A stretch of 64,000 bases of DNA. It comes from Patescibacteria group bacterium. GTDB taxonomy: Bacteria > Patescibacteriota > Minisyncoccia > Phycocordibacterales > UBA9973. A program made the translations under genes and the position numbers. Under the pieces are notes generated by a model, which was not told the DNA's origin, searched no databases, and saw nothing but the letters and a program-made list of their open reading frames with translations. The stretch covers positions 119,206 through 183,205 of the forward strand of contig JAGWUB010000001.1 in the NCBI GenBank assembly GCA_028868715.1, in the 5' to 3' direction. The first letter of the stretch is position 1, and the number at the start of each line of letters is the position of its first letter. Below, in pieces: positions 1 through 64,000 of this stretch.

Positions 1-1366
1 TGATTTATTGACCCGCGGAGTGGGAGAGTTTATTGACCCCGAAGGTATATTTCGCAAAAAGCTTGAAAATAATCCTGAAAAAATTGTAATCAAGTTTGGG
101 ATTGATCCAACCAGACCAGATATTCACATCGGACATGCAGTGGTGCTTCATAAATTGCGTAAGTTTCAAGACCTAGGTTGCAAGGTTATTTTTTTAGTTG
201 GTGATTATACTGGGATGATTGGTGACCCCACTGGAAAAAGTAAAATACGCCCTGAAATACAATTGGCTGAAATTCAAGCTAATATGAAAACTTACCTTGT
301 TCAAGTTGGTAAGATTTTAAACGAAAACGCCGAAGTGTTTTCCTGGATTAAAAACTCCGATTGGTTTACTGATGTTTCAGACGTTATTCCTGGGCCAGAC
401 TCTGTTACCAATATTGAAATAATGGAAGGGGATACAAAAAAAATTTACTCCATAGACCCCAACTCATTTCCAGGTAAAGCGATAATTCTTGAAAATTCCA
501 GAATGCAAAAGATAGATTTAAAAAATCCCCAAATTCATAGCGTTTCACTTTCTGGAGTTTTAAGAACTCTGCGTCAGATTACCCATTCTCGTCTTATTGC
601 TCGGGATATGTTCAAAGAGCGCTTAAAAAAAGGTGAAGAATTATATATGAATGAAATGCTTTATCCGGTGTTGCAAGGACTAGACTCGCATGTACTAGAG
701 AAAGTTTATGGTGCTTGTGATCTTGAAATTGGTGGCACCGACCAAACCTTTAATATGCTTATGGGACGAGATGTAATGAAAATGTATAAACAACCTGAAC
801 AGGCAGTCCTATCAATTAAACTACTAGAAGGAACTGACGGTAAAGAAAAAATGTCTAAAAGCTTAGATAATTATATTGGAATTACTGATGAGCCAAATGA
901 TATGTATGGCAAGGTGATGTCTATTCCAGATTCCTCTATCGAGAATTATTTTGAACTTTGTACTTTTACACCAATGGCGGAAGTTGAAGAAATTCGTAAA
1001 AAACTCAAGAAAGTATCAGTTAATCCAAAAGATTTAAAAATGAGCTTGGCTCGTCAAATTGTTTCTATCTATCACGGAGAACCAAAAGCGATAGAAGCTG
1101 AAAATAATTTTGTAAATACTTTTCAGAAAAAAGAAATTCCAGAATCTATACCTGAGATAAAAGGTAAAATTGGTGAAGTATTAAGTGAGGTTTTGGTGAA
1201 TAATAAAATTTTGCCATCAAAAAGTGAATGGCGCAGACTGGTGTCCACAAATTCCATTCACAACCTAGATGACAAAAAAATTATCACAGATGTGGATCTA
1301 AAAGTACAAGAGAACTTAACTCTTAAAATTGGTAAGAAAAAATTTATTAGAATTGTGATAAATTAA
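1..1366 (+). CDS. tyrS: Tyrosyl-tRNA synthetase (5' end probably lies before the window)
   Basis: KFGIDPT..HIGH and KMSKS class I motifs, YPVLQGLD, GGTDQTFN, C-terminal S4-like domain. Confidence 0.95.
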   Translation, partial: DLLTRGVGEFIDPEGIFRKKLENNPEKIVIKFGIDPTRPDIHIGHAVVLHKLRKFQDLGCKVIFLVGDYTGMIGDPTGKSKIRPEIQLAEIQANMKTYLVQVGKILNENAEVFSWIKNSDWFTDVSDVIPGPDSVTNIEIMEGDTKKIYSIDPNSFPGKAIILENSRMQKIDLKNPQIHSVSLSGVLRTLRQITHSRLIARDMFKERLKKGEELYMNEMLYPVLQGLDSHVLEKVYGACDLEIGGTDQTFNMLMGRDVMKMYKQPEQAVLSIKLLEGTDGKEKMSKSLDNYIGITDEPNDMYGKVMSIPDSSIENYFELCTFTPMAEVEEIRKKLKKVSVNPKDLKMSLARQIVSIYHGEPKAIEAENNFVNTFQKKEIPESIPEIKGKIGEVLSEVLVNNKILPSKSEWRRLVSTNSIHNLDDKKIITDVDLKVQENLTLKIGKKKFIRIVIN

Positions 1367-1390
1367 AAAACCCCGCTAAGCGGGGTTTTT
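1365..1390. terminator. Bidirectional intrinsic terminator
   Basis: AAAAAA-CCCCGC-TAA-GCGGGG-TTTTT directly after the tyrS stop. Confidence 0.85.
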
Positions 1391-1392
1391 AT

Positions 1393-1533
1393 TTATCCAT
1401 CTCTCTCTGGGTTTTCATCTTCTAAATCATAATCATCTGGAATACTTTCGATGCCATCTGAAAACTCATCGTCATCATCATCGTAACTATTCATTTTAAA
1501 ACCATCTGAAAACTCATCGTCATCGTAACTCAT
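1393..1533 (-). CDS. 46-aa highly acidic micro-protein with an internal duplication
   Basis: Manual translation MSYDDDEFSDGFKMNSYDDDDDEFSDGIESIPDDYDLEDENPERDG*; converges on the tyrS terminator; too short for the ORF track. Confidence 0.55.
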   Translation of the reverse strand: MSYDDDEFSDGFKMNSYDDDDDEFSDGIESIPDDYDLEDENPERDG

Positions 1534-1747
1534 AAAAAATCAAATAAAATAGTGTTTCTTTTATTAAGCGACCTTATAATGCCTCCTTTGTAACAAAATA
1601 CAAAACACTTGGCAATAGCAAAATGACCAAAATGTGGATAACTAGATCTGTATTGTTTCTTTGGTTTTTTTGTGTTATATAAAAAACAGAAAAGACAACA
1701 AAAGTAAGTTATGGTGGCTTACTGGGACGTGTTCTTTTAGGAGTAAT

Positions 1748-1918
1748 ATGGTTGAAATAGAACAAACAACGTCTTTAGGGAGCCTTGATCCTGATCGTCC
1801 TTTGCCGAAAGACGAGTTTCAGGACCCACCATTGGATCCTGAAAAAACAAACAAGACCTGGCAGTTTTGCCAGGAATACGTTACCTCTTATGAGGACGAC
1901 CCTCCAAAGGAGTGGTAA
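1748..1918 (+). CDS. Small orphan acidic/proline-rich protein (56 aa)
   Basis: AGGAG SD before ATG 1748; followed by hairpin GCCGGG..CCCGGC and a T-tract. Confidence 0.5.
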   Translation: MVEIEQTTSLGSLDPDRPLPKDEFQDPPLDPEKTNKTWQFCQEYVTSYEDDPPKEW

Positions 1919-1975
1919 GCTTTATTATGGGGGAAAATTAAGTGCCGGGACCATATGGACCCGGCCATTTTTATT

Positions 1976-2458
1976 TTAATTATTTTTCATATAGGCAAAG
2001 GCAGTCAGTGCTATTGCTATTGCATCTAGCTCATCATCAGAGGTTTTATTTTTTTCTACCTCCACGAGCATCTGCACCATTTTCATTATTTGATTTTTAT
2101 CTGCTCGGCCATAGCCAGTGGTAGCCACTTTTATTTGTAAGGGAGTTGCTTCAAAGATTTTTAATTCTACTTGTACAGCTTCATATATCACAACTCCGCG
2201 GGCTTCAGCCACCCGCATGACAGTCTTTTGGTTGCTGGTTAAAAATAAAGTTTCAATGGACAAAACTTCTGGTTTAAATTTTTTTATTACCTTGCGCACC
2301 TCTTCGCCAAGCAAAAGTAGTCTTTCAGAAAAATCTAACTTTGCTGAAGTTTTAAAACATTCTGAAAAAATAACTTTTTCTCGCTTGTCACCTTTATTTT
2401 TTTCTAAAACTGCAACTCCCAACCTCTCATACCCTGGGTCTATTCCTAAAATTCTCAT
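1976..2458 (-). CDS. ruvC: Holliday junction resolvase RuvC
   Basis: MRILGIDPG, E-TLF, EARGV, TGYGRADK, DDELDAIAIA motifs. Confidence 0.95.
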   Translation of the reverse strand: MRILGIDPGYERLGVAVLEKNKGDKREKVIFSECFKTSAKLDFSERLLLLGEEVRKVIKKFKPEVLSIETLFLTSNQKTVMRVAEARGVVIYEAVQVELKIFEATPLQIKVATTGYGRADKNQIMKMVQMLVEVEKNKTSDDELDAIAIALTAFAYMKNN

Positions 2459-2762
2459 AAATAGATTTTAACATTATTTGTTATGTGTGGATAATTTACT
2501 TGCATTATGTATAAATATATGGTTTCCTTAATAGGAAGGTAACAATCAAGCTGTTCTTTAAGGCTTGTGGAAGTGCCACAACCCAACAACCGTTCTACTT
2601 TTTCTTATGAAGAAGTTTAGATAGGTCAGGCAAGGACCCATAAAGCTTGCCTCGAAACTAAAAAAATAGACGCTTTTTAAAAACAGCGTCGGACTCTGTG
2701 TCACTCTTGTCGCGCCAGCTGCTACTTTGCACTCCGGCAGGAGAACAGATGTACCATACAAT

Positions 2763-2801
2763 AAGCACTAGGACCTTTTTGGACACTAGTGCTTTTCTTT
2801 T
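2763..2801. terminator. Intrinsic terminator at the ruvB 3' end
   Basis: AAGCACTAG..CTAGTGCTT stem with flanking T-tract. Confidence 0.6.
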
Positions 2802-3833
2802 TTATAACAACTTTTCCTGACCCCCTTTAATATCAAAACCAAGATGCTCGTATGCTTTATTGGTAGCCACGCGTCCACGAGCAGTGCGTTCCAGTAGTCC
2901 GAGTTGGATTAAGTATGGCTCAATCACTTCTTCTACGGTAGCTTCTTCTTCGCTCATTGCGGCGGCAATAGTTTTTATTCCCACTGGTCCACCACCAAAT
3001 TTATCTATTAGTATTTCCAGAAATTTTCTATCTGACGTATTTAAACCGATGTCATCAATCGCCAACATATTCAGCGCATCTTTTACCATTTTTTTATCTA
3101 ATTTTCCCCCTCCACCATTTTGGCTTACTTGCGCAAAATCACGAACTCTTTTCAAAAAGTAATTTGCCGTACGTGGAGTAAATCGGCTGCGCTTGGCAAT
3201 TTCTTTTAAAGCCTCTTCCTCTAATTCTATTTCTAGCAATTTACTTGATCTATCTACTATTTTCCCAATTTCTTCATTGGAATAAAATTCCAATCTAAAA
3301 ACTCCACCGGAAAACCTAGAGCGAAGAGGGGAGGAAACGAGCGCCACCCGAGTGGTCGCTGCTATTAAAGTAAACGGTGGTAGATCCAATTGAATTGTGC
3401 GGGCTGAGGGACCCTTACCAATGATGATATCTAGGACACCAGACTCCATAGCAGGGTAGAGGATTTCTTCTACCATTTTATTCAATCTATGGATTTCATC
3501 TATAAATAGAATGTCCCCAGAGGTTAAGTTGGTCAAAATAGAGGCTAAATCACCGACTTTCTCTATGGCTGGTCCGGAAGTAATTTTCATTTGTCTACCA
3601 GTTTCATGGGCTATTAGGTGAGCAAGGGTAGTTTTCCCAAGTCCTGGCGGACCATAAAAAAGGATGTGTTCTGGAATATGCCCACGGCCGCTCGCAGCAT
3701 CAAGCAGTATTTTAACGTTGTCTTTTATGTGTTTTTGGCCGATGTATTCATTCCAGCGGGTAGGGCGGAGGGTTTGATCTAGGAAAGAATCATCAGTCTT
3801 TTCACCATTCTTTTTTGATTTAGTACTTGACAT
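2802..3833 (-). CDS. ruvB: Holliday junction branch migration helicase RuvB
   Basis: LRP..YIGQ, GPPGLGKTTLA, LFIDEIHRL, GGPVG, EPYLIQ..RTARGR. Confidence 0.97.
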   Translation of the reverse strand: MSSTKSKKNGEKTDDSFLDQTLRPTRWNEYIGQKHIKDNVKILLDAASGRGHIPEHILFYGPPGLGKTTLAHLIAHETGRQMKITSGPAIEKVGDLASILTNLTSGDILFIDEIHRLNKMVEEILYPAMESGVLDIIIGKGPSARTIQLDLPPFTLIAATTRVALVSSPLRSRFSGGVFRLEFYSNEEIGKIVDRSSKLLEIELEEEALKEIAKRSRFTPRTANYFLKRVRDFAQVSQNGGGGKLDKKMVKDALNMLAIDDIGLNTSDRKFLEILIDKFGGGPVGIKTIAAAMSEEEATVEEVIEPYLIQLGLLERTARGRVATNKAYEHLGFDIKGGQEKLL

Positions 3834-3980
3834 TGGTTTTATAATATGCTATATTGTAGGAGTAATACATTTATCAACACAGTATACACATAGCTATACA
3901 CATTATAGCATTTACGTATATTTCTATGTAGTACAATGTATTTAGACAGTAATCCGCTAGAGGCGGATATGTTTTTTAAA

Positions 3981-4133
3981 AAAGAAGACATTAATCTCTA
4001 AGCAATCAGCCACCGGTTATATGATTTTGCGTAGGACGTTTTGGTAAATTTATTTACTGGTGCTATCCTATAATAATTTATTACTTTTGGAGTTCAGCTC
4101 TAAAAGGATTGTTTAGAGATTAATGTTTTTTTT
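3981..4133 (+). ncRNA. Candidate structured RNA or long inverted-repeat element
   Basis: 27-bp uninterrupted stem 3981-4007/4107-4133 whose three non-Watson-Crick pairs are all G-U on the + strand; encloses two further hairpins. Confidence 0.4.
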
Positions 4134-4138
4134 ATTTT

Positions 4139-5836
4139 CTACTCTTCATTGAGATCTACCACACTGCGCACTTCTGCAATTGAAGTAATACCATTTAAGA
4201 TTTTTACGATGCCATCCTGACGCATGGTCAGTGTGCCTTGATTGCGAGCTACAACTTTTATTTCACGCTCGCTTGGATTCTCTGGTATTATTTTTTCTAT
4301 GGCTTCATCAGTGATAATAGCTTCAAAAATTCCTATTCGCCCATTAAAACCGGTCATGTTACATTTTTCACAACCAACGGCAGTAAAAATTTTAAAAGGT
4401 GCTTCAGGGTTTATATTGTAATTACTCAAACTTTTACCTTCTGCTTTTATACTTTCCATAACTAATTTTACAGTTTTATTTTCTTCGTCAGTTAAAGCTT
4501 GTTCCTTTTTACAGAAAGTACAAAGTTTACGCACTAACCGCTGGGCGATAGATAGCGACAATGCTGAAACTAAAATCTTTGGATTAACCCCAAGGTCAAT
4601 CAAACGAGGAATCACTCCAGCAGCATTGTTGGTGTGGAGGGTAGAGAAGACCATGTGTCCTGTCAAAGCTGACTGAACTGCAATCTCAGCAGTTTCTCTG
4701 TCACGTATTTCCCCAACCATTATTACATCAGGATCTTGTCGCAAGGCCGAGCGTAGTCCTTCAGCAAAGTTATAACCCTTCTTTTCGTTTGTTTGGGTTT
4801 GAGTTATTCCAGGGAGATGATATTCTACTGGATCTTCAATGGTTATTATATTTATTTCTTTAGAATATATTTTTCTTAAAAAGGCATATAGGGTAGTTGT
4901 TTTTCCAGATCCAGTCGGACCAGTGACTAGAATCAAGCCATTTGGTTTTACGATTTCTTTTTCAATAATACTAAAAAGATAAGGTTCAATTCCGATCTCT
5001 TCAAGATTCACTTGGATGGACTTCGGATCTAGTATACGCATGACAATAGCTTCACCATATGACCCAGGAATAAGTGAACAACGGATGCTTATTTCTTCGT
5101 CACCTTCCATAATATTGAAACGTCCATCTTGGGCAATCTTTGAGGTTAGTTTCATTTGAGACAATAGTTTTATGCGGGAGTTTAAAAGATGATACACATC
5201 TAAGTCAAAGAAATTTATATCTTGCAATACACCATCCAAGCGGAGTCGGAGTCTGCTGCGTTCTTTTTCTGGTTCAATATGTATATCCGAAGCTTTGACA
5301 GCGATACCGCCGGCTAGAATTATTTCTAGCAGACGAGAAATTTTATGAATTTTATTTCCCTCCAAAGCTTCCACGATTAATTTTTCAATATCTTGGATGT
5401 GATGGATACTTTTTGCAGTTTCTCTTAAAACCTCCCCAGAAATATCTAAACCACCAACCATAGAGCTTTCCGCCATCGAAATTTCTTTATATCTTTCCCA
5501 GACTTTGTTTAGGCTTGCCTGACTCGCCATATAAAAAGTGGGAATAAGATTTTGGCGTTGCATTAGATCTTTTAATTTTCCAATGAGATCATCATTAGGA
5601 GAGCGCATGGCGATAAAGATATTTTTTCCAAAAAGTTTAAATGGCGCGACTTTCATCTCCAGCGCATCTTTTTCTGAAATAGCCCGGAGGGCTTCGTTGT
5701 CTACACCAATGCGATATAGATCAATATAAGGCATGTGGTATTTTGATTCTGCGAGGACTGCCACCAGTTGCTCTTCTTCTTGTTTGTGTAACTCGTCCAG
5801 ATGTTTGTCTTCTGTTGTATCATCAAAATCTTTCAT
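4139..5836 (-). CDS. pilB: Type IV pilus / type II secretion assembly ATPase (PilB/GspE family)
   Basis: ASDIHIEP, GPTGSGKTTTLY, TIEDPVEY, LRQDPDVIMVGEIRD, TGHMVFSTLHTN, Cys pairs. Confidence 0.9.
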   Translation of the reverse strand: MKDFDDTTEDKHLDELHKQEEEQLVAVLAESKYHMPYIDLYRIGVDNEALRAISEKDALEMKVAPFKLFGKNIFIAMRSPNDDLIGKLKDLMQRQNLIPTFYMASQASLNKVWERYKEISMAESSMVGGLDISGEVLRETAKSIHHIQDIEKLIVEALEGNKIHKISRLLEIILAGGIAVKASDIHIEPEKERSRLRLRLDGVLQDINFFDLDVYHLLNSRIKLLSQMKLTSKIAQDGRFNIMEGDEEISIRCSLIPGSYGEAIVMRILDPKSIQVNLEEIGIEPYLFSIIEKEIVKPNGLILVTGPTGSGKTTTLYAFLRKIYSKEINIITIEDPVEYHLPGITQTQTNEKKGYNFAEGLRSALRQDPDVIMVGEIRDRETAEIAVQSALTGHMVFSTLHTNNAAGVIPRLIDLGVNPKILVSALSLSIAQRLVRKLCTFCKKEQALTDEENKTVKLVMESIKAEGKSLSNYNINPEAPFKIFTAVGCEKCNMTGFNGRIGIFEAIITDEAIEKIIPENPSEREIKVVARNQGTLTMRQDGIVKILNGITSIAEVRSVVDLNEE

Positions 5837-5914
5837 TATACGTAAAGTATACCCTGACGCCCACTTTCTTCAAAGTAAGTGTGTGGGTATAGCTTAAATG
5901 GTATACTTTTTACA

Positions 5915-8344
5915 ATGCCAGGTAATAATAAAACAAAAATCAAGACTCTAGTATTACTGGATGCTCATGCCATAATACACCGCGCTTACCATGCTCTCCC
6001 AGAGTTTTTGTCTTCTGATGGCGTTCCGACCGGAGCATTGTATGGACTCGCCACTATGTTGATGAAGATTATCACTGACTTAAAACCAGATTACATCGTG
6101 GCTTGTTATGATTTACCGCAAAAAACCTTTCGCCATGAAGCGTATGATGCTTATAAAGCTGGAAGAAAAAAAACTGATGACGCCCTAGTCACTCAATTAA
6201 TCAACTCTCGTAGCATATTTGAAGCCTTTAATATTCCCATATATGACAGCCCAGGATTTGAAGCCGATGACGTGCTAGGGACAATTGTAGAAAACCACAA
6301 AAATGATAAAGGGATTAAGATAATAATTGCCTCTGGGGATATGGATACGATGCAGTTGGTAGATGATAAAAAAGTACAAGTTTACACTCTCAAGAAAGGT
6401 ATCAACGACACTATTTTATACGATGAAGATAAAGTCGTGGAGAGATTTCACTTTAAGCCTAAACTTTTGCCAGACTACAAAGGTTTGCGTGGTGACCCAT
6501 CAGACAATATTATTGGTATTAAAGGAATTGGAGAAAAAACGGCTGAAAGCTTGATTCTTAATTTTGGGACTATTGAAGAAATTTATAAGAAAATCAAACA
6601 GGATGAAGGTGCTTTTAAAAAGGCGGGCCTCAGTCCAAGAATGATAGAGTTAATAAAAAATAATGAAGAAGAAGCCTTATTTTCAAAAACTTTAGCAACT
6701 ATTCGCACTGACGCGCCAATAAATTTTACTTTACCTAAAAAAACTTTTTGGGAAAGCGCTGATTTAAAGAAGGTTGAGCAAGTTTTTATGCAGTATGAAT
6801 TTCGAAGTTTATTTGCGAGACTTAAAACTTTTTTTGGAAATAATTCAGCCGAACAGGGTTCAGTAGAATTTTCTCAGGTCCTCGGAGATGGGGCCCCAAC
6901 CCCAACCAGACCATTCCAAAATTCTCCGAACCCTGTTCGGCTGAAAGAAGCTAGTATTGCCCTCTGGCTGATAAATTCTGAAATAGCCAACCCAAAACTA
7001 GAAGATGTGTTGCACTTTGCAAGAACGGAGGATTTTGAAGTCGCTTACGAATATATTTTTAAAAAACTTAAGGAAAAGAAATTGGAAAAGGTTTATGAAG
7101 AAATCGAGCAACCCATAATGTCTATTGTGAAAGAGATGGAAGACCATGGAATTTTAATTGATAAAAAATATTTTACCCAGTTGTCGAACGAATATCACAA
7201 AGAGTTGGATAAATTGACGATCAAGATATATAAAATGGCTGGAACTGAGTTTAACATAAATTCTCCCAAACAATTAGGAGAAGTACTTTTTGATAAATTA
7301 GGGATAACGCCACCTGGGAAAAAAACAGCAAAAAAAAGCGCCAATGGATCTTTCAGTACTAAAATTTCTGTGTTAGAAGAATTAGAACAAGAGAATGAAA
7401 TTATCAAAGAGATAATGGCTTATCGAGAACTTCAAAAATTACTTTCCACCTACATAGATGTGATACCCAAAATGGTTGATGCCAATGATCGACTACACGC
7501 AAAATTTTTACAAAATGGATCTTCAACAGGCAGATTTTCCTCACAGGATCCAAACCTTCAAAATTTGCCGATTAAAACGGAATTGGGTAAAAGAATCAGG
7601 GGAGGGTTTATAGCAGAGAAGGGTTATAAAATTACCGCATTTGACTATAGTCAGATTGAGTTGCGGGTGGTAGCCATGTTGTCAGGAGATAAAAAAATGA
7701 CACAAGTTTTTCGTGAAAAAAAAGATATTCATGCCGGAGTGGCTGCACTTGTTTTTAGTGTACCGATAGATAAAGTCGATAGCGAGATGCGCCGTAAGGC
7801 CAAGGTGATAAATTTCGGTATTATTTATGGTATGGGAGTTACGGCTCTGCGTAAAAATCTAGGAGGCACTAGAGAAGAGGCACAAAAATTCTATGATAAT
7901 TATTTCAATCAATTTTCTGGAGTACGAGATTATTTGGCTGGAGTAAAGAAGTTTGCAGTGGAGCATACCTATACGGAAACATTGTTCGGCCGGAAAAGAA
8001 GTTTCCCAAATATAAATTCCAGAATTCCTTTTTTAAAAAATATGGCCGAACGCACAGCCATCAATGCTCCGGTTCAGGGAACGGCAGCAGATATAATAAA
8101 ACTAGCCATTAGATACACCGACGAAGCTCTTAAAAAAGCAGGTTTACTAAAACAGGTACACTTGATGCTACAAATACATGACGAGCTAGTATACGAGATA
8201 GATGAAAGTGTGCTCACCAAAGCAAGTAAAATAATAAAAGATGCTATGGAAGGTGTACTAATGGAGTCATATTTGCATTATAAAACTGATATACCCCTAG
8301 AAGTTCACTATAATTCTGGTAATAATTTTGGGGAAGTAAAATAA
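5915..8344 (+). CDS. polA: DNA polymerase I (compact; carries an in-frame palindromic insertion)
   Basis: 5'-3' exonuclease motifs (LLDAH, EADD, GDPSDNI), DYSQIELR, AKVINFGIIYG, LQIHDEL; ATG at 5915. Confidence 0.96.
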   Translation: MPGNNKTKIKTLVLLDAHAIIHRAYHALPEFLSSDGVPTGALYGLATMLMKIITDLKPDYIVACYDLPQKTFRHEAYDAYKAGRKKTDDALVTQLINSRSIFEAFNIPIYDSPGFEADDVLGTIVENHKNDKGIKIIIASGDMDTMQLVDDKKVQVYTLKKGINDTILYDEDKVVERFHFKPKLLPDYKGLRGDPSDNIIGIKGIGEKTAESLILNFGTIEEIYKKIKQDEGAFKKAGLSPRMIELIKNNEEEALFSKTLATIRTDAPINFTLPKKTFWESADLKKVEQVFMQYEFRSLFARLKTFFGNNSAEQGSVEFSQVLGDGAPTPTRPFQNSPNPVRLKEASIALWLINSEIANPKLEDVLHFARTEDFEVAYEYIFKKLKEKKLEKVYEEIEQPIMSIVKEMEDHGILIDKKYFTQLSNEYHKELDKLTIKIYKMAGTEFNINSPKQLGEVLFDKLGITPPGKKTAKKSANGSFSTKISVLEELEQENEIIKEIMAYRELQKLLSTYIDVIPKMVDANDRLHAKFLQNGSSTGRFSSQDPNLQNLPIKTELGKRIRGGFIAEKGYKITAFDYSQIELRVVAMLSGDKKMTQVFREKKDIHAGVAALVFSVPIDKVDSEMRRKAKVINFGIIYGMGVTALRKNLGGTREEAQKFYDNYFNQFSGVRDYLAGVKKFAVEHTYTETLFGRKRSFPNINSRIPFLKNMAERTAINAPVQGTAADIIKLAIRYTDEALKKAGLLKQVHLMLQIHDELVYEIDESVLTKASKIIKDAMEGVLMESYLHYKTDIPLEVHYNSGNNFGEVK
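6844..6945. repeat. In-frame palindromic insertion element, family B (polA copy)
   Basis: Perfect 18-bp inverted repeat TTCAGCCGAACAGGGTTC 6844-6861/6928-6945; 102 bp = 34 codons; core resembles 15517-15603. Confidence 0.8.
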
Positions 8345-8393
8345 TTTACCTACCTACCTGCCAGTCGGCAGATTTTGTGGTATAATCCATAAA

Positions 8394-8864
8394 ATGGAAA
8401 CTGAAACTAAAAAGACCCACAAAGCCACAGTACACAGGGTTTTAGCCCACACCTATACAGTGTATTTGGTGTTGTTTTTGGTTGGAGTTTGTCTTGATTT
8501 TATCTTTAAAATTAAAATTTTAGAAGACTCTATCGTGGTACCAGTCGGTTTCTTTTTTCTGGTATTAGCTTCTGTGCTTATCATTTGGGCGCAAAAGACT
8601 GGACGGGACTTGAGAAAAGTTTCTGAAGTAAAAACTGAACATTTTTGCAAGGGTCCATATTGCTATACTCGTATACCTACCCAGTGGGGCCTATTCTTTT
8701 TAATGTTGGGGTTTGGTATTATCACTAATGCTTTTTTTGTAATTTTATCTACAATTGTTTCATTTTTTATTTCAAAATTCTTTTTCCAAAATAAGCATGA
8801 CAAACTTTTGGTTGAAAAATACGGTGATGCTTACGTAGAATACAAAAAATTAGTTAGGTTTTAA
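8394..8864 (+). CDS. Membrane protein, isoprenylcysteine carboxyl methyltransferase/PEMT-like family
   Basis: Several TM helices, GPY..TR.P motif, KYGDAY.EYKK.V C-terminus. Confidence 0.7.
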   Translation: METETKKTHKATVHRVLAHTYTVYLVLFLVGVCLDFIFKIKILEDSIVVPVGFFFLVLASVLIIWAQKTGRDLRKVSEVKTEHFCKGPYCYTRIPTQWGLFFLMLGFGIITNAFFVILSTIVSFFISKFFFQNKHDKLLVEKYGDAYVEYKKLVRF

Positions 8865-8867
8865 ATT

Positions 8868-9515
8868 ATGATATACCTTTTTACAGGGGATGATACTAAA
8901 AAAAAGCTTCCGGCCTATGAAAAATTTATAAAATCCATCCCAGCAGGGACGGAGAAATTTTTCATAAACAGGAATGATCTCAATCCTACGCAGATAGAAA
9001 GTTTTTACTCTGGGAGAGGACTATTCTTTAATAAATGCGCAATTGTATTTTCGGATATTTTAGAACGAGAAGAAGGACGGGAATTTATTTTAAAGAGATT
9101 AAAATTTATGAGCGATTCGGACAACTCTTTTATTTTTTTAGAAAGAAAATTAAACAAGCCGGTGGTAGATGCTTTTAAAAAGCACAAGAGTGAGCTTAAT
9201 ATATTTGAGCTAGCTAAAGAAAAAAAAGAGAAATTTAACAACTTTTTACTGGCTGATGCTTTTGAACAAAAAGATAAGTTGAATCTTTGGATTTATTATC
9301 GACAGGCCGTAGATAAAGGGGTGGGCTTAGAGGAACTCGTCGGGGTACTTTTCTGGAAAGCGAAAGACATGTTCTTGAAACGCAGATTTGGTAAGTTTAA
9401 AGAAGAGCAAGTAAAGAGTTTTGCTGAAAAACTCCCATATCTTTTATCAGAAGCTCGAAAGGCTGGCCGTGATGCCGAAATAGTTTTTGAGCAGTTTTTA
9501 CTAAGCGCTTTTTAA
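8868..9515 (+). CDS. holA: Short DNA polymerase III delta subunit (HolA)-like protein
   Basis: MIYLFTGDD N-terminus, F.LADAF..KDK C-terminal helix pattern. Confidence 0.6.
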   Translation: MIYLFTGDDTKKKLPAYEKFIKSIPAGTEKFFINRNDLNPTQIESFYSGRGLFFNKCAIVFSDILEREEGREFILKRLKFMSDSDNSFIFLERKLNKPVVDAFKKHKSELNIFELAKEKKEKFNNFLLADAFEQKDKLNLWIYYRQAVDKGVGLEELVGVLFWKAKDMFLKRRFGKFKEEQVKSFAEKLPYLLSEARKAGRDAEIVFEQFLLSAF

Positions 9516-9559
9516 TTATCTTGATTTTTAGCCTTATTTCCTATATATTTTGTATTCAA

Positions 9560-9635
9560 GCGCCCGTAGCTCAGTCGGTAGAGCAGCTCCCTTTTAAGGA
9601 GATGGTCGTAGGTTCGATTCCTACCGGGCGCACCA
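9560..9635 (+). tRNA. tRNA-Lys (TTT)
   Basis: GCGCCCG acceptor stem, anticodon loop CTTTTAA, GTTCGATTC, encoded CCA. Confidence 0.95.
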
Positions 9636-9672
9636 ACACAAACCTCGTAAAGAATGTGTTAACATGTAAAGT

Positions 9673-9810
9673 ATGCATAGGATTAATTTAACTTTAGTAT
9701 TTTTTCTTATCTTTACTATCATAAGTTCTGCGTTGGCTTATAAAATTGTAATGAGTGCTTATGATACCTATGATATTAGCTATAGTGAAGTTCAAGTAAC
9801 ACATAAATGA
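9673..9810 (+). CDS. 45-aa single-TM micro-protein overlapping the uvrB start
   Basis: Manual translation MHRINLTLVFFLIFTIISSALAYKIVMSAYDTYDISYSEVQVTHK*; ATGA overlap with uvrB at 9807-9810. Confidence 0.55.
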   Translation: MHRINLTLVFFLIFTIISSALAYKIVMSAYDTYDISYSEVQVTHK

Positions 9811-11999
9811 GTATTTTTAAATTACATAATCCATTTCAGCCTGCTGGGGATCAACCAGCAGCCATTTTAAAACTAGTCCAAGGACTCAAAGATGGCATGC
9901 AGGCTCAGACATTGCTCGGTGCTACAGGCACGGGGAAGACTTTTACTATGGCTAATGTCATTGCAAAGCACAACAAACCCACTCTCGTGATAGCTCACAA
10001 TAAAACTCTCGCGGCACAACTAGCTCAAGAATTTCGGGAATTTTTCCCCACAGCTGCTGTGCATTATTTTGTTTCTTATTATGACTATTATCAACCCGAA
10101 GCTTATATGCCGGCATCGGATACTTATATTGAAAAAGATGCCTCCATCAATAAAGAGATAGACCGGCTTCGCCATGCTACCACTCAAGCGCTACTTACTA
10201 GACCAGATGTAATAATCGTAGCCTCCGTTTCCTGTATTTATGGCTTGGGTTCTCCGGAAGAGTACGAAAAAGTAAATTTAAAACTCGAAATAGGCCAGAA
10301 AATGGATAGGCTTGCGCTGATGAAAAGACTTATAACCATCCATTTTGAACGCACTAATGCCGACCTTACTTCTGGGAAATTCCGCTCTATTGGTTCTAGG
10401 GTAGAATTTATGCCGGTGTCAGAAATTATTATGTATCAAATAGAATTTTCTGGCGGAGTAATTGCTAAAATTACTAAAATTGACCCAGTTTCATCACACA
10501 TTCTTTCTGAAGAAAAAAATATCTTTATTTTCCCAGCAAAACATTTTATTACCGAAGACGTGAAGAAAAAAAGAGCTTTAGTGGAAATAAAAAAGGAACT
10601 AGAAACACAACTTAAGAAATTTAAAAAAGAAGGAAAGCTTTTAGAAGCTGAAAGAATTAAAAGAAGAACAAATTATGACCTAGCAATGATAAAAGAGATC
10701 GGATATTGTAATGGTATTGAAAATTATTCTCGACATCTCTCTGGCAAAGCCGAGGGAGAACCACCTGAAACTCTTTTGTCATACTTTCCTCATATAAAAA
10801 ATCCGGAACATACTCGCCGTCATTCGCACTCTGTTCTGGAAGGGAAAGACTTATCTGGTCGCAGCAAAGATTCCTCTGAGTATGTTCAGGACTTCCTAAC
10901 GATCATTGATGAATCGCATGTGACCTTACCACAACTGCAGGGGATGTATGCTGGTGATGCTTCGCGTAAAAATACCCTTGTAGAATATGGCTTTCGTCTG
11001 CCTTCAGCCAAAGATAACCGACCACTGAAATATGAAGAATTCAAGGAGCGCATAGGGCAAGTCGTATACACCAGTGCTACGCCAAGCGAAAGAGAACGTA
11101 GTCAAAGTGAACAAATTGTAGAACAGATTATTCGGCCGACAGGTTTAGTAGACCCAGAAACAATTGTTCGCCCAATCGGCGAAAAAAATAAATACAAAGG
11201 TCAGATATCAGATTTTATAGAGGAGACAGAAAAAACAATTAAAAAAGGATTTAGAGTTTTGGCGACCACGTTGACCAAAAAAATGGCAGAAGATCTTTCT
11301 ACTTATTTGAAAGATAAGAAAATCAAAGCAGAATATTTACATAGTGATATCAAGACGATGGATAGAATAAAAATTCTCACTCAGTTTCGTAAAGGGGAGT
11401 TTGATGTTTTGGTTGGGGTAAATCTTTTACGGGAAGGGCTAGATTTGCCTGAAGTAGCCTTGATTGGAATTTTAGATGCTGATAAATCTGGATTCCTAAG
11501 ATCTGAAACGTCGCTCATCCAAACCATTGGCCGAGCAGCCCGAAACAGTGAAGGGCGGGTTATTCTGTATGCTGACATCATGACGGATGCGATGGACTAT
11601 GCGTTAAAGGAAACTAAACGGCGTCGAGACATCCAGATTGCTTATAATAAAAAGCATGGTATCACCGCGACGACAATAAATAAAAAAATTCACGATATTA
11701 CTGAAGAGCTAGAGAGTGAGCATGGGAAAGTGGTAAACGCTGAACTCTTGCTAGACGTAGAGCTTTTCAAAAAAGCTTTTGCGAAAGACAAGAGCAATAA
11801 AGGGAAAAATGAATCTGATTCAATCAAAAATCTGGCGTTGAGTGATGAAGAAAGAAATAAAATAGTTTACGACAAGATAATAAAACTCAAAGAAAAAGAA
11901 ATGAACAAAGCCGTGAAAGAACTCGACTTCGAAACTGCTGCAATCTTGCGGGATGAAATTGTAGTTTTAAAAACTAGATTGGATAAAAAAGAAAAATAA
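9807..11999 (+). CDS. uvrB: Excinuclease ABC subunit B (with in-frame insertion)
   Basis: GATGTGKTFT, YYDYYQPEAY, IDESH, GFRLPSA.DNRPL, LLREGLD, C-terminal UVR domain. Confidence 0.97.
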   Translation: MSIFKLHNPFQPAGDQPAAILKLVQGLKDGMQAQTLLGATGTGKTFTMANVIAKHNKPTLVIAHNKTLAAQLAQEFREFFPTAAVHYFVSYYDYYQPEAYMPASDTYIEKDASINKEIDRLRHATTQALLTRPDVIIVASVSCIYGLGSPEEYEKVNLKLEIGQKMDRLALMKRLITIHFERTNADLTSGKFRSIGSRVEFMPVSEIIMYQIEFSGGVIAKITKIDPVSSHILSEEKNIFIFPAKHFITEDVKKKRALVEIKKELETQLKKFKKEGKLLEAERIKRRTNYDLAMIKEIGYCNGIENYSRHLSGKAEGEPPETLLSYFPHIKNPEHTRRHSHSVLEGKDLSGRSKDSSEYVQDFLTIIDESHVTLPQLQGMYAGDASRKNTLVEYGFRLPSAKDNRPLKYEEFKERIGQVVYTSATPSERERSQSEQIVEQIIRPTGLVDPETIVRPIGEKNKYKGQISDFIEETEKTIKKGFRVLATTLTKKMAEDLSTYLKDKKIKAEYLHSDIKTMDRIKILTQFRKGEFDVLVGVNLLREGLDLPEVALIGILDADKSGFLRSETSLIQTIGRAARNSEGRVILYADIMTDAMDYALKETKRRRDIQIAYNKKHGITATTINKKIHDITEELESEHGKVVNAELLLDVELFKKAFAKDKSNKGKNESDSIKNLALSDEERNKIVYDKIIKLKEKEMNKAVKELDFETAAILRDEIVVLKTRLDKKEK
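10802..10891. repeat. In-frame palindromic insertion element, family A (uvrB copy)
   Basis: 80-bp core 10807-10886 is 79/80 identical to 15111-15190; arms TCCGGAACATACTC / GAGTATGTTCAGGA; 90 bp = 30 codons. Confidence 0.92.
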
Positions 12000-12111
12000 A
12001 GACTTTTTAGTTTTTTCTGCTATACTAGAAGCAGTTAAATATAGATAGACACCCCCTATGAACAAGGCCGGGTGTGATTGTGTTATATATAGCAAAAATT
12101 AGTGAAAACCA

Positions 12112-14730
12112 ATGAAAAATCAGCAAAATATAGATAAAATAAGGGTTAAAGGGGCACGGACTCATAACCTCAAGAATATAGACATTGAGATGCCACGCAA
12201 CAAGATGGTGGTTATTACTGGCGTGTCTGGGAGTGGCAAAAGCTCACTTGCCTTTGATACTATCTTCGCCGAGGGACAGCGTCGATATGTAGAATCTCTT
12301 TCTTCGTATGCTCGACAATTTTTAAATCAAATGCCTAAGCCAGATGTGGATGAGATCACGGGTCTTTCTCCAGCAATTTCCATTGACCAAAAATCTCGGT
12401 CCAACAATCCACGCTCCACGGTGGCGACCATCACTGAAATTTATGACTATCTACGGGTGATGTATGCACGCATTGGGCATCCACATTGTCCCAAGTGTGG
12501 AGAGGAAATTAAAAAACTTTCCAACGAAGAAATTTTGAATTTTGTCTTAGAAAAGATAAATACTTTGACTAAAAGTAAAAAGAATAATAAAAAAATTATG
12601 GGGGTGGAATATGATGATACAAAAATTAGTATTTTTTCTCCCATTGTTCGTGGACGCAAGGGGGAATATTACCAATTACTCTACGATTTACTTGGGAAAG
12701 GTTTTTCTGAAATCCGCTTAGATGGTGTTATGAAAAAACTTCGCGAACAAATAACTCTTTCAAAAAATAAAGCGCACAACATAGATATTTTAGTAGATAG
12801 TTTTGCGGTGCATGAGTTTAAAGATAATAGGGAATCAAGTCGCATGCGACTTTCTGAAGCTCTAGAGAGGGCACTATTAGAAGCTGATGGATTAGTTTCT
12901 ATCAAAATAGGAGATGAAGAATTTATAATGTCTTCTAAGTTTGCCTGTAAAAATGACGGATTTTCTTTTCCAGAAGTCGAACCTCGTCTATTTTCTTTTA
13001 ACTCTCCATATGGCGCCTGTCCAACCTGTAATGGTTTGGGTTCTAAATATTTTATGGGAGATGAACCATGTGAAGACTGCAAGGGTGCGCGATTGCGACC
13101 CGAAGCTTTAAATGTCTTCTTAACCGCAGATGTTTTGGGAGATAATGGTAAGGCTCATAAAAGTAAAGTAAATATTTTAAATCTCGCTTCTCTCTCAATA
13201 AAAGATGCCCATAATTTCTTTAAAAACTTAAAACTTTCGGAGCAAGAGAAGGAAATATCTGTGCCGGTGGTTCGAGAAATAGAAGCTCGACTTCAATTTA
13301 TGCTAGATGTTGGTTTAGACTATTTACAATTGTCCCGTAAGGCTAATACACTCTCTGGTGGTGAGGCTCAACGCATACGTCTGGCTTCTCAGCTGGGCTC
13401 ACGGCTAGTGGGAGCGTTGTATGTGCTAGACGAACCAACCATAGGTTTACACCAGCGAGACAATGATCGCTTGATCAAGACCTTGGAAAATTTAAGAGAT
13501 TTAGGGAATACAATTTTAATTGTGGAGCATGATGAGGATACAATTTATGCCTCAGATTATATTGTGGACATCGGACCCAAGGCTGGAGTGCACGGAGGGG
13601 AAGTCATTGTCGCTGGATATCTTGAAGATTTATTAACTGCAAAGAAAAATACAAATAATTCTCGGACACTTTCATATTTACGTGGTGAGACAAAAATAGA
13701 AATTCCTAAAAAGCGCCGGGCTAGCAAAGGAGTGCTACGTATCGCTGGAGGCAAAGTTTTTAATATAAAAAATATGAATGTGGAGGTACCCTTGGGGGTG
13801 ATGACATCGATTACTGGTGTTTCTGGTTCTGGTAAAAGTTCTTTTATGTATGAAATTCTTTACAAGAATCTTCAAGGACGATTAGAACGTAAATATCGCA
13901 CCGCTAAAATTTTTAACTGCAGTAGTTTTAGTGGCACTGAATATCTTTCTCGGGCAATTTTAATTGACCAATCTCCAATTGGTAGAACCCCACGTTCCAA
14001 TATCGCTACTTATACAGGAGCTTTTACCCATATCCGAGATCTCTTTGCGACGACTGAAGAAGCGCGACTTCGTGGCTGGAAAGCAAACCGTTTTTCATTC
14101 AATGTAAAAGGTGGACGTTGCGAAGCCTGCGAGGGTAATGGTGAGATAGCAGTTGAAATGCATTTCTTGCCGACAGTTTATGTGACCTGTGATGTATGTA
14201 ACGGAAAACGTTTCGACAAGGAAACACTTACCGTAAAATACAAAAAGAAAAATATTTATGAAGTCCTACATATGACTGTAGAAAATGGATTAACTTTTTT
14301 CAAAGATATCCCAGCAGTTTCTGACAGATTGCAAACTTTGATGGATGTGGGTCTTGGTTATCTGGAGTTGGGACAGAGTGCTACGACTCTTTCAGGAGGA
14401 GAAGCACAACGGGTAAAAATTAGCAGTGAGCTTTATCGCCCACATACTGAAAAGACTATATATTTGCTTGATGAGCCTACTGTCGGACTGCACTATGATG
14501 ATGTGCAAAAGCTCTTAGAGGTGCTAAATAAGCTTGTAAGTAAAGGGAATACTGTGGTTCTGATAGAGCATAATTTGGATATAGTTAAAAGTTCTGATTA
14601 TATAATAGATATAGGTCCTGAAGGCGGAGTGTTGGGCGGAAACCTTGTAGCCAAAGGAACTCCAGAGGAGATTGCCAATAATGCCAAGAGTTATACCGGA
14701 AAATATTTAAAAAAAGTTCTCAAGAAATAA
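12112..14730 (+). CDS. uvrA: Excinuclease ABC subunit A
   Basis: Two ABC ATPase modules (GVSGSGKSS, LSGGEAQR) and zinc-finger Cys pairs. Confidence 0.97.
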   Translation: MKNQQNIDKIRVKGARTHNLKNIDIEMPRNKMVVITGVSGSGKSSLAFDTIFAEGQRRYVESLSSYARQFLNQMPKPDVDEITGLSPAISIDQKSRSNNPRSTVATITEIYDYLRVMYARIGHPHCPKCGEEIKKLSNEEILNFVLEKINTLTKSKKNNKKIMGVEYDDTKISIFSPIVRGRKGEYYQLLYDLLGKGFSEIRLDGVMKKLREQITLSKNKAHNIDILVDSFAVHEFKDNRESSRMRLSEALERALLEADGLVSIKIGDEEFIMSSKFACKNDGFSFPEVEPRLFSFNSPYGACPTCNGLGSKYFMGDEPCEDCKGARLRPEALNVFLTADVLGDNGKAHKSKVNILNLASLSIKDAHNFFKNLKLSEQEKEISVPVVREIEARLQFMLDVGLDYLQLSRKANTLSGGEAQRIRLASQLGSRLVGALYVLDEPTIGLHQRDNDRLIKTLENLRDLGNTILIVEHDEDTIYASDYIVDIGPKAGVHGGEVIVAGYLEDLLTAKKNTNNSRTLSYLRGETKIEIPKKRRASKGVLRIAGGKVFNIKNMNVEVPLGVMTSITGVSGSGKSSFMYEILYKNLQGRLERKYRTAKIFNCSSFSGTEYLSRAILIDQSPIGRTPRSNIATYTGAFTHIRDLFATTEEARLRGWKANRFSFNVKGGRCEACEGNGEIAVEMHFLPTVYVTCDVCNGKRFDKETLTVKYKKKNIYEVLHMTVENGLTFFKDIPAVSDRLQTLMDVGLGYLELGQSATTLSGGEAQRVKISSELYRPHTEKTIYLLDEPTVGLHYDDVQKLLEVLNKLVSKGNTVVLIEHNLDIVKSSDYIIDIGPEGGVLGGNLVAKGTPEEIANNAKSYTGKYLKKVLKK

Positions 14731-14734
14731 TTTT

Positions 14735-16051
14735 ATGAAAATTGAATCTTTCAAAAAAATAAAATTACCAAATAAACCCGGAGTATATTTTTTTCAAAAA
14801 GGTAAAACTATTTTATATATTGGTAAGGCAACTTCTCTTCGAGATAGGGTCAAAAGTTATTTTGGGAGAGATTTGATCAACACCCGAGGTCCGCTTTTAG
14901 TAGATATGATTTTTAAGGTAGATAAAATAAAGTGGCAGGAGACAGACAGTGTCTTGGAATCACTTATCTTAGAAGCTAGTTTCATAAAGAAACACCAACC
15001 TTACTACAACACTAAAGAAAAAGATGATAAAAGTTTTAACTATGTAATTATTACAAAAGAAAAACTACCCAAAGTTATTACCATTCGAGGCAAAGAATTA
15101 AAGATGCAGAAACATACTCGCCGTCATTCGCACTCTGTTCTGGAAGGGAAAGACTTATCTGGTCGTAGCAAAGATTCCTCTGAGTATGTTTCTGCATCTT
15201 TCGGTCCGTTTACGAGTGGTCCTCAATTACGTGAAGCATTGAAAATAATCCGCAAGATTTTTCCATTCCTAGACGATAAAAGTAAAAATTATATGGAATT
15301 TTATCGGCAGATAAATTTAGTACCAGATTTAAATGACCATAAATTATACTTGCAAAACATAAGGAACATAAAATTATTTTTTCAAGGCAAAAAGAAAGAA
15401 ATTTTTAGAAATCTAAAAAAGGAAATGCATGCTTATGCCAAAGCCAGAGAATTTGAAAAGGCAAGCGAAATAAAAAGACAGCTTTTTGCTCTGCAACATA
15501 TAAATGACATTGCTATGTTGAAACAAGAATCTACTTTTTCTCAGTCGCTCGGGGATGAGCTTCGCTCAACCACTCCTTCAAAAAAGCAAATTCTTGTTTC
15601 AGCCTCTATACGTATAGAGGCTTACGACATAGCTCATATGGGAGGTAAAAATATGGTTGGGGCTATGGTAGTGCTTGAAAATGGTGAGCCAGCAAAGAGT
15701 GAATATAAAAGGTTCAAAATTAGAACTCAAGACAATACAAATGATACTGGGGCACTAAAGGAAGTGCTGGAAAGGAGGCTGGCACATACAGAATGGGCCT
15801 ACCCGAGCTTGATAGTTGTAGATGGTGGCACAGCGCAAATAAATGTAACTAAAAATGTTTTAAATAAGCTCAAGGTAAATATTCCTATAGTTTCAGTATT
15901 AAAAGACGAACGACACAAACCCAAAGATATTATGGGTGACAAAAAAAATGCTTTGAAGTACAAGCGAGAAATTTTATTAGCCAATAGTGAGGCGCATAGA
16001 TTTGCCATTGCTTATCATAAAAATATGCGCAACAAAAACTTTTTGAAATAA
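14735..16051 (+). CDS. uvrC: Excinuclease ABC subunit C (short form, two in-frame insertions)
   Basis: GIY-YIG N-terminus (PGVYFF..YIGKA.SLR.RV.SYF), UVR helix, RIEAYDIAH, VVDGG, EAHRFAI. Confidence 0.92.
   Translation: MKIESFKKIKLPNKPGVYFFQKGKTILYIGKATSLRDRVKSYFGRDLINTRGPLLVDMIFKVDKIKWQETDSVLESLILEASFIKKHQPYYNTKEKDDKSFNYVIITKEKLPKVITIRGKELKMQKHTRRHSHSVLEGKDLSGRSKDSSEYVSASFGPFTSGPQLREALKIIRKIFPFLDDKSKNYMEFYRQINLVPDLNDHKLYLQNIRNIKLFFQGKKKEIFRNLKKEMHAYAKAREFEKASEIKRQLFALQHINDIAMLKQESTFSQSLGDELRSTTPSKKQILVSASIRIEAYDIAHMGGKNMVGAMVVLENGEPAKSEYKRFKIRTQDNTNDTGALKEVLERRLAHTEWAYPSLIVVDGGTAQINVTKNVLNKLKVNIPIVSVLKDERHKPKDIMGDKKNALKYKREILLANSEAHRFAIAYHKNMRNKNFLK
15100..15201. repeat. In-frame palindromic insertion element, family A (uvrC copy)
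   Basis: Perfect 20-bp inverted repeat AAAGATGCAGAAACATACTC 15100-15119/15182-15201; 102 bp = 34 codons; same core as the uvrB copy. Confidence 0.92.
15517..15603. repeat. In-frame palindromic insertion element, family B (uvrC copy)
   Basis: 23-bp inverted repeat with 3 mismatches 15517-15539/15581-15603; 87 bp = 29 codons; core TTTTCTCAG..CTCGG.GATG-hairpin-AACCA shared with the polA copy. Confidence 0.78.
15601..15622. repeat. Perfect 22-bp palindrome in uvrC
   Basis: AGCCTCTATACGTATAGAGGCT is its own reverse complement. Confidence 0.85.
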
Positions 16052-16530
16052 TGAAAATTAAACAGGAAAATATTTTAATATTAAATGATATTCGAAGTGT
16101 AGAAAATGTGGGCGCGATATTTCGTACCGCTGATGCAGCGGGGATAATTAAAATTTATTTAACAGGTTACACCCCAGCTCCGCTTGATCGTTTCGGACGA
16201 AAGCGAAAAGACCTAGCTAAGTCTGCGCTCGGGGCAGAGGAGTTTGTGGCTTGGGAGCAGAAGAAAAGTATTTTACCACTTTTGGAAAAACTAAAACGAG
16301 AAAATTATTTAATTATAGCTATTGAGCAAGATGAAAAATCTATTGATTACAAAAAGGTGAAATTAAAAAACAAAAACGTATTTATTGTCGGAGCAGAAGT
16401 CACGGGCATACCAAAAAATATTTTACAAAAGTGTGACGTTATTGCTGAGATTCCAATGCGAGGCAAAAAAGAATCATTGAACGTTTCAGTGGCACTTGGA
16501 GTGGCGCTGTTCGGTATGCTTAAGATTTAA
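16051..16530 (+). CDS. TrmH/SpoU-family RNA 2'-O-methyltransferase
   Basis: IRSVENVGAIFRTAD, IVGAEVTG, IPMRGKKESLNVSVA. Confidence 0.9.
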   Translation: MKIKQENILILNDIRSVENVGAIFRTADAAGIIKIYLTGYTPAPLDRFGRKRKDLAKSALGAEEFVAWEQKKSILPLLEKLKRENYLIIAIEQDEKSIDYKKVKLKNKNVFIVGAEVTGIPKNILQKCDVIAEIPMRGKKESLNVSVALGVALFGMLKI

Positions 16531-16533
16531 TAT

Positions 16534-16649
16534 TTGCGGAAATTAAAATCCTACCGGACTCACCACGAAATTTTTTTGCTAAAAAATTTCTCTGTCCGTC
16601 GCCGTCGCTCCTACCAAGGGTTCGCTCGGCAGCATTTTAATTTCCACAA
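16534..16649. repeat. Intergenic palindromic element, family C
   Basis: 23-bp inverted arms with 3 mismatches 16534-16556/16627-16649; inner hairpin 16567-16590; reverse complement resembles 43681-43738. Confidence 0.72.
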
Positions 16650-16650
16650 C

Positions 16651-17550
16651 CTACTTTTGACAATGGGGGCAGAAGATTGTTGTTCGGCTTTGGATGATAG
16701 TTTTCTTCAGCGGTTTGCCACAATTAACACACAGCTTGCCGGCCTTGCCATAAACTTTATGTTCTCTCGCATAGTTGCCCCTAGTATCGTCTAGTAGTCT
16801 GTATGTAGCCACAGAGGAACCGCCGACTTTGATTGCTCGATGCATAATTCTCAATATAGCCTTACGCAGTTTAGTTACTTCAGAGATAGAAAGAGAATTA
16901 GCATTTCTGTCTGGACGGACACGTGCTTCAAATAAACTCTCATCAGCGTAAATATTCCCGAGACCAGTCACTATTTTTTGATCCATTAATACCGCTTTAA
17001 TTTTTCCCTTCTTTTGTTTGAGTGCTTCCTTAAAATATTTGAGAGTAAATTTGGGTGAAAGTGGTTCCAAGCCTAGTAACCCGAAATGGTTTTCTAATTC
17101 AAACATTTTTGTATTCTTATAATATAGAAGATACCCAAACATTCGGGTGTCGTTATAATAGAGAGCTCCACGCTCAAGTTCAAATAGCACGTGAGTGTGT
17201 TTATTGGGGAGTTTTGTCTCTGATAGTTCTATGGGATGACCGCCACTGATAACCTTTGAATTAGTGAAGGACTTATAGACAAATTGTCCAGACATTTTAA
17301 GATGCGCCAAAATGATTTTTCCATGACTCAATTTAAAAATAAGATTTTTGGCCCGTCTATCAACTGCAATAAATCGTTCTCCAGTGACTCCTTTTATAAA
17401 CTCTGCTTTTTTCTTTTCGGATGCTGTACGCTGAGTTCCTTTACCAGAAACAAGCTTTGGTTTACTAATTTTCACTATACGGATTTTTTGACCGAGAATT
17501 ACTCGGACGAGTCCTTGTCTTAGGTTTTCTACTTCAGGTAATTCAGGCAT
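16651..17550 (-). CDS. mutM: Formamidopyrimidine-DNA glycosylase
   Basis: MPELPEVE, HLKMSG, GLGNIYADESLF, C-terminal zinc finger. Confidence 0.96.
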   Translation of the reverse strand: MPELPEVENLRQGLVRVILGQKIRIVKISKPKLVSGKGTQRTASEKKKAEFIKGVTGERFIAVDRRAKNLIFKLSHGKIILAHLKMSGQFVYKSFTNSKVISGGHPIELSETKLPNKHTHVLFELERGALYYNDTRMFGYLLYYKNTKMFELENHFGLLGLEPLSPKFTLKYFKEALKQKKGKIKAVLMDQKIVTGLGNIYADESLFEARVRPDRNANSLSISEVTKLRKAILRIMHRAIKVGGSSVATYRLLDDTRGNYAREHKVYGKAGKLCVNCGKPLKKTIIQSRTTIFCPHCQK

Positions 17551-17557
17551 AGCAACT

Positions 17558-18133
17558 CTACTTACCCCCCAATATCTTTAAAGCTTCGCGAATTTTTGAA
17601 TTAGTATCTGCGTCACTAGTAACTTTCTTTAAAGCTTCGCGCGCTTCATTTTGTGAGTAACCCAAAGATTTTAGTGCCTCCAATGCATCCAATTCACCCT
17701 GCAGGGAAAGGCTAGATTTTTCGCCAGTTTCATTCTTGATTCTGTCTCGCAGTTCAATCACGATTTTTTCTGCAGTTTTCTTACCAATACCAGAAATTTT
17801 GGTGAGGTATGAAGTGTCACCAGTGCTGATAGCGCGCTTGAGGGTTTCAATTGTGGTAATGCCCAAAATGGAGAGTGCTCCACGAGGTCCGATGCCAGAA
17901 ACATTTATCAACATCTCAAAAAATTCTAGTTCTGGATAGTCAGGGAATCCATATAAATCAAAAGAGTCTTCACGTACATGGGTATGGATGAATAGAAAAA
18001 TTTCATCGCCTATTTTTTTAGTTTTAGACAGCGTGTCGGGAGATATGCTGATTTTATATCCAACCCCAGCGGTTTCCACTATCAAAAACTTCTCGTTTTT
18101 TAAAATTATTTTACCCTTTATGCTTCCGATCAT
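17558..18133 (-). CDS. ruvA: Holliday junction DNA-binding protein RuvA
   Basis: MIGSIKG, HVRED..LYGF, VSGIGP, GIGKKTAEKIVIEL. Confidence 0.96.
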   Translation of the reverse strand: MIGSIKGKIILKNEKFLIVETAGVGYKISISPDTLSKTKKIGDEIFLFIHTHVREDSFDLYGFPDYPELEFFEMLINVSGIGPRGALSILGITTIETLKRAISTGDTSYLTKISGIGKKTAEKIVIELRDRIKNETGEKSSLSLQGELDALEALKSLGYSQNEAREALKKVTSDADTNSKIREALKILGGK

Positions 18134-18214
18134 ATGTTTATCATAGCATATTCACTCTATATTTCACGAAAGGCCGAGTTTGTGTTTTTTGAGGTTTTTT
18201 GCTATATTAAATCT

Positions 18215-18466
18215 ATGCCAATTACAAAATCAGCTAAAAAAGCAGTTCGGGGATCTCTTCGCAAGAAGGCCTTAAACGATCAACGCAAGCGTGCGATGAA
18301 GGAGATAATCAAGAAAATTGATAAACTTTCTAAAACAAATAAAGCCGAAGCGCTCAAATTATTGAGCTCCGCCTTCGCAGCCATAGATAAGGCCGCAGGA
18401 AAGGGTGTTATAAAAAAGAACAACGCCGCTCGTAAAAAATCTCGCTTATCAAGAATAACTAAATAA
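18215..18466 (+). CDS. rpsT: 30S ribosomal protein S20
   Basis: MPITKSAKKA..IDKAA.KGVIKKNNAARKKSRL; ATG at 18215. Confidence 0.95.
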   Translation: MPITKSAKKAVRGSLRKKALNDQRKRAMKEIIKKIDKLSKTNKAEALKLLSSAFAAIDKAAGKGVIKKNNAARKKSRLSRITK

Positions 18467-18473
18467 AAAAAAG

Positions 18474-18758
18474 ATGAATCATCTTTTGGAATTTTATGGA
18501 ACTGAATGCCCACACTGCGTGCGTATGCATGAGCTGGTAGAGCGTTTGGATAAAGAAGAGGGAATAAAAGTTGAAAGTTTGGAAGTTTGGCACAACAAAG
18601 AAAACGAAAAGAAACTTTTAGAACTCGACAAAGATATGTGTGGTGGCGTACCATTTTTCTATAACACAAAGACAGAGAAATTTATTTGCGGAGAGGCTGA
18701 TTACGATATTTTAAAAAAATGGGCAAAAGGAGAAGAATTTACTCAATCAGAACAGTAG
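18474..18758 (+). CDS. Thioredoxin/glutaredoxin-like protein
   Basis: ECPHC motif, CGGVPFF. Confidence 0.85.
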   Translation: MNHLLEFYGTECPHCVRMHELVERLDKEEGIKVESLEVWHNKENEKKLLELDKDMCGGVPFFYNTKTEKFICGEADYDILKKWAKGEEFTQSEQ

Positions 18759-18766
18759 GATTTTAA

Positions 18767-19615
18767 ATGAAAAAAATTATCTTGGTATTAAAAATTATCA
18801 TAGTCGTTTTTGCCTTGATAGGTCTTTTTTTTACGATAGTTTTTATTGGGATGCAGTTTGGATTATTAAATGTTCGTGGAAGTATTACAGAGCGTAATAA
18901 ATTTTTTACTGGAAATATTCTAAATAATACCTTGCTTGCAAGACCTTTCAGCACATCCAATAGGCCGGTTTATAATTGGGAACAAACACCAGAGTGGAAT
19001 GTACTTTCTACAGCTTTTACCAAGGACGCTCCAACAATTAATAAAGTTGCCTCGGAGACAGATGTTCCAGCTCGATTGATAGTGAGTGTCGTCGTACCCG
19101 AACAAATTCGATTCTTTACTTCAAACAGAGAATCATATAAAAAATATTTTGAACCATTAAAAATTTTAGGTACTTTGTCTCAGTTTTCCCTAGGTGTCAG
19201 TGGCATAAAACCAGAAACTGCAAAACAAATTGAGAAAAATAATATTGATCCAACGTCCTCATTTTATCCTGGTGATAAATATAAAAATTTATTAAATTAT
19301 CCTCAAGGAGCATTACATGATGTTGAGCTATACAATAGACTTACGGATCCACATGATCACTATTATCAATATTTATATACCGCTCTATTTATAAAGCAGG
19401 TCATGCATCAATGGCAGAGCTCTGGATTTGATTTAAACAATAACCCAGAAATTATGGCTACTATTTTTAATATCGGATTTGATCATTCGGTGCCAAGTAA
19501 TCAGCCAATTGTCGGTGGGGCACCAATTGAAATAGGCGGTGAAACTTTAAGTTATGGTGGGCTAAGTGGAGAATTTTACCGTTCCGGAGAACTGCTGGAT
19601 CAATTTCCAAATTAA
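18767..19615 (+). CDS. Membrane-anchored hypothetical protein
   Basis: N-terminal TM helix, 282-aa ORF, terminator downstream. Confidence 0.7.
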   Translation: MKKIILVLKIIIVVFALIGLFFTIVFIGMQFGLLNVRGSITERNKFFTGNILNNTLLARPFSTSNRPVYNWEQTPEWNVLSTAFTKDAPTINKVASETDVPARLIVSVVVPEQIRFFTSNRESYKKYFEPLKILGTLSQFSLGVSGIKPETAKQIEKNNIDPTSSFYPGDKYKNLLNYPQGALHDVELYNRLTDPHDHYYQYLYTALFIKQVMHQWQSSGFDLNNNPEIMATIFNIGFDHSVPSNQPIVGGAPIEIGGETLSYGGLSGEFYRSGELLDQFPN

Positions 19616-19628
19616 AAAATAAGAAAAT

Positions 19629-19655
19629 AAAAAAGCCCCAAAGTGGGGCTTTTTT
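19629..19655. terminator. Bidirectional intrinsic terminator
   Basis: AAAAAAGCCCCA-AAG-TGGGGCTTTTTT between convergent genes. Confidence 0.85.
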
Positions 19656-19668
19656 ATTTGAAAGAATA

Positions 19669-19866
19669 TTACGCGCGTTGTACGTTTGTAGCATTCAATC
19701 CTTTTGGTGATTCTTCTGTTTCAAAAGAAACAGTATCACCTTCTTTTAACTCGTCAAAAGTTACGCCAACAAGAGAATTGCTGTGGAAGAATAAATCCTT
19801 CTCTAGTCCTTCTGCTGTTATGAAGCCGAAACCTTTATCAGTGAGTCTTTTTATAGTACCAGTCAT
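19669..19866 (-). CDS. cspA: Cold-shock protein
   Basis: KGFGFI, DLFFH, KGLNATNV. Confidence 0.93.
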   Translation of the reverse strand: MTGTIKRLTDKGFGFITAEGLEKDLFFHSNSLVGVTFDELKEGDTVSFETEESPKGLNATNVQRA

Positions 19867-20027
19867 TGATGTTTTAGTTTAAATTGTTAAATACAAATTG
19901 GTTGTTCTTAAGAAATCGACGCTACTTGGCTCTTCTTCTACCTACTTTGTCTGTAAAGAATATCACAAAACAATACATTCTGTCAAGTGAGCTTTCTATT
20001 TTAGCTTGAATAAGCTAATCTACAGGG

Positions 20028-21536
20028 ATGTCCAAAGAACCAAAAGAAACGAAAAAAACCCAAGAAGCCATAGTCAGATTCGATAAGGTCTCATTTGAGT
20101 GGGGGGTCAATAAGCCTATTCTAGACGAAGTATCGTTTACTCTACGACGTGGAGTTAAGTTTGCTCTGATGGGGCAAAATGGGGCCGGGAAGAGCACTAT
20201 CTTTGGATTGATAGCTCGCACGAATACTCCAGAATCAGGGGTAATTAATGTTATAAACGGAGTAAGCATTGCTCTGTCTAGGCAAGTTATACCGAAAATA
20301 GAATTGGAACTGACTGTACGAGAATTTTTTGAAAAAAGTTTACTAAATGTTTCCTCCAAAAAGGTTTACGATATTGATCCTAAAATAGATGAAATTTTAG
20401 AAGTAGTAAATTTAAAAGGTCACGAAAAAGTACATGACAGAATAATCAAAACTTTTTCAGGAGGACAGCAGGCGAGGCTCCTTTTAGCTTCGGCTCTTAT
20501 CCAAAACCCAGACCTACTTCTCTTAGATGAGCCGACAAATAACCTAGACAAAGCTGGGATTGCACACCTGACAAGATATTTAATTAATTATAAAAAAACT
20601 GTTTTAGTTATTTCGCACGATGCTGAATTTTTAAATGCCTTTACTGAAGGGGTGCTGTATTTAGATATATATACAAAAAAAATAGAACAATATGTGGGAA
20701 ACTACTTTAACGTAGTTAAAGACATCACCGCGAGGGTGGAGAAAGAAAATATGAAGAATGCCCAATTGCAAAAAGAAATTCAGGCAAAAAAAGATCAAGC
20801 CAATGTGTTTGCTTACAAAGGCGGAAGACTAAGATTGGTAGCTAAGCGAATGCGTGAAAAAGCAGAAGAGCTGGAAGAAGAAATTGTGGATGTGCGAAAA
20901 GAAGATAAAGCCATCAGACCGTTTATAATTCCTTCACAGCCAGATTTAGTGGGTGAAATTTTAAAAATAACTTCATTTACTACCATGAAAAATGGGAAAA
21001 TAGTAAAACATAAAGTGAATGTGAGTTTAAATAAAAATATCCACTTACTACTCCAAGGTCCAAATGGTATTGGTAAAACTACTTTATTGGAAAGACTGGC
21101 GAGTGGTCATGCTGAAGGAGAAAAGGTGAAAGATGGAATTCGGATTGGTTACTATCGGCAAGATTTTTCCACGCTCAATTTTGAAGACACGGTTTATCAA
21201 TCACTTGGTAGTGCCATGCAGGAAGGAGGAGATATATTAAACGAAGAACATATGCGTTCTGTGGCGGCAGGATTTTTGATTACTGGAGAATTTATTCGCA
21301 CAAAAATAGGTAGCTTATCAGAAGGCCAAAAAGGTTTGGTAGCTTTTGCCAGACTTGTGCTTCAAAAACCCGGACTTCTTATCTTGGATGAGCCGACCAA
21401 TCATATCAACTTCAGACACCTTCCTGTTATCGCAGAGGCCTTAGACAAATATAAAGGGGCCATGATCATCGTTTCTCACGTACCTGACTTTATAAAACAA
21501 ATTAGGATTGATGAAGTACTTGATCTAGAAAAATAG
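20028..21536 (+). CDS. ABC-F family ATP-binding protein
   Basis: Two ATPase domains (GQNGAGKST, FSGGQ, LDEPTNNLD; GPNGIGKTT, LSEGQ, LDEPTNH), no TM segments. Confidence 0.9.
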   Translation: MSKEPKETKKTQEAIVRFDKVSFEWGVNKPILDEVSFTLRRGVKFALMGQNGAGKSTIFGLIARTNTPESGVINVINGVSIALSRQVIPKIELELTVREFFEKSLLNVSSKKVYDIDPKIDEILEVVNLKGHEKVHDRIIKTFSGGQQARLLLASALIQNPDLLLLDEPTNNLDKAGIAHLTRYLINYKKTVLVISHDAEFLNAFTEGVLYLDIYTKKIEQYVGNYFNVVKDITARVEKENMKNAQLQKEIQAKKDQANVFAYKGGRLRLVAKRMREKAEELEEEIVDVRKEDKAIRPFIIPSQPDLVGEILKITSFTTMKNGKIVKHKVNVSLNKNIHLLLQGPNGIGKTTLLERLASGHAEGEKVKDGIRIGYYRQDFSTLNFEDTVYQSLGSAMQEGGDILNEEHMRSVAAGFLITGEFIRTKIGSLSEGQKGLVAFARLVLQKPGLLILDEPTNHINFRHLPVIAEALDKYKGAMIIVSHVPDFIKQIRIDEVLDLEK

Positions 21537-22167
21537 ATAGTTCCTTGCCGGTAATTTCATGTAGAGATTTTGGTTTTAAATTACCCAATTTTATATTCAT
21601 AATTCTTTCGCGTTTTAAGTCGGCAACCTCTTGAAACAGAGCCGAGCACATTCTCCGAATTTGATGTTTCTTTCCTTCAGTTAAAATTACCCTAAAAGTA
21701 AAATCATTTACGATTGTTACCTTGCAAGGTTTTGTTTTATAACCTTCAATATTTACCCCTTTTTCCATTTTGTCTTTAAAACTTCCGCGCAATTTTTCTT
21801 TTGTTTTTACCACATATTCTTTTTCGTGAAAGTATTTTGGTGAAAGTAGCTGGTCAGTAATACGTCCATCGTTGGTAAGTATCAAAAGTCCGTGGCTAGC
21901 CTTATCGAGGCGCCCAAGGGGGAATAGCCCAGCTTTTGGTGAATCGGTCTCTACTCCTATCGGTTTATTATAAGCATAGTATTTATACTCTTTTGCTTTA
22001 GCTCCTTTTATTTCTACTTTATCTGTCTCGCTAACCTGACTACCAAGTACGGCCCTCTTGCCATTAATGAAAACTTTTTGTTCTCTGATTAACTCATCAG
22101 CGCCTCTCCTAGTAGAGATTTTTTTTAGTGCCAGATATTTATTTATACGCATTGGATAATTCTCCAT
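21502..22167 (-). CDS. RsuA/RluB/RluF-family pseudouridine synthase
   Basis: S4 domain MRINKYLA, GRLDKASHGLLILTNDG, EGKKHQIRRM. Confidence 0.92.
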   Translation of the reverse strand: MENYPMRINKYLALKKISTRRGADELIREQKVFINGKRAVLGSQVSETDKVEIKGAKAKEYKYYAYNKPIGVETDSPKAGLFPLGRLDKASHGLLILTNDGRITDQLLSPKYFHEKEYVVKTKEKLRGSFKDKMEKGVNIEGYKTKPCKVTIVNDFTFRVILTEGKKHQIRRMCSALFQEVADLKRERIMNIKLGNLKPKSLHEITGKELSIFLDQVLHQS

Positions 22168-22221
22168 AAAACAAATAATAGCACATTTCTGTGCTATTAT
22201 TTTTGTGGGTTAATATTAATT

Positions 22222-24261
22222 TTATTGTGTCACAGTGGTAGTTTTTCTACCAGAAGGTTGCTCCAAAGTCGTGGTAGTTTTTCTCTGGAATGATTGACCA
22301 AAGAGGTATTTAGCCAAAAGGATCAATACTAAGATTAGAATCAAGAGTAGAAGCCAACCAAAGATACTGTTTGGTAGGAAGCCAGCTCCGAAGACATTTG
22401 CTCCAAGAGATACACCAGATACAGTTCCACAAACATTTGCTGAGACATTTGCGCTGACTGATTGTGGCGCACCAGAAGGATCAACATAACTCAAGGTAGC
22501 AGGGAAGTTCAAAGGTGCACCAGCGGATATATTTTCTCTTACATGCACTCTGGCTGTCACTGTACCTTGTCCGTTTGCTCGCAAGGTTCCCAAGTTAAAG
22601 ATTAAAGTTTGCCCAGAAATAGTTGCGTTGCTTGGATTTGAGGATAGGTAAGTAACTTCTGCTGGAAGATCTACTCGCAGCACTAGGCCAGTAATAGATG
22701 CATTGCCGATGTTTTGATAAGTTATGCTGTAATTAATATCATCTCCAGGACATGGATTAGTATTGTCGAGCGTAGGGACGATTGGTCGATTACGGTCTAC
22801 GGTAGAAGTGACCAAGACCAAAGAGGTAGGTGTTCTATTAGTGGTAACTCCTAATACTTGTCCATTTACATTTACCGTCACAAAATCACTTGCTGATCCC
22901 ATACCATTAGTACAAGTTATTGAATAAGTTCTAGTGCCAGTCAAACTTCCAGTGTAGAAAGCACCTGGACCGATAGACTTTATTCCTGCCCAACCGACAG
23001 ATCCACCAGAGGCATTACAAGAAGTTGCATTAGTGGTGCTCCAGCGGATTGTCGTAGCTCCGTTGAAGGCTAGGTTAGTTTGATCTGCAGTTATAGTTAC
23101 TGTTGGTTGATAAGTTACTGGAAAAATGTTTCCACCAGTTACATAAACTGTAGTTGAACCAACTGCATTTCCAGTACCGTTACTACAATTTATATTGAAG
23201 GTCGTTGTGTTAGTTAGTGGTCCAGTGTAGAAACTTCCAGACAAATTTTGAGTGCCATACCAGCCGTTGGTGCCACCACTCGCGGTACAGTAAGTCGCAT
23301 TAGTCGAATACCAAGTTATGGTGCTTGTACCATTGTAGTTTACATTTGATGGGCTAGCGTAGATACTAACAACTGGATACTGTTGATTATTATAATTATT
23401 TACATAAACCGTAGTTGAAGCCACTGCACTTCCAGTACCGTTACTACAATTTATATTGAAGGTCGTTGTGTTAGTTAGTGGTCCAGTGTAGAAACTTCCA
23501 GACAAGTTTTGAGTGCCATACCAACCGTTGGTAGTACCACCACCTCCACTTGCTGTACAGTAACTTGCATTGGTTGAATACCAAGTTATGGTACTTGTGC
23601 CGTTGTAGTTTACATTTGATGGGCTAGCATAAATACTGACGGTCGGAACATTTTGGTTGTTATTTACATAAACCGTTGCAGTCGCGCTAGCTGATTGACC
23701 AGTACTATTTGTACAAGTAGTCGTGTAAGTCGTAGTTCCGGTCGGAGTAACTATACCCGATCCAGAGGTTGCAGTGCTTCCAGTCCAAAAAGCGGAGCAA
23801 GAAGTTGCATTAGTTGAATACCAAGTAAGAGTACTTGAATTACCAGAGTTAATAGTTGAAGGATTTGCATTTAGAGTTACAGTTGGAGTCGAGATTTGGT
23901 TACAAGAAGGAGTCGTAAAAGTTCTAGTTTCGCCAGTATAATTACCATTCCTATTTGAGGCCATCGCTCGGAACGAATAAACAGTATTTTCCGTAAGACC
24001 ACTTATGTATTGAGAGTAGCTTCCACTTACTGTAAAGCTTTGCTGAGGAGTAGTGTTATCAAGGGAACCACCTTGACCCCATTCAAACCATGCCAAAGTT
24101 GCCACACCGCCGGTATTAACATTTCCATCTAAAGTGGCGCTATTGCATGTCATTGCAAAAGCAGTCTTTGCTGGCATTAAGGGTACAGCCAAAATACCCA
24201 TAAATACGACCATACTTAGTAAAAGCAAACCTTTATTCAATTGTGTTTTTAAATTGTTCAT
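22222..24261 (-). CDS. Large Ser/Thr-rich cell-surface protein with tandem Ig-like repeats, DUF11-like domain and C-terminal TM anchor
   Basis: Signal peptide, repeated PTVTL.A.P..W.STNATSC.A units, PGDDINYSITYQNIG, C-terminal hydrophobic helix. Confidence 0.8.
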   Translation of the reverse strand: MNNLKTQLNKGLLLLSMVVFMGILAVPLMPAKTAFAMTCNSATLDGNVNTGGVATLAWFEWGQGGSLDNTTPQQSFTVSGSYSQYISGLTENTVYSFRAMASNRNGNYTGETRTFTTPSCNQISTPTVTLNANPSTINSGNSSTLTWYSTNATSCSAFWTGSTATSGSGIVTPTGTTTYTTTCTNSTGQSASATATVYVNNNQNVPTVSIYASPSNVNYNGTSTITWYSTNASYCTASGGGGTTNGWYGTQNLSGSFYTGPLTNTTTFNINCSNGTGSAVASTTVYVNNYNNQQYPVVSIYASPSNVNYNGTSTITWYSTNATYCTASGGTNGWYGTQNLSGSFYTGPLTNTTTFNINCSNGTGNAVGSTTVYVTGGNIFPVTYQPTVTITADQTNLAFNGATTIRWSTTNATSCNASGGSVGWAGIKSIGPGAFYTGSLTGTRTYSITCTNGMGSASDFVTVNVNGQVLGVTTNRTPTSLVLVTSTVDRNRPIVPTLDNTNPCPGDDINYSITYQNIGNASITGLVLRVDLPAEVTYLSSNPSNATISGQTLIFNLGTLRANGQGTVTARVHVRENISAGAPLNFPATLSYVDPSGAPQSVSANVSANVCGTVSGVSLGANVFGAGFLPNSIFGWLLLLILILVLILLAKYLFGQSFQRKTTTTLEQPSGRKTTTVTQ
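23140..23640 (-). repeat. Intragenic tandem duplication (about 261-bp period)
   Basis: 76 nt identical between 23169-23244 and 23430-23505, with similar flanks. Confidence 0.9.
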
Positions 24262-24468
24262 AATGTTTTTCTATAACATATGCTCACTTGTGTCAAGTAG
24301 AGCAACTAATAATATAATAATGAAATAAGGGGAGAGCGAAAACAAACGGATCTCACTCTCTAAAGACATGACGTAGAAATAATATTCTTATTTCATGGCT
24401 TTAGAGAGTGGAGGAGGGGAGGTCCTAAAAACTCTCTCCCTCCTCCCGATGAATATCAGGAGAAGATT

Positions 24469-25110
24469 TTAATGCGCACCGATGGTTGTTACACCACCAC
24501 CGCCGATCCTTCCGGCTCGACAGAAGCCTCGGAAACCTACTGCGCATAGAACACCTATGGTTCCACCTACTGCAGTGGCTGAAACCACTACCGTTTTGGT
24601 CGTGGACCAACCACCAGTTTTGATTTCCCGCCTAGTGCAGGAGTCATATTGGCGTGGACGACCTTTGGAGTCGGTCATCACCAGTACTGTGCAACGGTTC
24701 TCGAGGGTTGTCACCCTATTTTCGAGTACCCCTATGTCTTCCTCAGTCTTATCCACTCGACTTCCCAGCTCTTTTATTTGAGCTAACAAGTCCATGATCT
24801 TCTGATGGTCTTCCGGGTAGCGCTCGCTAGCCGGCTTGTTTCTGATCGCATTGATCTGCGCTTGCAGATCGGCGATTTCCTTGCTACAGCAAGCTACTGT
24901 TGTAGTAGTGGTGCTATAGTATTTTTTTACAACTGTCACTGGCCGTACCGATCTTTTTGCCACATGCCTTTTTGCAGGTGGCTTGGGGATTGGTGCTACG
25001 CACACATTCGGCGCCACGCACGGTTTATCGTCCTGTGCGTAAACTGACGCACTCAGGGCCACCATGGCCAATAAAACAACGATAACGAAACCGAAAAATT
25101 TCTTGTTCAT
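24469..25110 (-). CDS. Orphan secreted coiled-coil protein with C-terminal Gly-rich hydrophobic segment
   Basis: Signal peptide ending AYA, heptad pattern, AGGAG SD, visibly higher GC than its neighbours. Confidence 0.65.
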   Translation of the reverse strand: MNKKFFGFVIVVLLAMVALSASVYAQDDKPCVAPNVCVAPIPKPPAKRHVAKRSVRPVTVVKKYYSTTTTTVACCSKEIADLQAQINAIRNKPASERYPEDHQKIMDLLAQIKELGSRVDKTEEDIGVLENRVTTLENRCTVLVMTDSKGRPRQYDSCTRREIKTGGWSTTKTVVVSATAVGGTIGVLCAVGFRGFCRAGRIGGGGVTTIGAH

Positions 25111-25358
25111 TTTAATCTCCTGATATTTGATTTTGAAGAACTTTTTGTAGGGAGAACCCCTACTTGGAGCCCTTCCTTTTACTCTAGGATTGTATCATAG
25201 TCTACTGTAAATGTCAAGATAGGTTAAATTGCCATTAATTTTGGTAAATCTGGTAATATGCTTTTAAATTTTCGTATTTTGAATAGTTTTTGTTAAAAAA
25301 ATCCAAATCATATAATTTAATTTGGATTTTTAGTGAAAAACTGTTAGTCTAAAAATAT

Positions 25359-25430
25359 CCTCTCGTCGTTCAATGGATAGGACGTAACTTTGCGGAAGTT
25401 ATGATGTAGGTTCGATTCCTACCGAGAGGA
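25359..25430 (+). tRNA. tRNA-Arg (GCG)
   Basis: CCTCTCG/CGAGAGG acceptor stem, anticodon arm TAACT-TTGCGGA-AGTTA, GTTCGATTC. Confidence 0.9.
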
Positions 25431-25447
25431 CAATTAAAAAATAAAAG

Positions 25448-25939
25448 TTAGAACCCTAGGGCTTCCATAATTTTCTCTGAAAAAGTTTCTCTCATTTCTT
25501 CTTCGATTACATTTTTTTCAAGTAAGAAAGAACGAATATGTGGCGCCATATCGTTTTCTATCGGCGCTAAAATAATTGGCATAAAAAATCTTTCAGATTT
25601 TATGAAAAGAAGTGGTTTTAAGTTTTCACCGGGCTTTTCAGAAAAATTCTCTCTCTGGACCCAGAAAGATTTTATATTTTCATAAGGATAGAGACTAGTC
25701 TCAACACCAAACCCCCTGTCATTTAGTTCATAAGCCACCATTGTTGGTTTTTTTGTTGCTAAAAATCCAAGTAACACTCCACTCAAGATAATGAGTGCGG
25801 CAAAAAAATAATTGTTGTAAATAATGGCTGCGAGAGATGCGGTGACAACGATGATTCCGAGCGCCCAGAACCAATCATTGCTTCGCTCTTTATCTTCATA
25901 CTCCAAGGCAGACCATTGTAGATTTTCTCCTCTATTCAT
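25448..25939 (-). CDS. Conserved two-TM hypothetical protein typical of CPR bacteria
   Basis: W.A.EYE.K.RS.DWFW pattern, two TM helices, IKSFWV. Confidence 0.7.
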   Translation of the reverse strand: MNRGENLQWSALEYEDKERSNDWFWALGIIVVTASLAAIIYNNYFFAALIILSGVLLGFLATKKPTMVAYELNDRGFGVETSLYPYENIKSFWVQRENFSEKPGENLKPLLFIKSERFFMPIILAPIENDMAPHIRSFLLEKNVIEEEMRETFSEKIMEALGF

Positions 25940-25997
25940 AGGTTAATTTTAGCACTAAATAGTGTATTTTGGCAAAGTAATGTAAGATTATTATGTT

Positions 25998-27263
25998 ATG
26001 CACAGACCCTTAACTATTGTCGTTTTTGGAACCACCGGAGATTTATATCAAAATAAGCTTGCTACGGCTTTATTTGATTTATTTTCTTCCGGATTTTTAC
26101 CTGCAAAGTTTACAATTTTGGGTTTTGCCAGGAAGCCATTAGCAGATTTAGAATTTCGTAAATTTAGTGAAGCCGCTATAAAAAAAAGAGGCAAAAAAAT
26201 TAATAAAACAAAACTTGTTGCTTTTTTAAAACATTTGGAATACATACAAGGAGATTTAAATTCTATTGAAAGTTTTAAAAACTTGAGACTTAAACTTGCT
26301 AGTAATGATAAGAAAAATGGTGCTTGCTCCAATAAACTTTTTTACTTAGCTGTACCACCGACTTTTTATCGATCTATATTTCAAAGTATTTCCAAAACAG
26401 GGCTTAGCGTTCCGTGTGCCACCAAAGAAGGGGACAAGAAATGCACTTGGACCCGAATCTTGGTGGAAAAACCCTTTGGGCAAGATATAAAAGAAGCAGA
26501 AAATTTAGACAAAATGCTAGGTAAACTTTTTGACGAATCACAAATATTTCGCATAGATCACTATCTTGCCAAGGAAGCCGTACAGAACATTTTAAACTTT
26601 CGTTTTAATAATGGAATTTTTGAACCCCTTTGGAATAATAAAAAAATTGAAAAAGTGCGCATCGTTTTTCATGAAAATAATAACGTTTCTAACAGAGGTG
26701 CTTTTTACGATGATTTGGGAGCCTTGCGTGATGTGGGACAAAATCACATGTTGCAATTATTAGCACTTATTGCAATGGATAATCCAGCACAAATGAATAA
26801 AAAAGAAATTCATGCGGCTCGGCAAATGATTTTAGAGAATACTAAATTTAGAAATGTTTTGGTGCGAGGACAATACGAAGGATATTTAAACGAAAAAGAT
26901 GTCAAAGGTGATTCAAATACTGAAACCTTTTTTCGCTTGAATGTTTCCATAAATATTCCGCGTTGGAAAGGTGTGTGTTTTGAGCTGGAATCCGGAAAAG
27001 CTTTGGCTAATGGAGAAGTCTTTATTGAGGTTTATTTTAAAAACATAAATGCACATCTTACTTTTTCCATTTCTTCCAACGAAGGAGTTACTTATGATGC
27101 TTATGAAAAAGTATTATATGATGCTATTTTGGGAGATCAAACTTTATTTGTAAGTACAAAAGAGATTATGTCTGAATGGGTTTTAATAACTGATATAATA
27201 AAAAAATGGCAAAAGATACCATTAGTAATTTATAAAAAAGGCTCCAAAGGAGAAGATATATGA
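25998..27263 (+). CDS. zwf: Glucose-6-phosphate 1-dehydrogenase
   Basis: FGTTGDL, FYLAVPP, VEKPFG, RIDHYLAKE, RDVGQNH. Confidence 0.93.
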   Translation: MHRPLTIVVFGTTGDLYQNKLATALFDLFSSGFLPAKFTILGFARKPLADLEFRKFSEAAIKKRGKKINKTKLVAFLKHLEYIQGDLNSIESFKNLRLKLASNDKKNGACSNKLFYLAVPPTFYRSIFQSISKTGLSVPCATKEGDKKCTWTRILVEKPFGQDIKEAENLDKMLGKLFDESQIFRIDHYLAKEAVQNILNFRFNNGIFEPLWNNKKIEKVRIVFHENNNVSNRGAFYDDLGALRDVGQNHMLQLLALIAMDNPAQMNKKEIHAARQMILENTKFRNVLVRGQYEGYLNEKDVKGDSNTETFFRLNVSINIPRWKGVCFELESGKALANGEVFIEVYFKNINAHLTFSISSNEGVTYDAYEKVLYDAILGDQTLFVSTKEIMSEWVLITDIIKKWQKIPLVIYKKGSKGEDI

Positions 27264-28192
27264 AAAAACAAATTGGCTACATCGGGCTTGGGAAGATGGG
27301 TAAAAATATGGTTTTTCGATTGTTGCAAAATGGCTGGAATGTAATTGCTTACAACCGAGATACAGAGAAAGAAAAGGAAGTTATCGCTCAAGGAGCTCTT
27401 GGTACCACAAGCATAAAAGAATTAATTTCAAAACTCTCAACACCACGGGTGGTGTGGTTGATGGTGGCACATCAAGCAGTGGATGAAGTTATAAATGAAT
27501 TGGTGCCACTACTTGATAAAGGTGATCTCATTATTGATGGTGGAAATTCTCCATACCAAGAAACGATGCGTCGAGCCAAAGAATTTTCCGACAAAGGAAT
27601 TAACTTTTTAGACATTGGAGTTTCTGGTGGTCCAGGTGGAGCGCTAAATGGAGCTTGCATGATGGCTGGTGGGGAAAAGGAGATATATAACAAATTGGAA
27701 GCTACGGGATTTTTTAAAGATACTTGTTTGCCAAATGGTTTTGGATATATGGGCCCTTCAGGTGCGGGGCATTTTGTGAAAATGGTTCACAATGGTATTG
27801 AATATGGAATGATGCAATCCATCGCCGAAGGATTTGATTTGCTTAGACACTCTAGTGAATTTGATTTAGATTTAAATAAGGTAACTGAAGTATATTCTCA
27901 TGGCAGTGTCATTACCTCTAGCTTGGTTTCTTGGATGCAGGATGGGTATAAAAAATATGGGAAAGATTTGAATGAAATTTCAGGTAAAGCCTCGGCTTCT
28001 GGTGAGGGTAAATGGACATTAGAAGCGGGCAAGAGGGAAAACATATCTATGCCCGCTATCCAAACATCACTTGATGTCAGAAGTGCATCTCAACAAAAAC
28101 CAACTTACCAAGGCAAAGTAGTTTCAACTATGCGCGGAGAATTTGGACAACACCCAGTAAAGAGAGCCGAAGACGAACCAGAAATTTTGTAA
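27260..28192 (+). CDS. gnd: 6-phosphogluconate dehydrogenase (short YqeC type)
   Basis: IGLGKMG, IDGGNS, GVSGG, GHFVKMVHNGIEYG, MRGEFGQH. Confidence 0.95.
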   Translation: MKKQIGYIGLGKMGKNMVFRLLQNGWNVIAYNRDTEKEKEVIAQGALGTTSIKELISKLSTPRVVWLMVAHQAVDEVINELVPLLDKGDLIIDGGNSPYQETMRRAKEFSDKGINFLDIGVSGGPGGALNGACMMAGGEKEIYNKLEATGFFKDTCLPNGFGYMGPSGAGHFVKMVHNGIEYGMMQSIAEGFDLLRHSSEFDLDLNKVTEVYSHGSVITSSLVSWMQDGYKKYGKDLNEISGKASASGEGKWTLEAGKRENISMPAIQTSLDVRSASQQKPTYQGKVVSTMRGEFGQHPVKRAEDEPEIL

Positions 28193-28201
28193 TTATAAAA
28201 T

Positions 28202-28828
28202 ATGAAAATTATAGACATATCTTTACCACTAAATAACCAGACCCCTATTTATCCAGAGAACGTTCCTCTCTCTGTTAGTATGCACCATGCGATGCCGAAA
28301 TATTCTACTCAGCTCTCGGCAATTACTTTTGGGTCACATACTGGGACACACATAGATGCTCCAGCGCATTGCCTGGTGGGTGGGCTTACTCTTGATCAAA
28401 TTCCACTCGAGACTTTAATCGGGCCATGCCGAGTGTTGGACTTTTCCCAAAATCAAAGTGAGTGCGTGACGCAAGAAATGCTCCAAAGTAAAAATGTAAA
28501 AAAAGGAGAGCGGGTACTTTTGAAAACAAAAAACTCTATTCGAGGTTTTAAAGAATTTTATAAAGATTTTGTATATTTGGATGGAGACGGGGCAGATTAT
28601 CTGGCGGGCTTGGGTGTTTTACTGGTTGGGATTGATTCTTTGTCTATAAAAAAAAGTGGTGGACCAGACAGTCGCCCACACACAGCGCTACTTTCCAAAA
28701 ATATTCCCATAATTGAAGGGTTGAATATGTCTACGGTGATTGAAGGAGAATACAAACTCATTTGCTTGCCACTAAATTTCACTGGCATCGAAGGCGCTCC
28801 AGCTCGGGCGGTGCTTATAGAAAGGTAA
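28202..28828 (+). CDS. Cyclase-family (kynurenine formamidase-like) metal-dependent hydrolase
   Basis: HTGTHIDAPAH, VGIDSLS, IIEGL, EGAPARAVL. Confidence 0.9.
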   Translation: MKIIDISLPLNNQTPIYPENVPLSVSMHHAMPKYSTQLSAITFGSHTGTHIDAPAHCLVGGLTLDQIPLETLIGPCRVLDFSQNQSECVTQEMLQSKNVKKGERVLLKTKNSIRGFKEFYKDFVYLDGDGADYLAGLGVLLVGIDSLSIKKSGGPDSRPHTALLSKNIPIIEGLNMSTVIEGEYKLICLPLNFTGIEGAPARAVLIER

Positions 28829-28849
28829 ATAGGTATATAATGGATAAAT

Positions 28850-29335
28850 ATGAAAGGCGGGAAATTTAAACCTTCACATTTATTTTTAGGTATTGCAGGA
28901 TTACTAATCATTGAGGCTTTTTTGTTGTGGTTTTTGCCTGTGGTGGCTGCGAATGAAACTTTTATTCTGATATTTGCAATATTGGGCGCAGGAATGAATA
29001 TATATGTTTCCGTTGAAGCGATCAAAGAAGTTCAGGGCCACATGCGGATACTCGCATTTCTATCATTGGTTGTTTTGGAATTTATTGCTTTTTTTGCTTT
29101 TGAATATTATTTTCTACTTTTGGTGCAACCAGCAAGCTTCCCGACACTTACCGATGATATAATAAGCTTGCTCTTACATAGCTCAATGGTGTTTGTCTTT
29201 AATCCACTTTATCTGCCAGCCACTTTGGCTGGGCGGACTCTCTTACTCATCAATACACTCAGTGCTCTAGGCCTAGTTCTTTTTATATTGCAAAACATAT
29301 GGCAGCTTCGTCCAAAATTATCAGAGCCTACGTAA
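28850..29335 (+). CDS. Multi-TM hypothetical membrane protein
   Basis: Four to five hydrophobic segments. Confidence 0.65.
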   Translation: MKGGKFKPSHLFLGIAGLLIIEAFLLWFLPVVAANETFILIFAILGAGMNIYVSVEAIKEVQGHMRILAFLSLVVLEFIAFFAFEYYFLLLVQPASFPTLTDDIISLLLHSSMVFVFNPLYLPATLAGRTLLLINTLSALGLVLFILQNIWQLRPKLSEPT

Positions 29336-29452
29336 GTAGACTTAAGAGTTAGCTCTGTCACTGCAACTTTTAGGCCTTCACAAACGTATATGTTAGTACA
29401 CGGACTTTGTCGTAGTCTGTAAGTTTATTAGTAGAAAAATAATATAAAAAAT

Positions 29453-30280
29453 ATGAAGGAAAAGAAATATGTTTATGTAGCAATGGCTTTATTAGCAGTC
29501 ACAACTTTGATAGGCTCTCTGCCTGTCTTAGCAGACAATAATGATAATACCCAAACAAATAATCCGCCTAGTACTTTTGGAGTGAGGGGGATGATGGAGG
29601 GAAGAGGAGATGGAAGAGAAATGATGAAACCAGCTGTGTACGGTACAGTTTCAGCGATAAGTGTTAACACCATAACCGTAAATAGTATCCGAGGTTTTGG
29701 TACAAATGCAGTTACTACAACTTATACAGTAGACGCAACCAATGCAAAAATCTTCAAAGACAAAGTTGCCGGTACTATCTCCAGCATTGTCGTAGGTGAT
29801 ACTATTGTCGCTCAAGGTACTTTAACTGGAACAAATCTTGTTGCGACAATAATTCGTGACGGTAAATTAAATATGGGTACAATACGTGGTGGTCGTATGG
29901 GTGAAAAAAATGGGTCTAAGGGCACCAACACTCCACTCATCACAGGAAACGGACAACCGATTGTGGCTGGTACAGTGACTGCAATTTCTGGATCAAGTAT
30001 AACGATTACAAATAAAAGTAACGTTACCTATACGATTGATGCAACCAATGCAAAGATCACTAGAGGTCCAAATGTTATTGCAGTTTCAGGTGTCGCGGTA
30101 GGTGATATGGTAATTGCTCAAGGAACAATCAATGGCAACGCTGTTGTTGCGACTAGTGTAATCGATCAAACTAAAATAGCCAATACTAACTCAGGTGATT
30201 CAGGTGAACAATCTGATAAAGGAAAAGGTGGATTTTTTGGAGGCATCGGTTCATTCTTTGCACATCTATTCGGATTCTAA
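29453..30280 (+). CDS. Secreted protein with two DUF5666-like repeats
   Basis: Signal peptide; repeated GTV.AISG..IT...TYT.DATNAKI...VGD...AQGT; C-terminal GGFFGGIGSFF. Confidence 0.75.
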   Translation: MKEKKYVYVAMALLAVTTLIGSLPVLADNNDNTQTNNPPSTFGVRGMMEGRGDGREMMKPAVYGTVSAISVNTITVNSIRGFGTNAVTTTYTVDATNAKIFKDKVAGTISSIVVGDTIVAQGTLTGTNLVATIIRDGKLNMGTIRGGRMGEKNGSKGTNTPLITGNGQPIVAGTVTAISGSSITITNKSNVTYTIDATNAKITRGPNVIAVSGVAVGDMVIAQGTINGNAVVATSVIDQTKIANTNSGDSGEQSDKGKGGFFGGIGSFFAHLFGF

Positions 30281-30298
30281 ATTAATATAACAGAGAAC

Positions 30299-30326
30299 AA
30301 AAAAACCTCCACGCGGAGGTTTTTTT
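30299..30326. terminator. Bidirectional intrinsic terminator
   Basis: AAAAAACCTCC-ACGC-GGAGGTTTTTT. Confidence 0.85.
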
Positions 30327-30397
30327 GTTTGGTGGACAGTTCGGTACGCTGTTAAACTATTTTATTGATAAATAAGGCTAAAATTAAGATTGTCGGG

Positions 30398-30931
30398 TTA
30401 AATAATACAAGACTTCACAACTTTAGCAATATTTTCATTCCAATCATGACCAGCATCTACTTCAAGGACTTTAAAACCTTTATTTTTCAATATTTCTACT
30501 GATTTTTTATCACAAAAGTAATTGTCATTTTTACCCCTAATGATTGTAATATTTTCTTTCGGTATTTTTATTATAGTATCCAAAACATCAATATTTAAAA
30601 TTTCCAAAACCCTTTTAATTCCAAATAACCAACTTCTAATTGGAGTTACTTTTCTCCAAGATATGCCTTCCGTGAAAAAGAATTTAAACCATCTTATTAA
30701 AACAAACAAAAAATTTTCCTTTTTAATCAAAGGATTAACCAAAATAAATTTTCCGTTTTTTATTGAATTATAATGAGATAAAATAAAATTTACCCCTCCA
30801 CTATGGCCAATATAATAATCCGCAACGGGCAATTCATCCGGAAAAGATTTTAACCAAATATCTAGACCATCGTAACCTCCATAATTTTTTACATATTGAA
30901 ACGCACCCGGAAAAATAAGAGCTTTCTTCAT
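30398..30931 (-). CDS. Small alpha/beta-hydrolase-like protein
   Basis: IGHSGG nucleophile elbow, RGKND, AGHDW; very AT-rich, next to tRNA-Ser. Confidence 0.65.
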   Translation of the reverse strand: MKKALIFPGAFQYVKNYGGYDGLDIWLKSFPDELPVADYYIGHSGGVNFILSHYNSIKNGKFILVNPLIKKENFLFVLIRWFKFFFTEGISWRKVTPIRSWLFGIKRVLEILNIDVLDTIIKIPKENITIIRGKNDNYFCDKKSVEILKNKGFKVLEVDAGHDWNENIAKVVKSCII

Positions 30932-30959
30932 AAATTTATTTTATCATAAAAACCATCTG

Positions 30960-31044
30960 CGGAGGCGGTGAGATTCGAACTCACGGTGCCTTGCGGCACT
31001 CCTGTTTTCAAGACAGGTGCACTAAGCCTCTATGCGACGCCTCC
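30960..31044 (-). tRNA. tRNA-Ser (TGA)
   Basis: Reverse complement GGAGGCG.. with CCTGT-CTTGAAA-ACAGG, long variable arm, GTTCGAATC. Confidence 0.95.
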
Positions 31045-31050
31045 ATTTAT

Positions 31051-31302
31051 TTATTTCTTTTTAAACCTAAGCACTTGCTTGAAAAATCTCCAAGCTCCCT
31101 TGAAATCATGTTTTACTTCCACCCAAGGTTTTTTTACAATCTTGAAAATATAAAAGATTTCTAAAATCCCCACAGTGTTTACTAAAAGTAGTACCACAAA
31201 CCATACCTTTTCCTTGCGTTCGCAGGCCAGCCACACCGCGTAAACTTTCCATGGAATAGCCCAAAGAGCCAATATTACTAATATTATATTTAATGTATTC
31301 AT
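31051..31302 (-). CDS. Small membrane protein (DUF5652-like)
   Basis: W...WK.YA.W.A......WF..LL.VNT.GILEI.Y pattern. Confidence 0.75.
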   Translation of the reverse strand: MNTLNIILVILALWAIPWKVYAVWLACERKEKVWFVVLLLVNTVGILEIFYIFKIVKKPWVEVKHDFKGAWRFFKQVLRFKKK

Positions 31303-31347
31303 AAAAAAATCATATCAGAAAAATGCTTTTTATGCTAGTATGTGACT

Positions 31348-31791
31348 ATGAGAATTCTAGGTATCGATTATGGAACTAAAAGGATCGGTTTGGCGCTAAC
31401 AGATGAAAATAACAGGCTAGCTTTTCCGAAAGAAATCTTGGTTAATGACTCCAATACTTTCAAAAAACTAGAGCAGATTATAAAAGAGGAACAAATTTCA
31501 GAAATTGTGGTCGGCGAATCAGTGGATTTTTCCGGTAAATTAAACGCCTTGTCAGCTAGAATTGAAGTTTTTATCTTAGAACTCGAGGAGAAATTTAGGT
31601 TACCAATTCATAAACAAAAAGAATTTTTAACTTCAGTAGAAGCCAGAAAGTCTGGGGTTAATAAGAAAAGCTTGAGCCCATCACAAGCCCACAGTAAAAT
31701 AAAGCAAATAAAAAGTGGTCGGATAGATGCACAGGCAGCTGCGCTCATCCTACAACGATATTTGGATAAAAAGAACTTAAGTAGTAATTAA
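31348..31791 (+). CDS. ruvX: YqgF/RuvX pre-16S rRNA nuclease
   Basis: MRILGIDYGTKRIGLA, E.LTS.EA, ID..AAALILQRYLD. Confidence 0.92.
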   Translation: MRILGIDYGTKRIGLALTDENNRLAFPKEILVNDSNTFKKLEQIIKEEQISEIVVGESVDFSGKLNALSARIEVFILELEEKFRLPIHKQKEFLTSVEARKSGVNKKSLSPSQAHSKIKQIKSGRIDAQAAALILQRYLDKKNLSSN

Positions 31792-31840
31792 GCAAGGTAA
31801 AACGATAGCAAGAAATAGGATAGTATCGTATAATATAACC

Positions 31841-32935
31841 ATGTTTAAGAATTCATTTGATAAACTTTTTCTTAGATTTTTTCCTGTACCGAAGTTTTTT
31901 GTAGCACCTTCCTTTGGCTTAGATATTTCCGATGAGTCCTTAAAATTTACTGAGCTGACTATATCAAAAAATGGTATTAAACTAGGAAGATATGGAGAGC
32001 GTAAAATACCATTAGGAATAATTGAGTCTGGTAAAATAAAAGATCCAAAACGAATGGTAGAAGTTCTATCAGCGCTTAGAAAAGAAGAAGGCTTAAGGTC
32101 TGTACGTGTTTCTTTACCTGAAGAGCAAGTATATCTTTTTAGACTTAGCCTAGACAAAGCTGGTTTAGACAATGTTCGCGAGGCCATCGAGCTCTCTCTA
32201 GAGGAGCATATTCCAATATCAGCTGAAGATGCTATCTTTGACTATGAATTCTTAAGTGAGGATGAACAAAAAATAGAACTTCAAATCGCAGCTATTCCCA
32301 AAAATATAATTGAAAATTACCTATTAGTTTTTAGAGATTCTGCAATAACAGTTCAGTCTTTTGAGCTGGAAGCACAAGCCATTTCTCGGGCAGTTGTTAA
32401 AAAAGGGGATATGAATACTTACATGATTGTAGACTTTGGACAAACTCGCACTGGTATCTTTATCGTATCAAAAGGAGTGGTGACATTTACTTCCACGTTG
32501 GATGTCGGAGGAGTGACACTAAATAATATGATTGCAAAAAATTTCAAAATAAGTCCCGAAGAAGCAAAGCAAATGAAACAGCAGTATGGTTTACAGCGAA
32601 ATATCGCCAACAAAGAAATATTCGCTGTACTTTTAAATAGTGTCTCAGTTTTGCGCGATGAAATAGTTAAACACTTCTTGTATTGGAATACGCACAAAGA
32701 TGAAGCGGGTAACAATAATCCGCCTATTAAAAAAATTATTCTTTGTGGTGGTGATGCAAACTTGATCGGGTTGGCTGATTACTTGTCCGTGAGTATGAAA
32801 AGTCCAGTGGAAATGGCCAATGTTTGGATTAATATAGTGAATACAGAAGAGTACACACCCAAAATAAGCTTTAGACAAGCTCTTTATTTTGCCACAGCTC
32901 TAGGACTGGCCTTGGGAGATTTTGAGGAGAAATAA
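31841..32935 (+). CDS. pilM: Type IV pilus assembly protein PilM
   Basis: FGLDISD, IVDFG..RT, IILCGG actin-like fold motifs. Confidence 0.85.
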   Translation: MFKNSFDKLFLRFFPVPKFFVAPSFGLDISDESLKFTELTISKNGIKLGRYGERKIPLGIIESGKIKDPKRMVEVLSALRKEEGLRSVRVSLPEEQVYLFRLSLDKAGLDNVREAIELSLEEHIPISAEDAIFDYEFLSEDEQKIELQIAAIPKNIIENYLLVFRDSAITVQSFELEAQAISRAVVKKGDMNTYMIVDFGQTRTGIFIVSKGVVTFTSTLDVGGVTLNNMIAKNFKISPEEAKQMKQQYGLQRNIANKEIFAVLLNSVSVLRDEIVKHFLYWNTHKDEAGNNNPPIKKIILCGGDANLIGLADYLSVSMKSPVEMANVWINIVNTEEYTPKISFRQALYFATALGLALGDFEEK

Positions 32936-32946
32936 TTTAAATTCAT

Positions 32947-33489
32947 ATGATTAATTTAATTCCAAATCAAGAAAAGAAAAAAATGATCAAGGGTTTTTAT
33001 TATCGACTCACAATTTTATCTTTATTGATGCTCTCTGTTTCTATTTTTATTGCCATTCTTTCACTTATGCCGGCGTATTTTTTTTCTAGTTCCAGAAACA
33101 ACATTGCTAACCAAAAATTAGAAATACAAAAAAAAGAATTATTACCCTTGGTGGACCAACAAACTTCAGTAATCATAAACGACATAAATAAGAAGCTCAC
33201 TTTGGTTGAAAAAGCCGAGAAGAATAAATATTCTGTTTCTGAAAGAGTGATAAATGCTATTTTCCTGAAAAAAATTTCTAGTATCAAAATCACCCAAATT
33301 ACTTATCAAAACAATTTGCTTGATGGGAAGAAAATAAATATTAGTGGCACCGCACCATCCAGAGAAGTTTTACTCTTATTTCGCCAGGCGCTAGAAGAAG
33401 ATCCTTCTTTCAAGAGTGTTAACTTACCAATTTCAAATTTTGTCAAAGGTTCTGATATCCAATTTTACTTAAGTTTAATTCCTGTATAA
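32947..33489 (+). CDS. pilN: PilN-like protein
   Basis: MINLIP motif, TM helix, ISGTA; directly after pilM. Confidence 0.75.
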   Translation: MINLIPNQEKKKMIKGFYYRLTILSLLMLSVSIFIAILSLMPAYFFSSSRNNIANQKLEIQKKELLPLVDQQTSVIINDINKKLTLVEKAEKNKYSVSERVINAIFLKKISSIKITQITYQNNLLDGKKINISGTAPSREVLLLFRQALEEDPSFKSVNLPISNFVKGSDIQFYLSLIPV

Positions 33490-33490
33490 T

Positions 33491-34066
33491 ATGAAAAATA
33501 ATTTTAAAATAATACAGTTACTGCTCTCTATGATACTTTTTTTGTTCGCATCTTTTGCTCTTTTTCTTTTATATAGAGAAATAAATTTAAATAATCAAAA
33601 AGCAACTATGTCTACTACAGAATTAGAAAATGAAACCAGTAGACGCAACGAAGTAAAGCTACTCAATGATTCAATTGAGGTAATTAAAGAAGATAAATCT
33701 TTACTGGAGACGCATTTTGCACAGAGTTCTGATGTGGTGCCCTTCTTAGATACGATAGAAGCGCTCGGCCCGATGGTGGGAGTTAAGGCCCAAACTACTT
33801 CGGTTGATATTTTAAAAGACAATACTGGACTGGTGGTTAAAATAAGTGCCTCAGGTGATTTTAAAAATATTTATAAATTTCTGACTCTCTTAGAAAATTC
33901 ACCATATGAGCTTGAAATTACTTCAATGGATTTACAAAAAGAAGCAAGTACTATTGTACCCGTAGACCCTACAGCACCTCAGGACTCAAAACCAGTAATA
34001 GCTTTACCCCAAGAGTCAAAATGGCAGGCTGTATTTGGAATAAAACTTTTAAGCTTCGTTCAATAA
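33491..34066 (+). CDS. pilO: PilO-like protein
   Basis: TM plus coiled coil, SGDF..IYKFL.LLENSPY; operon position. Confidence 0.7.
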   Translation: MKNNFKIIQLLLSMILFLFASFALFLLYREINLNNQKATMSTTELENETSRRNEVKLLNDSIEVIKEDKSLLETHFAQSSDVVPFLDTIEALGPMVGVKAQTTSVDILKDNTGLVVKISASGDFKNIYKFLTLLENSPYELEITSMDLQKEASTIVPVDPTAPQDSKPVIALPQESKWQAVFGIKLLSFVQ

Positions 34067-34072
34067 AATCAA

Positions 34073-34378
34073 ATGAAAATCAATTTTTTAAAACCTAAAA
34101 AGAATTTCAAGAAAAAAAATTTAGAGCTTAATTCAAATTTTTATTGGAAAATTATTATGTTTTCAGTATTCATTTTAACCGCCGTTTCTTTTGTTTTTGG
34201 GTATTATATGTTTGTGCAAGTGAAAGATGAGGCAAGTTCTTCGGCTGGAAACGTCAACCAGAAACAACCAATAGAAAAACAGAGGCTGGAAAAAGTTTTA
34301 GATATTTTCTCTGCGCGAGAAAAAAAATCAAATGAAATATTAAATTCTCCGGCCCCAGTCGTTGACCCATCGCTCTAA
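34073..34378 (+). CDS. Small TM protein ending the pilMNO operon
   Basis: TM helix, C-terminal VVDPSL; adjacent to pilO. Confidence 0.6.
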   Translation: MKINFLKPKKNFKKKNLELNSNFYWKIIMFSVFILTAVSFVFGYYMFVQVKDEASSSAGNVNQKQPIEKQRLEKVLDIFSAREKKSNEILNSPAPVVDPSL

Positions 34379-34400
34379 ACATGTTAATTTAAGGTTACTT

Positions 34401-34473
34401 GCGCGGTTAGCTCAGTTGGTAGAGCAACTCTTTTACACAGAGAAGGTCGTAGGTTCAAGTCCTACACCGCGCA
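34401..34473 (+). tRNA. tRNA-Val (TAC)
   Basis: GCGCGGT/ACCGCGC acceptor stem, loop TTTACAC, GTTCAAGTC. Confidence 0.93.
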
Positions 34474-34481
34474 CTAGAAAT

Positions 34482-35219
34482 ATGAACTTAAAGATTGCGA
34501 CGTATAACATAAAACACGGGCTCAAGTTGGCGAAAATTATAGAAAATATGCAGGAGCTTTCAGCTTCTGGGGTTATGGTTTTCTGCTTGCAAGAAATGCG
34601 CGAATCTAACAAAAAAGAGCCTTCAGTCTTGGGAGCTTGCCTCAAAGCTTTGGGTGAAGGCTGGGAACATGAAACATTTCTAGAACCTCATAGTATAAAT
34701 TTTGGGCTATGCTTCATCTGGAGAGCCGATGTGTTGAAGGTAAAAAAATTAGAAAAGCTTGTTCTGCCTAAAATTCCTAAATTTAATATAAGAGTCATTG
34801 CTAAGAAAATCAAAAAAATAATTGATAGAGGCGCATTGATTGGAACTTTTGAGATGAATGGTAAATTAATTAGAATAAGCAATATCCACCTAGATTGTCA
34901 TGGCCAATTTGCGCAAAGAGAAAGACAACTAAAGGCTCTGGTTGATTATTTAAAGTCTAATTCTTCAATAGATAAGGAAATTATTTGTGGCGACTTTAAT
35001 ACTATTGGAATGGAAGCTTTGTCAAAAAAACAAGAAAAGAAAATACTAGATATATTGGGCCCTAATTTTATTAATGCTCACCCGCGCAGTACTCCAACGT
35101 TTCATTTACTACAACGCTTAGACTACATATTCGTAAAAAATATTAAAGTAAAAAAAGCTGAAGTATTAAAACTAAAAGGTTCGGATCATCGACCGATCAT
35201 AGCTAGTTTAGAAATATAA
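34482..35219 (+). CDS. Endonuclease/exonuclease/phosphatase family protein
   Basis: ATYNI, CLQE, NIHL, ICGDFN, LDYIF, SDHRP; real start after the tRNA. Confidence 0.9.
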   Translation: MNLKIATYNIKHGLKLAKIIENMQELSASGVMVFCLQEMRESNKKEPSVLGACLKALGEGWEHETFLEPHSINFGLCFIWRADVLKVKKLEKLVLPKIPKFNIRVIAKKIKKIIDRGALIGTFEMNGKLIRISNIHLDCHGQFAQRERQLKALVDYLKSNSSIDKEIICGDFNTIGMEALSKKQEKKILDILGPNFINAHPRSTPTFHLLQRLDYIFVKNIKVKKAEVLKLKGSDHRPIIASLEI

Positions 35220-35281
35220 TTTATTTTTTTGGTAAAAAGGACTGTTTGTAGTATATTGAATATGTTTATGTTCAATAATCT

Positions 35282-35356
35282 GCCCTTGTAGTTCAATGGA
35301 TAGAACGAAGCTCTTCTAAGGCTTTGATGTAGGTTCGATTCCTACCAAGGGCACCA
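35282..35356 (+). tRNA. tRNA-Arg (TCT)
   Basis: GCCCTTG/CAAGGGC acceptor stem, loop CTTCTAA, encoded CCA. Confidence 0.95.
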
Positions 35357-35361
35357 ACCAG

Positions 35362-36069
35362 ATGGCAAATAGCATCAAAATTTTATATGAGGATAAAGAT
35401 ATTTTAGCCATAGATAAACCTGCGGGTATTGCCGTGCACCCCGACGGAAGGAGTAAAGAAAAGACAATTACTGATTGGATTTTGAAAAACTACCCGAAAA
35501 TGAAAAACGTGGGTGAACCCATGGGGGAAATAAAAAGACCAGGGATAGTGCACAGGTTAGATAAAGATACTTCTGGTGTTTTACTTTTGGCAAAAAATCA
35601 AAAAGCATATGAATTTCTAAAAGGACAATTTAAAAATCGTGAAGTTAAAAAAACATACAATGCTATTGTGAATGGGTGGTTCAAGGAAGACAGGGGAGTA
35701 ATAAATAAACCAATCGGCCGAAGTCCGTCAGATTTTAGAAAATATTCTGCCAGCCGTGGGGCGCGAGGCGAGATGCGGGAGGCCATTACTCGATATAAAG
35801 TTTTAAAAAGATTTAATGAAGGAAAACTTCACAAATATACTTTCTTAGAAGTATATCCAAAAACTGGCCGAACCCATCAGATCCGGGTGCACCTGAAAGC
35901 CGTAGATCATCCGGTAGTTTGTGATTCATTATATAACCCAAAAGGTTCTTGTCCAAAGAGTATCACTCGCATGGCACTTCATGCAAAAGCCATTGAATTT
36001 AAAGACTCAAAAGGCAAAATCATAAAAGTGGAATCGCTTTTGCCTGCAGAGTGGAGAGGCATTGAGTAA
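35362..36069 (+). CDS. RluA/RluD-family pseudouridine synthase
   Basis: DKPAG, GIVHRLDKDTSG, TGRTHQIRVH. Confidence 0.93.
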   Translation: MANSIKILYEDKDILAIDKPAGIAVHPDGRSKEKTITDWILKNYPKMKNVGEPMGEIKRPGIVHRLDKDTSGVLLLAKNQKAYEFLKGQFKNREVKKTYNAIVNGWFKEDRGVINKPIGRSPSDFRKYSASRGARGEMREAITRYKVLKRFNEGKLHKYTFLEVYPKTGRTHQIRVHLKAVDHPVVCDSLYNPKGSCPKSITRMALHAKAIEFKDSKGKIIKVESLLPAEWRGIE

Positions 36070-36127
36070 ATCTAGTAAAGTGATATCATTTTATATAAAG
36101 GTCGTAATCTAATTTATGTAAAATTAT

Positions 36128-36433
36128 ATGATTTTCATATATACAACCTGTTCAAACGAGAAAGAGGCAAAAAAGCTTGGTAACTCAATGATTACCAAAA
36201 AAATGGCAGCGTGTGTTGATTTCTGGCCAGTTCAATCTTGCTATCATTGGGACAAAGAACTTAAATGTGTTTCTCAATTTATGATTATTGTCACGACCTT
36301 TGAAACAAAAATTGAGGAAGTGAATGAACTTATTTCTAAAAATCATAGCTACAGTGTTCCTTTAATTGCTGGGGTAGATGTTCGTCGAATTAATCGATCT
36401 TATAAAGAATGGATGATGAAGGAAGTACCATAA
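36128..36433 (+). CDS. cutA: Divalent cation tolerance protein CutA
   Basis: IYTTC, AACV, HSYSVP, Y.EW. Confidence 0.85.
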   Translation: MIFIYTTCSNEKEAKKLGNSMITKKMAACVDFWPVQSCYHWDKELKCVSQFMIIVTTFETKIEEVNELISKNHSYSVPLIAGVDVRRINRSYKEWMMKEVP

Positions 36434-36500
36434 TATTCAAAAATCGTCCAAGATACAAAATTAATTGCCTTAAAAATTTTTTTATGGTAAAGTTCTTTCA

Positions 36501-36911
36501 ATGAAAATCAGTAACACAAAACTTACCCCAGTGGACATAGAAGCCCGCAAGAAACTCGACTTTAAAGCCGGAGACACTATTCGTGTCTGGTCCAAAATTA
36601 AAGATGAAAAAGGCAAATTTCGCTTGCAGGCCTTTGAGGGCATAGTTCTCGCTCGTAAACACGGTACAGAAATTGGTGCTACTTTTACCGTAAGGAAAGT
36701 CGCTTCAGGGGTAGGAGTTGAAAGAATTTTTCCAATTTACTCTCCAATGATAGATAAGATTGAAATAGTTAAGAGATCTCGCGCTCGCCGATCAAAGCTA
36801 TATTATATTCGCACTAAAGCGGTCAAAGATATTCGCCGAAAAATGCGTTCAGTGGTACCTCAAGCTGAAGGTAAGGCAGAAGCTGAAGAAGCAGTTGCTG
36901 TAGAAATCTAA
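36501..36911 (+). CDS. rplS: 50S ribosomal protein L19
   Basis: FKAGDTIRV, RLQAFEG, FTVRK.ASGVGVERIFP, RRSKLYY. Confidence 0.96.
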   Translation: MKISNTKLTPVDIEARKKLDFKAGDTIRVWSKIKDEKGKFRLQAFEGIVLARKHGTEIGATFTVRKVASGVGVERIFPIYSPMIDKIEIVKRSRARRSKLYYIRTKAVKDIRRKMRSVVPQAEGKAEAEEAVAVEI

Positions 36912-36956
36912 ATAAAATTTGTTTATAGTGTTTGTTTATTGTTATAATTCTATTAT

Positions 36957-37040
36957 GCCCAGGTGGCGAAACTGGTAGACGTACTACCTTGAGGTGGTAG
37001 CGCCCGCAAGGGCATGGGAGTTCAAATCTCCCCCTGGGCA
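36957..37040 (+). tRNA. tRNA-Leu (GAG)
   Basis: GCCCAGG acceptor stem, CTACC-TTGAGGT-GGTAG, long variable arm. Confidence 0.94.
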
Positions 37041-37050
37041 CACATAACTT

Positions 37051-37458
37051 ATGGACAATAAAAATATTCCAACTGAAGAAGAATTGAAGAATAAATTAGA
37101 CAAAGAACAGTACAGAGTTCTAAGGGAAAAGGGAACTGAAGCCCCTTTTTCTGGTAAATATTTAAATGAAAAAAGATCTGGAACTTACACATGTGTTGTT
37201 TGCGACAATCCCTTATTTCCATCTACCGCTAAGTTTGATTCTAGTATTTCTGGGCTAGCTGGTTGGCCTTCATTTGACCAGGCATTACCTGGAGCTATTA
37301 AATTTCAGAAGGACTTATCTTATAACATGGAACGCACCGAAGTTCTCTGCGCCAAGTGTAATTCTCACCTGGGGCATGTCTTTGATGATGAATCGGCAAA
37401 GACGGGAAAGCATTACTGTCTGAATTCTATTTGCTTAAATTTAAAAGAAGAAAAATAG
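37051..37458 (+). CDS. msrB: Peptide methionine sulfoxide reductase MsrB
   Basis: GTEAPF, GWPSF, RTEV.C..C.SHLGHVF, HYCLNS. Confidence 0.95.
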   Translation: MDNKNIPTEEELKNKLDKEQYRVLREKGTEAPFSGKYLNEKRSGTYTCVVCDNPLFPSTAKFDSSISGLAGWPSFDQALPGAIKFQKDLSYNMERTEVLCAKCNSHLGHVFDDESAKTGKHYCLNSICLNLKEEK

Positions 37459-37474
37459 ATCGTATAATTACCAT

Positions 37475-37909
37475 ATGCAATTCACAAGTGAAGTATTAAT
37501 AAAAATAGCTATTTTTATTTTAGGTCTGTGTGGTTTTTTAGTAGCAAAACATATCTACAACCACAAAACAAAAAATACACCGCTTATTTGTCCAGCTAGA
37601 TTTGATTGTCATGCGGTGGTCCACAGTGATTATTCTAGATTTCTAGGTATAAGGGTGGAGATTTTAGGTATGTGTTATTACGCCTTTACAGTTGTTGCGT
37701 ATGCTGTATTTATTTTTAAGTCAGAACTTTTATTTTTTGGTCACGCTGACCTGATTAATATATTTTTTTTCTCCTTGTCATTGGCAGCCTTCCTTTTTTC
37801 CACCTATCTGATTGCTGTACAAATTTTTATATTAAAAAAAGGTTGCTCTTGGTGTATAGTCTCAGCCTTTATTTGTCTTTGTATTTTTATACTAACTGTG
37901 ATTAAATAG
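37475..37909 (+). CDS. Vitamin K epoxide reductase (VKOR) family protein
   Basis: C...C..V..S.YS and C-terminal CSWC motif in a TM protein. Confidence 0.85.
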   Translation: MQFTSEVLIKIAIFILGLCGFLVAKHIYNHKTKNTPLICPARFDCHAVVHSDYSRFLGIRVEILGMCYYAFTVVAYAVFIFKSELLFFGHADLINIFFFSLSLAAFLFSTYLIAVQIFILKKGCSWCIVSAFICLCIFILTVIK

Positions 37910-37918
37910 CTAGTACAT

Positions 37919-37991
37919 GGTGCCCATGGTGTAACGGTTAACACGGAGGTTTGTGGAACCTTCGATTCGGGTTCAATTCCCGATGGGCACC
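37919..37991 (+). tRNA. tRNA-His (GTG)
   Basis: Encoded G-1, GTGCCCA/TGGGCAC stem, loop TTGTGGA, C73. Confidence 0.92.
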
Positions 37992-37995
37992 CATT

Positions 37996-38388
37996 TTATT
38001 TTCTTTCTATCTCTCCATCTATATGGTCTAGTTTTTTCTCTAACCTTGTCAGAGTATTTTGTAGATTTTTTATTTGAGTTTCTTCTGTTTCTATTTCTCC
38101 CTCCTCTTTTTCTTCAAGTTTTTTCTCTCCAACCAAACCAGAAATAATAAGTTTGTTACCAATAAATTCTGCAACAAAAACTCCGATAATAATTAGGATT
38201 ATCGATCCAGAAATTAGAGATATTAAACTACCCAGATTAATTTCGTCGGCGATATGCCATACTCCACGCCAAAATAATACTATCCCTATACCGCCGATAA
38301 ATGCATACAGGATGGGATAGTGGCTCAATTTACCCCTTATCCTATATTCCAACCTATCAAAAGATTTTACAATTTTTCTTGCGAACAT
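37996..38388 (-). CDS. Conserved hypothetical membrane protein
   Basis: LSHYPILYAFIGG.G.VLFWRGVW, C-terminal coiled coil. Confidence 0.7.
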   Translation of the reverse strand: MFARKIVKSFDRLEYRIRGKLSHYPILYAFIGGIGIVLFWRGVWHIADEINLGSLISLISGSIILIIIGVFVAEFIGNKLIISGLVGEKKLEEKEEGEIETEETQIKNLQNTLTRLEKKLDHIDGEIERK

Positions 38389-38496
38389 TTTTTAATTATA
38401 GCAACAAATAAGTAGTATATCCAAGTTTGCCTATTTTTCAGTTTTGGGTCGAAGTCCAGATAGCAATCCACATACATTAATAGTAGAATTATCAGC

Positions 38497-39075
38497 ATGG
38501 AGGGGGGAAATGAAAATTTGATAAAAGTTTTGCAGGATAATGGCGTGGTAGTTATGCCCACAGATACCTTATACGGTATCGTGGGTAAAGCACTCAGCTC
38601 TGACGCCGTTGAGCGTATATATGTCATAAGAAAAAGAGCACCTCAAAAACCATGCATAATATTAATAGGAGAGATAAATGAACTTGAAAAATTTTCTATA
38701 ACTCTTTCTTCGGAACAAAAAGAAAAATTAAAAGAATACTGGTCCTTCGATAATCTAGAAGATAGACCTGCTCCGATTAGTATTGTGCTGGATTGCCCCA
38801 ATGATAGATTCACATATTTACATCGGGGCACTAATACTTTAGCTTTTAGGTTGCCTTACCAGAAAGAGCTTCAAAATTTACTTTTAAAAACTGGACCACT
38901 GATTGCTCCTTCTGCCAACCTAGAAGGCTTACCTCCAGCTCGGAATATTTTTGAAGCGAAAGAATATTTTGGAAATTTAATTAACCTGTACATAGATGGC
39001 GGAGAGTTAAACGGTAAGGCGTCTAAAGTTATTAAATTGCATAAAGATGGTTCGGTGACTATAATTCGTGAGTGA
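38497..39075 (+). CDS. tsaC: L-threonylcarbamoyladenylate synthase (TsaC/Sua5/YrdC)
   Basis: PTDTLYG, K.R..KP, AFRLP, APSAN. Confidence 0.92.
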   Translation: MEGGNENLIKVLQDNGVVVMPTDTLYGIVGKALSSDAVERIYVIRKRAPQKPCIILIGEINELEKFSITLSSEQKEKLKEYWSFDNLEDRPAPISIVLDCPNDRFTYLHRGTNTLAFRLPYQKELQNLLLKTGPLIAPSANLEGLPPARNIFEAKEYFGNLINLYIDGGELNGKASKVIKLHKDGSVTIIRE

Positions 39076-39144
39076 GAATAATAAGTTAACTTAATTAAAC
39101 GAGTAAATAATGTAATTATATTGTATTCGTTATATACTTAGGGA

Positions 39145-40515
39145 ATGAAGAAAGGAATTCTGGAAAAATTTTTCAGCGCCCCAGCCGAGATATTGGAAAA
39201 AGGAGTTGAGATAGGGCATGATTTAAAAAAGGATATAGAACAAGAACGCCCTGTGAAGGCAGCTGCGAGCTATTGGAAGATTTTGGGCCCAGGATTAACT
39301 ACTGGAGCCGCTGATGATGATCCATCTGGAATCGCTACTTATTCACAGATGGGCGCTTTCCGAGGTTTTAATTTAATTTGGCTATCTTTGTTTTCCTTTC
39401 CTTTAATGGGAGTTATCCAAGAAATGTGTGCTCGCATTGGATTGACCACCGGCGTAGGGCTGGCCACTAATATCAAGAGACATTTCTCAAAGAGACTTTT
39501 GTATTTTTGTACAGTACTACTTCTTTTCGCAAACGTTTTCAACATCGGAGCAGACCTAGGAGCGATGGCTAAGGGCACTCAACTTATTTTCCCCAGAATA
39601 GATTTTACTTTTTTGGTTGTGTTTTTTGTGATAGCGAGCCTCGTCCTCCAGATTTTTATTTCTTACAAAAAATATTCAAAATATTTAAAGTATCTCGCTC
39701 TGGTTCTTTTCGCTTATGTCTTTTCCGCATTTTCCGTAGCCATAAATTGGGGAGATGTATTTAGACACTTAGTAATTCCAACAATTTCTGTTTCCAAAGA
39801 TGAAATTATTTTAATTTGTGCTGCTTTTGGTACCACTATTTCACCGTACTTGTTCTTTTGGCAGACTGCCCAAGAAGTAGAAGAACAAATATTGAAAGGT
39901 GAAAAAACAGAAGAACAAAGACGAGCCTTAAATACCAGTAAAGATATTTATGACATGAGGGTAGATGTCTGGTCAGGGATGCTTCTCTCTAATTTGATTA
40001 TGTTTTTTATAATTGCGACCTGTGCGGCAACACTATTTGCCAATGGCATTACAAACATAGGCACCGCTGCCGATGCGGCACTAGCCTTAAAGCCATTCGC
40101 TGGAGATTTTGCTTTTACATTATTTGCAATTGGGATTGTAGGAGTCGGGCTTCTGGCAATTCCAATTCTTGCAGGATCAGCGTCTTATGCATTGTCTGAG
40201 ACATTCAATTGGAAAACAGGCCTTTATCGAAAATTAAAGCAAGCTACTTCTTTTTATGGAGTGATAATCATAGCAATGCTCTTGGGGATGATTTTAAATT
40301 TCATTGGATTGGATCCCATTAAAACCCTTATTTATTCGGCTGTTTTCAACGGTATTATTTCTCCGGTTATTTTATTTTTTATAGTGAAGATAAGCGCCAG
40401 CGAAGAAATAATGGGAGAATACAAAAACAAAAGAACTGCCAACATCATCGGTTGGTTTTCAGTGGTACTATTATTTGTGGTAAGTCTTAGTACAATAATT
40501 TTTCTTTTCGTGTAA
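39145..40515 (+). CDS. NRAMP-family divalent metal transporter
   Basis: LGPGL.TGAADDDPSGIATYSQ, GTTISPYLFFWQ, many TM helices. Confidence 0.9.
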   Translation: MKKGILEKFFSAPAEILEKGVEIGHDLKKDIEQERPVKAAASYWKILGPGLTTGAADDDPSGIATYSQMGAFRGFNLIWLSLFSFPLMGVIQEMCARIGLTTGVGLATNIKRHFSKRLLYFCTVLLLFANVFNIGADLGAMAKGTQLIFPRIDFTFLVVFFVIASLVLQIFISYKKYSKYLKYLALVLFAYVFSAFSVAINWGDVFRHLVIPTISVSKDEIILICAAFGTTISPYLFFWQTAQEVEEQILKGEKTEEQRRALNTSKDIYDMRVDVWSGMLLSNLIMFFIIATCAATLFANGITNIGTAADAALALKPFAGDFAFTLFAIGIVGVGLLAIPILAGSASYALSETFNWKTGLYRKLKQATSFYGVIIIAMLLGMILNFIGLDPIKTLIYSAVFNGIISPVILFFIVKISASEEIMGEYKNKRTANIIGWFSVVLLFVVSLSTIIFLFV

Positions 40516-40516
40516 G

Positions 40517-41530
40517 ATGGAAATTCAGCAAAACTATGATTTAACTAAATTAAATACCTTAGGAGTATCTGCTCACGCTAAATTTTTTACTGAGTTAAAT
40601 AATGAGCAGGAGCTGAAAGAACTTTTTGATTTAGCAGAGTTTAAACAGGAAAAAAAAATATTTCTAGGTGGTGGAAGCAATGTTTTATTTACACAGGACT
40701 TTGACGGTCTGGTTATTTTAAATAAACTCAAAGGAATTGAAATTCTAGAGGAAAATAATCAAGAGGTAAGCATAAGATCTATCAGCGGAGAAATATGGCA
40801 TGACCTTGTTTCTTTTTCGGTAGACAAAGAACTTTGGGGTATTGAAAATCTTTCGCTTATTCCTGGCACAGTCGGTGGTGCACCGGTGCAAAATATTGGA
40901 GCGTATGGAGCAGAGTTAAAAAATGTTCTGGAGAATGTTGAAGCATACAATATTGTTGATGGCTCAAAGCGGATTTTTGCAGTAGAGGAATGTGCACTTG
41001 GTTACAGAGATAGCGTTTTTAAAAATAAACTAAAAGGTCAATATTTTATTTCAGCGGTAACTTTAAAATTGAGCAAAATACCAAGACCAAATATTTCTTA
41101 CAAGTTATTGGCTGACTATTTGAAAGAAAATAATATTGAAGTGCATAACCCTAGGGACATAAGCGGTGCGGTGATAGCCATCAGAAGCAGTAAGTTGCCA
41201 GACCCAGCTGTTATAGGTAATGCCGGTAGTTTTTTTAAAAATGTTTTTGTTAACGATGAAAAATTAAAAGACTTGCAAAAATCTTTTCCAGAAATTAAAT
41301 ATTTTAAAGAACAGGAGCAAATAAAAATTCCCGCTGGTTGGCTGATAGAACAGTGTGGCTGGAAGGGGAGACGAATCGGGAACGTCGGTGTGCATGAACA
41401 ACATGCCTTGGTCTTGGTAAATTACGGTGGTGGGTCAGGGAAAGAGCTTGAAAATTTAGCGCAGAAAATAATTGACTCGGTTTACGCTAAATTTGGCTTG
41501 AAATTAGTTCCAGAAGTCAATTTTATTTAG
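40517..41530 (+). CDS. murB: UDP-N-acetylmuramate dehydrogenase
   Basis: LGGGSN, IPGTVGGAPVQNIGAYG, GYRDS, NAGSFFKN, HALVLVN. Confidence 0.95.
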   Translation: MEIQQNYDLTKLNTLGVSAHAKFFTELNNEQELKELFDLAEFKQEKKIFLGGGSNVLFTQDFDGLVILNKLKGIEILEENNQEVSIRSISGEIWHDLVSFSVDKELWGIENLSLIPGTVGGAPVQNIGAYGAELKNVLENVEAYNIVDGSKRIFAVEECALGYRDSVFKNKLKGQYFISAVTLKLSKIPRPNISYKLLADYLKENNIEVHNPRDISGAVIAIRSSKLPDPAVIGNAGSFFKNVFVNDEKLKDLQKSFPEIKYFKEQEQIKIPAGWLIEQCGWKGRRIGNVGVHEQHALVLVNYGGGSGKELENLAQKIIDSVYAKFGLKLVPEVNFI

Positions 41531-41548
41531 GTATGTTATAATACATAC

Positions 41549-42382
41549 ATGGAAACTTTAGAAGAAAACAAAAAAAAGCTATATAAAGTAGCATTTATAT
41601 TATTAATTATATTATCAGCTTATTTTGCAGTTAGAATATTTTCTGAGCTAAAGAAAACTAGTATGCTCGGTGAAAGTGCGACTCCAACCACAATTTCATT
41701 CTCAGGGCACGGAGAAGTCACGGCGGTGCCGGATATTGCCACTATTGATTTTACAATTAGCAAAGATGACGCAACAGTTAAAAATGCACAGGCGGGAGTG
41801 GCAACCATTGAAAAGAAGGCCCTAGATTTTTTAAAGACAAAAGGGGTAGCTGATAAAGATATTCAGACTGCCAATGCATCTTTTTATCCTAAATATGAAT
41901 ATAGGCAAGCTGCCTGTCCACCAATACCAATGGGGACTGGCACAGCCGGAGGCACTGTTAACACAATATCTCCTTACTACTGTCCCCCTAGCAGGCAAGT
42001 GATCACAGGCTATACAGCTAGTGAAAGTATCACGGTAAAAGTTCGTAATACTGATGATGCTGGGGCCATAATGCAAGGCTTGGGTGCTACTGGAGTTTCA
42101 AACCTAAATGGTCCAAATTTTGAGATAGATAATCCAGAGGTTCTAAAGGGGGAAGCTAGAAAAAAAGCGATAGATGAAGCAAAAGCAAAAGCAGTTGCCT
42201 TGGCAAAAGATTTAGGTGTGAGCCTAGGTAAAATCGCGAGCTTCAATGAGTCCGGCAATAGTCCGATCATGTATGCCAAGGATTCACTAATGGCTAGTGG
42301 CGTAGCTCCAGCTCCAGCAGAAATTCCAAAAGGACAAAATACTATAACTTCAGATGTAACCATAACTTACGAAATAAGATAA
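41549..42382 (+). CDS. SIMPL (DUF541) domain protein
   Basis: G.GEV.A.PD.A, P.Y.Y, ARKKAI.EAK.KA..LA..LGV.LG. Confidence 0.88.
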   Translation: METLEENKKKLYKVAFILLIILSAYFAVRIFSELKKTSMLGESATPTTISFSGHGEVTAVPDIATIDFTISKDDATVKNAQAGVATIEKKALDFLKTKGVADKDIQTANASFYPKYEYRQAACPPIPMGTGTAGGTVNTISPYYCPPSRQVITGYTASESITVKVRNTDDAGAIMQGLGATGVSNLNGPNFEIDNPEVLKGEARKKAIDEAKAKAVALAKDLGVSLGKIASFNESGNSPIMYAKDSLMASGVAPAPAEIPKGQNTITSDVTITYEIR

Positions 42383-42436
42383 TAGCTATAAGCCGAGAGA
42401 GCCAGTTTGACTATTTGAGGTAAAAAGAGTACTATT

Positions 42437-42461
42437 AAAAGAGCCCTTTCGGGGGCTTTTT
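42437..42461. terminator. Intrinsic terminator-like hairpin
   Basis: AAAAGAGCCC-TTTCG-GGGGCTTTTTT. Confidence 0.7.
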
Positions 42462-42487
42462 TAAGAGAAGTAGTATAATAAAATTAC

Positions 42488-42673
42488 ATGTCAAAAATCA
42501 CTGAATATTTTAAAGAGACAAAGATAGAGTTAAAGCACGTAATTTGGCCTTCCAGAAGCCAGACCATTTACTACACTTTGATCGTCATCATTCTGTCTGT
42601 TTTGATAGGATATTATTTAGGTATCTTTGACTTTATTTTCTCAAAGGGATTGGAAAAACTAATCACACGTTAA
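42488..42673 (+). CDS. secE: Preprotein translocase subunit SecE
   Basis: ELKHVIWPS, single TM, upstream of nusG. Confidence 0.93.
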   Translation: MSKITEYFKETKIELKHVIWPSRSQTIYYTLIVIILSVLIGYYLGIFDFIFSKGLEKLITR

Positions 42674-42681
42674 GTTATATT

Positions 42682-43224
42682 ATGAAACAAGAAGTACAAG
42701 GAGCCCGAAATTGGTACGCTATCCATACTTATGCAGGGTATGAGAATGTTGTTTTGCGTAATTTACGTCAACGTATTGATTCTCTGGGAATGAACGACAA
42801 AATTTTTAATGTGATTGTTCCAATTGAAAAGAAAATAAAAATAAAAGGTGGCAAGCGAGTAGAAGTGGAAGAAAAAATTTACCCTGGTTACTTGTTGGTA
42901 GATATGATTGTAACGGATGATTCATGGTATGTAGTCAGGAATACTCCTAGAGTTACTGGATTCGTAGGCGCTGGAGTTAATCCGGTTCCTTTGAAAAAAG
43001 AAGAAGTGGACTATCTATTTAAGAAAATGGATGCAGGCACAGCCAAGCATAACATTGATATGACTGTCGGAGAGAGTATTTTGATTACTGACGGACCATT
43101 TAAAGACCTAGAGGGCAAGATAAACTCCATTGATCAAGATCGTGGCAAGATCAAAGTGCTTGTTTCTATGTTCGGCCGAGAAACCCCAATAGAATTAGAC
43201 TTCTTGCAAGTTAAGAAAATTTAA
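42682..43224 (+). CDS. nusG: Transcription termination/antitermination factor NusG
   Basis: WYAIHTYAGYE, YPGY, VRNTPRVTGF, KOW, MFGRETP. Confidence 0.97.
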   Translation: MKQEVQGARNWYAIHTYAGYENVVLRNLRQRIDSLGMNDKIFNVIVPIEKKIKIKGGKRVEVEEKIYPGYLLVDMIVTDDSWYVVRNTPRVTGFVGAGVNPVPLKKEEVDYLFKKMDAGTAKHNIDMTVGESILITDGPFKDLEGKINSIDQDRGKIKVLVSMFGRETPIELDFLQVKKI

Positions 43225-43241
43225 GTTAATCTAAGAATCAC

Positions 43242-43664
43242 ATGGCAAAAAAAATAACCAAAAAAATAAAACTTCAAATACAAGCTGCGAAAGCTACTCC
43301 AGCTCCACCACTAGGTCCAGCGCTTGGACAGGCTGGTATTAATATCGGTGACTTTGTCACTAAGTTTAATGCGGCCACAAGTAAAATGGCAGGGGATAAA
43401 GTCGGTGTGGTGATCACTGTCTATGAAGATCGAAGCTATGATTTCGCTATCAAAACTCCACCAGTTACTGGTCTTATCTTAAAGGCAGCTGGTGTAGAGA
43501 AAGGATCTGGTAAAAATACTTCTACCAAAGTAGGCAAGATAACTAGAGCTCAAGCACTTGAAATCGCAAACAAGAAAATGGCAGACTTGAATGCCAAGGA
43601 CGACGAAGGAGCTATAAACATTGTCGCTGGCTCCGCTCGAAGTATGGGCATTGAAGTGAAATAA
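43242..43664 (+). CDS. rplK: 50S ribosomal protein L11
   Basis: [27 protein letters not shown]. Confidence 0.97.
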
Positions 43665-43752
43665 TTCACTTCAATGAACCGGAGCCCGACGGGGTGAGGT
43701 GTGCCCAGGCAATTTTTCAGCAGAAAAATATGCGTGGGTTGAAGTGAAATAA
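43649..43752. repeat. Family C palindromic element with direct-inverted-direct copies of the rplK 3' end
   Basis: TTGAAGTGAAATAA at 43651-43664 and 43739-43752; inverted copy TTCACTTCAATG at 43665-43676; core resembles the reverse complement of 16560-16611. Confidence 0.8.
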
Positions 43753-43765
43753 ATTTTAACACTAG

Positions 43766-43798
43766 AAAAAAAGCCAACGGTCACCCGTTGGCTTTTTT
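43766..43798. terminator. Intrinsic terminator closing secE-nusG-rplK
   Basis: AAAAAAGCCAACGG-TCAC-CCGTTGGCTTTTTT. Confidence 0.88.
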
Positions 43799-43853
43799 AG
43801 TTGCATTGTGGTTATATTGAATTTAGCAGAGTTCATTCTAAGGAGAAACAAAT

Positions 43854-44279
43854 ATGTTAAAGCTTTACGTTGGATGTGGGCTGACCCACGCTTCCGAAGA
43901 ATTTAAGGCGAATGTTGAAGAGCTCAAGGAAAAGTTTGCCAACATTCCTGGTATTCAACTGCTTAAATTCTTGGGGCTGGCAGACGGAACAGCACACGAT
44001 GTTTATGTTCACGACATCATAAACTGCGTTCACAAGTGCAACATAATGGTCGCCATTTGTGATGAGCCGTCGATCGGTCTCGGATGGGAAATGGCTGTTC
44101 AATCTAGCAGAGGAAAACCACTATTGGCTTTTGGGCACGACAAATCAAAGATCACGAGATTAATTCTCGATCCGAGGTTGCCAAACTATCAATTTTTTAG
44201 ATATCAAACCTTTGAAGAAATATATGAAATTGTGTTTACTGAGATAAGGACACATTTTCATATACAAGGTTCTTTCTAA
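43854..44279 (+). CDS. Nucleoside 2-deoxyribosyltransferase-like protein
   Basis: KLYVGC.L, D...V..C..MVA..DEPSIGLGWE.A pattern; strong SD; converges on dcd. Confidence 0.65.
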   Translation: MLKLYVGCGLTHASEEFKANVEELKEKFANIPGIQLLKFLGLADGTAHDVYVHDIINCVHKCNIMVAICDEPSIGLGWEMAVQSSRGKPLLAFGHDKSKITRLILDPRLPNYQFFRYQTFEEIYEIVFTEIRTHFHIQGSF

Positions 44280-44327
44280 AATCAAGAACAATTTTATTTG
44301 ATGCCAGCGAGCGATCGCTGGCTTTTT

Positions 44328-44864
44328 CTATTTAAAATTTTTCCACATCATTGACTCCTTTGGGAGTTTTTCTTTATTGCCGTATTTGGCACTAACCTTT
44401 TTATTGTAAAGTCTTTCTACTTTTCCTTCTACTACATAATAGATAAGTTGGGCAATAGGCATTCCTGGATAAATTCGTACTGGCTTTGATGTTGATACTT
44501 CCATTGTCCAATATCCACAAAAACCTACGTCACCCTTGCCAGCCGTAGCATGTATATCTATACCAAGTCTACCAGTTGAAGATTTACCCTCTAAAAATGG
44601 CACATGTTTATGGGTTTCTGTGTATTCAGTTGTGGTACACAGATATAATTCTCCAGGCTTTAGGACAAAACCACTTTCTGGAATTTCAAAGTGCTTAACT
44701 TTATTATGTTTTTTTGCATCTAATGTTTTATCTATGTATGTCGCAAAATATTTACTCAAGTGTACATCATAAGAGTTGCCACCCATATTCTTTGCATCAA
44801 ACGGTTTTATTACTATACTTCCTTTTTTTATTTCTCCAAGAATTTTTTTATCAGATAATATCAT
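44328..44864 (-). CDS. dcd: dCTP deaminase
   Basis: MILSD, NSYDVHL, EGKSS.GRLG, AGKGD.GF.G..TME. Confidence 0.92.
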   Translation of the reverse strand: MILSDKKILGEIKKGSIVIKPFDAKNMGGNSYDVHLSKYFATYIDKTLDAKKHNKVKHFEIPESGFVLKPGELYLCTTTEYTETHKHVPFLEGKSSTGRLGIDIHATAGKGDVGFCGYWTMEVSTSKPVRIYPGMPIAQLIYYVVEGKVERLYNKKVSAKYGNKEKLPKESMMWKNFK

Positions 44865-44898
44865 ACTGCAAGTTTCGCATAATTAGATTTTTTGTCAA

Positions 44899-45387
44899 TT
44901 AAAAGAATTTTTCGTAAATAGAAAAAGTGTAATCAAAAGGATTCTCAGAATCCTTTTTGTGTTCTTCATGAGTAGTTTCATTCCAAACTATCGGAATAAT
45001 TTCTGGGAAAAATGTATCGGCGTCTTTATTTTCGGCATCTACGTGGGTGATGTAAAGTTTATCCGCAAAGTCCATAGCCAGTTTGTAAATTTCTGCCCCG
45101 CCGATTATAAAAACTTCACTATCGTTTCCAGCTAGTTTTATCGCCTCTTCAAGTGAATTAACTATATCTACACCATGGCGTAGATAAGTTTTGTCTCGAG
45201 TAACTACAATGTTCTTTCGGTTGGGCAGGGGGTTGCCGATACTTTCAAAAGTTTTACGTCCCATTATTACTGCATGTCCTTTAGTAGTCTCGCGGAAATA
45301 TTTCATATCCGCCGGCATATGCCAAAGCAAAGTATTGCCTTTTCCCAATTCATTATTTTTACCGATTGCTGCAATTAATGAAATCAT
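44899..45387 (-). CDS. folA: Dihydrofolate reductase
   Basis: LIAA, W..PADM.YF, IMGRKTFES, LPNRKN, IIGG, ADTFFP. Confidence 0.95.
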   Translation of the reverse strand: MISLIAAIGKNNELGKGNTLLWHMPADMKYFRETTKGHAVIMGRKTFESIGNPLPNRKNIVVTRDKTYLRHGVDIVNSLEEAIKLAGNDSEVFIIGGAEIYKLAMDFADKLYITHVDAENKDADTFFPEIIPIVWNETTHEEHKKDSENPFDYTFSIYEKFF

Positions 45388-45393
45388 ATTATT

Positions 45394-46335
45394 TTATACA
45401 GCAATAGGGGCCTTAATACTTTCATGTGGATTATAATCAACCAATTCAAAATCTTCTATGGTGAAATCTTCTATATTTTTTTTAGCAGGATTTATCTTCA
45501 TTTTTGGCATAGGTCGGATATCTAGCTTTCTGGAAATTTGTAAATTTGCTTGCTCTAAATGATTTAAATACAAATGAACGTCACCACCAGTCCAAACAAA
45601 TTCTCCAGGCCGTAGTCCACATATTTGAGCTATGATCATTGTGAATAATGCATAGGAAGCAATATTAAATGGCACACCCAGAAAGGTGTCACAGCTTCGC
45701 TGATATAGTTGGCAGGAAAGTTTTCCATCAACTACATAAAACTGAAAGAAACAATGGCAAGGAGGAAGTCCGGCTTTAGCCATTTCATCTATGTCGGCAA
45801 CATTCCAAGCAGATACTATTAGTCGGCGTGAGTCTGGAGTTTTTTTAATATCTTCAATTACATTTTTTAATTGATCTATATGTTTTCCGTTTGGTGTGGG
45901 CCAGCTTCGCCATTGATAGCCATAAATAGGACCGAGATTGCCATAATCCTTGGCAAAATTTTCATCATTTTTTATTTTTTCAATAAATTCTTTTATTCCT
46001 GCATTCCACTCGTCAGATCCAGTTTTCGGCACATTAATTTTATTTCTAATCAAATATGCTTTATATGGCCACTCGTCCCAAATATGTACATTGTTATCAG
46101 CTAAATATTTTAGATTTGTGTCTCCGCGCATAAACCAAAGCAACTCATGAATGATTGATTTTATTGGAACTTTCTTGGTGGTGAGGAGAGGGAAGCCATC
46201 GGCAAGATTGAAGCGCATTTGATAGCCAAACACACTTTTGGTGCCAGTGTCAGTACGATCAGTTTTAGTCGCACCATTTTTTATTATGTGTTCCAGTAAA
46301 TCTATATAGGATTCATCTACATGTTTGCCCTGCAT
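45394..46335 (-). CDS. thyA: Thymidylate synthase ThyA
   Basis: DRT.TGT, FPLLTTK, LPPCH, YQRSCD.FLGVPFN, H.Y.NH. Confidence 0.97.
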
Positions 46336-46458
46336 GTCACTAGTATAACTTTTCTAAATAATTAACGAAACTATTGACAAATAGTCATATAAAATATATA
46401 AACAAACACGGATAGTATTATGAGGATTTTCTCACATTTTAGGAAAAGGTAAAAAATA

Positions 46459-46683
46459 ATGAGAAATGATATAGGCGAACAAGAGCTGAATGAATTAATT
46501 CGGCTTCAAGCAGAGCAAAGAAAAAAATTCCTTGCTGGAGAAATTACCATTGAACATATTAAATGGTTCAATGGTCTTAACTTTTGGCAACGACGATGGC
46601 TACTAATTGGTAAATGGGAAGGGTTGATGGCGAAAATGGTAAAGTCAGGTCTTCAAAGCCTTAGTCGAGCAAAAAACGAATAA
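46459..46683 (+). CDS. Small orphan protein
   Basis: TTGACA promoter-like element and AAAAGGT SD upstream, hairpin AACCGCC..GGCGGTT plus T-tract downstream. Confidence 0.5.
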   Translation: MRNDIGEQELNELIRLQAEQRKKFLAGEITIEHIKWFNGLNFWQRRWLLIGKWEGLMAKMVKSGLQSLSRAKNE

Positions 46684-46820
46684 CTTATCATCAACCGCCC
46701 CCAACAGGAAGAGAACCTCGGAGGCGGTTTCTCTTTTTTATTTGACAAAATAACGATAAAATGCTATTCTTAAAACATCATTCTCATCTAACCTAATACA
46801 TTTTTGGGAGTGACCCAATT

Positions 46821-48083
46821 ATGTACACACGCAACTCGGCCTCTCCGAAAAAATTCGGACGCCCTACTTCTGCGTTTAGAGCGAAACCTCGCTTTAGCGG
46901 AGCAAGAAAATTTAATAACTCTAGACCTGCTTTTAAAAGAAGTGGAGGAGGTAAGCGAAGTCGCGGAGAGCGAATTGATTTTTCACGTTTTATTAAAAAA
47001 GGAGTGCTTGTAGAGGAAAAGCCATATGTTTCTAAGCATACTTTTTCTGATTTTCCTTTTCATGCCCAACTTCATAAAAACATTGCTCGTGCTGGGTATA
47101 TTCATCCGCGCCCAATTCAAGATCAAACTATTCCTACAATCTTAAAAGGCAAGGATGTATTTGGCATGGCCAACACTGGCACTGGCAAGACCGCAGCCTT
47201 TCTGCTTCCACTGATTGAAAAGGTTGTAAAAACCAAAGGACAGAATATGCGCGAAAAAGTTTTAATTATGGCACCGACTCGTGAATTGGCTCTGCAGATA
47301 GAAAGTGATTTTAAAAATTTGGCTTTTGGATTCGGAATGTTTTCAGTCGCTTGTGTTGGTGGTTTGCCAATCAGTAAGCAAATCCGAGAAATACAGATGG
47401 GAGTTTCTTTTATCATTGGTACCCCAGGGCGACTACGAGATCTTCTAGATCGAAAAGTTTTAGATTTATCTACCTGCCATAGTGTGGTCTTAGACGAAGC
47501 AGATAGAATGCTAGACATGGGTTTTCGTGATGAAATGGTTTATATCATCGGCAAGACAGCCACCGAAAGACAAACTCTTTTCTTTTCAGCAACACTTTCG
47601 CCTGAAATTAAAAAATTAACAGAGAAATATTTAAAAGACCCAGTTTTTATCTCGGTGATTTCTGGCGAGACTGCAAAGAATATTGATCAAGATGTGATTC
47701 GTGTCCGAGGTAAAGAAGAAAAGTTAGAAAAATTGCATGAAGTTTTAAATAAAGATGGTTCTGATAAAGTACTTATTTTCCGAGAGATGAAACACAGCGT
47801 GGATGAACTTGCCAAAGAATTAGCCAAACGCGGATTTAAAGTCGGAGGCATTCATGGCGACAAGCGAAGTCGCGAACGCATTCGCATTTTGGATTCATTT
47901 AAGAAAAATCAGATAAATATATTGATTGCCACTGATGTAGCGGCAAGAGGGCTGGATATTCCAGATGTGACTCACGTCATCAACTACGATGTGCCTCAAA
48001 CTTACGATACCTACATTCACCGCATCGGCCGTACTGGTCGCAGTGGTAAAAAAGGAACTGCTCTTACTTTTGTTCCTGCCTAA
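46821..48083 (+). CDS. DEAD-box RNA helicase
   Basis: Q motif, TGTGKT, PTRELA, TPGR, DEAD, SAT, ARGLD, HRIGRTGR. Confidence 0.96.
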   Translation: MYTRNSASPKKFGRPTSAFRAKPRFSGARKFNNSRPAFKRSGGGKRSRGERIDFSRFIKKGVLVEEKPYVSKHTFSDFPFHAQLHKNIARAGYIHPRPIQDQTIPTILKGKDVFGMANTGTGKTAAFLLPLIEKVVKTKGQNMREKVLIMAPTRELALQIESDFKNLAFGFGMFSVACVGGLPISKQIREIQMGVSFIIGTPGRLRDLLDRKVLDLSTCHSVVLDEADRMLDMGFRDEMVYIIGKTATERQTLFFSATLSPEIKKLTEKYLKDPVFISVISGETAKNIDQDVIRVRGKEEKLEKLHEVLNKDGSDKVLIFREMKHSVDELAKELAKRGFKVGGIHGDKRSRERIRILDSFKKNQINILIATDVAARGLDIPDVTHVINYDVPQTYDTYIHRIGRTGRSGKKGTALTFVPA

Positions 48084-48092
48084 AAACTAAAG

Positions 48093-48127
48093 AAGCCCGA
48101 AGACCTCTTTGGTTGGTCTTCGGGCTT
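48093..48127. terminator. Hairpin between convergent genes
   Basis: AAGCCCGAAGACC..GGTCTTCGGGCTT 13-bp stem. Confidence 0.75.
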
Positions 48128-48137
48128 ATGCGACTAT

Positions 48138-48344
48138 TTAAATTACTATGCCGAAGCTCTCTGGTTCCGTTCTGCCTCGATAGATCCTAAGGCACTCAAA
48201 TGAGTGGTAAGATCCTCTACCAGGTAGGTAAATATATATATTTCCTTTCTGGATTTGGTGACCACATTCTAAGCATTTGTGATCCTTTTGCGCCTTTCGT
48301 TCCGAGAAGCCATTACGGACTTCTCTTTCCGTGTCTTTTTTCAT
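48138..48344 (-). CDS. Small putative zinc-binding orphan protein
   Basis: CLEC...HSFEC motif; AGGAG SD upstream. Confidence 0.55.
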   Translation of the reverse strand: MKKDTEREVRNGFSERKAQKDHKCLECGHQIQKGNIYIYLPGRGSYHSFECLRIYRGRTEPESFGIVI

Positions 48345-48400
48345 AGTTTTTGTACACTCCTACGAAAGACATTACTTTATTTTTATTATATAATCAAGAC

Positions 48401-48622
48401 ATGTCACCCATGGAAGATATATCTAAAAAAACTGGAATTTACAATAAAACAAAGATTGATTCATCTCCAAATCTATATATACTTGTTATCAAAGGTTTAG
48501 CAAAAGATAAGGGAATAGAATTTGGAAAAGCTGAAGAAATATTCAGAAAACAACTAGAAGAAGGTGCAGACAGTACGACAAATTTAAAAGCGCTAAACGA
48601 AGCACTCGAATCAATAAAATAA
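48401..48622 (+). CDS. Small hypothetical protein
   Basis: ORF ending at a bidirectional terminator; start uncertain (48401 or 48410). Confidence 0.45.
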   Translation: MSPMEDISKKTGIYNKTKIDSSPNLYILVIKGLAKDKGIEFGKAEEIFRKQLEEGADSTTNLKALNEALESIK

Positions 48623-48652
48623 AAAACCCTCACGATCGTGAGGGTTTTTTTT
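48621..48652. terminator. Bidirectional intrinsic terminator
   Basis: AAAAAACCCTCACG-AT-CGTGAGGGTTTTTT. Confidence 0.85.
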
Positions 48653-48662
48653 AAAAGTTGTT

Positions 48663-48914
48663 TTATTTGGCTTGGATTAGTCCAGCTTTGAGGAGGGTAG
48701 CGTAAGCGCCATTTTTAGTTATCGTTCGCATCCCGCGAGCAGATATTTCTATGCTAACTGTTTTGTTTAATTCAGGAACAAAAAGCCTCTTCTTTTGAAG
48801 ATTTGGGTATTTTCTCTTTTTTCCAGTTGGGTTAAATTTGGTGGCACGAGTTCTATTTGAATACCCGCCCCCGACGATTGAACCTTTCTTTGTTATTGCG
48901 CATATTTTCGGCAT
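48663..48914 (-). CDS. rpmB: 50S ribosomal protein L28
   Basis: KICAITKK, R..PNLQ.KR, ISARGMRTI.K.G. Confidence 0.9.
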   Translation of the reverse strand: MPKICAITKKGSIVGGGYSNRTRATKFNPTGKKRKYPNLQKKRLFVPELNKTVSIEISARGMRTITKNGAYATLLKAGLIQAK

Positions 48915-48942
48915 AGTTTTTTTATGTTATCATTAAAGCTGT

Positions 48943-49563
48943 ATGAATGCAACCAACGCTATATTTTACGTAGCCATCCTAATAATGTCAGTTGTAATCC
49001 ACGAAATTTCACACGGCTTCATGGCCGAGCATTTTGGGGACAAAACTGCCCGAAATGCTGGACGGCTCACCTTGAATCCGCTTCAACACCTGGATTTATT
49101 TGGATCTATAATTTTGCCAGCATTTTTAATCTTGTCTCACGCTGGTTTTCTGTTTGGTTGGGCCAAGCCAGTACCATATAATCCAGATAATTTAAGCAAT
49201 AGAAAATGGGGCACTATAGCTGTGGCCGGAGCCGGAGTAATGGCCAATTTTTTTATCGCAATTGTTTTTGGTTTAATTCTTCGATTTGGTATTTCATTCA
49301 CAACATCTCCAGGCTTTTATTTTATAGTTTCCGCTATCGTCATAGTGAACCTGGCCTTGGCCATATTTAACCTAGTTCCTATCCCGCCACTTGATGGCTC
49401 TAGAATATTCCTATCACTTTTGCCAGAATCTATATATAGATCAATTGAAATTATTGAACGATACTCCATTATCCTACTTGTTATTTTTATTGTATATTTT
49501 TCTAATTATTTATATCCAATCTTAGCTTTCTTATTTCACTTAATTACAGGCCTAAAAATATAG
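48943..49563 (+). CDS. Site-2 protease (M50) family protein
   Basis: HEISH, GRLTLNP, GWAKPVP, FNLVPIPPLDG. Confidence 0.93.
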   Translation: MNATNAIFYVAILIMSVVIHEISHGFMAEHFGDKTARNAGRLTLNPLQHLDLFGSIILPAFLILSHAGFLFGWAKPVPYNPDNLSNRKWGTIAVAGAGVMANFFIAIVFGLILRFGISFTTSPGFYFIVSAIVIVNLALAIFNLVPIPPLDGSRIFLSLLPESIYRSIEIIERYSIILLVIFIVYFSNYLYPILAFLFHLITGLKI

Positions 49564-49570
49564 GTCCCTG

Positions 49571-49600
49571 CCCCGTAGGAAGCTTCGCTTTCCTTCGGGG
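49571..49600. repeat. REP-like GC hairpin with GCTTCGC tip
   Basis: CCCCG-T-AGGAAGC-TTC-GCTTTCCT-T-CGGGG; no T-tract on either strand. Confidence 0.5.
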
Positions 49601-49665
49601 TTGCAATTTAGTTATTTAAATAGTATATTATTGTCAATAGTCCCATGGGGCTATTTTGTTTAGAT

Positions 49666-50082
49666 ATGCCAACAATCAACCAATTAATAAAGAAGAATAG
49701 AACTAAAGTCCACCGTAAACACAAGACGGTTGCTTTGGCTAAGGGGTTTAATGTCTTAAAAAATAGACCAGTTTATTTTCCTAGTCCTTTCAAGCGTGGC
49801 GTTTGTACGAAAGTTTTGACCACTACCCCAAAGAAACCAAACTCAGCATTGCGTAAAATTGCCAGAGTGCGTTTGACCAATGGAATGGAAGTTACCGCTT
49901 ATATCCCAGGAGAAGGCCACAATCTACAAGAACACTCAGTGGTATTGCTGCGCGGAGGACGCGTGAAAGACTTGATCGGAGTAAGATATCATATCGTGCG
50001 TGGAGTGCTGGATACTCAAGGAGTTGAAAAGAGACGACAAAGTCGATCTAGATATGGAACGAAGAAACCCAAAGCTAAATAA
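49666..50082 (+). CDS. rpsL: 30S ribosomal protein S12
   Basis: [35 protein letters not shown]; ATG at 49666. Confidence 0.97.
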
Positions 50083-50092
50083 TTAAAATAAT

Positions 50093-50563
50093 ATGCGAAG
50101 AAAAGTTAAAAACAGAAATATAGTACAACCAGACTTTATCTACAATTCTCAAAAATTGGAGAAATTTATCAATTACATTATGTGGTCCGGTAAAAAAGAA
50201 ACTTCCCGTAAAGTTGTTTACCAAGCTTTTGATGTAATTAAAGAAAAAACTGGTAATCCAAATCCATTAGAAGTTTTTGATTTGGCTTTAAAAAATGCTG
50301 GCCCACTCACTGAAGTTCGCTCCAAGCGTATCGGTGGCGCAAACTATCAAGTGCCTAGAGAAGTACGAGCTGAGCGACGCCTAGCTTTGTCTATGCGCTG
50401 GATCCGGGATGCGGCTCGCGCTGGTAAAGGACGTCCAATGCATATCAAACTTGCCGATGAGTTAATTGCTGCTTCCAAGAACGAAGGCAGTGCTATTAAA
50501 AAGAAAGACGATACTCACAAAATGGCCGAAGCCAACAAGGCCTTTGCTCACTTTGCATGGTAA
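50093..50563 (+). CDS. rpsG: 30S ribosomal protein S7
   Basis: RIGGANYQVP, HKMAEANKAFAH. Confidence 0.97.
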   Translation: MRRKVKNRNIVQPDFIYNSQKLEKFINYIMWSGKKETSRKVVYQAFDVIKEKTGNPNPLEVFDLALKNAGPLTEVRSKRIGGANYQVPREVRAERRLALSMRWIRDAARAGKGRPMHIKLADELIAASKNEGSAIKKKDDTHKMAEANKAFAHFAW

Positions 50564-50572
50564 TTTAAAATT

Positions 50573-52720
50573 ATGGAACGAGACTATCCCTTAGAAAAAG
50601 TTAGGAATATTGGAATTATTGCGCATATTGATGCGGGTAAGACTACCACGACAGAACGTGTGCTTTTTTATACTGGAGTTTCCCACAAAATAGGAGAAGT
50701 GCATGATGGAGAAACTACTACAGACTGGATGGAACAAGAACGAGAAAGAGGTATAACCATCACGTCCGCGGCGGTTACTTGTTTCTGGACTCCTACATAT
50801 GATTTAAAAAATAAAGCCTTAAAACATCGTTTTAATATTATTGATACTCCTGGACACATCGACTTTACCGTAGAGGTGAAGCGTTCTCTGCGTGTGCTCG
50901 ACGGTGCGGTGGTGGTGTTTGATGGCGTGGCTGGAGTGGAACCTCAGTCTGAGACAAACTGGCGCTATGCTGACGAAGCCAAAGTTCCACGAGTCTGTTT
51001 TGTGAATAAACTAGATAGAACCGGTGCTTCTTTTGAGCATTCTTATTCAACTATTTTAGACAGACTTAGTAAAAAAGCTGTCCGAATGCAGATTCCTATT
51101 GGGCTCGAAGAAAAGCATGAAGGAGTCATAGACTTGCTAAAAATGAAAGCTTATTACTTTGAAGGCAACATGGGTAATGAAGTCAGAGAAGCAGAAATTC
51201 CAGAAGAATTAAAAAAAGAAGCAGAAGGATATCACAATGAGCTTGTAGAAAAAATAGTTGAGACGGATGATGTGATGATGACTGAATATTTGGACGGAAT
51301 TATTCCAGATATCGCGGTTTTAAAGAAAACTCTTCGCAAGGCAGTGATCGCCAATGAAATTTTTCCAGTCTTTGCAGGATCTGCGTTAAAGAACAAAGGT
51401 GTCCAGCTGGTGCTCGATGCAGTAGTGGACTATTTGCCATCACCCCTAGATATTCCTCCTGTGCCTGGCGTTAATCCAGAGACCGAAGAACCAATGGTGC
51501 GACATGCCTCTGACGCAGAGCCATTTTCTGCTCTTGCTTTCAAAGTAGCCACTGACCCATTTGTTGGTCAATTAATTTTCTTCCGAGTTTATTCAGGTAC
51601 GCTTTCTGCTGGTAGTTATATTTACAATCCACGTACTCGCAACAAAGAACGCATCGGCCGAATCTTGCGTATGCATGCCAACGACCGAGAAGAAGTAAAA
51701 CAAGTTTTTGCTGGAGAAATAGCTGCAGCCGTAGGACTGAAAGATACTATAACTTCCGATACTATTTGCGATGAAAACGCTCCGATTATTTTAGACCGAA
51801 TTGTTTTCCCTGAACCAGTCATTTCACTTCGCATTGAACCAAAAACCAAAGCTGACCAAGAAAAAATGGGTATGGCACTTAACCGCCTAGCACAAGAGGA
51901 CCCTACTTTTAAAGTTTCTACCGATCAAGAAACAGGGGAGACTATTATCGCTGGAATGGGAGAATTGCACTTGGAAATTATTGTTGACCGTATGAAGCGT
52001 GAGTTTACTGTAGAGGCTAATGTCGGCAAGCCACAGGTAGCTTACCGTGAGACTATCACTGGCAATTCTTCTGCTGAAGGAAAATACATCAAACAGTCGG
52101 GTGGACGCGGAAACTACGGACACGTGAAGATAAAAGTTAAACCAATGAAACTTTTAACTAAGGAAGAAATAGAAGATTTACCAAAAAATACAAAACGTGC
52201 GCCTGGATTTGAATTTATCAACAGCATCAAAGGGGGAGTCATCCCGCAAGAATACATCGCACCTTGTGAAAAAGGATTCAAAGAAGGACTTGATCGCGGA
52301 ATTTTAGCTGGATTTAAAATGGTAAATGTTTCCGTAGAACTTTGGGACGGAAGTTATCACGAAGTGGACTCCAACGAAATGGCTTTCAAAATTGCTTCAT
52401 CCATGGCTATCCAAGATGCTTGCCGAGCTGCTAGCCCAGTAATTCTAGAACCAATGATGAAAGTTGAAGTCGTGACTCCAGACAAATTTATGGGAGACGT
52501 AACCGGAAATCTTTCGAGTAAACGTGGACTTATTGAAGCTATGGAAGATCGCGGAATGAACAAAGTTATCAAAGCCATTGTGCCTCTTTCTGAAATGTTT
52601 GGATATATGACCGGCCTACGGTCCATGACTGAAGGTCGCGCTTCTTTCACTATGGAATTCTTCCGCTACGACATTGTCCCTCAAAACGTCGCCGAAACTA
52701 TTATCACTGCAAGAAAATAA
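50573..52720 (+). CDS. fusA: Elongation factor G
   Basis: [40 protein letters not shown]. Confidence 0.98.
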
Positions 52721-52750
52721 AAAACTACTCGATCCGAGTAGTTTTTTTTT
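52719..52750 (+). terminator. Terminator after fusA
   Basis: AAAAACTACTCG-ATC-CGAGTAGTTTTTT. Confidence 0.85.
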
Positions 52751-52866
52751 ATTGATTGACATTTATTTTGAGAATGCTACACCTAAGGTAGAGCCCGATT
52801 TTCTGGCACCTGTTTCGGCAGTTTAAACCGACTTAGCTTTTTGAAATTCAATAAAAGGAGGAGACC

Positions 52867-53682
52867 ATGAAAAGGTTTCAAACATTATTTATATTAATGT
52901 TAGTGCTTTGCGTATTTCCATTGTTTGGCCAAAAACTTAGTAGAATCTCCTCGAGGCCATTGGAGATTAAACAAGTTAAGGCGAGTTTGGAAGAAATCGA
53001 ATGGGCTAAAAATACTGGGCAGGCGAATTCCCCGGACTGCCTAAATGGAGAAATCATCAATGATCCAGCATTAGAAAAGTACTTGGATAGCTTAGTAAAA
53101 AAGGTACTTTCCAGAGCACCAAGTTACTTCAAAGGTTTTGCTTACAAAGTTAGAGTCATAAAAAATCCATGGCTCTATGCTTTAGCATTTCCCAACGGCG
53201 AAATTTTTATTGGTTCTAAATTTTTTTATAGTTTGGAATTCGAGGATGTACTGGTCGGGATGTTAGCCCACGAGATATCTCACGTGGCATTGCGTCATAA
53301 GATCGGCGAGTTTCAAATGAGTAGGAAGCTTCAGAATGAACAATTGAAATTTGTCGGCAAAGCAAAAGACTTTGCACGTATAGAAAATAGAAATTCAGTT
53401 TTATTGGCGAAATATTTTCAGTACCATGAAACTGAGTCAGACTTGATGGCTATTCGTATATTACTGATGGTCGGATACGACGCAAGTAAGTATTCGGAAT
53501 ACATGCTCATGCATTTTGTTAATGATAAAAATGACAAAGAGCATCCGTCAGCCCAAAAACGATTTGCCAATACCTCCAAGGAGATCGAGGTGTGGAAGAG
53601 AATTTTACATTCTTGGAAACCAATTCCGCACCCAATGATAAACTCTTTTTTGGAATATCGAAGCACTCTTTATTCTAGATAG
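52867..53682 (+). CDS. Secreted M48-family zinc metallopeptidase
   Basis: Signal peptide, A.A.PNG.I, LAHEISHV, E.ESD, HP....R; AAGGAGG SD. Confidence 0.8.
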   Translation: MKRFQTLFILMLVLCVFPLFGQKLSRISSRPLEIKQVKASLEEIEWAKNTGQANSPDCLNGEIINDPALEKYLDSLVKKVLSRAPSYFKGFAYKVRVIKNPWLYALAFPNGEIFIGSKFFYSLEFEDVLVGMLAHEISHVALRHKIGEFQMSRKLQNEQLKFVGKAKDFARIENRNSVLLAKYFQYHETESDLMAIRILLMVGYDASKYSEYMLMHFVNDKNDKEHPSAQKRFANTSKEIEVWKRILHSWKPIPHPMINSFLEYRSTLYSR

Positions 53683-53707
53683 AGAAAACTTATCATTTTT
53701 CAATTTT

Positions 53708-53735
53708 CGCCCCGCAGCAATGTCGGGGCGCTTTT
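53708..53735. terminator. Hairpin between convergent genes
   Basis: CGCCCCG..CGGGGCG followed by a T-tract. Confidence 0.7.
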
Positions 53736-54274
53736 TATTTTTTGTCCTGATCTAAAAAATTTAGATATTCTTGGAGCAGTTCCCATTGCTCCCCAAAATT
53801 ACTGTCGGCAGATTCTAAATCCATTGCGTTGTAATATGTATCCATTACATCCTTCACTGCAAAACCTGCAAAGTTGGCTTTGAAAACTAGCGCATGCATG
53901 TGCTCGTGGCAGATGGTCACGTAGTCTAACTCTGGCGGATTTAATTCGTCAGTTAAAATATCGATGAAAGGTTGACTAGCGGGGCAGTAGCAGAACCCTG
54001 TCGGAATATTTGGTGGCGGGAATTCTCGGCCATTGAAAACAAAGGAAGTGAAATCATAACTTTCATCTATGGGTACCACTTGTTCCATATATGGCTGAAG
54101 TAATATTCTTTCTCCTTGTGGAAACTGCACCTTGATATATGACAAATTCTGATAATCTGACTCTATAAATTCAAAGTCTATATCTACTCCGTGCCTATGA
54201 AAATAATCCTCCGCTCGTTTATACAGCATCTCATAGTCTACGGCCACTCGATTGATGTAAACTTTTTCTTTCAT
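53735..54274 (-). CDS. Hypothetical protein with HEXXH zincin motif
   Basis: ICHEHMHAL followed by DVMD; acidic 179-aa ORF. Confidence 0.6.
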   Translation of the reverse strand: MKEKVYINRVAVDYEMLYKRAEDYFHRHGVDIDFEFIESDYQNLSYIKVQFPQGERILLQPYMEQVVPIDESYDFTSFVFNGREFPPPNIPTGFCYCPASQPFIDILTDELNPPELDYVTICHEHMHALVFKANFAGFAVKDVMDTYYNAMDLESADSNFGEQWELLQEYLNFLDQDKK

Positions 54275-54484
54275 TATCTGATTTTAGCATGATTTTACGG
54301 GGATAATTATATTTGACAATGTTTTTTAATCTGCTATTATGTAGGCAACTGCACTTTTGCAGTTTTTCTATTGGTTTTCCAGTAGTTAATTTGCAAGTAG
54401 CAATTATTAGTTAATATATAGTTAGTAATTAAGCCTTAGCGACTGGTTGTCGTACGTTAAGTTTTAACTATTAATCACAAAAAT

Positions 54485-55678
54485 ATGGCAGAAGAATTTA
54501 AAAGAGATAAGCCACACGTAAATGTGGGAACCATTGGTCACGTTGACCATGGAAAGACTACTTTAACAGCTGCAATTTTGCACGTGTTAAATTTAGCAGG
54601 AAAAACAGTTCGTCTTCGAGACGTTGGTCAAATTGACAATGCTCCAGAAGAAAAAGCTCGTGGAATTACGATTAACATCTCTCACAATGAGTATGCTACT
54701 GACGCTCGTCACTATGCACACATTGATGCCCCTGGACACGCTGATTACATAAAGAACATGATTACTGGTGCTGCTCAAATGGACGGTGCTATTCTTGTAG
54801 TTGCGGCAACTGACGGTGCTATGCCTCAGACTCGTGAGCACGTTCTCCTTGCAAAGCAAGTAGGTGTGCCAAAGATAATTGTATTCTTAAACAAGTGCGA
54901 CATGGTTGACGACAAAGACATGATTGACCTAGTTGAAGAAGAAATTCGTGAGCTTTTGACAAAGCAAGGATTTGACGGCGCAGGCGCTCCAGTTATCCGT
55001 GGTTCTGCTCTTAAGGCCTTAGAAGCAAAGTCAATTGACGATGAATGGGCAAAGAAAATTATTGAACTTACCGATGCACTTGATACTTACATCCCAGTTC
55101 CTGAACGAGATGTTACCAAGCCTTTCTTGATGCCAGTAGAAGACATCTTCTCAATTGAAGGCCGAGGTACAGTTGTTACTGGAAAAATTGAAAGAGGTGT
55201 AGTCAAAGTTGGTGAAGAAGTGGAAATTGTTGGAATTAAAGCTACTCAAAAATCTGTAGTTACTGGAATTGAAATGTTCAACAAAAATCTTCAAGAAGGT
55301 ATGGCCGGAGACAACGCTGGTATTCTTCTTCGAGGTCTTAAAAAAGAAGACATTACTCGTGGACAGGTGCTTTCTAAGCCTGGAACTACTACTCCACACG
55401 ATAACTTTACAGCTGAAATATACGTTTTGAAAAAAGAAGAAGGTGGACGACACACTCCTTTCTTCAAGGGTTACAAGCCTCAGTTCTACATCCGTACGAC
55501 AGATGTGACTGGTGATGTTACTCTAGCAGAAGGTACAGAGATGGTTATGCCAGGAGATACAGTAAAGATTACAGTTAAATTAGTAACTCCAGTGGCCCTC
55601 GAAGAGTCACAGAGATTTGCTATCCGTGAAGGAGGCAAGACTGTCGGTGCCGGAGTAGTTACTAAGATCTTGGGCTAA
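54485..55678 (+). CDS. tuf: Elongation factor Tu
   Basis: [38 protein letters not shown]. Confidence 0.98.
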
Positions 55679-55716
55679 ATTAGTTAATTGTTAATTGAGT
55701 TAAAAAAAGTTCTTTC

Positions 55717-56154
55717 ATGCCAACAACAGAAAAAAAATTAAAAAAGACCCCGACTAAAAAAGTAGGGATCAAAGCTACTAAAGAAAAAATTTCTTCCAAA
55801 AAAGATAAAGTTGAAAAGGCAAGCACTCGACTAGGTGGGGAGAAAGATAAAGTCATTCTTCGCATACGTGTACGAGCGTACGAGAGTAAAATTATTGATA
55901 GCTCAGTCAAGCAAATTATGGACACAGCTACTCGATACGATGCAATCATTGTCGGACCAGTGCCTCTGCCAACTGAAATTAAAAAATATACAGTCAATCG
56001 CTCAGCTTTTATTTACAAGAACGCTAGAGAACAATTTGAAATTAGAGTTCACAAAAGATTGATCGACATTGTAAACCCTTCTCCAAAAACAATCGAAGCC
56101 CTTACCAACCTGTCACTTCCTTCTGGAGTTGATATTGACGTGAAGATGTTGTAA
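55717..56154 (+). CDS. rpsJ: 30S ribosomal protein S10 with Lys-rich N-terminal extension
   Basis: RIRVRAY, GPVPLPT, REQFEIRVHKRLIDI, LPSGVDI. Confidence 0.95.
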   Translation: MPTTEKKLKKTPTKKVGIKATKEKISSKKDKVEKASTRLGGEKDKVILRIRVRAYESKIIDSSVKQIMDTATRYDAIIVGPVPLPTEIKKYTVNRSAFIYKNAREQFEIRVHKRLIDIVNPSPKTIEALTNLSLPSGVDIDVKML

Positions 56155-56158
56155 TTTT

Positions 56159-56773
56159 ATGAAATTTATCTTGGGAACAAAAGAAAATATGACAGAGTAC
56201 TTTTCTCCCGAGGGAGTAGTTTTTCCTGTTACCATAATTTCAGCTGGGCCGGTGACAGTGACTAGAGTTTTTTCTAAAGCTAAAGACGGTTACGACTCTG
56301 TTCAAGTTGGTTTTGGAGCTCAAAAAAAAGAAAGAGTCAGCAAGGGAAGAGCAGGAGCCATGAAAGGTGCCTTTTATAAATATCTTAAAGAATTCAGATT
56401 AAAAGAAGGGGCTACCTCAGAAGTAAAAGAGGGAGACAACATAGACGTTTCAGTCTTTGCTCCTGGGGACAAAATTGTGGTTTCCAGTATATCAAAAGGT
56501 AAAGGTTTTCAGGGTGTGGTAAAGCGCCATGGATTCAAGGGAGGTCCACGTACTCATGGTCAAAAACATTCTGAAAGAGAGGCTGGAAGTATCGGAGGAG
56601 GTCTACGAACTCATGTACCTAAAGGAATGAGAATGGCCGGCAGAATGGGTTCAGATAGAATAACCCAAAAGAATTTGAAAGTTGTTTTTGTAGATAAAGA
56701 AAATAACCTTATGCTTATCAAAGGGGCGGTATCAGGCAGACGCGGAACTTTAGTTGAAGTCGTTGCAAAATAA
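56159..56773 (+). CDS. rplC: 50S ribosomal protein L3
   Basis: DGYDSVQVG, SKGKGFQGVVKRH, GMRMAGRMG. Confidence 0.96.
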   Translation: MKFILGTKENMTEYFSPEGVVFPVTIISAGPVTVTRVFSKAKDGYDSVQVGFGAQKKERVSKGRAGAMKGAFYKYLKEFRLKEGATSEVKEGDNIDVSVFAPGDKIVVSSISKGKGFQGVVKRHGFKGGPRTHGQKHSEREAGSIGGGLRTHVPKGMRMAGRMGSDRITQKNLKVVFVDKENNLMLIKGAVSGRRGTLVEVVAK

Positions 56774-56775
56774 TT

Positions 56776-57471
56776 ATGGAAGCAAAAACAGACAAAAAAA
56801 TAAAAGATAAAATGGAAGCAAAAATCTATGACCAAAAGGGAGGTGTAGCTGGCAGTATTGATTTACCAGCAAAAGTTTTTGCCGCTAAATGGCGCAGTGA
56901 CTTGGTGCACCAAGTCGTGGAAGGTATGCGTTCCAACAAACGCGCTGGTACAGCTGATACCAAGGGTCGTGGTGAAGTCAGAGGTGGAGGCAAGAAACCT
57001 TGGAAGCAAAAGGGAACTGGCCGTGCTCGACATGGATCTTCTCGTAGTCCTATCTGGGTTGGTGGCGGAGTTACTCATGGACCTCTAGCCGAAAAGAATT
57101 ATAAAAGAAAAATTTCAAAAAAAATGCGTGCCCAAGCTCTCTTTTCTGTTCTATCTAAAAAATTAAAAGATAATGAAATAATTTTTGTTGATACCCTTAC
57201 CCAATCTGACATCAAAACAAAAAAAGGAGTAGAAGTAATTAAAAATTTGGCAAAAGCTTCTGGGTTTCCGACGCTGGCAACTTCTAAAAAACCTAGAGCG
57301 CTGACAGCTCTTTTTGGACGAAGTGAAAAGACAGAAAAAAGTTTTAGAAATATTCCATCCCTACAAATTGTATTTCTTAAAAATTTGAATCCACTAGATG
57401 TTTTAAATCGTAAATATCTTGTAATAGAAAATCCGACTGAAGCAGTAAAATTTTTAGAATCTAGAAGTTAA
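56776..57471 (+). CDS. rplD: 50S ribosomal protein L4
   Basis: RGEVRGGGKKPWKQKGTGRARHGS.RSPIW.GGG. Confidence 0.97.
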   Translation: MEAKTDKKIKDKMEAKIYDQKGGVAGSIDLPAKVFAAKWRSDLVHQVVEGMRSNKRAGTADTKGRGEVRGGGKKPWKQKGTGRARHGSSRSPIWVGGGVTHGPLAEKNYKRKISKKMRAQALFSVLSKKLKDNEIIFVDTLTQSDIKTKKGVEVIKNLAKASGFPTLATSKKPRALTALFGRSEKTEKSFRNIPSLQIVFLKNLNPLDVLNRKYLVIENPTEAVKFLESRS

Positions 57472-57482
57472 AAAATACACAA

Positions 57483-57755
57483 ATGATTACAAATTTTATT
57501 AAAAATCCAAGAATTACCGAAAAAGCATCATTTGCCGCAGAGCAAAATGTTTACACTTTTAATGTTTCTAATTCTGCGAACAAGACAGAAATAAAGAAAG
57601 CAATTTTTGCACTCTACAAAGTGCATCCCGTTAAAGTAAACGTTTTACCAATTCCAAAGAAAAATATTATTTCCAAAGGTAAAAAGGGAGTTCGTGGCGG
57701 TGGAAGGAAAGCGCTTGTTTACTTAAAAGCTGGGGATAAGATAGAAATTATTTAG
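57483..57755 (+). CDS. rplW: 50S ribosomal protein L23
   Basis: PRITEKA, ANKTEIKKAI, RKALVYL. Confidence 0.95.
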   Translation: MITNFIKNPRITEKASFAAEQNVYTFNVSNSANKTEIKKAIFALYKVHPVKVNVLPIPKKNIISKGKKGVRGGGRKALVYLKAGDKIEII

Positions 57756-57773
57756 GCATATCGAATTAATATA

Positions 57774-58613
57774 ATGAAAACGTACAAACCTACAAGTAAA
57801 TCCAGAAGGCAAATGACGAATATCAAATATCGTGATATTTTGACGACTTCGACACCTACTAAATCATTGACTCACGGATTCAGACGTTCTGTCGGAAGAA
57901 ATAGCCAAGGACGTATCACCATGCGACACAAGGGTGGCGGACACAAGCGTCTTTTCAGAGAAGTAGACTTTTTATATAACAAGCAAGATATCCCAGCCAA
58001 AATAAAATCGATTGAATATGATCCAAACCGTTCAGCTTTTATCGGCCTAGCTGTCTACAAAGACGGTGAGAAAAGATACGTAATATTGCCAAAATCTGTA
58101 AAACCCGGTGACTCTTTTGTCGTTTCTGAAAAAGCTCCACTTACAGCTGGCAACCGACTACCTTTAAAAAATATCCCAGTTGGAACCTTTATTTATAATA
58201 TTGAAATAAAACCGAGAGGAGGTGCCAAGATCGGCCGCAGTGCTGGAATCTTTGCCCAAGTGGTTGCTAACGACAAAGGATATACAAATATCAAAATGCC
58301 TTCATCTGAAGTTAGAAGGATAAACGAAAATTGCTTTGCTTCAATCGGAACTGTCTCTAACGAAGAACACTTTTTGGAAAATTATGGAAAAGCTGGTAGA
58401 AGTCGCTGGAAGGGAATCCGTCCGACAGTCCGAGGTAGTGCCATGAACCCAGTAGACCATCCATACGGAGGTGGAGAGGGCAGACAAGGCCGAGGTACCA
58501 AGCGTCCAAAAACTATGTGGGGTAAAGTCACTGGTGGTAGAAAAACCCGCAGTCCTAAAAAGTATTCTAACGTATTTATCGTCTCTCGCCGCAAGGTTGG
58601 TAAGAAGAAATAG
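57774..58613 (+). CDS. rplB: 50S ribosomal protein L2
   Basis: GRNSQGRIT.RH.GGGHKR, IEYDPNRSA, VRGSAMNPVDHPYGGG. Confidence 0.98.
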   Translation: MKTYKPTSKSRRQMTNIKYRDILTTSTPTKSLTHGFRRSVGRNSQGRITMRHKGGGHKRLFREVDFLYNKQDIPAKIKSIEYDPNRSAFIGLAVYKDGEKRYVILPKSVKPGDSFVVSEKAPLTAGNRLPLKNIPVGTFIYNIEIKPRGGAKIGRSAGIFAQVVANDKGYTNIKMPSSEVRRINENCFASIGTVSNEEHFLENYGKAGRSRWKGIRPTVRGSAMNPVDHPYGGGEGRQGRGTKRPKTMWGKVTGGRKTRSPKKYSNVFIVSRRKVGKKK

Positions 58614-58728
58614 TTATACACATTTTCTATTGTATATATTCTCATATGTGGTATAAACATAAACGGATGAGGATGCAGTTTATTCTCTTGTGATCAAGGG
58701 GTGTGATGGAAATCAATATTGGAGGAAA

Positions 58729-58902
58729 ATGATGTCATCGTTCAAGAACCAGCTTAAGAGAGCGCTTAGACGTGCGGGAATTCACGCAAAAAACCCCAAG
58801 AAAAAGAGACGAGCACTAGCTTGTCATAGGACCGATCAACCAGATCTTGATCGGATCCAGGAAAGAAAAGAAGAGATCGAGGCAAGAACCTCGCTCGACT
58901 GA
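58729..58902 (+). CDS. Small basic orphan protein
   Basis: GGAGG SD before ATG 58729; downstream hairpin GGCCGGTTGCTT-AT-AAGCAACCGGCC. Confidence 0.5.
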   Translation: MMSSFKNQLKRALRRAGIHAKNPKKKRRALACHRTDQPDLDRIQERKEEIEARTSLD

Positions 58903-58976
58903 TCGGCATCGGCCGGTTGCTTATAAGCAACCGGCCACCACTATTTTTAGCCACTATTTTTTGATATACTACCTCT

Positions 58977-59759
58977 ATGACATGGGCGCTAAAAAGACAA
59001 ATTTTATATATACTAATTCTAGTTTTATTTTTCTCGGGCATTGGATTTTTAATAATTTACCCGCAAATAACCAAAGCTCCATCCTGCTTTGACGGTAAAC
59101 AAAATGGCACAGAGACGGGGGTGGACTGCGGAGGTTCATGTGTCAAAGCCTGCTTAAATCAAGTAGATCAACTTTCTGTTATTTGGTCTCGTATTTTTAG
59201 AGTTGTCCCGGGGCGCTACAATGCCGTGGCATATGTGGTTAATCATAATAAAAACACAGCCATTGAAAAAATAAATTACCGATTTCGCTTTGCCGATCAG
59301 AATAATATTTATATCGGTAAACGTGATGGTAGCACTTACGTACCACCGACTGGAGCGTTTGCAGTATTTGAGCCGGCGATTGATTTAGGTAGCTCTGTAC
59401 CGGTTTATGTTACTTTTGAGTTTACTGAAGTTCCTAATTGGGTTTTTGTATCAGAGCAGAAAATTAATCAAATTAAAGTACTTGTTTCCAATCACGAGCT
59501 TACAGGGGCAGATAGTAGTCCAAGGTTGTCTGCCACTATAAAAAACAATTCATTATTTTCAATTCCAAATGTAAACGTTATCGCAATTCTTTACGATGCT
59601 TCCCACAACGCGGTGTCGGTCAGCCGTACTTACGTAGATATGCTTAATCAGCAAGAATCCAAAGATATCAATTTCACTTGGCCAGAACCATTCGGAAGTT
59701 CTGTAGTTGCCGAAGAAATAATTCCTATCTACGATATTTTTCTTGCAAAGCTTAAATAA
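58977..59759 (+). CDS. Membrane-anchored protein with Cys-rich C.DG.QNG.ETGVDCGG.C motif
   Basis: N-terminal TM helix, CFDGKQNGTETGVDCGGSCVKAC, C-terminal ILYD beta domain. Confidence 0.7.
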   Translation: MTWALKRQILYILILVLFFSGIGFLIIYPQITKAPSCFDGKQNGTETGVDCGGSCVKACLNQVDQLSVIWSRIFRVVPGRYNAVAYVVNHNKNTAIEKINYRFRFADQNNIYIGKRDGSTYVPPTGAFAVFEPAIDLGSSVPVYVTFEFTEVPNWVFVSEQKINQIKVLVSNHELTGADSSPRLSATIKNNSLFSIPNVNVIAILYDASHNAVSVSRTYVDMLNQQESKDINFTWPEPFGSSVVAEEIIPIYDIFLAKLK

Positions 59760-59763
59760 TTAA

Positions 59764-60894
59764 ATGGCAGAAAAGGCTCTCAAAAGAATAGACTGGTTGT
59801 TGGTTATTTTTATCCTTCCGATAATTGCTGCCGGACTCGTAACCATGAAATCCTTTACTCCACTAGAATCGACGGCAGATTTTTTTGGTAAACAAATTAT
59901 CTGGGTTCTAATATCTTTTGCCGTATTTTTTATATTTTCTTTTATTGACTTTCGTTTTTTAAAACGTACAGAGGTATTAGTATTTTTATTTTTATTCCTT
60001 TCTTTACTTTTATTTATCCTTATTATCATTGGGCATATTTCTCATGGGCACAAAAGTTGGTTTAATTTCGGCTTCTTTTCATTTCAGCCAGTGGATACGA
60101 TGAAATTAGTTTTGGTCTTAATTTTAGCTAAATATTTCTCCCGTCGGCATGTGGAAATTCGAGACATTAAACATATTTTTATTTCTGGATTTTACGCTCT
60201 AGTACCTCTGGTTTTAGTTTTACTCCAGCCGGACTTTGGCTCTGCAATGATTGTAATGTGCATCTGGTTCGGGATGATATTAGTTTCCGGAATCTCTAAA
60301 GTGCATTTGTTTTTGGTGCTTACTTCTGGAGCAATGATTTTCATCATGCTCTGGGCTTTTGTTTTTGCTCCATACCAGAAAGCTCGAATTTATAATTTCG
60401 TTAATCCCTTGGCAGATATTCATGGGACAGGCTACAACGTCTTTCAATCAACCATCGCTGTCGGTTCAGGACAGCTGACTGGTAAAGGCTTGGGCTTTGG
60501 AACTCAGTCAAGATTAAAATTTTTACCAGTACCCCAATCGGATTTTATTTTCGCTGCATACTCAGAAGAGTGGGGCTTCATTGGCTCATTTCTGATACTC
60601 ATACTATATTGTCTGGTAATTTGGCGGATTCTCTATTTGGCTTCTTTGGGTGCTTCTAATTTTGAAATACTTTTCGGCATGGGAATTGCTATTTTTTTCA
60701 TGAGTCATATTCTTATAAATGTCGGTATGAATCTGGGAATTTTGCCGGTGACTGGTATTCCTCTGCCATTTATGAGTTATGGTGGTTCACACTTACTGAC
60801 TGAATTTGCAGGTTTGGGCATCTTGATGAGCATGCGCAGATATGTGAGAACGGCGCATAGAGATAAAATGCACAATGAATTTTTCGGAATGTAA
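59764..60894 (+). CDS. rodA: Rod shape-determining protein RodA (SEDS family)
   Basis: FQP..MK, LQPDFGSA, GYNV.QS.IAVGSG, DFIF..EEWG, TGIPLPFMSYGGS. Confidence 0.92.
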   Translation: MAEKALKRIDWLLVIFILPIIAAGLVTMKSFTPLESTADFFGKQIIWVLISFAVFFIFSFIDFRFLKRTEVLVFLFLFLSLLLFILIIIGHISHGHKSWFNFGFFSFQPVDTMKLVLVLILAKYFSRRHVEIRDIKHIFISGFYALVPLVLVLLQPDFGSAMIVMCIWFGMILVSGISKVHLFLVLTSGAMIFIMLWAFVFAPYQKARIYNFVNPLADIHGTGYNVFQSTIAVGSGQLTGKGLGFGTQSRLKFLPVPQSDFIFAAYSEEWGFIGSFLILILYCLVIWRILYLASLGASNFEILFGMGIAIFFMSHILINVGMNLGILPVTGIPLPFMSYGGSHLLTEFAGLGILMSMRRYVRTAHRDKMHNEFFGM

Positions 60895-60898
60895 TTAT

Positions 60899-61744
60899 AT
60901 GCAAATAATTAATGGGAAAAAAATAGCTGAAGAAATTTTAACTAAAATAAAAAGTGAAGTGGCAACCCTGCCATTTACTCCAGTTTTTTGCGATATATTA
61001 GTTGGCGAGGATCCATCTTCTGTCCAATATGTCAAAATGAAGGCCAACGCCGCTACTTCAGTCGGCATTAAGTTTCACACAGCAAATTTTCCTAGCGCCA
61101 TCACTACAGATGAATTAGTTAAAGAAATAAAGCTCTTAAATAAAATAGAAAATATGTGCGGAATCATTGCTCAGCTTCCCTTAGAAGAACACATAGACAA
61201 GAGAGCGATTCTCGATGCCATCAGTCCAGACTTAGATGTAGATTGTTTAGGGGTGGTAGCTAGTAATAAATTTTACGACGGGGAAAATGCTTTAGGGTTT
61301 CCTTCGGCAATGGCTTGTATGACTGTTTTAGATTCTTTAAATTTAGATTTGAAAAATAAAAATATAGTTGTGCTGGGGCAGGGTGATTTGGTGGGGAGGC
61401 CAGTAACAGCGCTTTTGAAGTTTAGAGGACTAGATCCAAAGATAATTAGAAGTAAAACTGAAGGTCGGGAGAAGCTAATTAAGGATGCAGATGTTATAAT
61501 TTCTGGCATCGGCAAGGGTAAATATATAACTGGCGACATGGTCAAAGATGGAGCGGTGTTGATAGACGCTGGAACATCTGAATCAAATGGTAGTATTGTA
61601 GGGGATATTGACTTGGAGTCAGTAAAAGAAATAGCTGGTTTTATTTCTCCGGTTCCGGGTGGCGTAGGTCCGGTGACAGTGGCCACTTTACTTAATAACG
61701 TATTAATAGTCGCTAAAAATCTTAATAAAAATAAACATGAATAA
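60899..61744 (+). CDS. folD: Bifunctional methylenetetrahydrofolate dehydrogenase/cyclohydrolase
   Basis: INGK.IA, YV.MK, QLPL, DVD, IDAG, SPVPGGVGPVT. Confidence 0.93.
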   Translation: MQIINGKKIAEEILTKIKSEVATLPFTPVFCDILVGEDPSSVQYVKMKANAATSVGIKFHTANFPSAITTDELVKEIKLLNKIENMCGIIAQLPLEEHIDKRAILDAISPDLDVDCLGVVASNKFYDGENALGFPSAMACMTVLDSLNLDLKNKNIVVLGQGDLVGRPVTALLKFRGLDPKIIRSKTEGREKLIKDADVIISGIGKGKYITGDMVKDGAVLIDAGTSESNGSIVGDIDLESVKEIAGFISPVPGGVGPVTVATLLNNVLIVAKNLNKNKHE

Positions 61745-62261
61745 TAATATTTTTTTCTTTTTTTATAATTTCGCACATCAATCAGCTTGGCTAGATAACT
61801 GTATAATTTTTCTGGCTGTCTATTTACCTTATATAGTAGTAGTTTTAGCTATGATCTTTTTGCTGATGCATCATGAAGTTTTTAAAGCCGACAATACCTT
61901 TCAGGTTTTTCTCCAAAAGAAAAAAGAAATATTTGGTGCATTTATTGTTGGAGTGATAACTTGGGCTTTAGCATATATTTTAAAAATTTTGGTGCACACT
62001 TCCAGACCTTTTGATATTTTACCCCAGGTACATTCACTTTTCCCTGAAACAGGGCATGCTTTTCCGTCAGGACACGCCACTTTCTTTATGGCCCTAGCGG
62101 TGGCAATATTTTTCTATCACAAAAAAGCTGGCTACTTATTTATGTTTCTTGCTTTGCTCATCGGGATTGCTCGTATTGCAGGCGGAGTGCATTTTCCAAT
62201 TGATATTTTAGGTGGATTCATCCTCGGAGCTCTAGTTGCTTATTTTATGAAAAATGTATAG
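61737..62261 (+). CDS. PAP2-family phosphatase (undecaprenyl-diphosphatase-like)
   Basis: K....RP, FPSGHA, ARI.GGVHFP.DI.GG. Confidence 0.9.
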   Translation: MNNNIFFFFYNFAHQSAWLDNCIIFLAVYLPYIVVVLAMIFLLMHHEVFKADNTFQVFLQKKKEIFGAFIVGVITWALAYILKILVHTSRPFDILPQVHSLFPETGHAFPSGHATFFMALAVAIFFYHKKAGYLFMFLALLIGIARIAGGVHFPIDILGGFILGALVAYFMKNV

Positions 62262-62276
62262 AATATCGTTGTATTT

Positions 62277-63656
62277 ATGATTAAAAAATTAATTTTAGCC
62301 ATTATAATCCTTTTACTAGGCGCCAGCGTTGCCTTTTTTGTTTACAAAACTGAACCAAGACTAAACAAGAATTTTGAGACTCAAAAAGCATTTTTTAAGA
62401 AATTTCCTTTTCGTCTAGGATTGGATCTTTCGGGTGGTAGTCACTTGATATACAAAGCCGATGTCAGCGGTGTTCCTGCTGGCCAGGTGGCAGACTCTAT
62501 GGATGCGCTTCGCGATATTATCGAACGCAGAGTAAATCTTTTCGGGGTTTCTGAACCAGTAGTCCAAATACAACACGGCAGTGTAATTTCTGGTGCGGGG
62601 GAGCAATTGATAGTTGATCTTCCGGGGGTGACCGACGTCAATAAAGCAATTGAAATGATAGGGCAGACACCACTTTTGGAATTTAAAGTTGAAAGACCAA
62701 AAGATCAGCCAATAAAAATAACAAGTGCCAATATTGGCAAAGATGGCAAAGTAGACGTAGGAACTCTAAACTTAGGGCAACAATACGTTGCTACTGAACT
62801 TACTGGTAGATACCTCCAGAAGGCAACCTTGGAATTTGATCAAAATACTCGGGAGCCAAGAGTGAGCTTGCAATTTGATGATGTTGGTACAAAACTTTTT
62901 GCGCAAATTACCAAAGACAATATCGGAAAAACTGTAGCCATTTACTTGGATGGAGCACCTATCTCTACACCAGTAGTGCGGGAACAAATTCCAAACGGCC
63001 AGGCGGTTATCTCTGGGAGCTTTACTCCGACTGAGGCAAGAACTCTAGTGGGTCGGCTTAATTCTGGAGCACTACCTGTGCCGATATCCCTACTTTCTAC
63101 CCAAACTATCGGAGCTACTTTAGGTGATAGCGCTGTCCACGCCGGAGTTAAAGCGACAATTATCGGATTCTTACTCGTGGCGCTATTCTTGATTCTTTGG
63201 TATCGCTTACCTGGCTTGGTGGCCACTGTCTCTCTTTCTATTTTCATTGCAATAATTTTGGCGTTGTTTAAATTGATGCCAGTGACTTTGACAGCTGCCG
63301 GTATAGCAGGATTTATAATTTCAATAGGCATAGCTGTGGATGCCAATGTCTTGATTTTTGAAAGAATTAAAGAGGAGTTACGTTCTGGGAGAACCATAAA
63401 TGATTCAGTAAAATTTGGATTTTCTAGAGCTTGGTTTTCTATTCGGGATTCAAATATTTCAAACTTCATCACCGCAGTTATTCTTTTTTGGTTTGGAACA
63501 TCACTCATCAAGGGTTTCGCGTTGACACTTGGAATGGGAGTTATCGTATCCATGTTTAGTGCCATTACCATCACTAGAATTTTCTTAGGAACCCTAGGCT
63601 TTATTGGAGAGGGTAAGGTCGCTAAATTTTTATTCGGAAGCGGACTTAGTAAATAA
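62277..63656 (+). CDS. secD: Protein translocase subunit SecD
   Basis: LGLDLSGG, RRVN.FGVSEP, GALP, AVDANVLIFERIKEE, IRDSN. Confidence 0.96.
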   Translation: MIKKLILAIIILLLGASVAFFVYKTEPRLNKNFETQKAFFKKFPFRLGLDLSGGSHLIYKADVSGVPAGQVADSMDALRDIIERRVNLFGVSEPVVQIQHGSVISGAGEQLIVDLPGVTDVNKAIEMIGQTPLLEFKVERPKDQPIKITSANIGKDGKVDVGTLNLGQQYVATELTGRYLQKATLEFDQNTREPRVSLQFDDVGTKLFAQITKDNIGKTVAIYLDGAPISTPVVREQIPNGQAVISGSFTPTEARTLVGRLNSGALPVPISLLSTQTIGATLGDSAVHAGVKATIIGFLLVALFLILWYRLPGLVATVSLSIFIAIILALFKLMPVTLTAAGIAGFIISIGIAVDANVLIFERIKEELRSGRTINDSVKFGFSRAWFSIRDSNISNFITAVILFWFGTSLIKGFALTLGMGVIVSMFSAITITRIFLGTLGFIGEGKVAKFLFGSGLSK

Positions 63657-63668
63657 TTTTAAATTGTT

Positions 63669-64000
63669 ATGTTTATTATAAAACACAAAAAAATATTTAT
63701 CGGCATATCCATTGGTTTGGTTGTTTTGTCACTTCTTTCTTTTTTTGTATTTGGACTAAACGTCGGAATTGATTTCAAGGGCGGTGCTCTCTCAGAAGTT
63801 GTTTACGGAGGTCCACGTCCGGCCCAAGCTGATTTAAACCAATCTCTAAAAACTTTGAACTTTGGAACCATCCTTCTCCAACCAACTGGAGACAAGGGCT
63901 ATATTGTAAAGACTAGAGACTTGAGCACTTCCGAGCATGCCCTACTACTTGAAACTCTTTCCCAAAAAGGCTTAAATCCGCTTACGGAGACAAATTTTGA
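63669..64000 (+). CDS. secF: Protein translocase subunit SecF (partial, runs off the window)
   Basis: Manual translation MFIIKHKKIFIGISIGLVVLS...GLNVGIDFKGG; follows secD. Confidence 0.9.
   Translation, partial: MFIIKHKKIFIGISIGLVVLSLLSFFVFGLNVGIDFKGGALSEVVYGGPRPAQADLNQSLKTLNFGTILLQPTGDKGYIVKTRDLSTSEHALLLETLSQKGLNPLTETNF

Follow-up and report, generated by a model that had tools for sequence, protein, structure and literature searches.

Hairpin inserts in and between genes of the window

The window, a stretch of 64,000 nucleotides from a Patescibacteria genome (G000; related genomes are labelled G103, G200, G203 and G207, and loci carry L numbers), holds six hairpins, which lie in polA, in uvrB, twice in uvrC, in the gap between trmH and mutM and at the end of rplK. 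The features are as follows:

5879..8344, plus strand: polA, host gene, frame open through the insert
6844..6945, minus strand: polA insert, F3 core, 29-bp stem with 18 perfect distal pairs
9807..11999, plus strand: uvrB, host gene, frame open through the insert
10799..10894, minus strand: uvrB insert, F2 core between YFPH and Q/P-D-F-L
14735..16051, plus strand: uvrC, host gene, frame open through both of its inserts
15100..15201, minus strand: uvrC site 1 insert, F2 core, 20-bp perfect stem
15517..15603, minus strand: uvrC site 2 insert, F7 core, arms of 23 bp with 3 mismatches
16534..16649, minus strand: trmH-mutM insert, F0-type core, 23-bp stem
43649..43664, plus strand: rplK end, last codons and stop, host sequence copied twice downstream
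43665..43676, plus strand: left arm of the rplK insert, exact 12-nt inverted copy of the rplK end
43677..43738, plus strand: core of the rplK insert, divergent F0-type core after rplK
43739..43752, plus strand: right arm of the rplK insert, 14-nt direct copy of the rplK end

The insert in polA lies in frame within a polA loop, the strand favoured for folding is the minus (antisense) strand, and in sister genomes the same site is occupied by other cores. At uvrB, the arms (TCCGG..CAGGA at 10802-10891) are imperfect, with 9 inner pairs followed by a distal arm that has decayed; the left copy of the latter retains the P-D-F of relatives. The core at uvrC site 1 matches the uvrB core at 79 of 80 positions, both belonging to family F2, which had been termed family A. 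These two copies have the core and 9 bp in common and the distal 11 bp are site-specific, the distal uvrC arms resembling those that a distant relative has at this site around a core of a different family (L007). The left arm at uvrC site 2 overlaps conserved L-K-Q-E codons, and three additional F7 copies in G000 carry other arms. The fifth insert sits between the convergent ends of a trmH-like (SpoU) gene and mutM. Behind rplK, the insert contains an exact inverted copy of the gene end of its own lineage, i.e. a templated copy of lineage-specific bases, and this 12-nt inverted copy is absent from the sister genome G207.

A preliminary description of this DNA had reported hairpin arms at all six places, and we recovered them there, including the 18 perfect pairs at polA and, in uvrC, the 20-bp perfect arms and those of 23 bp with 3 mismatches; its reading of P-D-F at uvrB was likewise correct, as relatives carry P-D-F there. 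Its pairing of further copies into families B and C did not hold, since within each of them the two cores have no BLAST match to each other and represent related subfamilies at most. The six hairpins are confirmed as real and exceed chance: the genome-wide inverted-repeat scan that had been proposed yielded 17 long-loop hairpins with a score of at least 14, compared to 0-1 in three codon-shuffled genomes. An assembly artefact is ruled out, because contigs run through three of the copies (polA, uvrB and trmH) unchanged and because relatives share copies. These contigs stem from the single sample containing window DNA, which is possibly the source sample and thus not independent; no empty allele was seen among its contigs, which drop rare variants.

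Distribution and reading frame of the inserts

In one Patescibacteria genus, we identified seven families of non-autonomous hairpin inserts of 60-150 bp; our sample comprises 286 copies, distributed over 86 sites. The inserts are enclosed by stems, typically of 20-28 bp, the outer part of which is unique to each site; some stem is present in 276 of the 286 copies. Five chance pattern matches outside Patescibacteria, around which there were no arms, were removed, and L299, L419 and L424 are further chance matches in later counts. The uvrB tree is a quick tree with many weakly supported forks. A phage origin is ruled out, three core motifs giving 0 matches in viral contigs. No description of the elements was found in the literature covered by our search, which included few subscription papers.

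In G000, in-frame copies are found in polA, uvrB, uvrC, uvrD, ksgA, fmt, def, leuS, tsaD and mnmA, a list that rules out a confinement of the insertion to repair genes. The open frame is kept in 192 of the 202 copies whose flanks match one protein, and the two of the ten exceptions that were inspected represent ordinary intergenic sites. Arm-to-arm lengths had been described as multiples of three; this length is not the insertion length, and other in-gene copies of the same genome span 70, 85, 112, 116 and 118 bp. What does hold is that filled and short alleles differ in length by multiples of three.

The shared unit and the length and pairing of the stem

The unit shared between sites is the core plus 5-10 bp. 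Among 70 pairs of near-identical cores at different sites, the shared tract measured 0-10 bp in 69 pairs on the 5' side and in 67 on the 3' side. Distally, the arms are specific to their site, and one of them often covers conserved codons of the host. None of the F3 copies has arms shorter than 10 bp, and the 51 of 133 F3 copies with a near-identical core elsewhere already carry arms of 13-28 bp; in a minority of F3 subfamilies, arms of 18-22 bp are common to 5-6 sites.

In F3, the best-sampled family, the stem ends sharply near 24 bp. With one copy per site (63 sites), pairing amounts to 68% at position 24, 46% at 25 and 21% at 27, and the longest stem is 28 bp. This edge is identical in coding and non-coding copies, and the other families also have ceilings of stem length, which differ by family.

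The stem stays paired long after insertion. In 28 same-site sister pairs (564 positions) we counted 57 compensatory, 13 other double and 54 single changes, with 16.7 double changes expected. The alignment of family F2 is 96.5% paired with 150 two-sided changes, which was matched in 0 of 500 shuffles, and in this alignment the inner, non-host arm positions co-vary as well. Orthologous uvrD copies of the same length from three genomes compensate step by step. Selection alone could also yield compensation, and the arms were ascertained on pairing.

The cores are somewhat more conserved than the coding flanks (0.87 vs 0.81, 25 pairs), which, together with the strand-specific wobble pairs and GA motifs described below, would be in line with host-level selection on a functional fold, be it a binding site in single-stranded DNA or an antisense RNA, whose arms would have arisen by point mutation. 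We regard this as very improbable, since the presence of the inserts is patchy, with most copies absent from sister genomes and the F3 motif absent from 77 of 212 genus genomes, and since the copies at rplK cannot come from point mutation.

Strand signature and loops

Pairs and loops carry the signature of a fold of one strand. Distal G-T pairs outnumber A-C pairs by 121 to 38 (33 vs 9 by site), and GNA/GNA loops, which are located at a fixed distance, occur at 26 sites compared to 0 for the mirror motif. The outermost 10 bp of coding copies are without G-T excess (22 vs 16). The folding strand is mostly not the mRNA: of the 116 coding copies with arms, 89 fold on the antisense strand. At non-coding sites, the folding strand is C-rich at 21 vs 4. 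Because it is mostly antisense and C-rich, the folded strand is probably the lagging or the transcription-template strand.

Intron guide sequences pair with flanking exon sequence, and the arms studied here pair with flanking coding sequence in the same manner. That the inserts are introns or regulatory hairpins of the mRNA is nevertheless next to inconceivable, given the antisense folding strand, the frame that stays open in nearly all copies and the fact that tRNA was the only Rfam family matched in the window.

The same triplet is found on both sides in 22 of 30 GNA/GNA loops. Of 35 coding copies, 21 have a GNA-to-GNA span that keeps the frame, and these are not independent of each other; in the other 14, two of them in G000, the span is out of frame. 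The 14 do not fit GNA being a strict target duplication of 3 bp.

Filled, short and swapped alleles

Different species carry cores of different families at 18 of the 86 sites, and one site holds cores in both orientations. The host-like arm is located 5' of the core in 31 cases, 3' in 23 and undecided in 83, so that no fixed polarity of this arm was found. At L037, where an F3 core is nested in an F2 core, the reading that the arms were copied from the F2 core was dropped, because similar arms flank a polA copy in another genome.

The preliminary description had predicted that an empty site contains exactly one arm. Several filled/short pairs, in which one arm is host-like, agree with this, such as G103 vs G200 (19/24, host bases without net loss). 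At other sites the short alleles have neither arm, or both, as in G203, which keeps both arms without the core where G207 is filled. Several short alleles are weak palindromes and others are not; those of sisters at uvrC, tsaD, leuS, def and ksgA are without a 20-bp stem. Inverted rather than direct copies of host sequence had also been claimed; the insert at rplK has a 14-bp direct duplication of the gene end as well as the 12-bp inverted copy, and most other filled/short pairs, at an identity of only 72-90%, show no direct target duplication. No filled/empty pairs closer than about 85-90% identity were found for these families, and therefore the direction and timing of the events are not fixed.

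One explanation of these alleles is that cores enter palindromes already present, which could be small hairpins of the host, mini-hairpins capped by GNA or stems that a previous element left behind. Selection acting on the fold would afterwards maintain and improve the pairing. If a palindromic target were duplicated directly, the result would resemble an inverted extension. The sites with several families, the G203 allele, the weakly palindromic short alleles, the identical triplets flanking the loops and the in-frame spans all point this way, and IS1272 is described as targeting inverted repeats of differing sequence (PMC5678879). We still consider this explanation somewhat unlikely, because the short alleles of sisters at the five genes named above lack the 20-bp stem, the inverted copy at rplK is inserted material, the out-of-frame spans do not fit and IS1182 or IS110 transposases were found in 0 of 5 genomes.

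The preliminary description had instead proposed that one arm is built once, at insertion, by copying host sequence as the mobilisation step. On such a model, pairing would later be kept by selection or by repeated re-insertion at hot spots. Full arms on copies with near-identical cores, the fixed stem length and the host-like arm of several pairs would agree with this, and copying from the host as such is supported by the site-specific distal arms, the shared unit of core plus 5-10 bp and the inverted copy at rplK. A single building at insertion is unlikely, as the host side is not fixed relative to the core, arms are kept paired long after insertion, inner non-host positions co-vary, uvrD copies compensate step by step, short alleles with both arms or none occur, 18 of the 86 sites hold several families and the uvrC arms resemble those around another family at L007.

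Search for a mobilising enzyme

An enzyme mobilising the inserts was not found among the genome searches made. A Y1 gene is present in 87 of 121 genus genomes, G000 not being among them, and is also absent from G207 and G203; 29 of 30 Y1 loci are without a core beside them, and the core at the remaining one is more than 1 kb away. The GIY-YIG domain, which includes UvrC, occurs in 61 of 61 genomes and stand-alone genes are common, with a core at 1 of 29 new GIY-YIG loci, about 600 bp off. DUF559 was found in 3 of 5 genomes, the IS1182 transposase (PF05598) and IS110 in none of the five, and G000 harbours only one XerC/D-like recombinase and neither a detected reverse transcriptase nor MutS. 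For F3, the 20 half-motif orphans that were inspected, out of about 65, contained no long autonomous element and turned out to be short variants or chance matches. A co-occurring nuclease flanked by cores, as had been anticipated, was not found.

The missing MutS and mobiliser would suit generic template switching at any very stable hairpin, which would improve and lengthen the arms, the lack of MutS helping, with the stem edge given by fork geometry; such switching is reported to homogenise arms and invert spacers (PMC5941160, PMC8604942, PMC6649704). We judge it decidedly unlikely, since 28 of 29 control palindromes from other repeat families in the same loci, a small sample, grow no arms and extend only 0-4 bp (7 bp in the sole exception), and since the stem has a sharp edge, at a length that varies between families, and the GNA/GNA loops lie at a fixed distance.

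A possible copying model for the stem

The explanation that we tentatively prefer, and which falls somewhat short of probable, is that the core with its 5-10 bp is the unit and that the remaining stem is formed, and later formed anew, with one arm serving as the template of its partner. The core-bearing strand, presumably as single-stranded DNA, would fold back on itself, and a polymerase would synthesise the second arm along the first until the length typical of the family is reached (about 24 bp in F3), which a core-recognising factor may set. Repeated copying would make the stem again and again, and the same reaction would build it upon the first colonisation of a site. Within a gene, selection would tolerate copying only if the constrained flank is the template and the free loop receives the copy, so that one arm would look like inverted host codons, on either side.

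Several observations touch on this copying model. In its favour are the small shared unit, the sharp stem length, the signature of a one-strand fold, the pairing kept after insertion, the exchange of cores at old sites, the control palindromes without arms and the templated copies at rplK. The core in both orientations at one site is what would be expected if template switching inverts the spacer (PMC8604942). Against it, fold-back synthesis confined to one strand should give a fixed polarity, which is not seen, and pure copying makes no GNA/GNA loops, for which selection or a different step is needed. The F3 subfamilies with shared 18-22 bp arms, the short alleles with neither arm, the lack of a G-T excess in the outermost 10 bp of coding copies and the failure to find an enzyme also speak against it.

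A bolder reading, possible and rather doubtful, is that the inserts represent a new mobile DNA, in which a trans-acting factor recognises a protein-free structured core on single-stranded DNA and measures about 24 bp from it, the neighbouring host strand serving as template for an inverted arm, both at insertion and later. If this is true, each copy produces a guide arm specific to its own site, can home into other cores there or swap with them, and leaves inverted rather than direct duplications. A factor that builds the stem from host DNA would amount to a route of mobilisation or self-repair without a described enzyme, active in streamlined genomes lacking the usual transposases. The inserts repeatedly rewrite loops of the core proteins PolA, UvrA/B/C/D, MnmA, TsaD and LeuS.

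Comparison with known systems

Judged from sequence, the closest kind appears to be the Rickettsia-type coding palindromes, and the new part would be the site-specific, length-measured stem. RPEs are described as non-autonomous stem-loop elements of 100-150 bp fused in frame into conserved proteins (PMC2229807), and the identity of their repeats reportedly declines with time (PMC6649704). Like RPEs and intragenic MITEs (ERIC, Correia), the inserts are shorter than 200 bp, dispersed and code for no transposase, and like RPEs those in genes are fused in frame into conserved proteins. RPEs and MITEs end in constant terminal repeats, often with a TA duplication, whereas the inserts share only 5-10 bp and their distal stem, unlike that of RPEs, is site-specific, length-limited and kept paired.

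REP hairpins form in single-stranded DNA with compensatory changes, length and pairing outweighing sequence (PMC3116915), and have intragenic copies, many in repair genes (PMC3733652). Hairpins, compensatory changes and intragenic copies are common to REPs/REPINs and the inserts. REPINs are conserved at their ends and vary in between, whereas here a conserved core lies inside a site-specific stem of measured length, which is the reverse of known MITEs and REPINs; the variable ends are without a terminal GTAG or CGTC tag and conserved palindrome, and in contrast to REP/REPIN-RAYT systems the cores do not flank a Y1 gene at the 30 Y1 loci inspected. The F2 core contains CGTC internally, on the non-folding strand.

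For quasi-palindromes and the coding palindromes of Nematomorpha, homogenisation of arms and inversion of spacers in coding DNA have been described (PMC5941160, PMC8604942, PMC6649704). Compensation, both core orientations and the rplK copies would be compatible with such template switching, single events being blurred at this divergence; a shared mobile core, a fixed length and strand-specific non-canonical pairs set the inserts apart from quasi-palindromes as portrayed there. IS1272, of the IS1182 family, leaves no direct duplication at its targets, eliminates the hairpin that it targets and carries a DDE transposase gene (PMC5678879), whereas here the host-like arms are kept and PF05598 is absent from the five genomes tested.

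In integron attC sites, one strand folds, and structure and bulged bases outweigh sequence. The inserts share the one-strand fold, and differ from attC in that their logos are without GTTRRRY ends and that there are no cassette genes. More than a hundred related genomes together carry hundreds of copies, and individual sites are available as filled, empty, swapped and collapsed alleles, which makes the movement and persistence of Rickettsia-type coding palindromes testable by comparison.

Distribution of the hairpin inserts

All six hairpins of the preliminary description lie at the positions reported for them in the window:
polA: one hairpin, core family F3
uvrB: one hairpin, core family A
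uvrC: two hairpins, core families A (site 1) and F7 (site 2)
gap between trmH and mutM: one hairpin
end of rplK: one hairpin

The genome holding the window (G000; 600 kb, contigs C1 and C2) contains 17 long-loop hairpins with a score of at least 14, versus 0-1 in shuffles, and about twenty copies in total, with uvrD, ksgA, fmt, def, leuS, tsaD and mnmA as further hosts. Clustering of 153 hairpins in 1.7 Mb gave seven core families, and a motif search with F7 and extra loci added identified 286 copies at 86 sites, a sample skewed toward the uvr region and F3, in which the stem is present in 276 copies. Besides G000 the genus comprises 211 genomes, and the F3 half motif occurs in 135 of these 212, and 3 of 150 further genomes sampled from the order show a similar F3 pattern; the genus-wide tallies take in three unpublished genomes (G097-G099), on which alone no conclusion hangs. 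The polA core is also found in records titled Ca. Nomurabacteria, Paceibacterota, Parcubacteria, Patescibacteria group, 'Saccharibacteria' and 'bacterium'. We conclude that the inserts are real and widespread in the genus.

One strand of the cores displays purine-rich internal loops, tandem GA pairs, which we take to be sheared G-A pairs, and a bulged pyrimidine, together with one or two hairpins that vary. Another core family, akin to A (TCGCACTCTGTC..GCGAA), which has the same stem type and was left out of the copy counts, was seen at a tgt-like site on C1 and, in the sister genome G207, at mnmA sites orthologous to locus L348. In uvrB (L037 / L159:11428), an F3 core is nested within a family A core, the left half of which is replaced with the frame kept. 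The window also harbors a hairpin at 3981-4133, between ruvB and a pilB-like ATPase gene (27-bp arms, AT-rich 99-nt loop), which has no second copy in G000 and matches no core family, as well as direct repeats of 121-141 nt spaced 240-270 nt apart (23139-23837) within a minus-strand ORF of 679 codons (22222-24261), which probably encodes a repeat-domain surface protein.

The reading frame is open across the insert in 192 of 202 cases, and the two exceptions looked at are both intergenic. Arm-to-arm lengths, first described as multiples of three, are so for the four copies on which that description was based and not for such spans in general. Host function or introns account for the small share of probability that the explanations discussed below leave over.

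Pairing, length and strand of the stems

The family A insert in uvrB is found in many species at a DNA identity of 69-79%, and its left arm follows each species' own P-D-F codons. Among 28 same-site, same-family sister pairs (564 positions), 57 two-sided changes kept pairing, alongside 13 other two-sided and 54 one-sided changes, with 16.7 doubles expected; these arms were selected on pairing, which limits single changes and creates no compensated doubles. The family A alignment, whose rows are related, contains 150 two-sided changes, more than in any of 500 shuffles. By these sequence comparisons, the arms are kept paired long after insertion. Copying at insertion only is in our estimate rather unlikely. 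An exception is the uvrB copy of G000, whose right arm drifted without the left arm changing in response, and arm upkeep is therefore episodic.

Stem length is set. In F3 coding copies, pairing from a fixed anchor amounts to 72-78% at positions 21-23, drops to 40% at 25 and reaches about 25% by 27, and non-coding copies have an identical stem edge; with one copy per site, the values are 68, 46, 35 and 21% at positions 24-27, with a maximum of 28. Stems of other families end between about 20 (A) and 28 (F0, F1). The distribution of F3 lengths has two peaks (17-18 and 24-25), which reflects a GNA/GNA three-by-three loop that interrupts many stems at 18-20 and precedes about four further pairs. 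Of 51 such three-by-three loops, 30 are GNA/GNA, and the mirror motif is absent (26 vs 0 by site).

The fold strand was assigned from the core internal loops prior to counting mismatches. On this strand, arm mismatches are G-T in 121 and A-C in 32 cases (past position 8, 121 vs 38; by site, 33 vs 9). Read on the mRNA strand, antisense cores show 52 A-C vs 19 G-T and sense cores 10 G-T vs 5 A-C, and coding copies have no G-T excess in their ten outermost pairs (22 vs 16). We conclude that a single strand folds, mostly the one other than the mRNA; stop codons partly dictate how cores are oriented within genes. At non-coding sites the fold strand is locally C-rich at 21 vs 4, a local skew that does not tell lagging from antisense. 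Deamination bias would be expected to yield A-C on a C-rich fold strand, opposite to the observation. The set stem length and the strand bias make the inserts odder than first noted.

The explanation that we tentatively favor, at somewhat less than an even chance, is a core-directed, length-limited copying from arm to arm, which would run repeatedly. The GNA/GNA loop is its main loose end and is not accounted for by arm copying.

The shared unit and exchange of cores

In 70 pairs of cores that lie at different sites and are at most one base apart, the arms continue the identity for 0-10 bp on the 5' side of 69 pairs and on the 3' side of 67. The window's two family A copies have the core plus 9 bp in common. 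The copied or converted unit is thus the core with 5-10 bp of arm. A few subfamilies have 18-22 bp arms common to 5-6 sites, which does not apply to the majority of the 127 F3 copies (60 sites). A near-identical core exists elsewhere for 51 of 133 F3 copies, and these 51 already have arms of 13-28 bp. Generic template switching, which we regard as very unlikely, can be weighed against palindromic repeats of five further types that share these loci: 28 of their 29 copies extend only 0-4 bp past the motif.

Filled and short alleles were compared in the closest useful genome pairs, G207/G203 (86%; 433 kb and 643 kb) and G103/G200 (85%), with G000 as third. As to the predicted presence of one arm at the empty site, several of 19 filled sites have an arm that clearly agrees with the short allele (G103 uvrC, 19/24; tsaD, 13/17; leuS, 11/15; uvrC site 2, 9/11 over the first 11), a few agree weakly, and at others neither arm does (L368:2438, L344, ksgA, L152); at 85-86% identity, either allele may be the ancestral one. 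For 137 coding copies a shorter homologue was available, and the arm resembling the host lies 5' of the core in 31 and 3' in 23, with 83 undecided; it tracks the site's conserved flank and not the core. At the end of rplK, the host end is followed by an inverted copy (12 nt), the core and a direct copy (14 nt), and G207 has this host end once.

Sister genomes differ in core at polA, both mnmA sites and a ligase-like site, and several core families occupy one site at 18 of 86 sites. The distal arms of the window's uvrC A copy resemble those that surround a core of F1 type at the corresponding site in G004, which makes a core exchange within a pre-existing stem more likely for this copy than a new insertion. 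At one site, G203 retains both arms with the core mostly gone. Insertion into existing palindromes, combined with selection, is somewhat unlikely in our view. Palindromes of 21-24 bp, perfect or nearly so and with loops of 3-10 nt, also occupy the hot-spot loops in which the inserts lie (L009 uvrC site 2, L052 and L058 uvrB); they are either stems that have collapsed or repeats of another kind whose arms are site-specific.

Search for a mobilizing enzyme

The co-occurring nuclease that had been expected did not emerge, and in relatives the cores are not linked to Y1 or GIY-YIG genes. G000, which is rated 100% complete, gave no match for Y1, reverse transcriptase, IS1182, IS110 or MutS (PF00488) and has one XerC/D-like recombinase. 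None of 20 F3 half-motif orphans proved to be a long element, and three core motifs had no viral match. GIY-YIG genes and related repeats were observed as follows:
C1:207240-207560 (L142), and L391, L392, L395, L400: stand-alone genes, about 85-110 codons long, between the arms of a constant inverted repeat of about 21 bp starting CCCCCACACC
C2:285504-285636: gene-less copy with the same ends
L407:1476-1755: gene flanked by ATCCCGTTAGAGAT inverted repeats
uvrB, L083: in-frame 54-bp insert with ATCCCGTTAGAGAT ends, absent from L066 (98% identical)
C1:80425 and C2:35693: further positions with ATCCCGTTAGAGAT ends
L402:1357-1844 and C2:86900-87470 (L141): genes adjoining tRNA-like sequence

The CCCCCACACC-ended unit looks like a small mobile element with its own MITE. 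The L402 gene lies within a perfect 20-bp inverted repeat, which we take to resemble a tRNA 3' end.

Comparison with known systems

The inserts are apparently hitherto undescribed: a search of the accessible literature yielded no published account of them, and a term search of the main text of a 2026 preprint on mining non-coding elements returned no mention of Patescibacteria or CPR. They differ from MITEs in lacking constant ends and from REP/RAYT systems in lacking tags and a linked transposase (PMC3116915, PMC3733652). Palindrome targeting has a precedent in IS1272 (PMC5678879). In the way they work, the inserts are likened to RPE-type coding palindromes (PMC2229807) combined with arm upkeep by template switching (PMC5941160, PMC8604942, PMC6649704).

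Follow-up and report, generated by a model that had tools for sequence, protein, structure and literature searches.

How almost the same 80-bp sequence came to lie in frame within two unrelated genes, uvrB and uvrC, is the question raised by the 64,000-nt stretch of a Patescibacteria genome analysed here (the window; its genome, of 600,548 bases, is called G000). A sequence-only reading of the window had reported this repeat, and its coordinates (10807-10886 and 15111-15190), its frame and the single synonymous change were all confirmed: the copies are identical at 79 of 80 positions, the sole difference (10862/15166) lies in an Arg codon, and the peptide of 26 residues is the same in UvrB and UvrC. 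BLASTN of the 80-mer against the whole genome returned two copies (E values of 6e-37 and 2e-35; next match, 1.3), and a covariance model search of the genome found the same two and no further ones. The insert is missing from many UvrB and UvrC orthologues, residues 329-360 of the UvrB query are missing from the solved UvrB, and no direct target duplication was seen at either window copy. The features concerned are collected in Table 1.

Table 1. Coordinates of host genes and of parts of the armed elements in the window.
Feature	Position	Strand	Reading frame
Armed element, third head family, in frame in polA	6844..6945	+	
uvrB, 730 aa, host of copy 1	9807..11999	+	intact
Copy 1 left arm, 14 bp, pairing with right arm but for one mismatch	10802..10815	+	
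Copy 1 head, 62 nt, conserved; family fold predicted opposite the mRNA strand; CGTC tag on the + strand	10816..10877	-	
Copy 1 right arm, extending into host codons ahead of the Walker B strand	10878..10891	+	
uvrC, 438 aa, carrying copy 2 and a second element	14735..16051	+	intact
Copy 2 left arm, 20 bp, perfect	15100..15119	+	
Copy 2 head, matching copy 1 head at 61 of 62 positions	15120..15181	-	
Copy 2 right arm; its end lies in the codon for the conserved Phe (FGP motif)	15182..15201	+	
Second armed element in uvrC, in frame, different head family	15519..15601	+	

An assembly artefact, or a normal motif shared by the two proteins, is largely refuted and retains next to no probability. Public contigs cover the junctions of both copies: one crosses the entire uvrB copy with zero differences, and each uvrC junction is covered by contigs that break within the repeat. 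This read-derived support comes from a single study, which may be the source sample, but many independent assemblies have homologous inserts at that uvrB site. A shared motif is contradicted by the solved UvrB and by the equal variation of codon positions described below.

The 9-bp inverted repeat that had been taken as the element's own terminal repeat turned out to be only the inner part of longer arms (Table 1), the sequence of which differs from copy to copy. The unit is larger than 80 bp and consists of a conserved 62-nt head and a copy-specific closing stem, the whole hairpin being roughly 100 nt; the 80-mer alone folds no better than its shuffles, and the fold signal resides in the full arms. 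Among 112 copies, arm pairing was 68-100% at positions 1-20, 52% at position 21, 39% at position 22 and 20-28% from position 23 on, and five of six intergenic copies have a stem of 17-23 bp. Of 20 positions, 17-18 match between the two arms of one copy, versus 10-14 when a left arm is compared with the right arm of another copy at the same site (two uvrB sites, polA and cca), and conservation of the arms is restricted to the innermost five positions. The conserved terminal inverted repeats of a miniature inverted-repeat element (MITE) were not found, because at four of five sites the left arms have only 10-14 of 20 positions in common, and the window copies carry an inverted copy of the target instead of a direct target-site duplication.

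The main feature of this family, on which the sequence-only reading was silent, is that the stem mirrors host sequence. At the uvrB site one arm consists of conserved host codons, and the opposite arm follows their synonymous variants. When 4 out-of-register copies were left out at uvrB site 1, the third base of a host Asp codon was complemented by the left arm in 21 of the 24 in-register copies (T, 13/13; C, 8/11; Fisher p = 2e-4, with related copies not being independent). Short empty uvrB alleles showed no comparable repeat (score 3-6). The mirrored flank can be on either side, and at uvrB site 2 some junctions resemble, in our own reading, host sequence added rather than replaced.

The family is present in 50 of 151 genomes of one Nomurabacteria-type genus, the other 101 being without a match, and model matches were limited to this genus and one weak genome of the same order. 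Among exact-pattern matches in GTDB, the named ones are of CPR type and the named relatives are Nomurabacteria/Paceibacterota. The reading as a non-autonomous, in-frame coding repeat of a CPR genome, resembling Rickettsia palindromic elements (RPEs), is supported. We collected 125 distinct copies, of which 119 (95%) are genic and occupy 17 sites in 13 genes, mostly genes for DNA repair or concerned with tRNA/rRNA, with 1-5 copies per genome. All but one of the genic copies (118/119) leave the frame of the host gene uninterrupted; in the remaining one a frameshift follows closely behind the copy. Viral contigs, phage records and plasmid records gave no match to the element, and no description was found in a literature search from which subscription journals were mostly absent. 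Distant relatives of the element were found just behind genes in another genome (G240), where their arms are terminator-like. Elements with other heads occur as well. The head family of the second uvrC element, which the earlier reading had not mentioned, recurs at three other places in the genome, every copy having arms of its own, and the polA element occupies the loop used by the studied family in relatives.

We rejected a functional peptide, and any constraint at the peptide level, because the head varies to the same extent at all three positions of the codon (0.141, 0.144 and 0.148). The head is far more conserved than synonymous sites (mean difference of 0.22 versus 0.67 in 190 pairs) and shows covariation; its predicted fold is a bulged stem with a branched loop of 30-plus nt. 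In 106 of 125 copies the inner stem is preceded by a CGTC tag, and in some copies the inner head appears corrected to Watson-Crick pairs. The head has G-U-type changes on the antisense strand. The strand preference of the fold is modest: in the arms A-C exceeds G-T (117 versus 36) but does so also just outside them (106 versus 60), and the uvrC copy folds about equally well on either strand. Pairing of a purine run with the 3' end of the head on the sense strand was set aside, since in variants the purine run is replaced and the 3' end retained. Rfam gave no match to the head or the element in window positions 6500-17000 or in seven family loci.

It was claimed from the sequence that the element has been recently active, and this point could not be upheld. 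In G092, the nearest relative examined, in which the uvrC site is empty, the head at the same uvrB site differs at 1 of 62 positions even though flanking fourfold-degenerate sites differ by 53%, and identity at 79 of 80 positions therefore does not imply recent activity: the head either changes slowly or is re-copied. Near-identical heads at different sites of one genome differ at 0, 1, 2 and 3 positions in G121, G000, G065 and G092, respectively, and when each copy of a multi-copy genome was paired with its nearest head, this lay in the same genome in 13 cases, at the same site of another genome in 18 and tied in 3. Occupancy of uvrB site 1 on a 58-row tree requires 20 changes, versus 19.6 for shuffled labels, and at least 10 of them are forced by starred branches. 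The same loops are empty or occupied by unrelated heads in other species, and the loops undergo repeated gain, loss or replacement of elements. Flip-like and deletion-like alleles were also seen, and two flip-type cases in uvrB stand; a flip-duplication was also considered for the antisense copy in recJ, but a second recJ copy, in which the downstream remnant is different, weakened this reading. A cca-specific subfamily, which seems to descend from one insertion, has diverse yet matched arms, and the arms would therefore be maintained also after insertion.

As had been stated, no mobilising enzyme is visible in the window, where the GIY-YIG domain of UvrC itself is the sole match of a candidate class. 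We searched the genome for Y1 transposases, reverse transcriptases (RT), HNH, MutS, RNase III, tyrosine recombinases and small GIY-YIG families; the first four were not found, and RNase III, a single tyrosine recombinase and two genes of the small GIY-YIG type, at about 207.3 kb (C1) and about 87 kb (C2), are encoded outside the window. Within the genus, Y1 genes occur in 37 of 50 carriers and 72 of 101 other genomes (p = 0.85), with no head in 20 Y1 loci, and RT genes in 21 of 50 and 47 of 101 (p = 0.61). A model search of 56 loci around GIY-YIG, Y1 or RT genes gave no match, and no element adjoined a small GIY-YIG gene in 31 loci (best locus per genome); other repeats flank several of these loci. 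The published SRM pattern fitted none of the 125 copies, also when its loop was opened. A small Ssn-like GIY-YIG nuclease is our best guess for the enzyme, chosen by elimination among these classes and rather doubtful; other candidates may exist.

The explanation we find somewhat likely is a selfish non-autonomous hairpin, composed of the 62-nt head and a copy-specific stem of about 21 bp built by fold-back copying of the target. The head would fold in a single DNA strand, probably the one opposite the mRNA, and at a new site a free 3' end would copy the head and inner stem from a donor. That end would then fold back and make an inverted duplicate of some 10-16 nt of the neighbouring target, and the strand would rejoin with loss of a few host bases. 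Later template switches, which according to excerpts of PMC5941160 and PMC8604942 homogenise arms, correct imperfect inverted repeats and invert spacers, may maintain the match between the arms and occasionally invert or duplicate the head; slippage may remove it. Only in-frame copies in tolerant loops would survive, the peptide being a passenger. The empty alleles compared, none of them from polA, reach no more than 85% nucleotide identity, and the full stem may arise either at insertion or later. Against the selfish reading, 1-5 copies per genome are few for a self-sustaining selfish population. Also counting against this explanation are the matched arms of the cca subfamily, the want of any linked enzyme, the tally of nearest heads and the modest strand preference.

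It appears very improbable that the element works at the RNA level, being cut from mRNA at the stem by an RNase III-type activity and/or moved by a reverse transcriptase. RNase III substrates have a size of about two helical turns. The genome encodes RNase III, the stem is about two helical turns long, and the G-U-type changes of the antisense strand would suit this idea; preservation of the host frame in nearly all genic copies, however, would be needless under splicing, RT is absent from the genome and unassociated in the genus, and the head has no Rfam match. That the host keeps the hairpin as a cis-acting structure (a protein-binding site, a recombination or DNA-uptake signal, a pause or a terminator) in repair and tRNA genes is also improbable, though less so. 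The conservation and covariation of the head, the bias toward genes of nucleic-acid enzymes and the terminator-like relatives in G240 are in its favour, but two-thirds of the genus lack the family, the same loops are empty or bear unrelated heads in other species, and intragenic REPs show the same repair-gene bias in the part of PMC3733652 concerned.

A more serious rival, although we regard it as unlikely, is an ordinary short-ended MITE or derivative of CGTC-tagged REPs that inserts with a 5-9-bp stem, the arms being extended and polished later by generic template switching at replication, with no special insertion chemistry. Correction of imperfect inverted repeats by template switching (PMC5941160, in excerpt), the lack of a MutS match in the genome, the mirroring of either flank, arm matching after insertion in the cca subfamily and the corrected inner heads all speak for it. 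Generic correction, however, leaves unexplained the sharp limit of 20-22 bp common to unrelated sites and intergenic copies, and some junctions at uvrB site 2 look added, not replaced.

Fold-back copying may extend beyond this family. We tentatively suggest that Patescibacteria host enzyme-mobilised miniature hairpins in which an inverted, not direct, target duplication of about two helical turns is built by a single-strand nuclease and fold-back synthesis at every landing, many unrelated heads sharing this route and replacing one another in the same protein loops. How RPEs and CGTC-tagged REPs move, and why they favour DNA-repair genes, are questions that could be tested with the present family, in which the 62-nt head is fixed, the stem of 21 bp is measurable and comes in part from the target, and candidate enzymes in the 600-kb genome are few. 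A stem formed at insertion would be a footprint of transposition that differs from the direct duplications left by IS elements and MITEs. Loops of 25-30 residues, moreover, are repeatedly gained and lost by the core enzymes of these minimal genomes.

Among known systems, RPEs, as summarised in PMC10969869, are likewise small palindromes lying in frame in unrelated genes, with a common peptide and no enzyme of their own, and in-frame insertion in unrelated genes with empty orthologues was found here also. In contrast to that summary, our copies share the head only and have a private stem partly mirroring host codons, and they differ further in being 95% genic, at 1-5 per genome and in a Patescibacteria host. 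CGTC-tagged REPs, in excerpts of PMC3733652, resemble our element in the tag on the 5' side of the stem, in copies within the genes uvrABC, polA and those of tRNA enzymes, and in having no dedicated transposase, but they have an 8-9-bp stem, a 4-5-nt loop, a CCA tail and a mainly extragenic location, often as dimers, whereas here a bulged stem and branched loop of 30-plus nt sit inside a further variable stem of 21 bp and 119 of 125 copies are genic. The NTS/SRM hairpins of Ssn nucleases (PMC11893778, in part) are similarly oriented and single-stranded, with GTC upstream of the stem, and small GIY-YIG genes exist in these genomes, but no copy fits SRM, none of the 31 small GIY-YIG loci adjoins an element, and NTS is described there as rarely inside genes. 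Quasi-palindrome template switching (PMC5941160 and PMC8604942, in excerpt) shares arm homogenisation and spacer inversion, but is a mutational process and not a mobile unit, with neither a fixed arm length nor a shared head. REPINs, mobilised by Y1-type RAYTs, are also non-autonomous hairpins with compensatory changes and conserved length; here, unlike in that system, Y1 is lacking from G000 and shows no association in the genus. Compared with REPINs, which in the part of PMC3116915 concerned have conserved ends, a variable middle and an extragenic location, the present element is inside-out, with a conserved middle and variable ends.

The near-identical insert that the sequence-only reading had placed in both uvrB and uvrC was found at both positions, with 79/80 identity, a common frame and both genes intact. 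BLASTN against the whole genome (600,548 bases) detected just these two copies, with which a covariance model agrees, and all four junctions were supported by contigs from four runs of one sample, possibly the source sample. The UvrB segment is an insertion also by comparison with the solved UvrB, which goes straight from the YFP motif to the DESH strand without query residues 329–360. The inverted repeat continues past the 80 bases that the copies have in common and is not alike in the two: in uvrC it is perfect over 20 bp, and in uvrB it has 14 bp, one of them mismatched. The unit studied here is a 62-nt head within a private stem; no direct duplication was seen at either window copy.

The arms of this stem partly mirror the host gene. 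In a pairing profile of 112 standard-register copies (13 were set aside), arm pairing was 68–100% at positions 1–20 and reached the background level by position 23, and each arm matched its own partner far better than the arm of another copy. At uvrB site 1, the PDFL codons, which are also present in empty alleles, lie within the right arm, and the left arm tracks their synonymous state (21/24 at the Asp third base). The left arm of the window uvrB copy fits Pro-Asp-Phe codons better than the present right flank (Gln-Asp-Phe), which suggests that it may be a copy of host codons that has decayed since. At uvrB site 2, the mirrored flank can be left or right; left-flank cases are clearest in an unpublished genome (G084), with others in G007 and public records. 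Arms of a cca-specific subfamily are diverse and still matched.

Relatives of the family were found by DNA search in 6 of 36 genus genomes and in 0 of 24 genomes from other families. An exact degenerate pattern matched 51 loci in GTDB contigs, where the named records are Nomurabacteria, Paceibacterota, Parcubacteria, Patescibacteria or uncultured Saccharibacteria, and 55 loci in metagenomes; it matched nothing in viral contigs. With a model trained on 52 copies, hits were obtained in 50 of 151 genus genomes, at 1–5 copies each; in an order-level draw of 151 genomes the model matched only the window's own genome and one other, weakly. Removing identical sequences, and leaving aside one degenerate copy and three relatives in genome G240, gave a set of 125 copies, in which near-identical strains may persist: 6 are non-coding and 119 genic, the latter spread over 17 sites in 13 genes (uvrA ×3, uvrB ×2, uvrC ×2, polA, recG, recJ, rnhA, tgt, cca, ksgA, leuS, ileS and carA). 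Pfam confirmed uvrB, uvrC, polA, RNase H and a helicase; the remaining names are our own tentative assignments from motifs. The strand and frame of the window copies are used by 108 genic copies, 10 are antisense and one is closely followed by a frameshift; of 58 copies tested, 55 also have a second open sense frame.

Variation in the head is even over codon positions and shows no preference for synonymous changes (15/45 vs 35/130 possible), and therefore the constraint acts on the nucleic acid. The antisense strand fits a predicted fold made up of a small terminal hairpin and a bulged stem that contains tandem purine mismatches; 95.7% of cells are paired in this model, whose structure was derived from the same sequences. 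The central helix has 31 one-sided G-U-type changes, as compared with 12 unpaired cells. Against a firm strand claim, the A-C excess in the arms is partly compositional, the antisense fold is lower in only 80/125 copies, and the head fold of the window's variant is weakened. In 106/125 copies a CGTC tag lies ahead of the stem.

The proposal of a non-autonomous mobile coding element stood as regards a coding repeat family to which no mobilising enzyme is linked. Recent activity does not follow from the 79/80 identity, because synonymous sites differ far more than heads do, so that head likeness does not date the uvrC copy. Just one of the 125 copies lies at this uvrC site, which G092, the nearest of the relatives examined, has empty. 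In a tree built from 58 uvrB flanks (28 with the family, 17 with other inserts and 13 short; labelled by pattern, with carriers over-represented), occupancy was not clustered above chance. Mean head differences were 12.1 within a genome (35 pairs), 13.4 at the same site elsewhere and 14.6 at other sites, with a permutation p of 0.003 for within-genome likeness that is inflated by kinship in a set including unpublished G084 and G146; nearest-neighbour counts were divided, 13 in the same genome vs 18 at the same site elsewhere. In two uvrB alleles (L087 and L095), an inverted head is followed by a remnant of a sense head, its last ~15 bases from head position ~47–48, and one short allele resembles an arm-to-arm deletion footprint.

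Other head families show this architecture at the same loops. One of them, represented by the second armed element in uvrC, has four copies in the window's genome, and the arms differ from site to site; the other three lie in what we take to be a ksgA-like gene (one) and an mnmA-like gene (two). The head of the intergenic armed element at 16534–16649 recurs, 86% identical and in frame, within a 153-aa gene on contig C2. Five distant head relatives in G240 (L270, L272–L275) directly follow genes or a tRNA and have loops of 55–56 nt (three measured), perfect arms of 17–29 bp and terminator-like ends in A/T tracts.

Inserts, repeats and nuclease loci by position (window positions unless a locus is named)
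Position	Location	Feature
6844–6945	polA	in-frame armed element; 18-bp perfect arms; strong minus-strand fold
10807–10886	uvrB	copy of the studied family
15111–15190	uvrC	copy of the studied family
15519–15601	uvrC	second in-frame armed element, another head family
16534–16649	intergenic, behind RNA-methyltransferase-like gene	armed element
23139–23837		direct repeats of 120–140 nt, spacing 240–270 nt; probably a repeat-domain protein
25581–25677, 43665–43748	one in a 163-aa gene, one intergenic	hairpin-flanked inserts, the genic one in frame
L039 1480–2040	contig C2, ~87 kb	small GIY-YIG gene adjoining a tRNA-like gene
L040 1460–1772	contig C1, ~207.3 kb	small GIY-YIG gene within a 21-bp inverted repeat

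We infer the mechanism of stem formation and insertion, and the enzyme is at candidate level only. The window's genome gave no matches to Y1 transposase, reverse transcriptase (RT), HNH or MutS, and encodes two small GIY-YIG genes, RNase III and one tyrosine recombinase. Among 151 genus genomes, 109 have Y1-transposase-like genes (as many as 14 matches) and 68 have RT genes; neither is associated with carrier status across the genus, and both are absent from the three genomes with the most alike copies (the window's own, G092 and G121). Small GIY-YIG genes are common in the genus and present in G092, G121, G164 and G240, with fragments only in G065. The studied head is at 0 of 31 small GIY-YIG loci, and our guess that such a nuclease may be the enzyme is therefore based on elimination and on Ssn nucleases as a precedent (PMC11893778); the published hairpin pattern of Ssn nucleases (SRM) was fitted by 0 of 125 copies. 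The architecture of the L040 inverted repeat is opposite to that of the studied family, and elsewhere in the window's genome its conserved outer end is found again around non-coding spacers. At L039, the 3' end of the tRNA-like gene is repeated, both inverted and direct.

In-frame palindromic repeats, the precedent that had been invoked for the insert, are known from Rickettsia (PMC10969869), and REPs lying inside uvrABC and polA are also on record (PMC3733652), so that neither the gene bias nor the shared peptide is new in kind. Template switching (PMC5941160; PMC8604942) accounts for the arm matching but not for the fixed arm length, and REPINs (PMC3116915) have an architecture reversed relative to this family. 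The literature searched describes neither the element nor, in Patescibacteria, stems that mirror the host. We conclude that the element is a real and apparently undescribed RPE/CGTC-like variant of coding repeats, distinguished by its host-derived stem.
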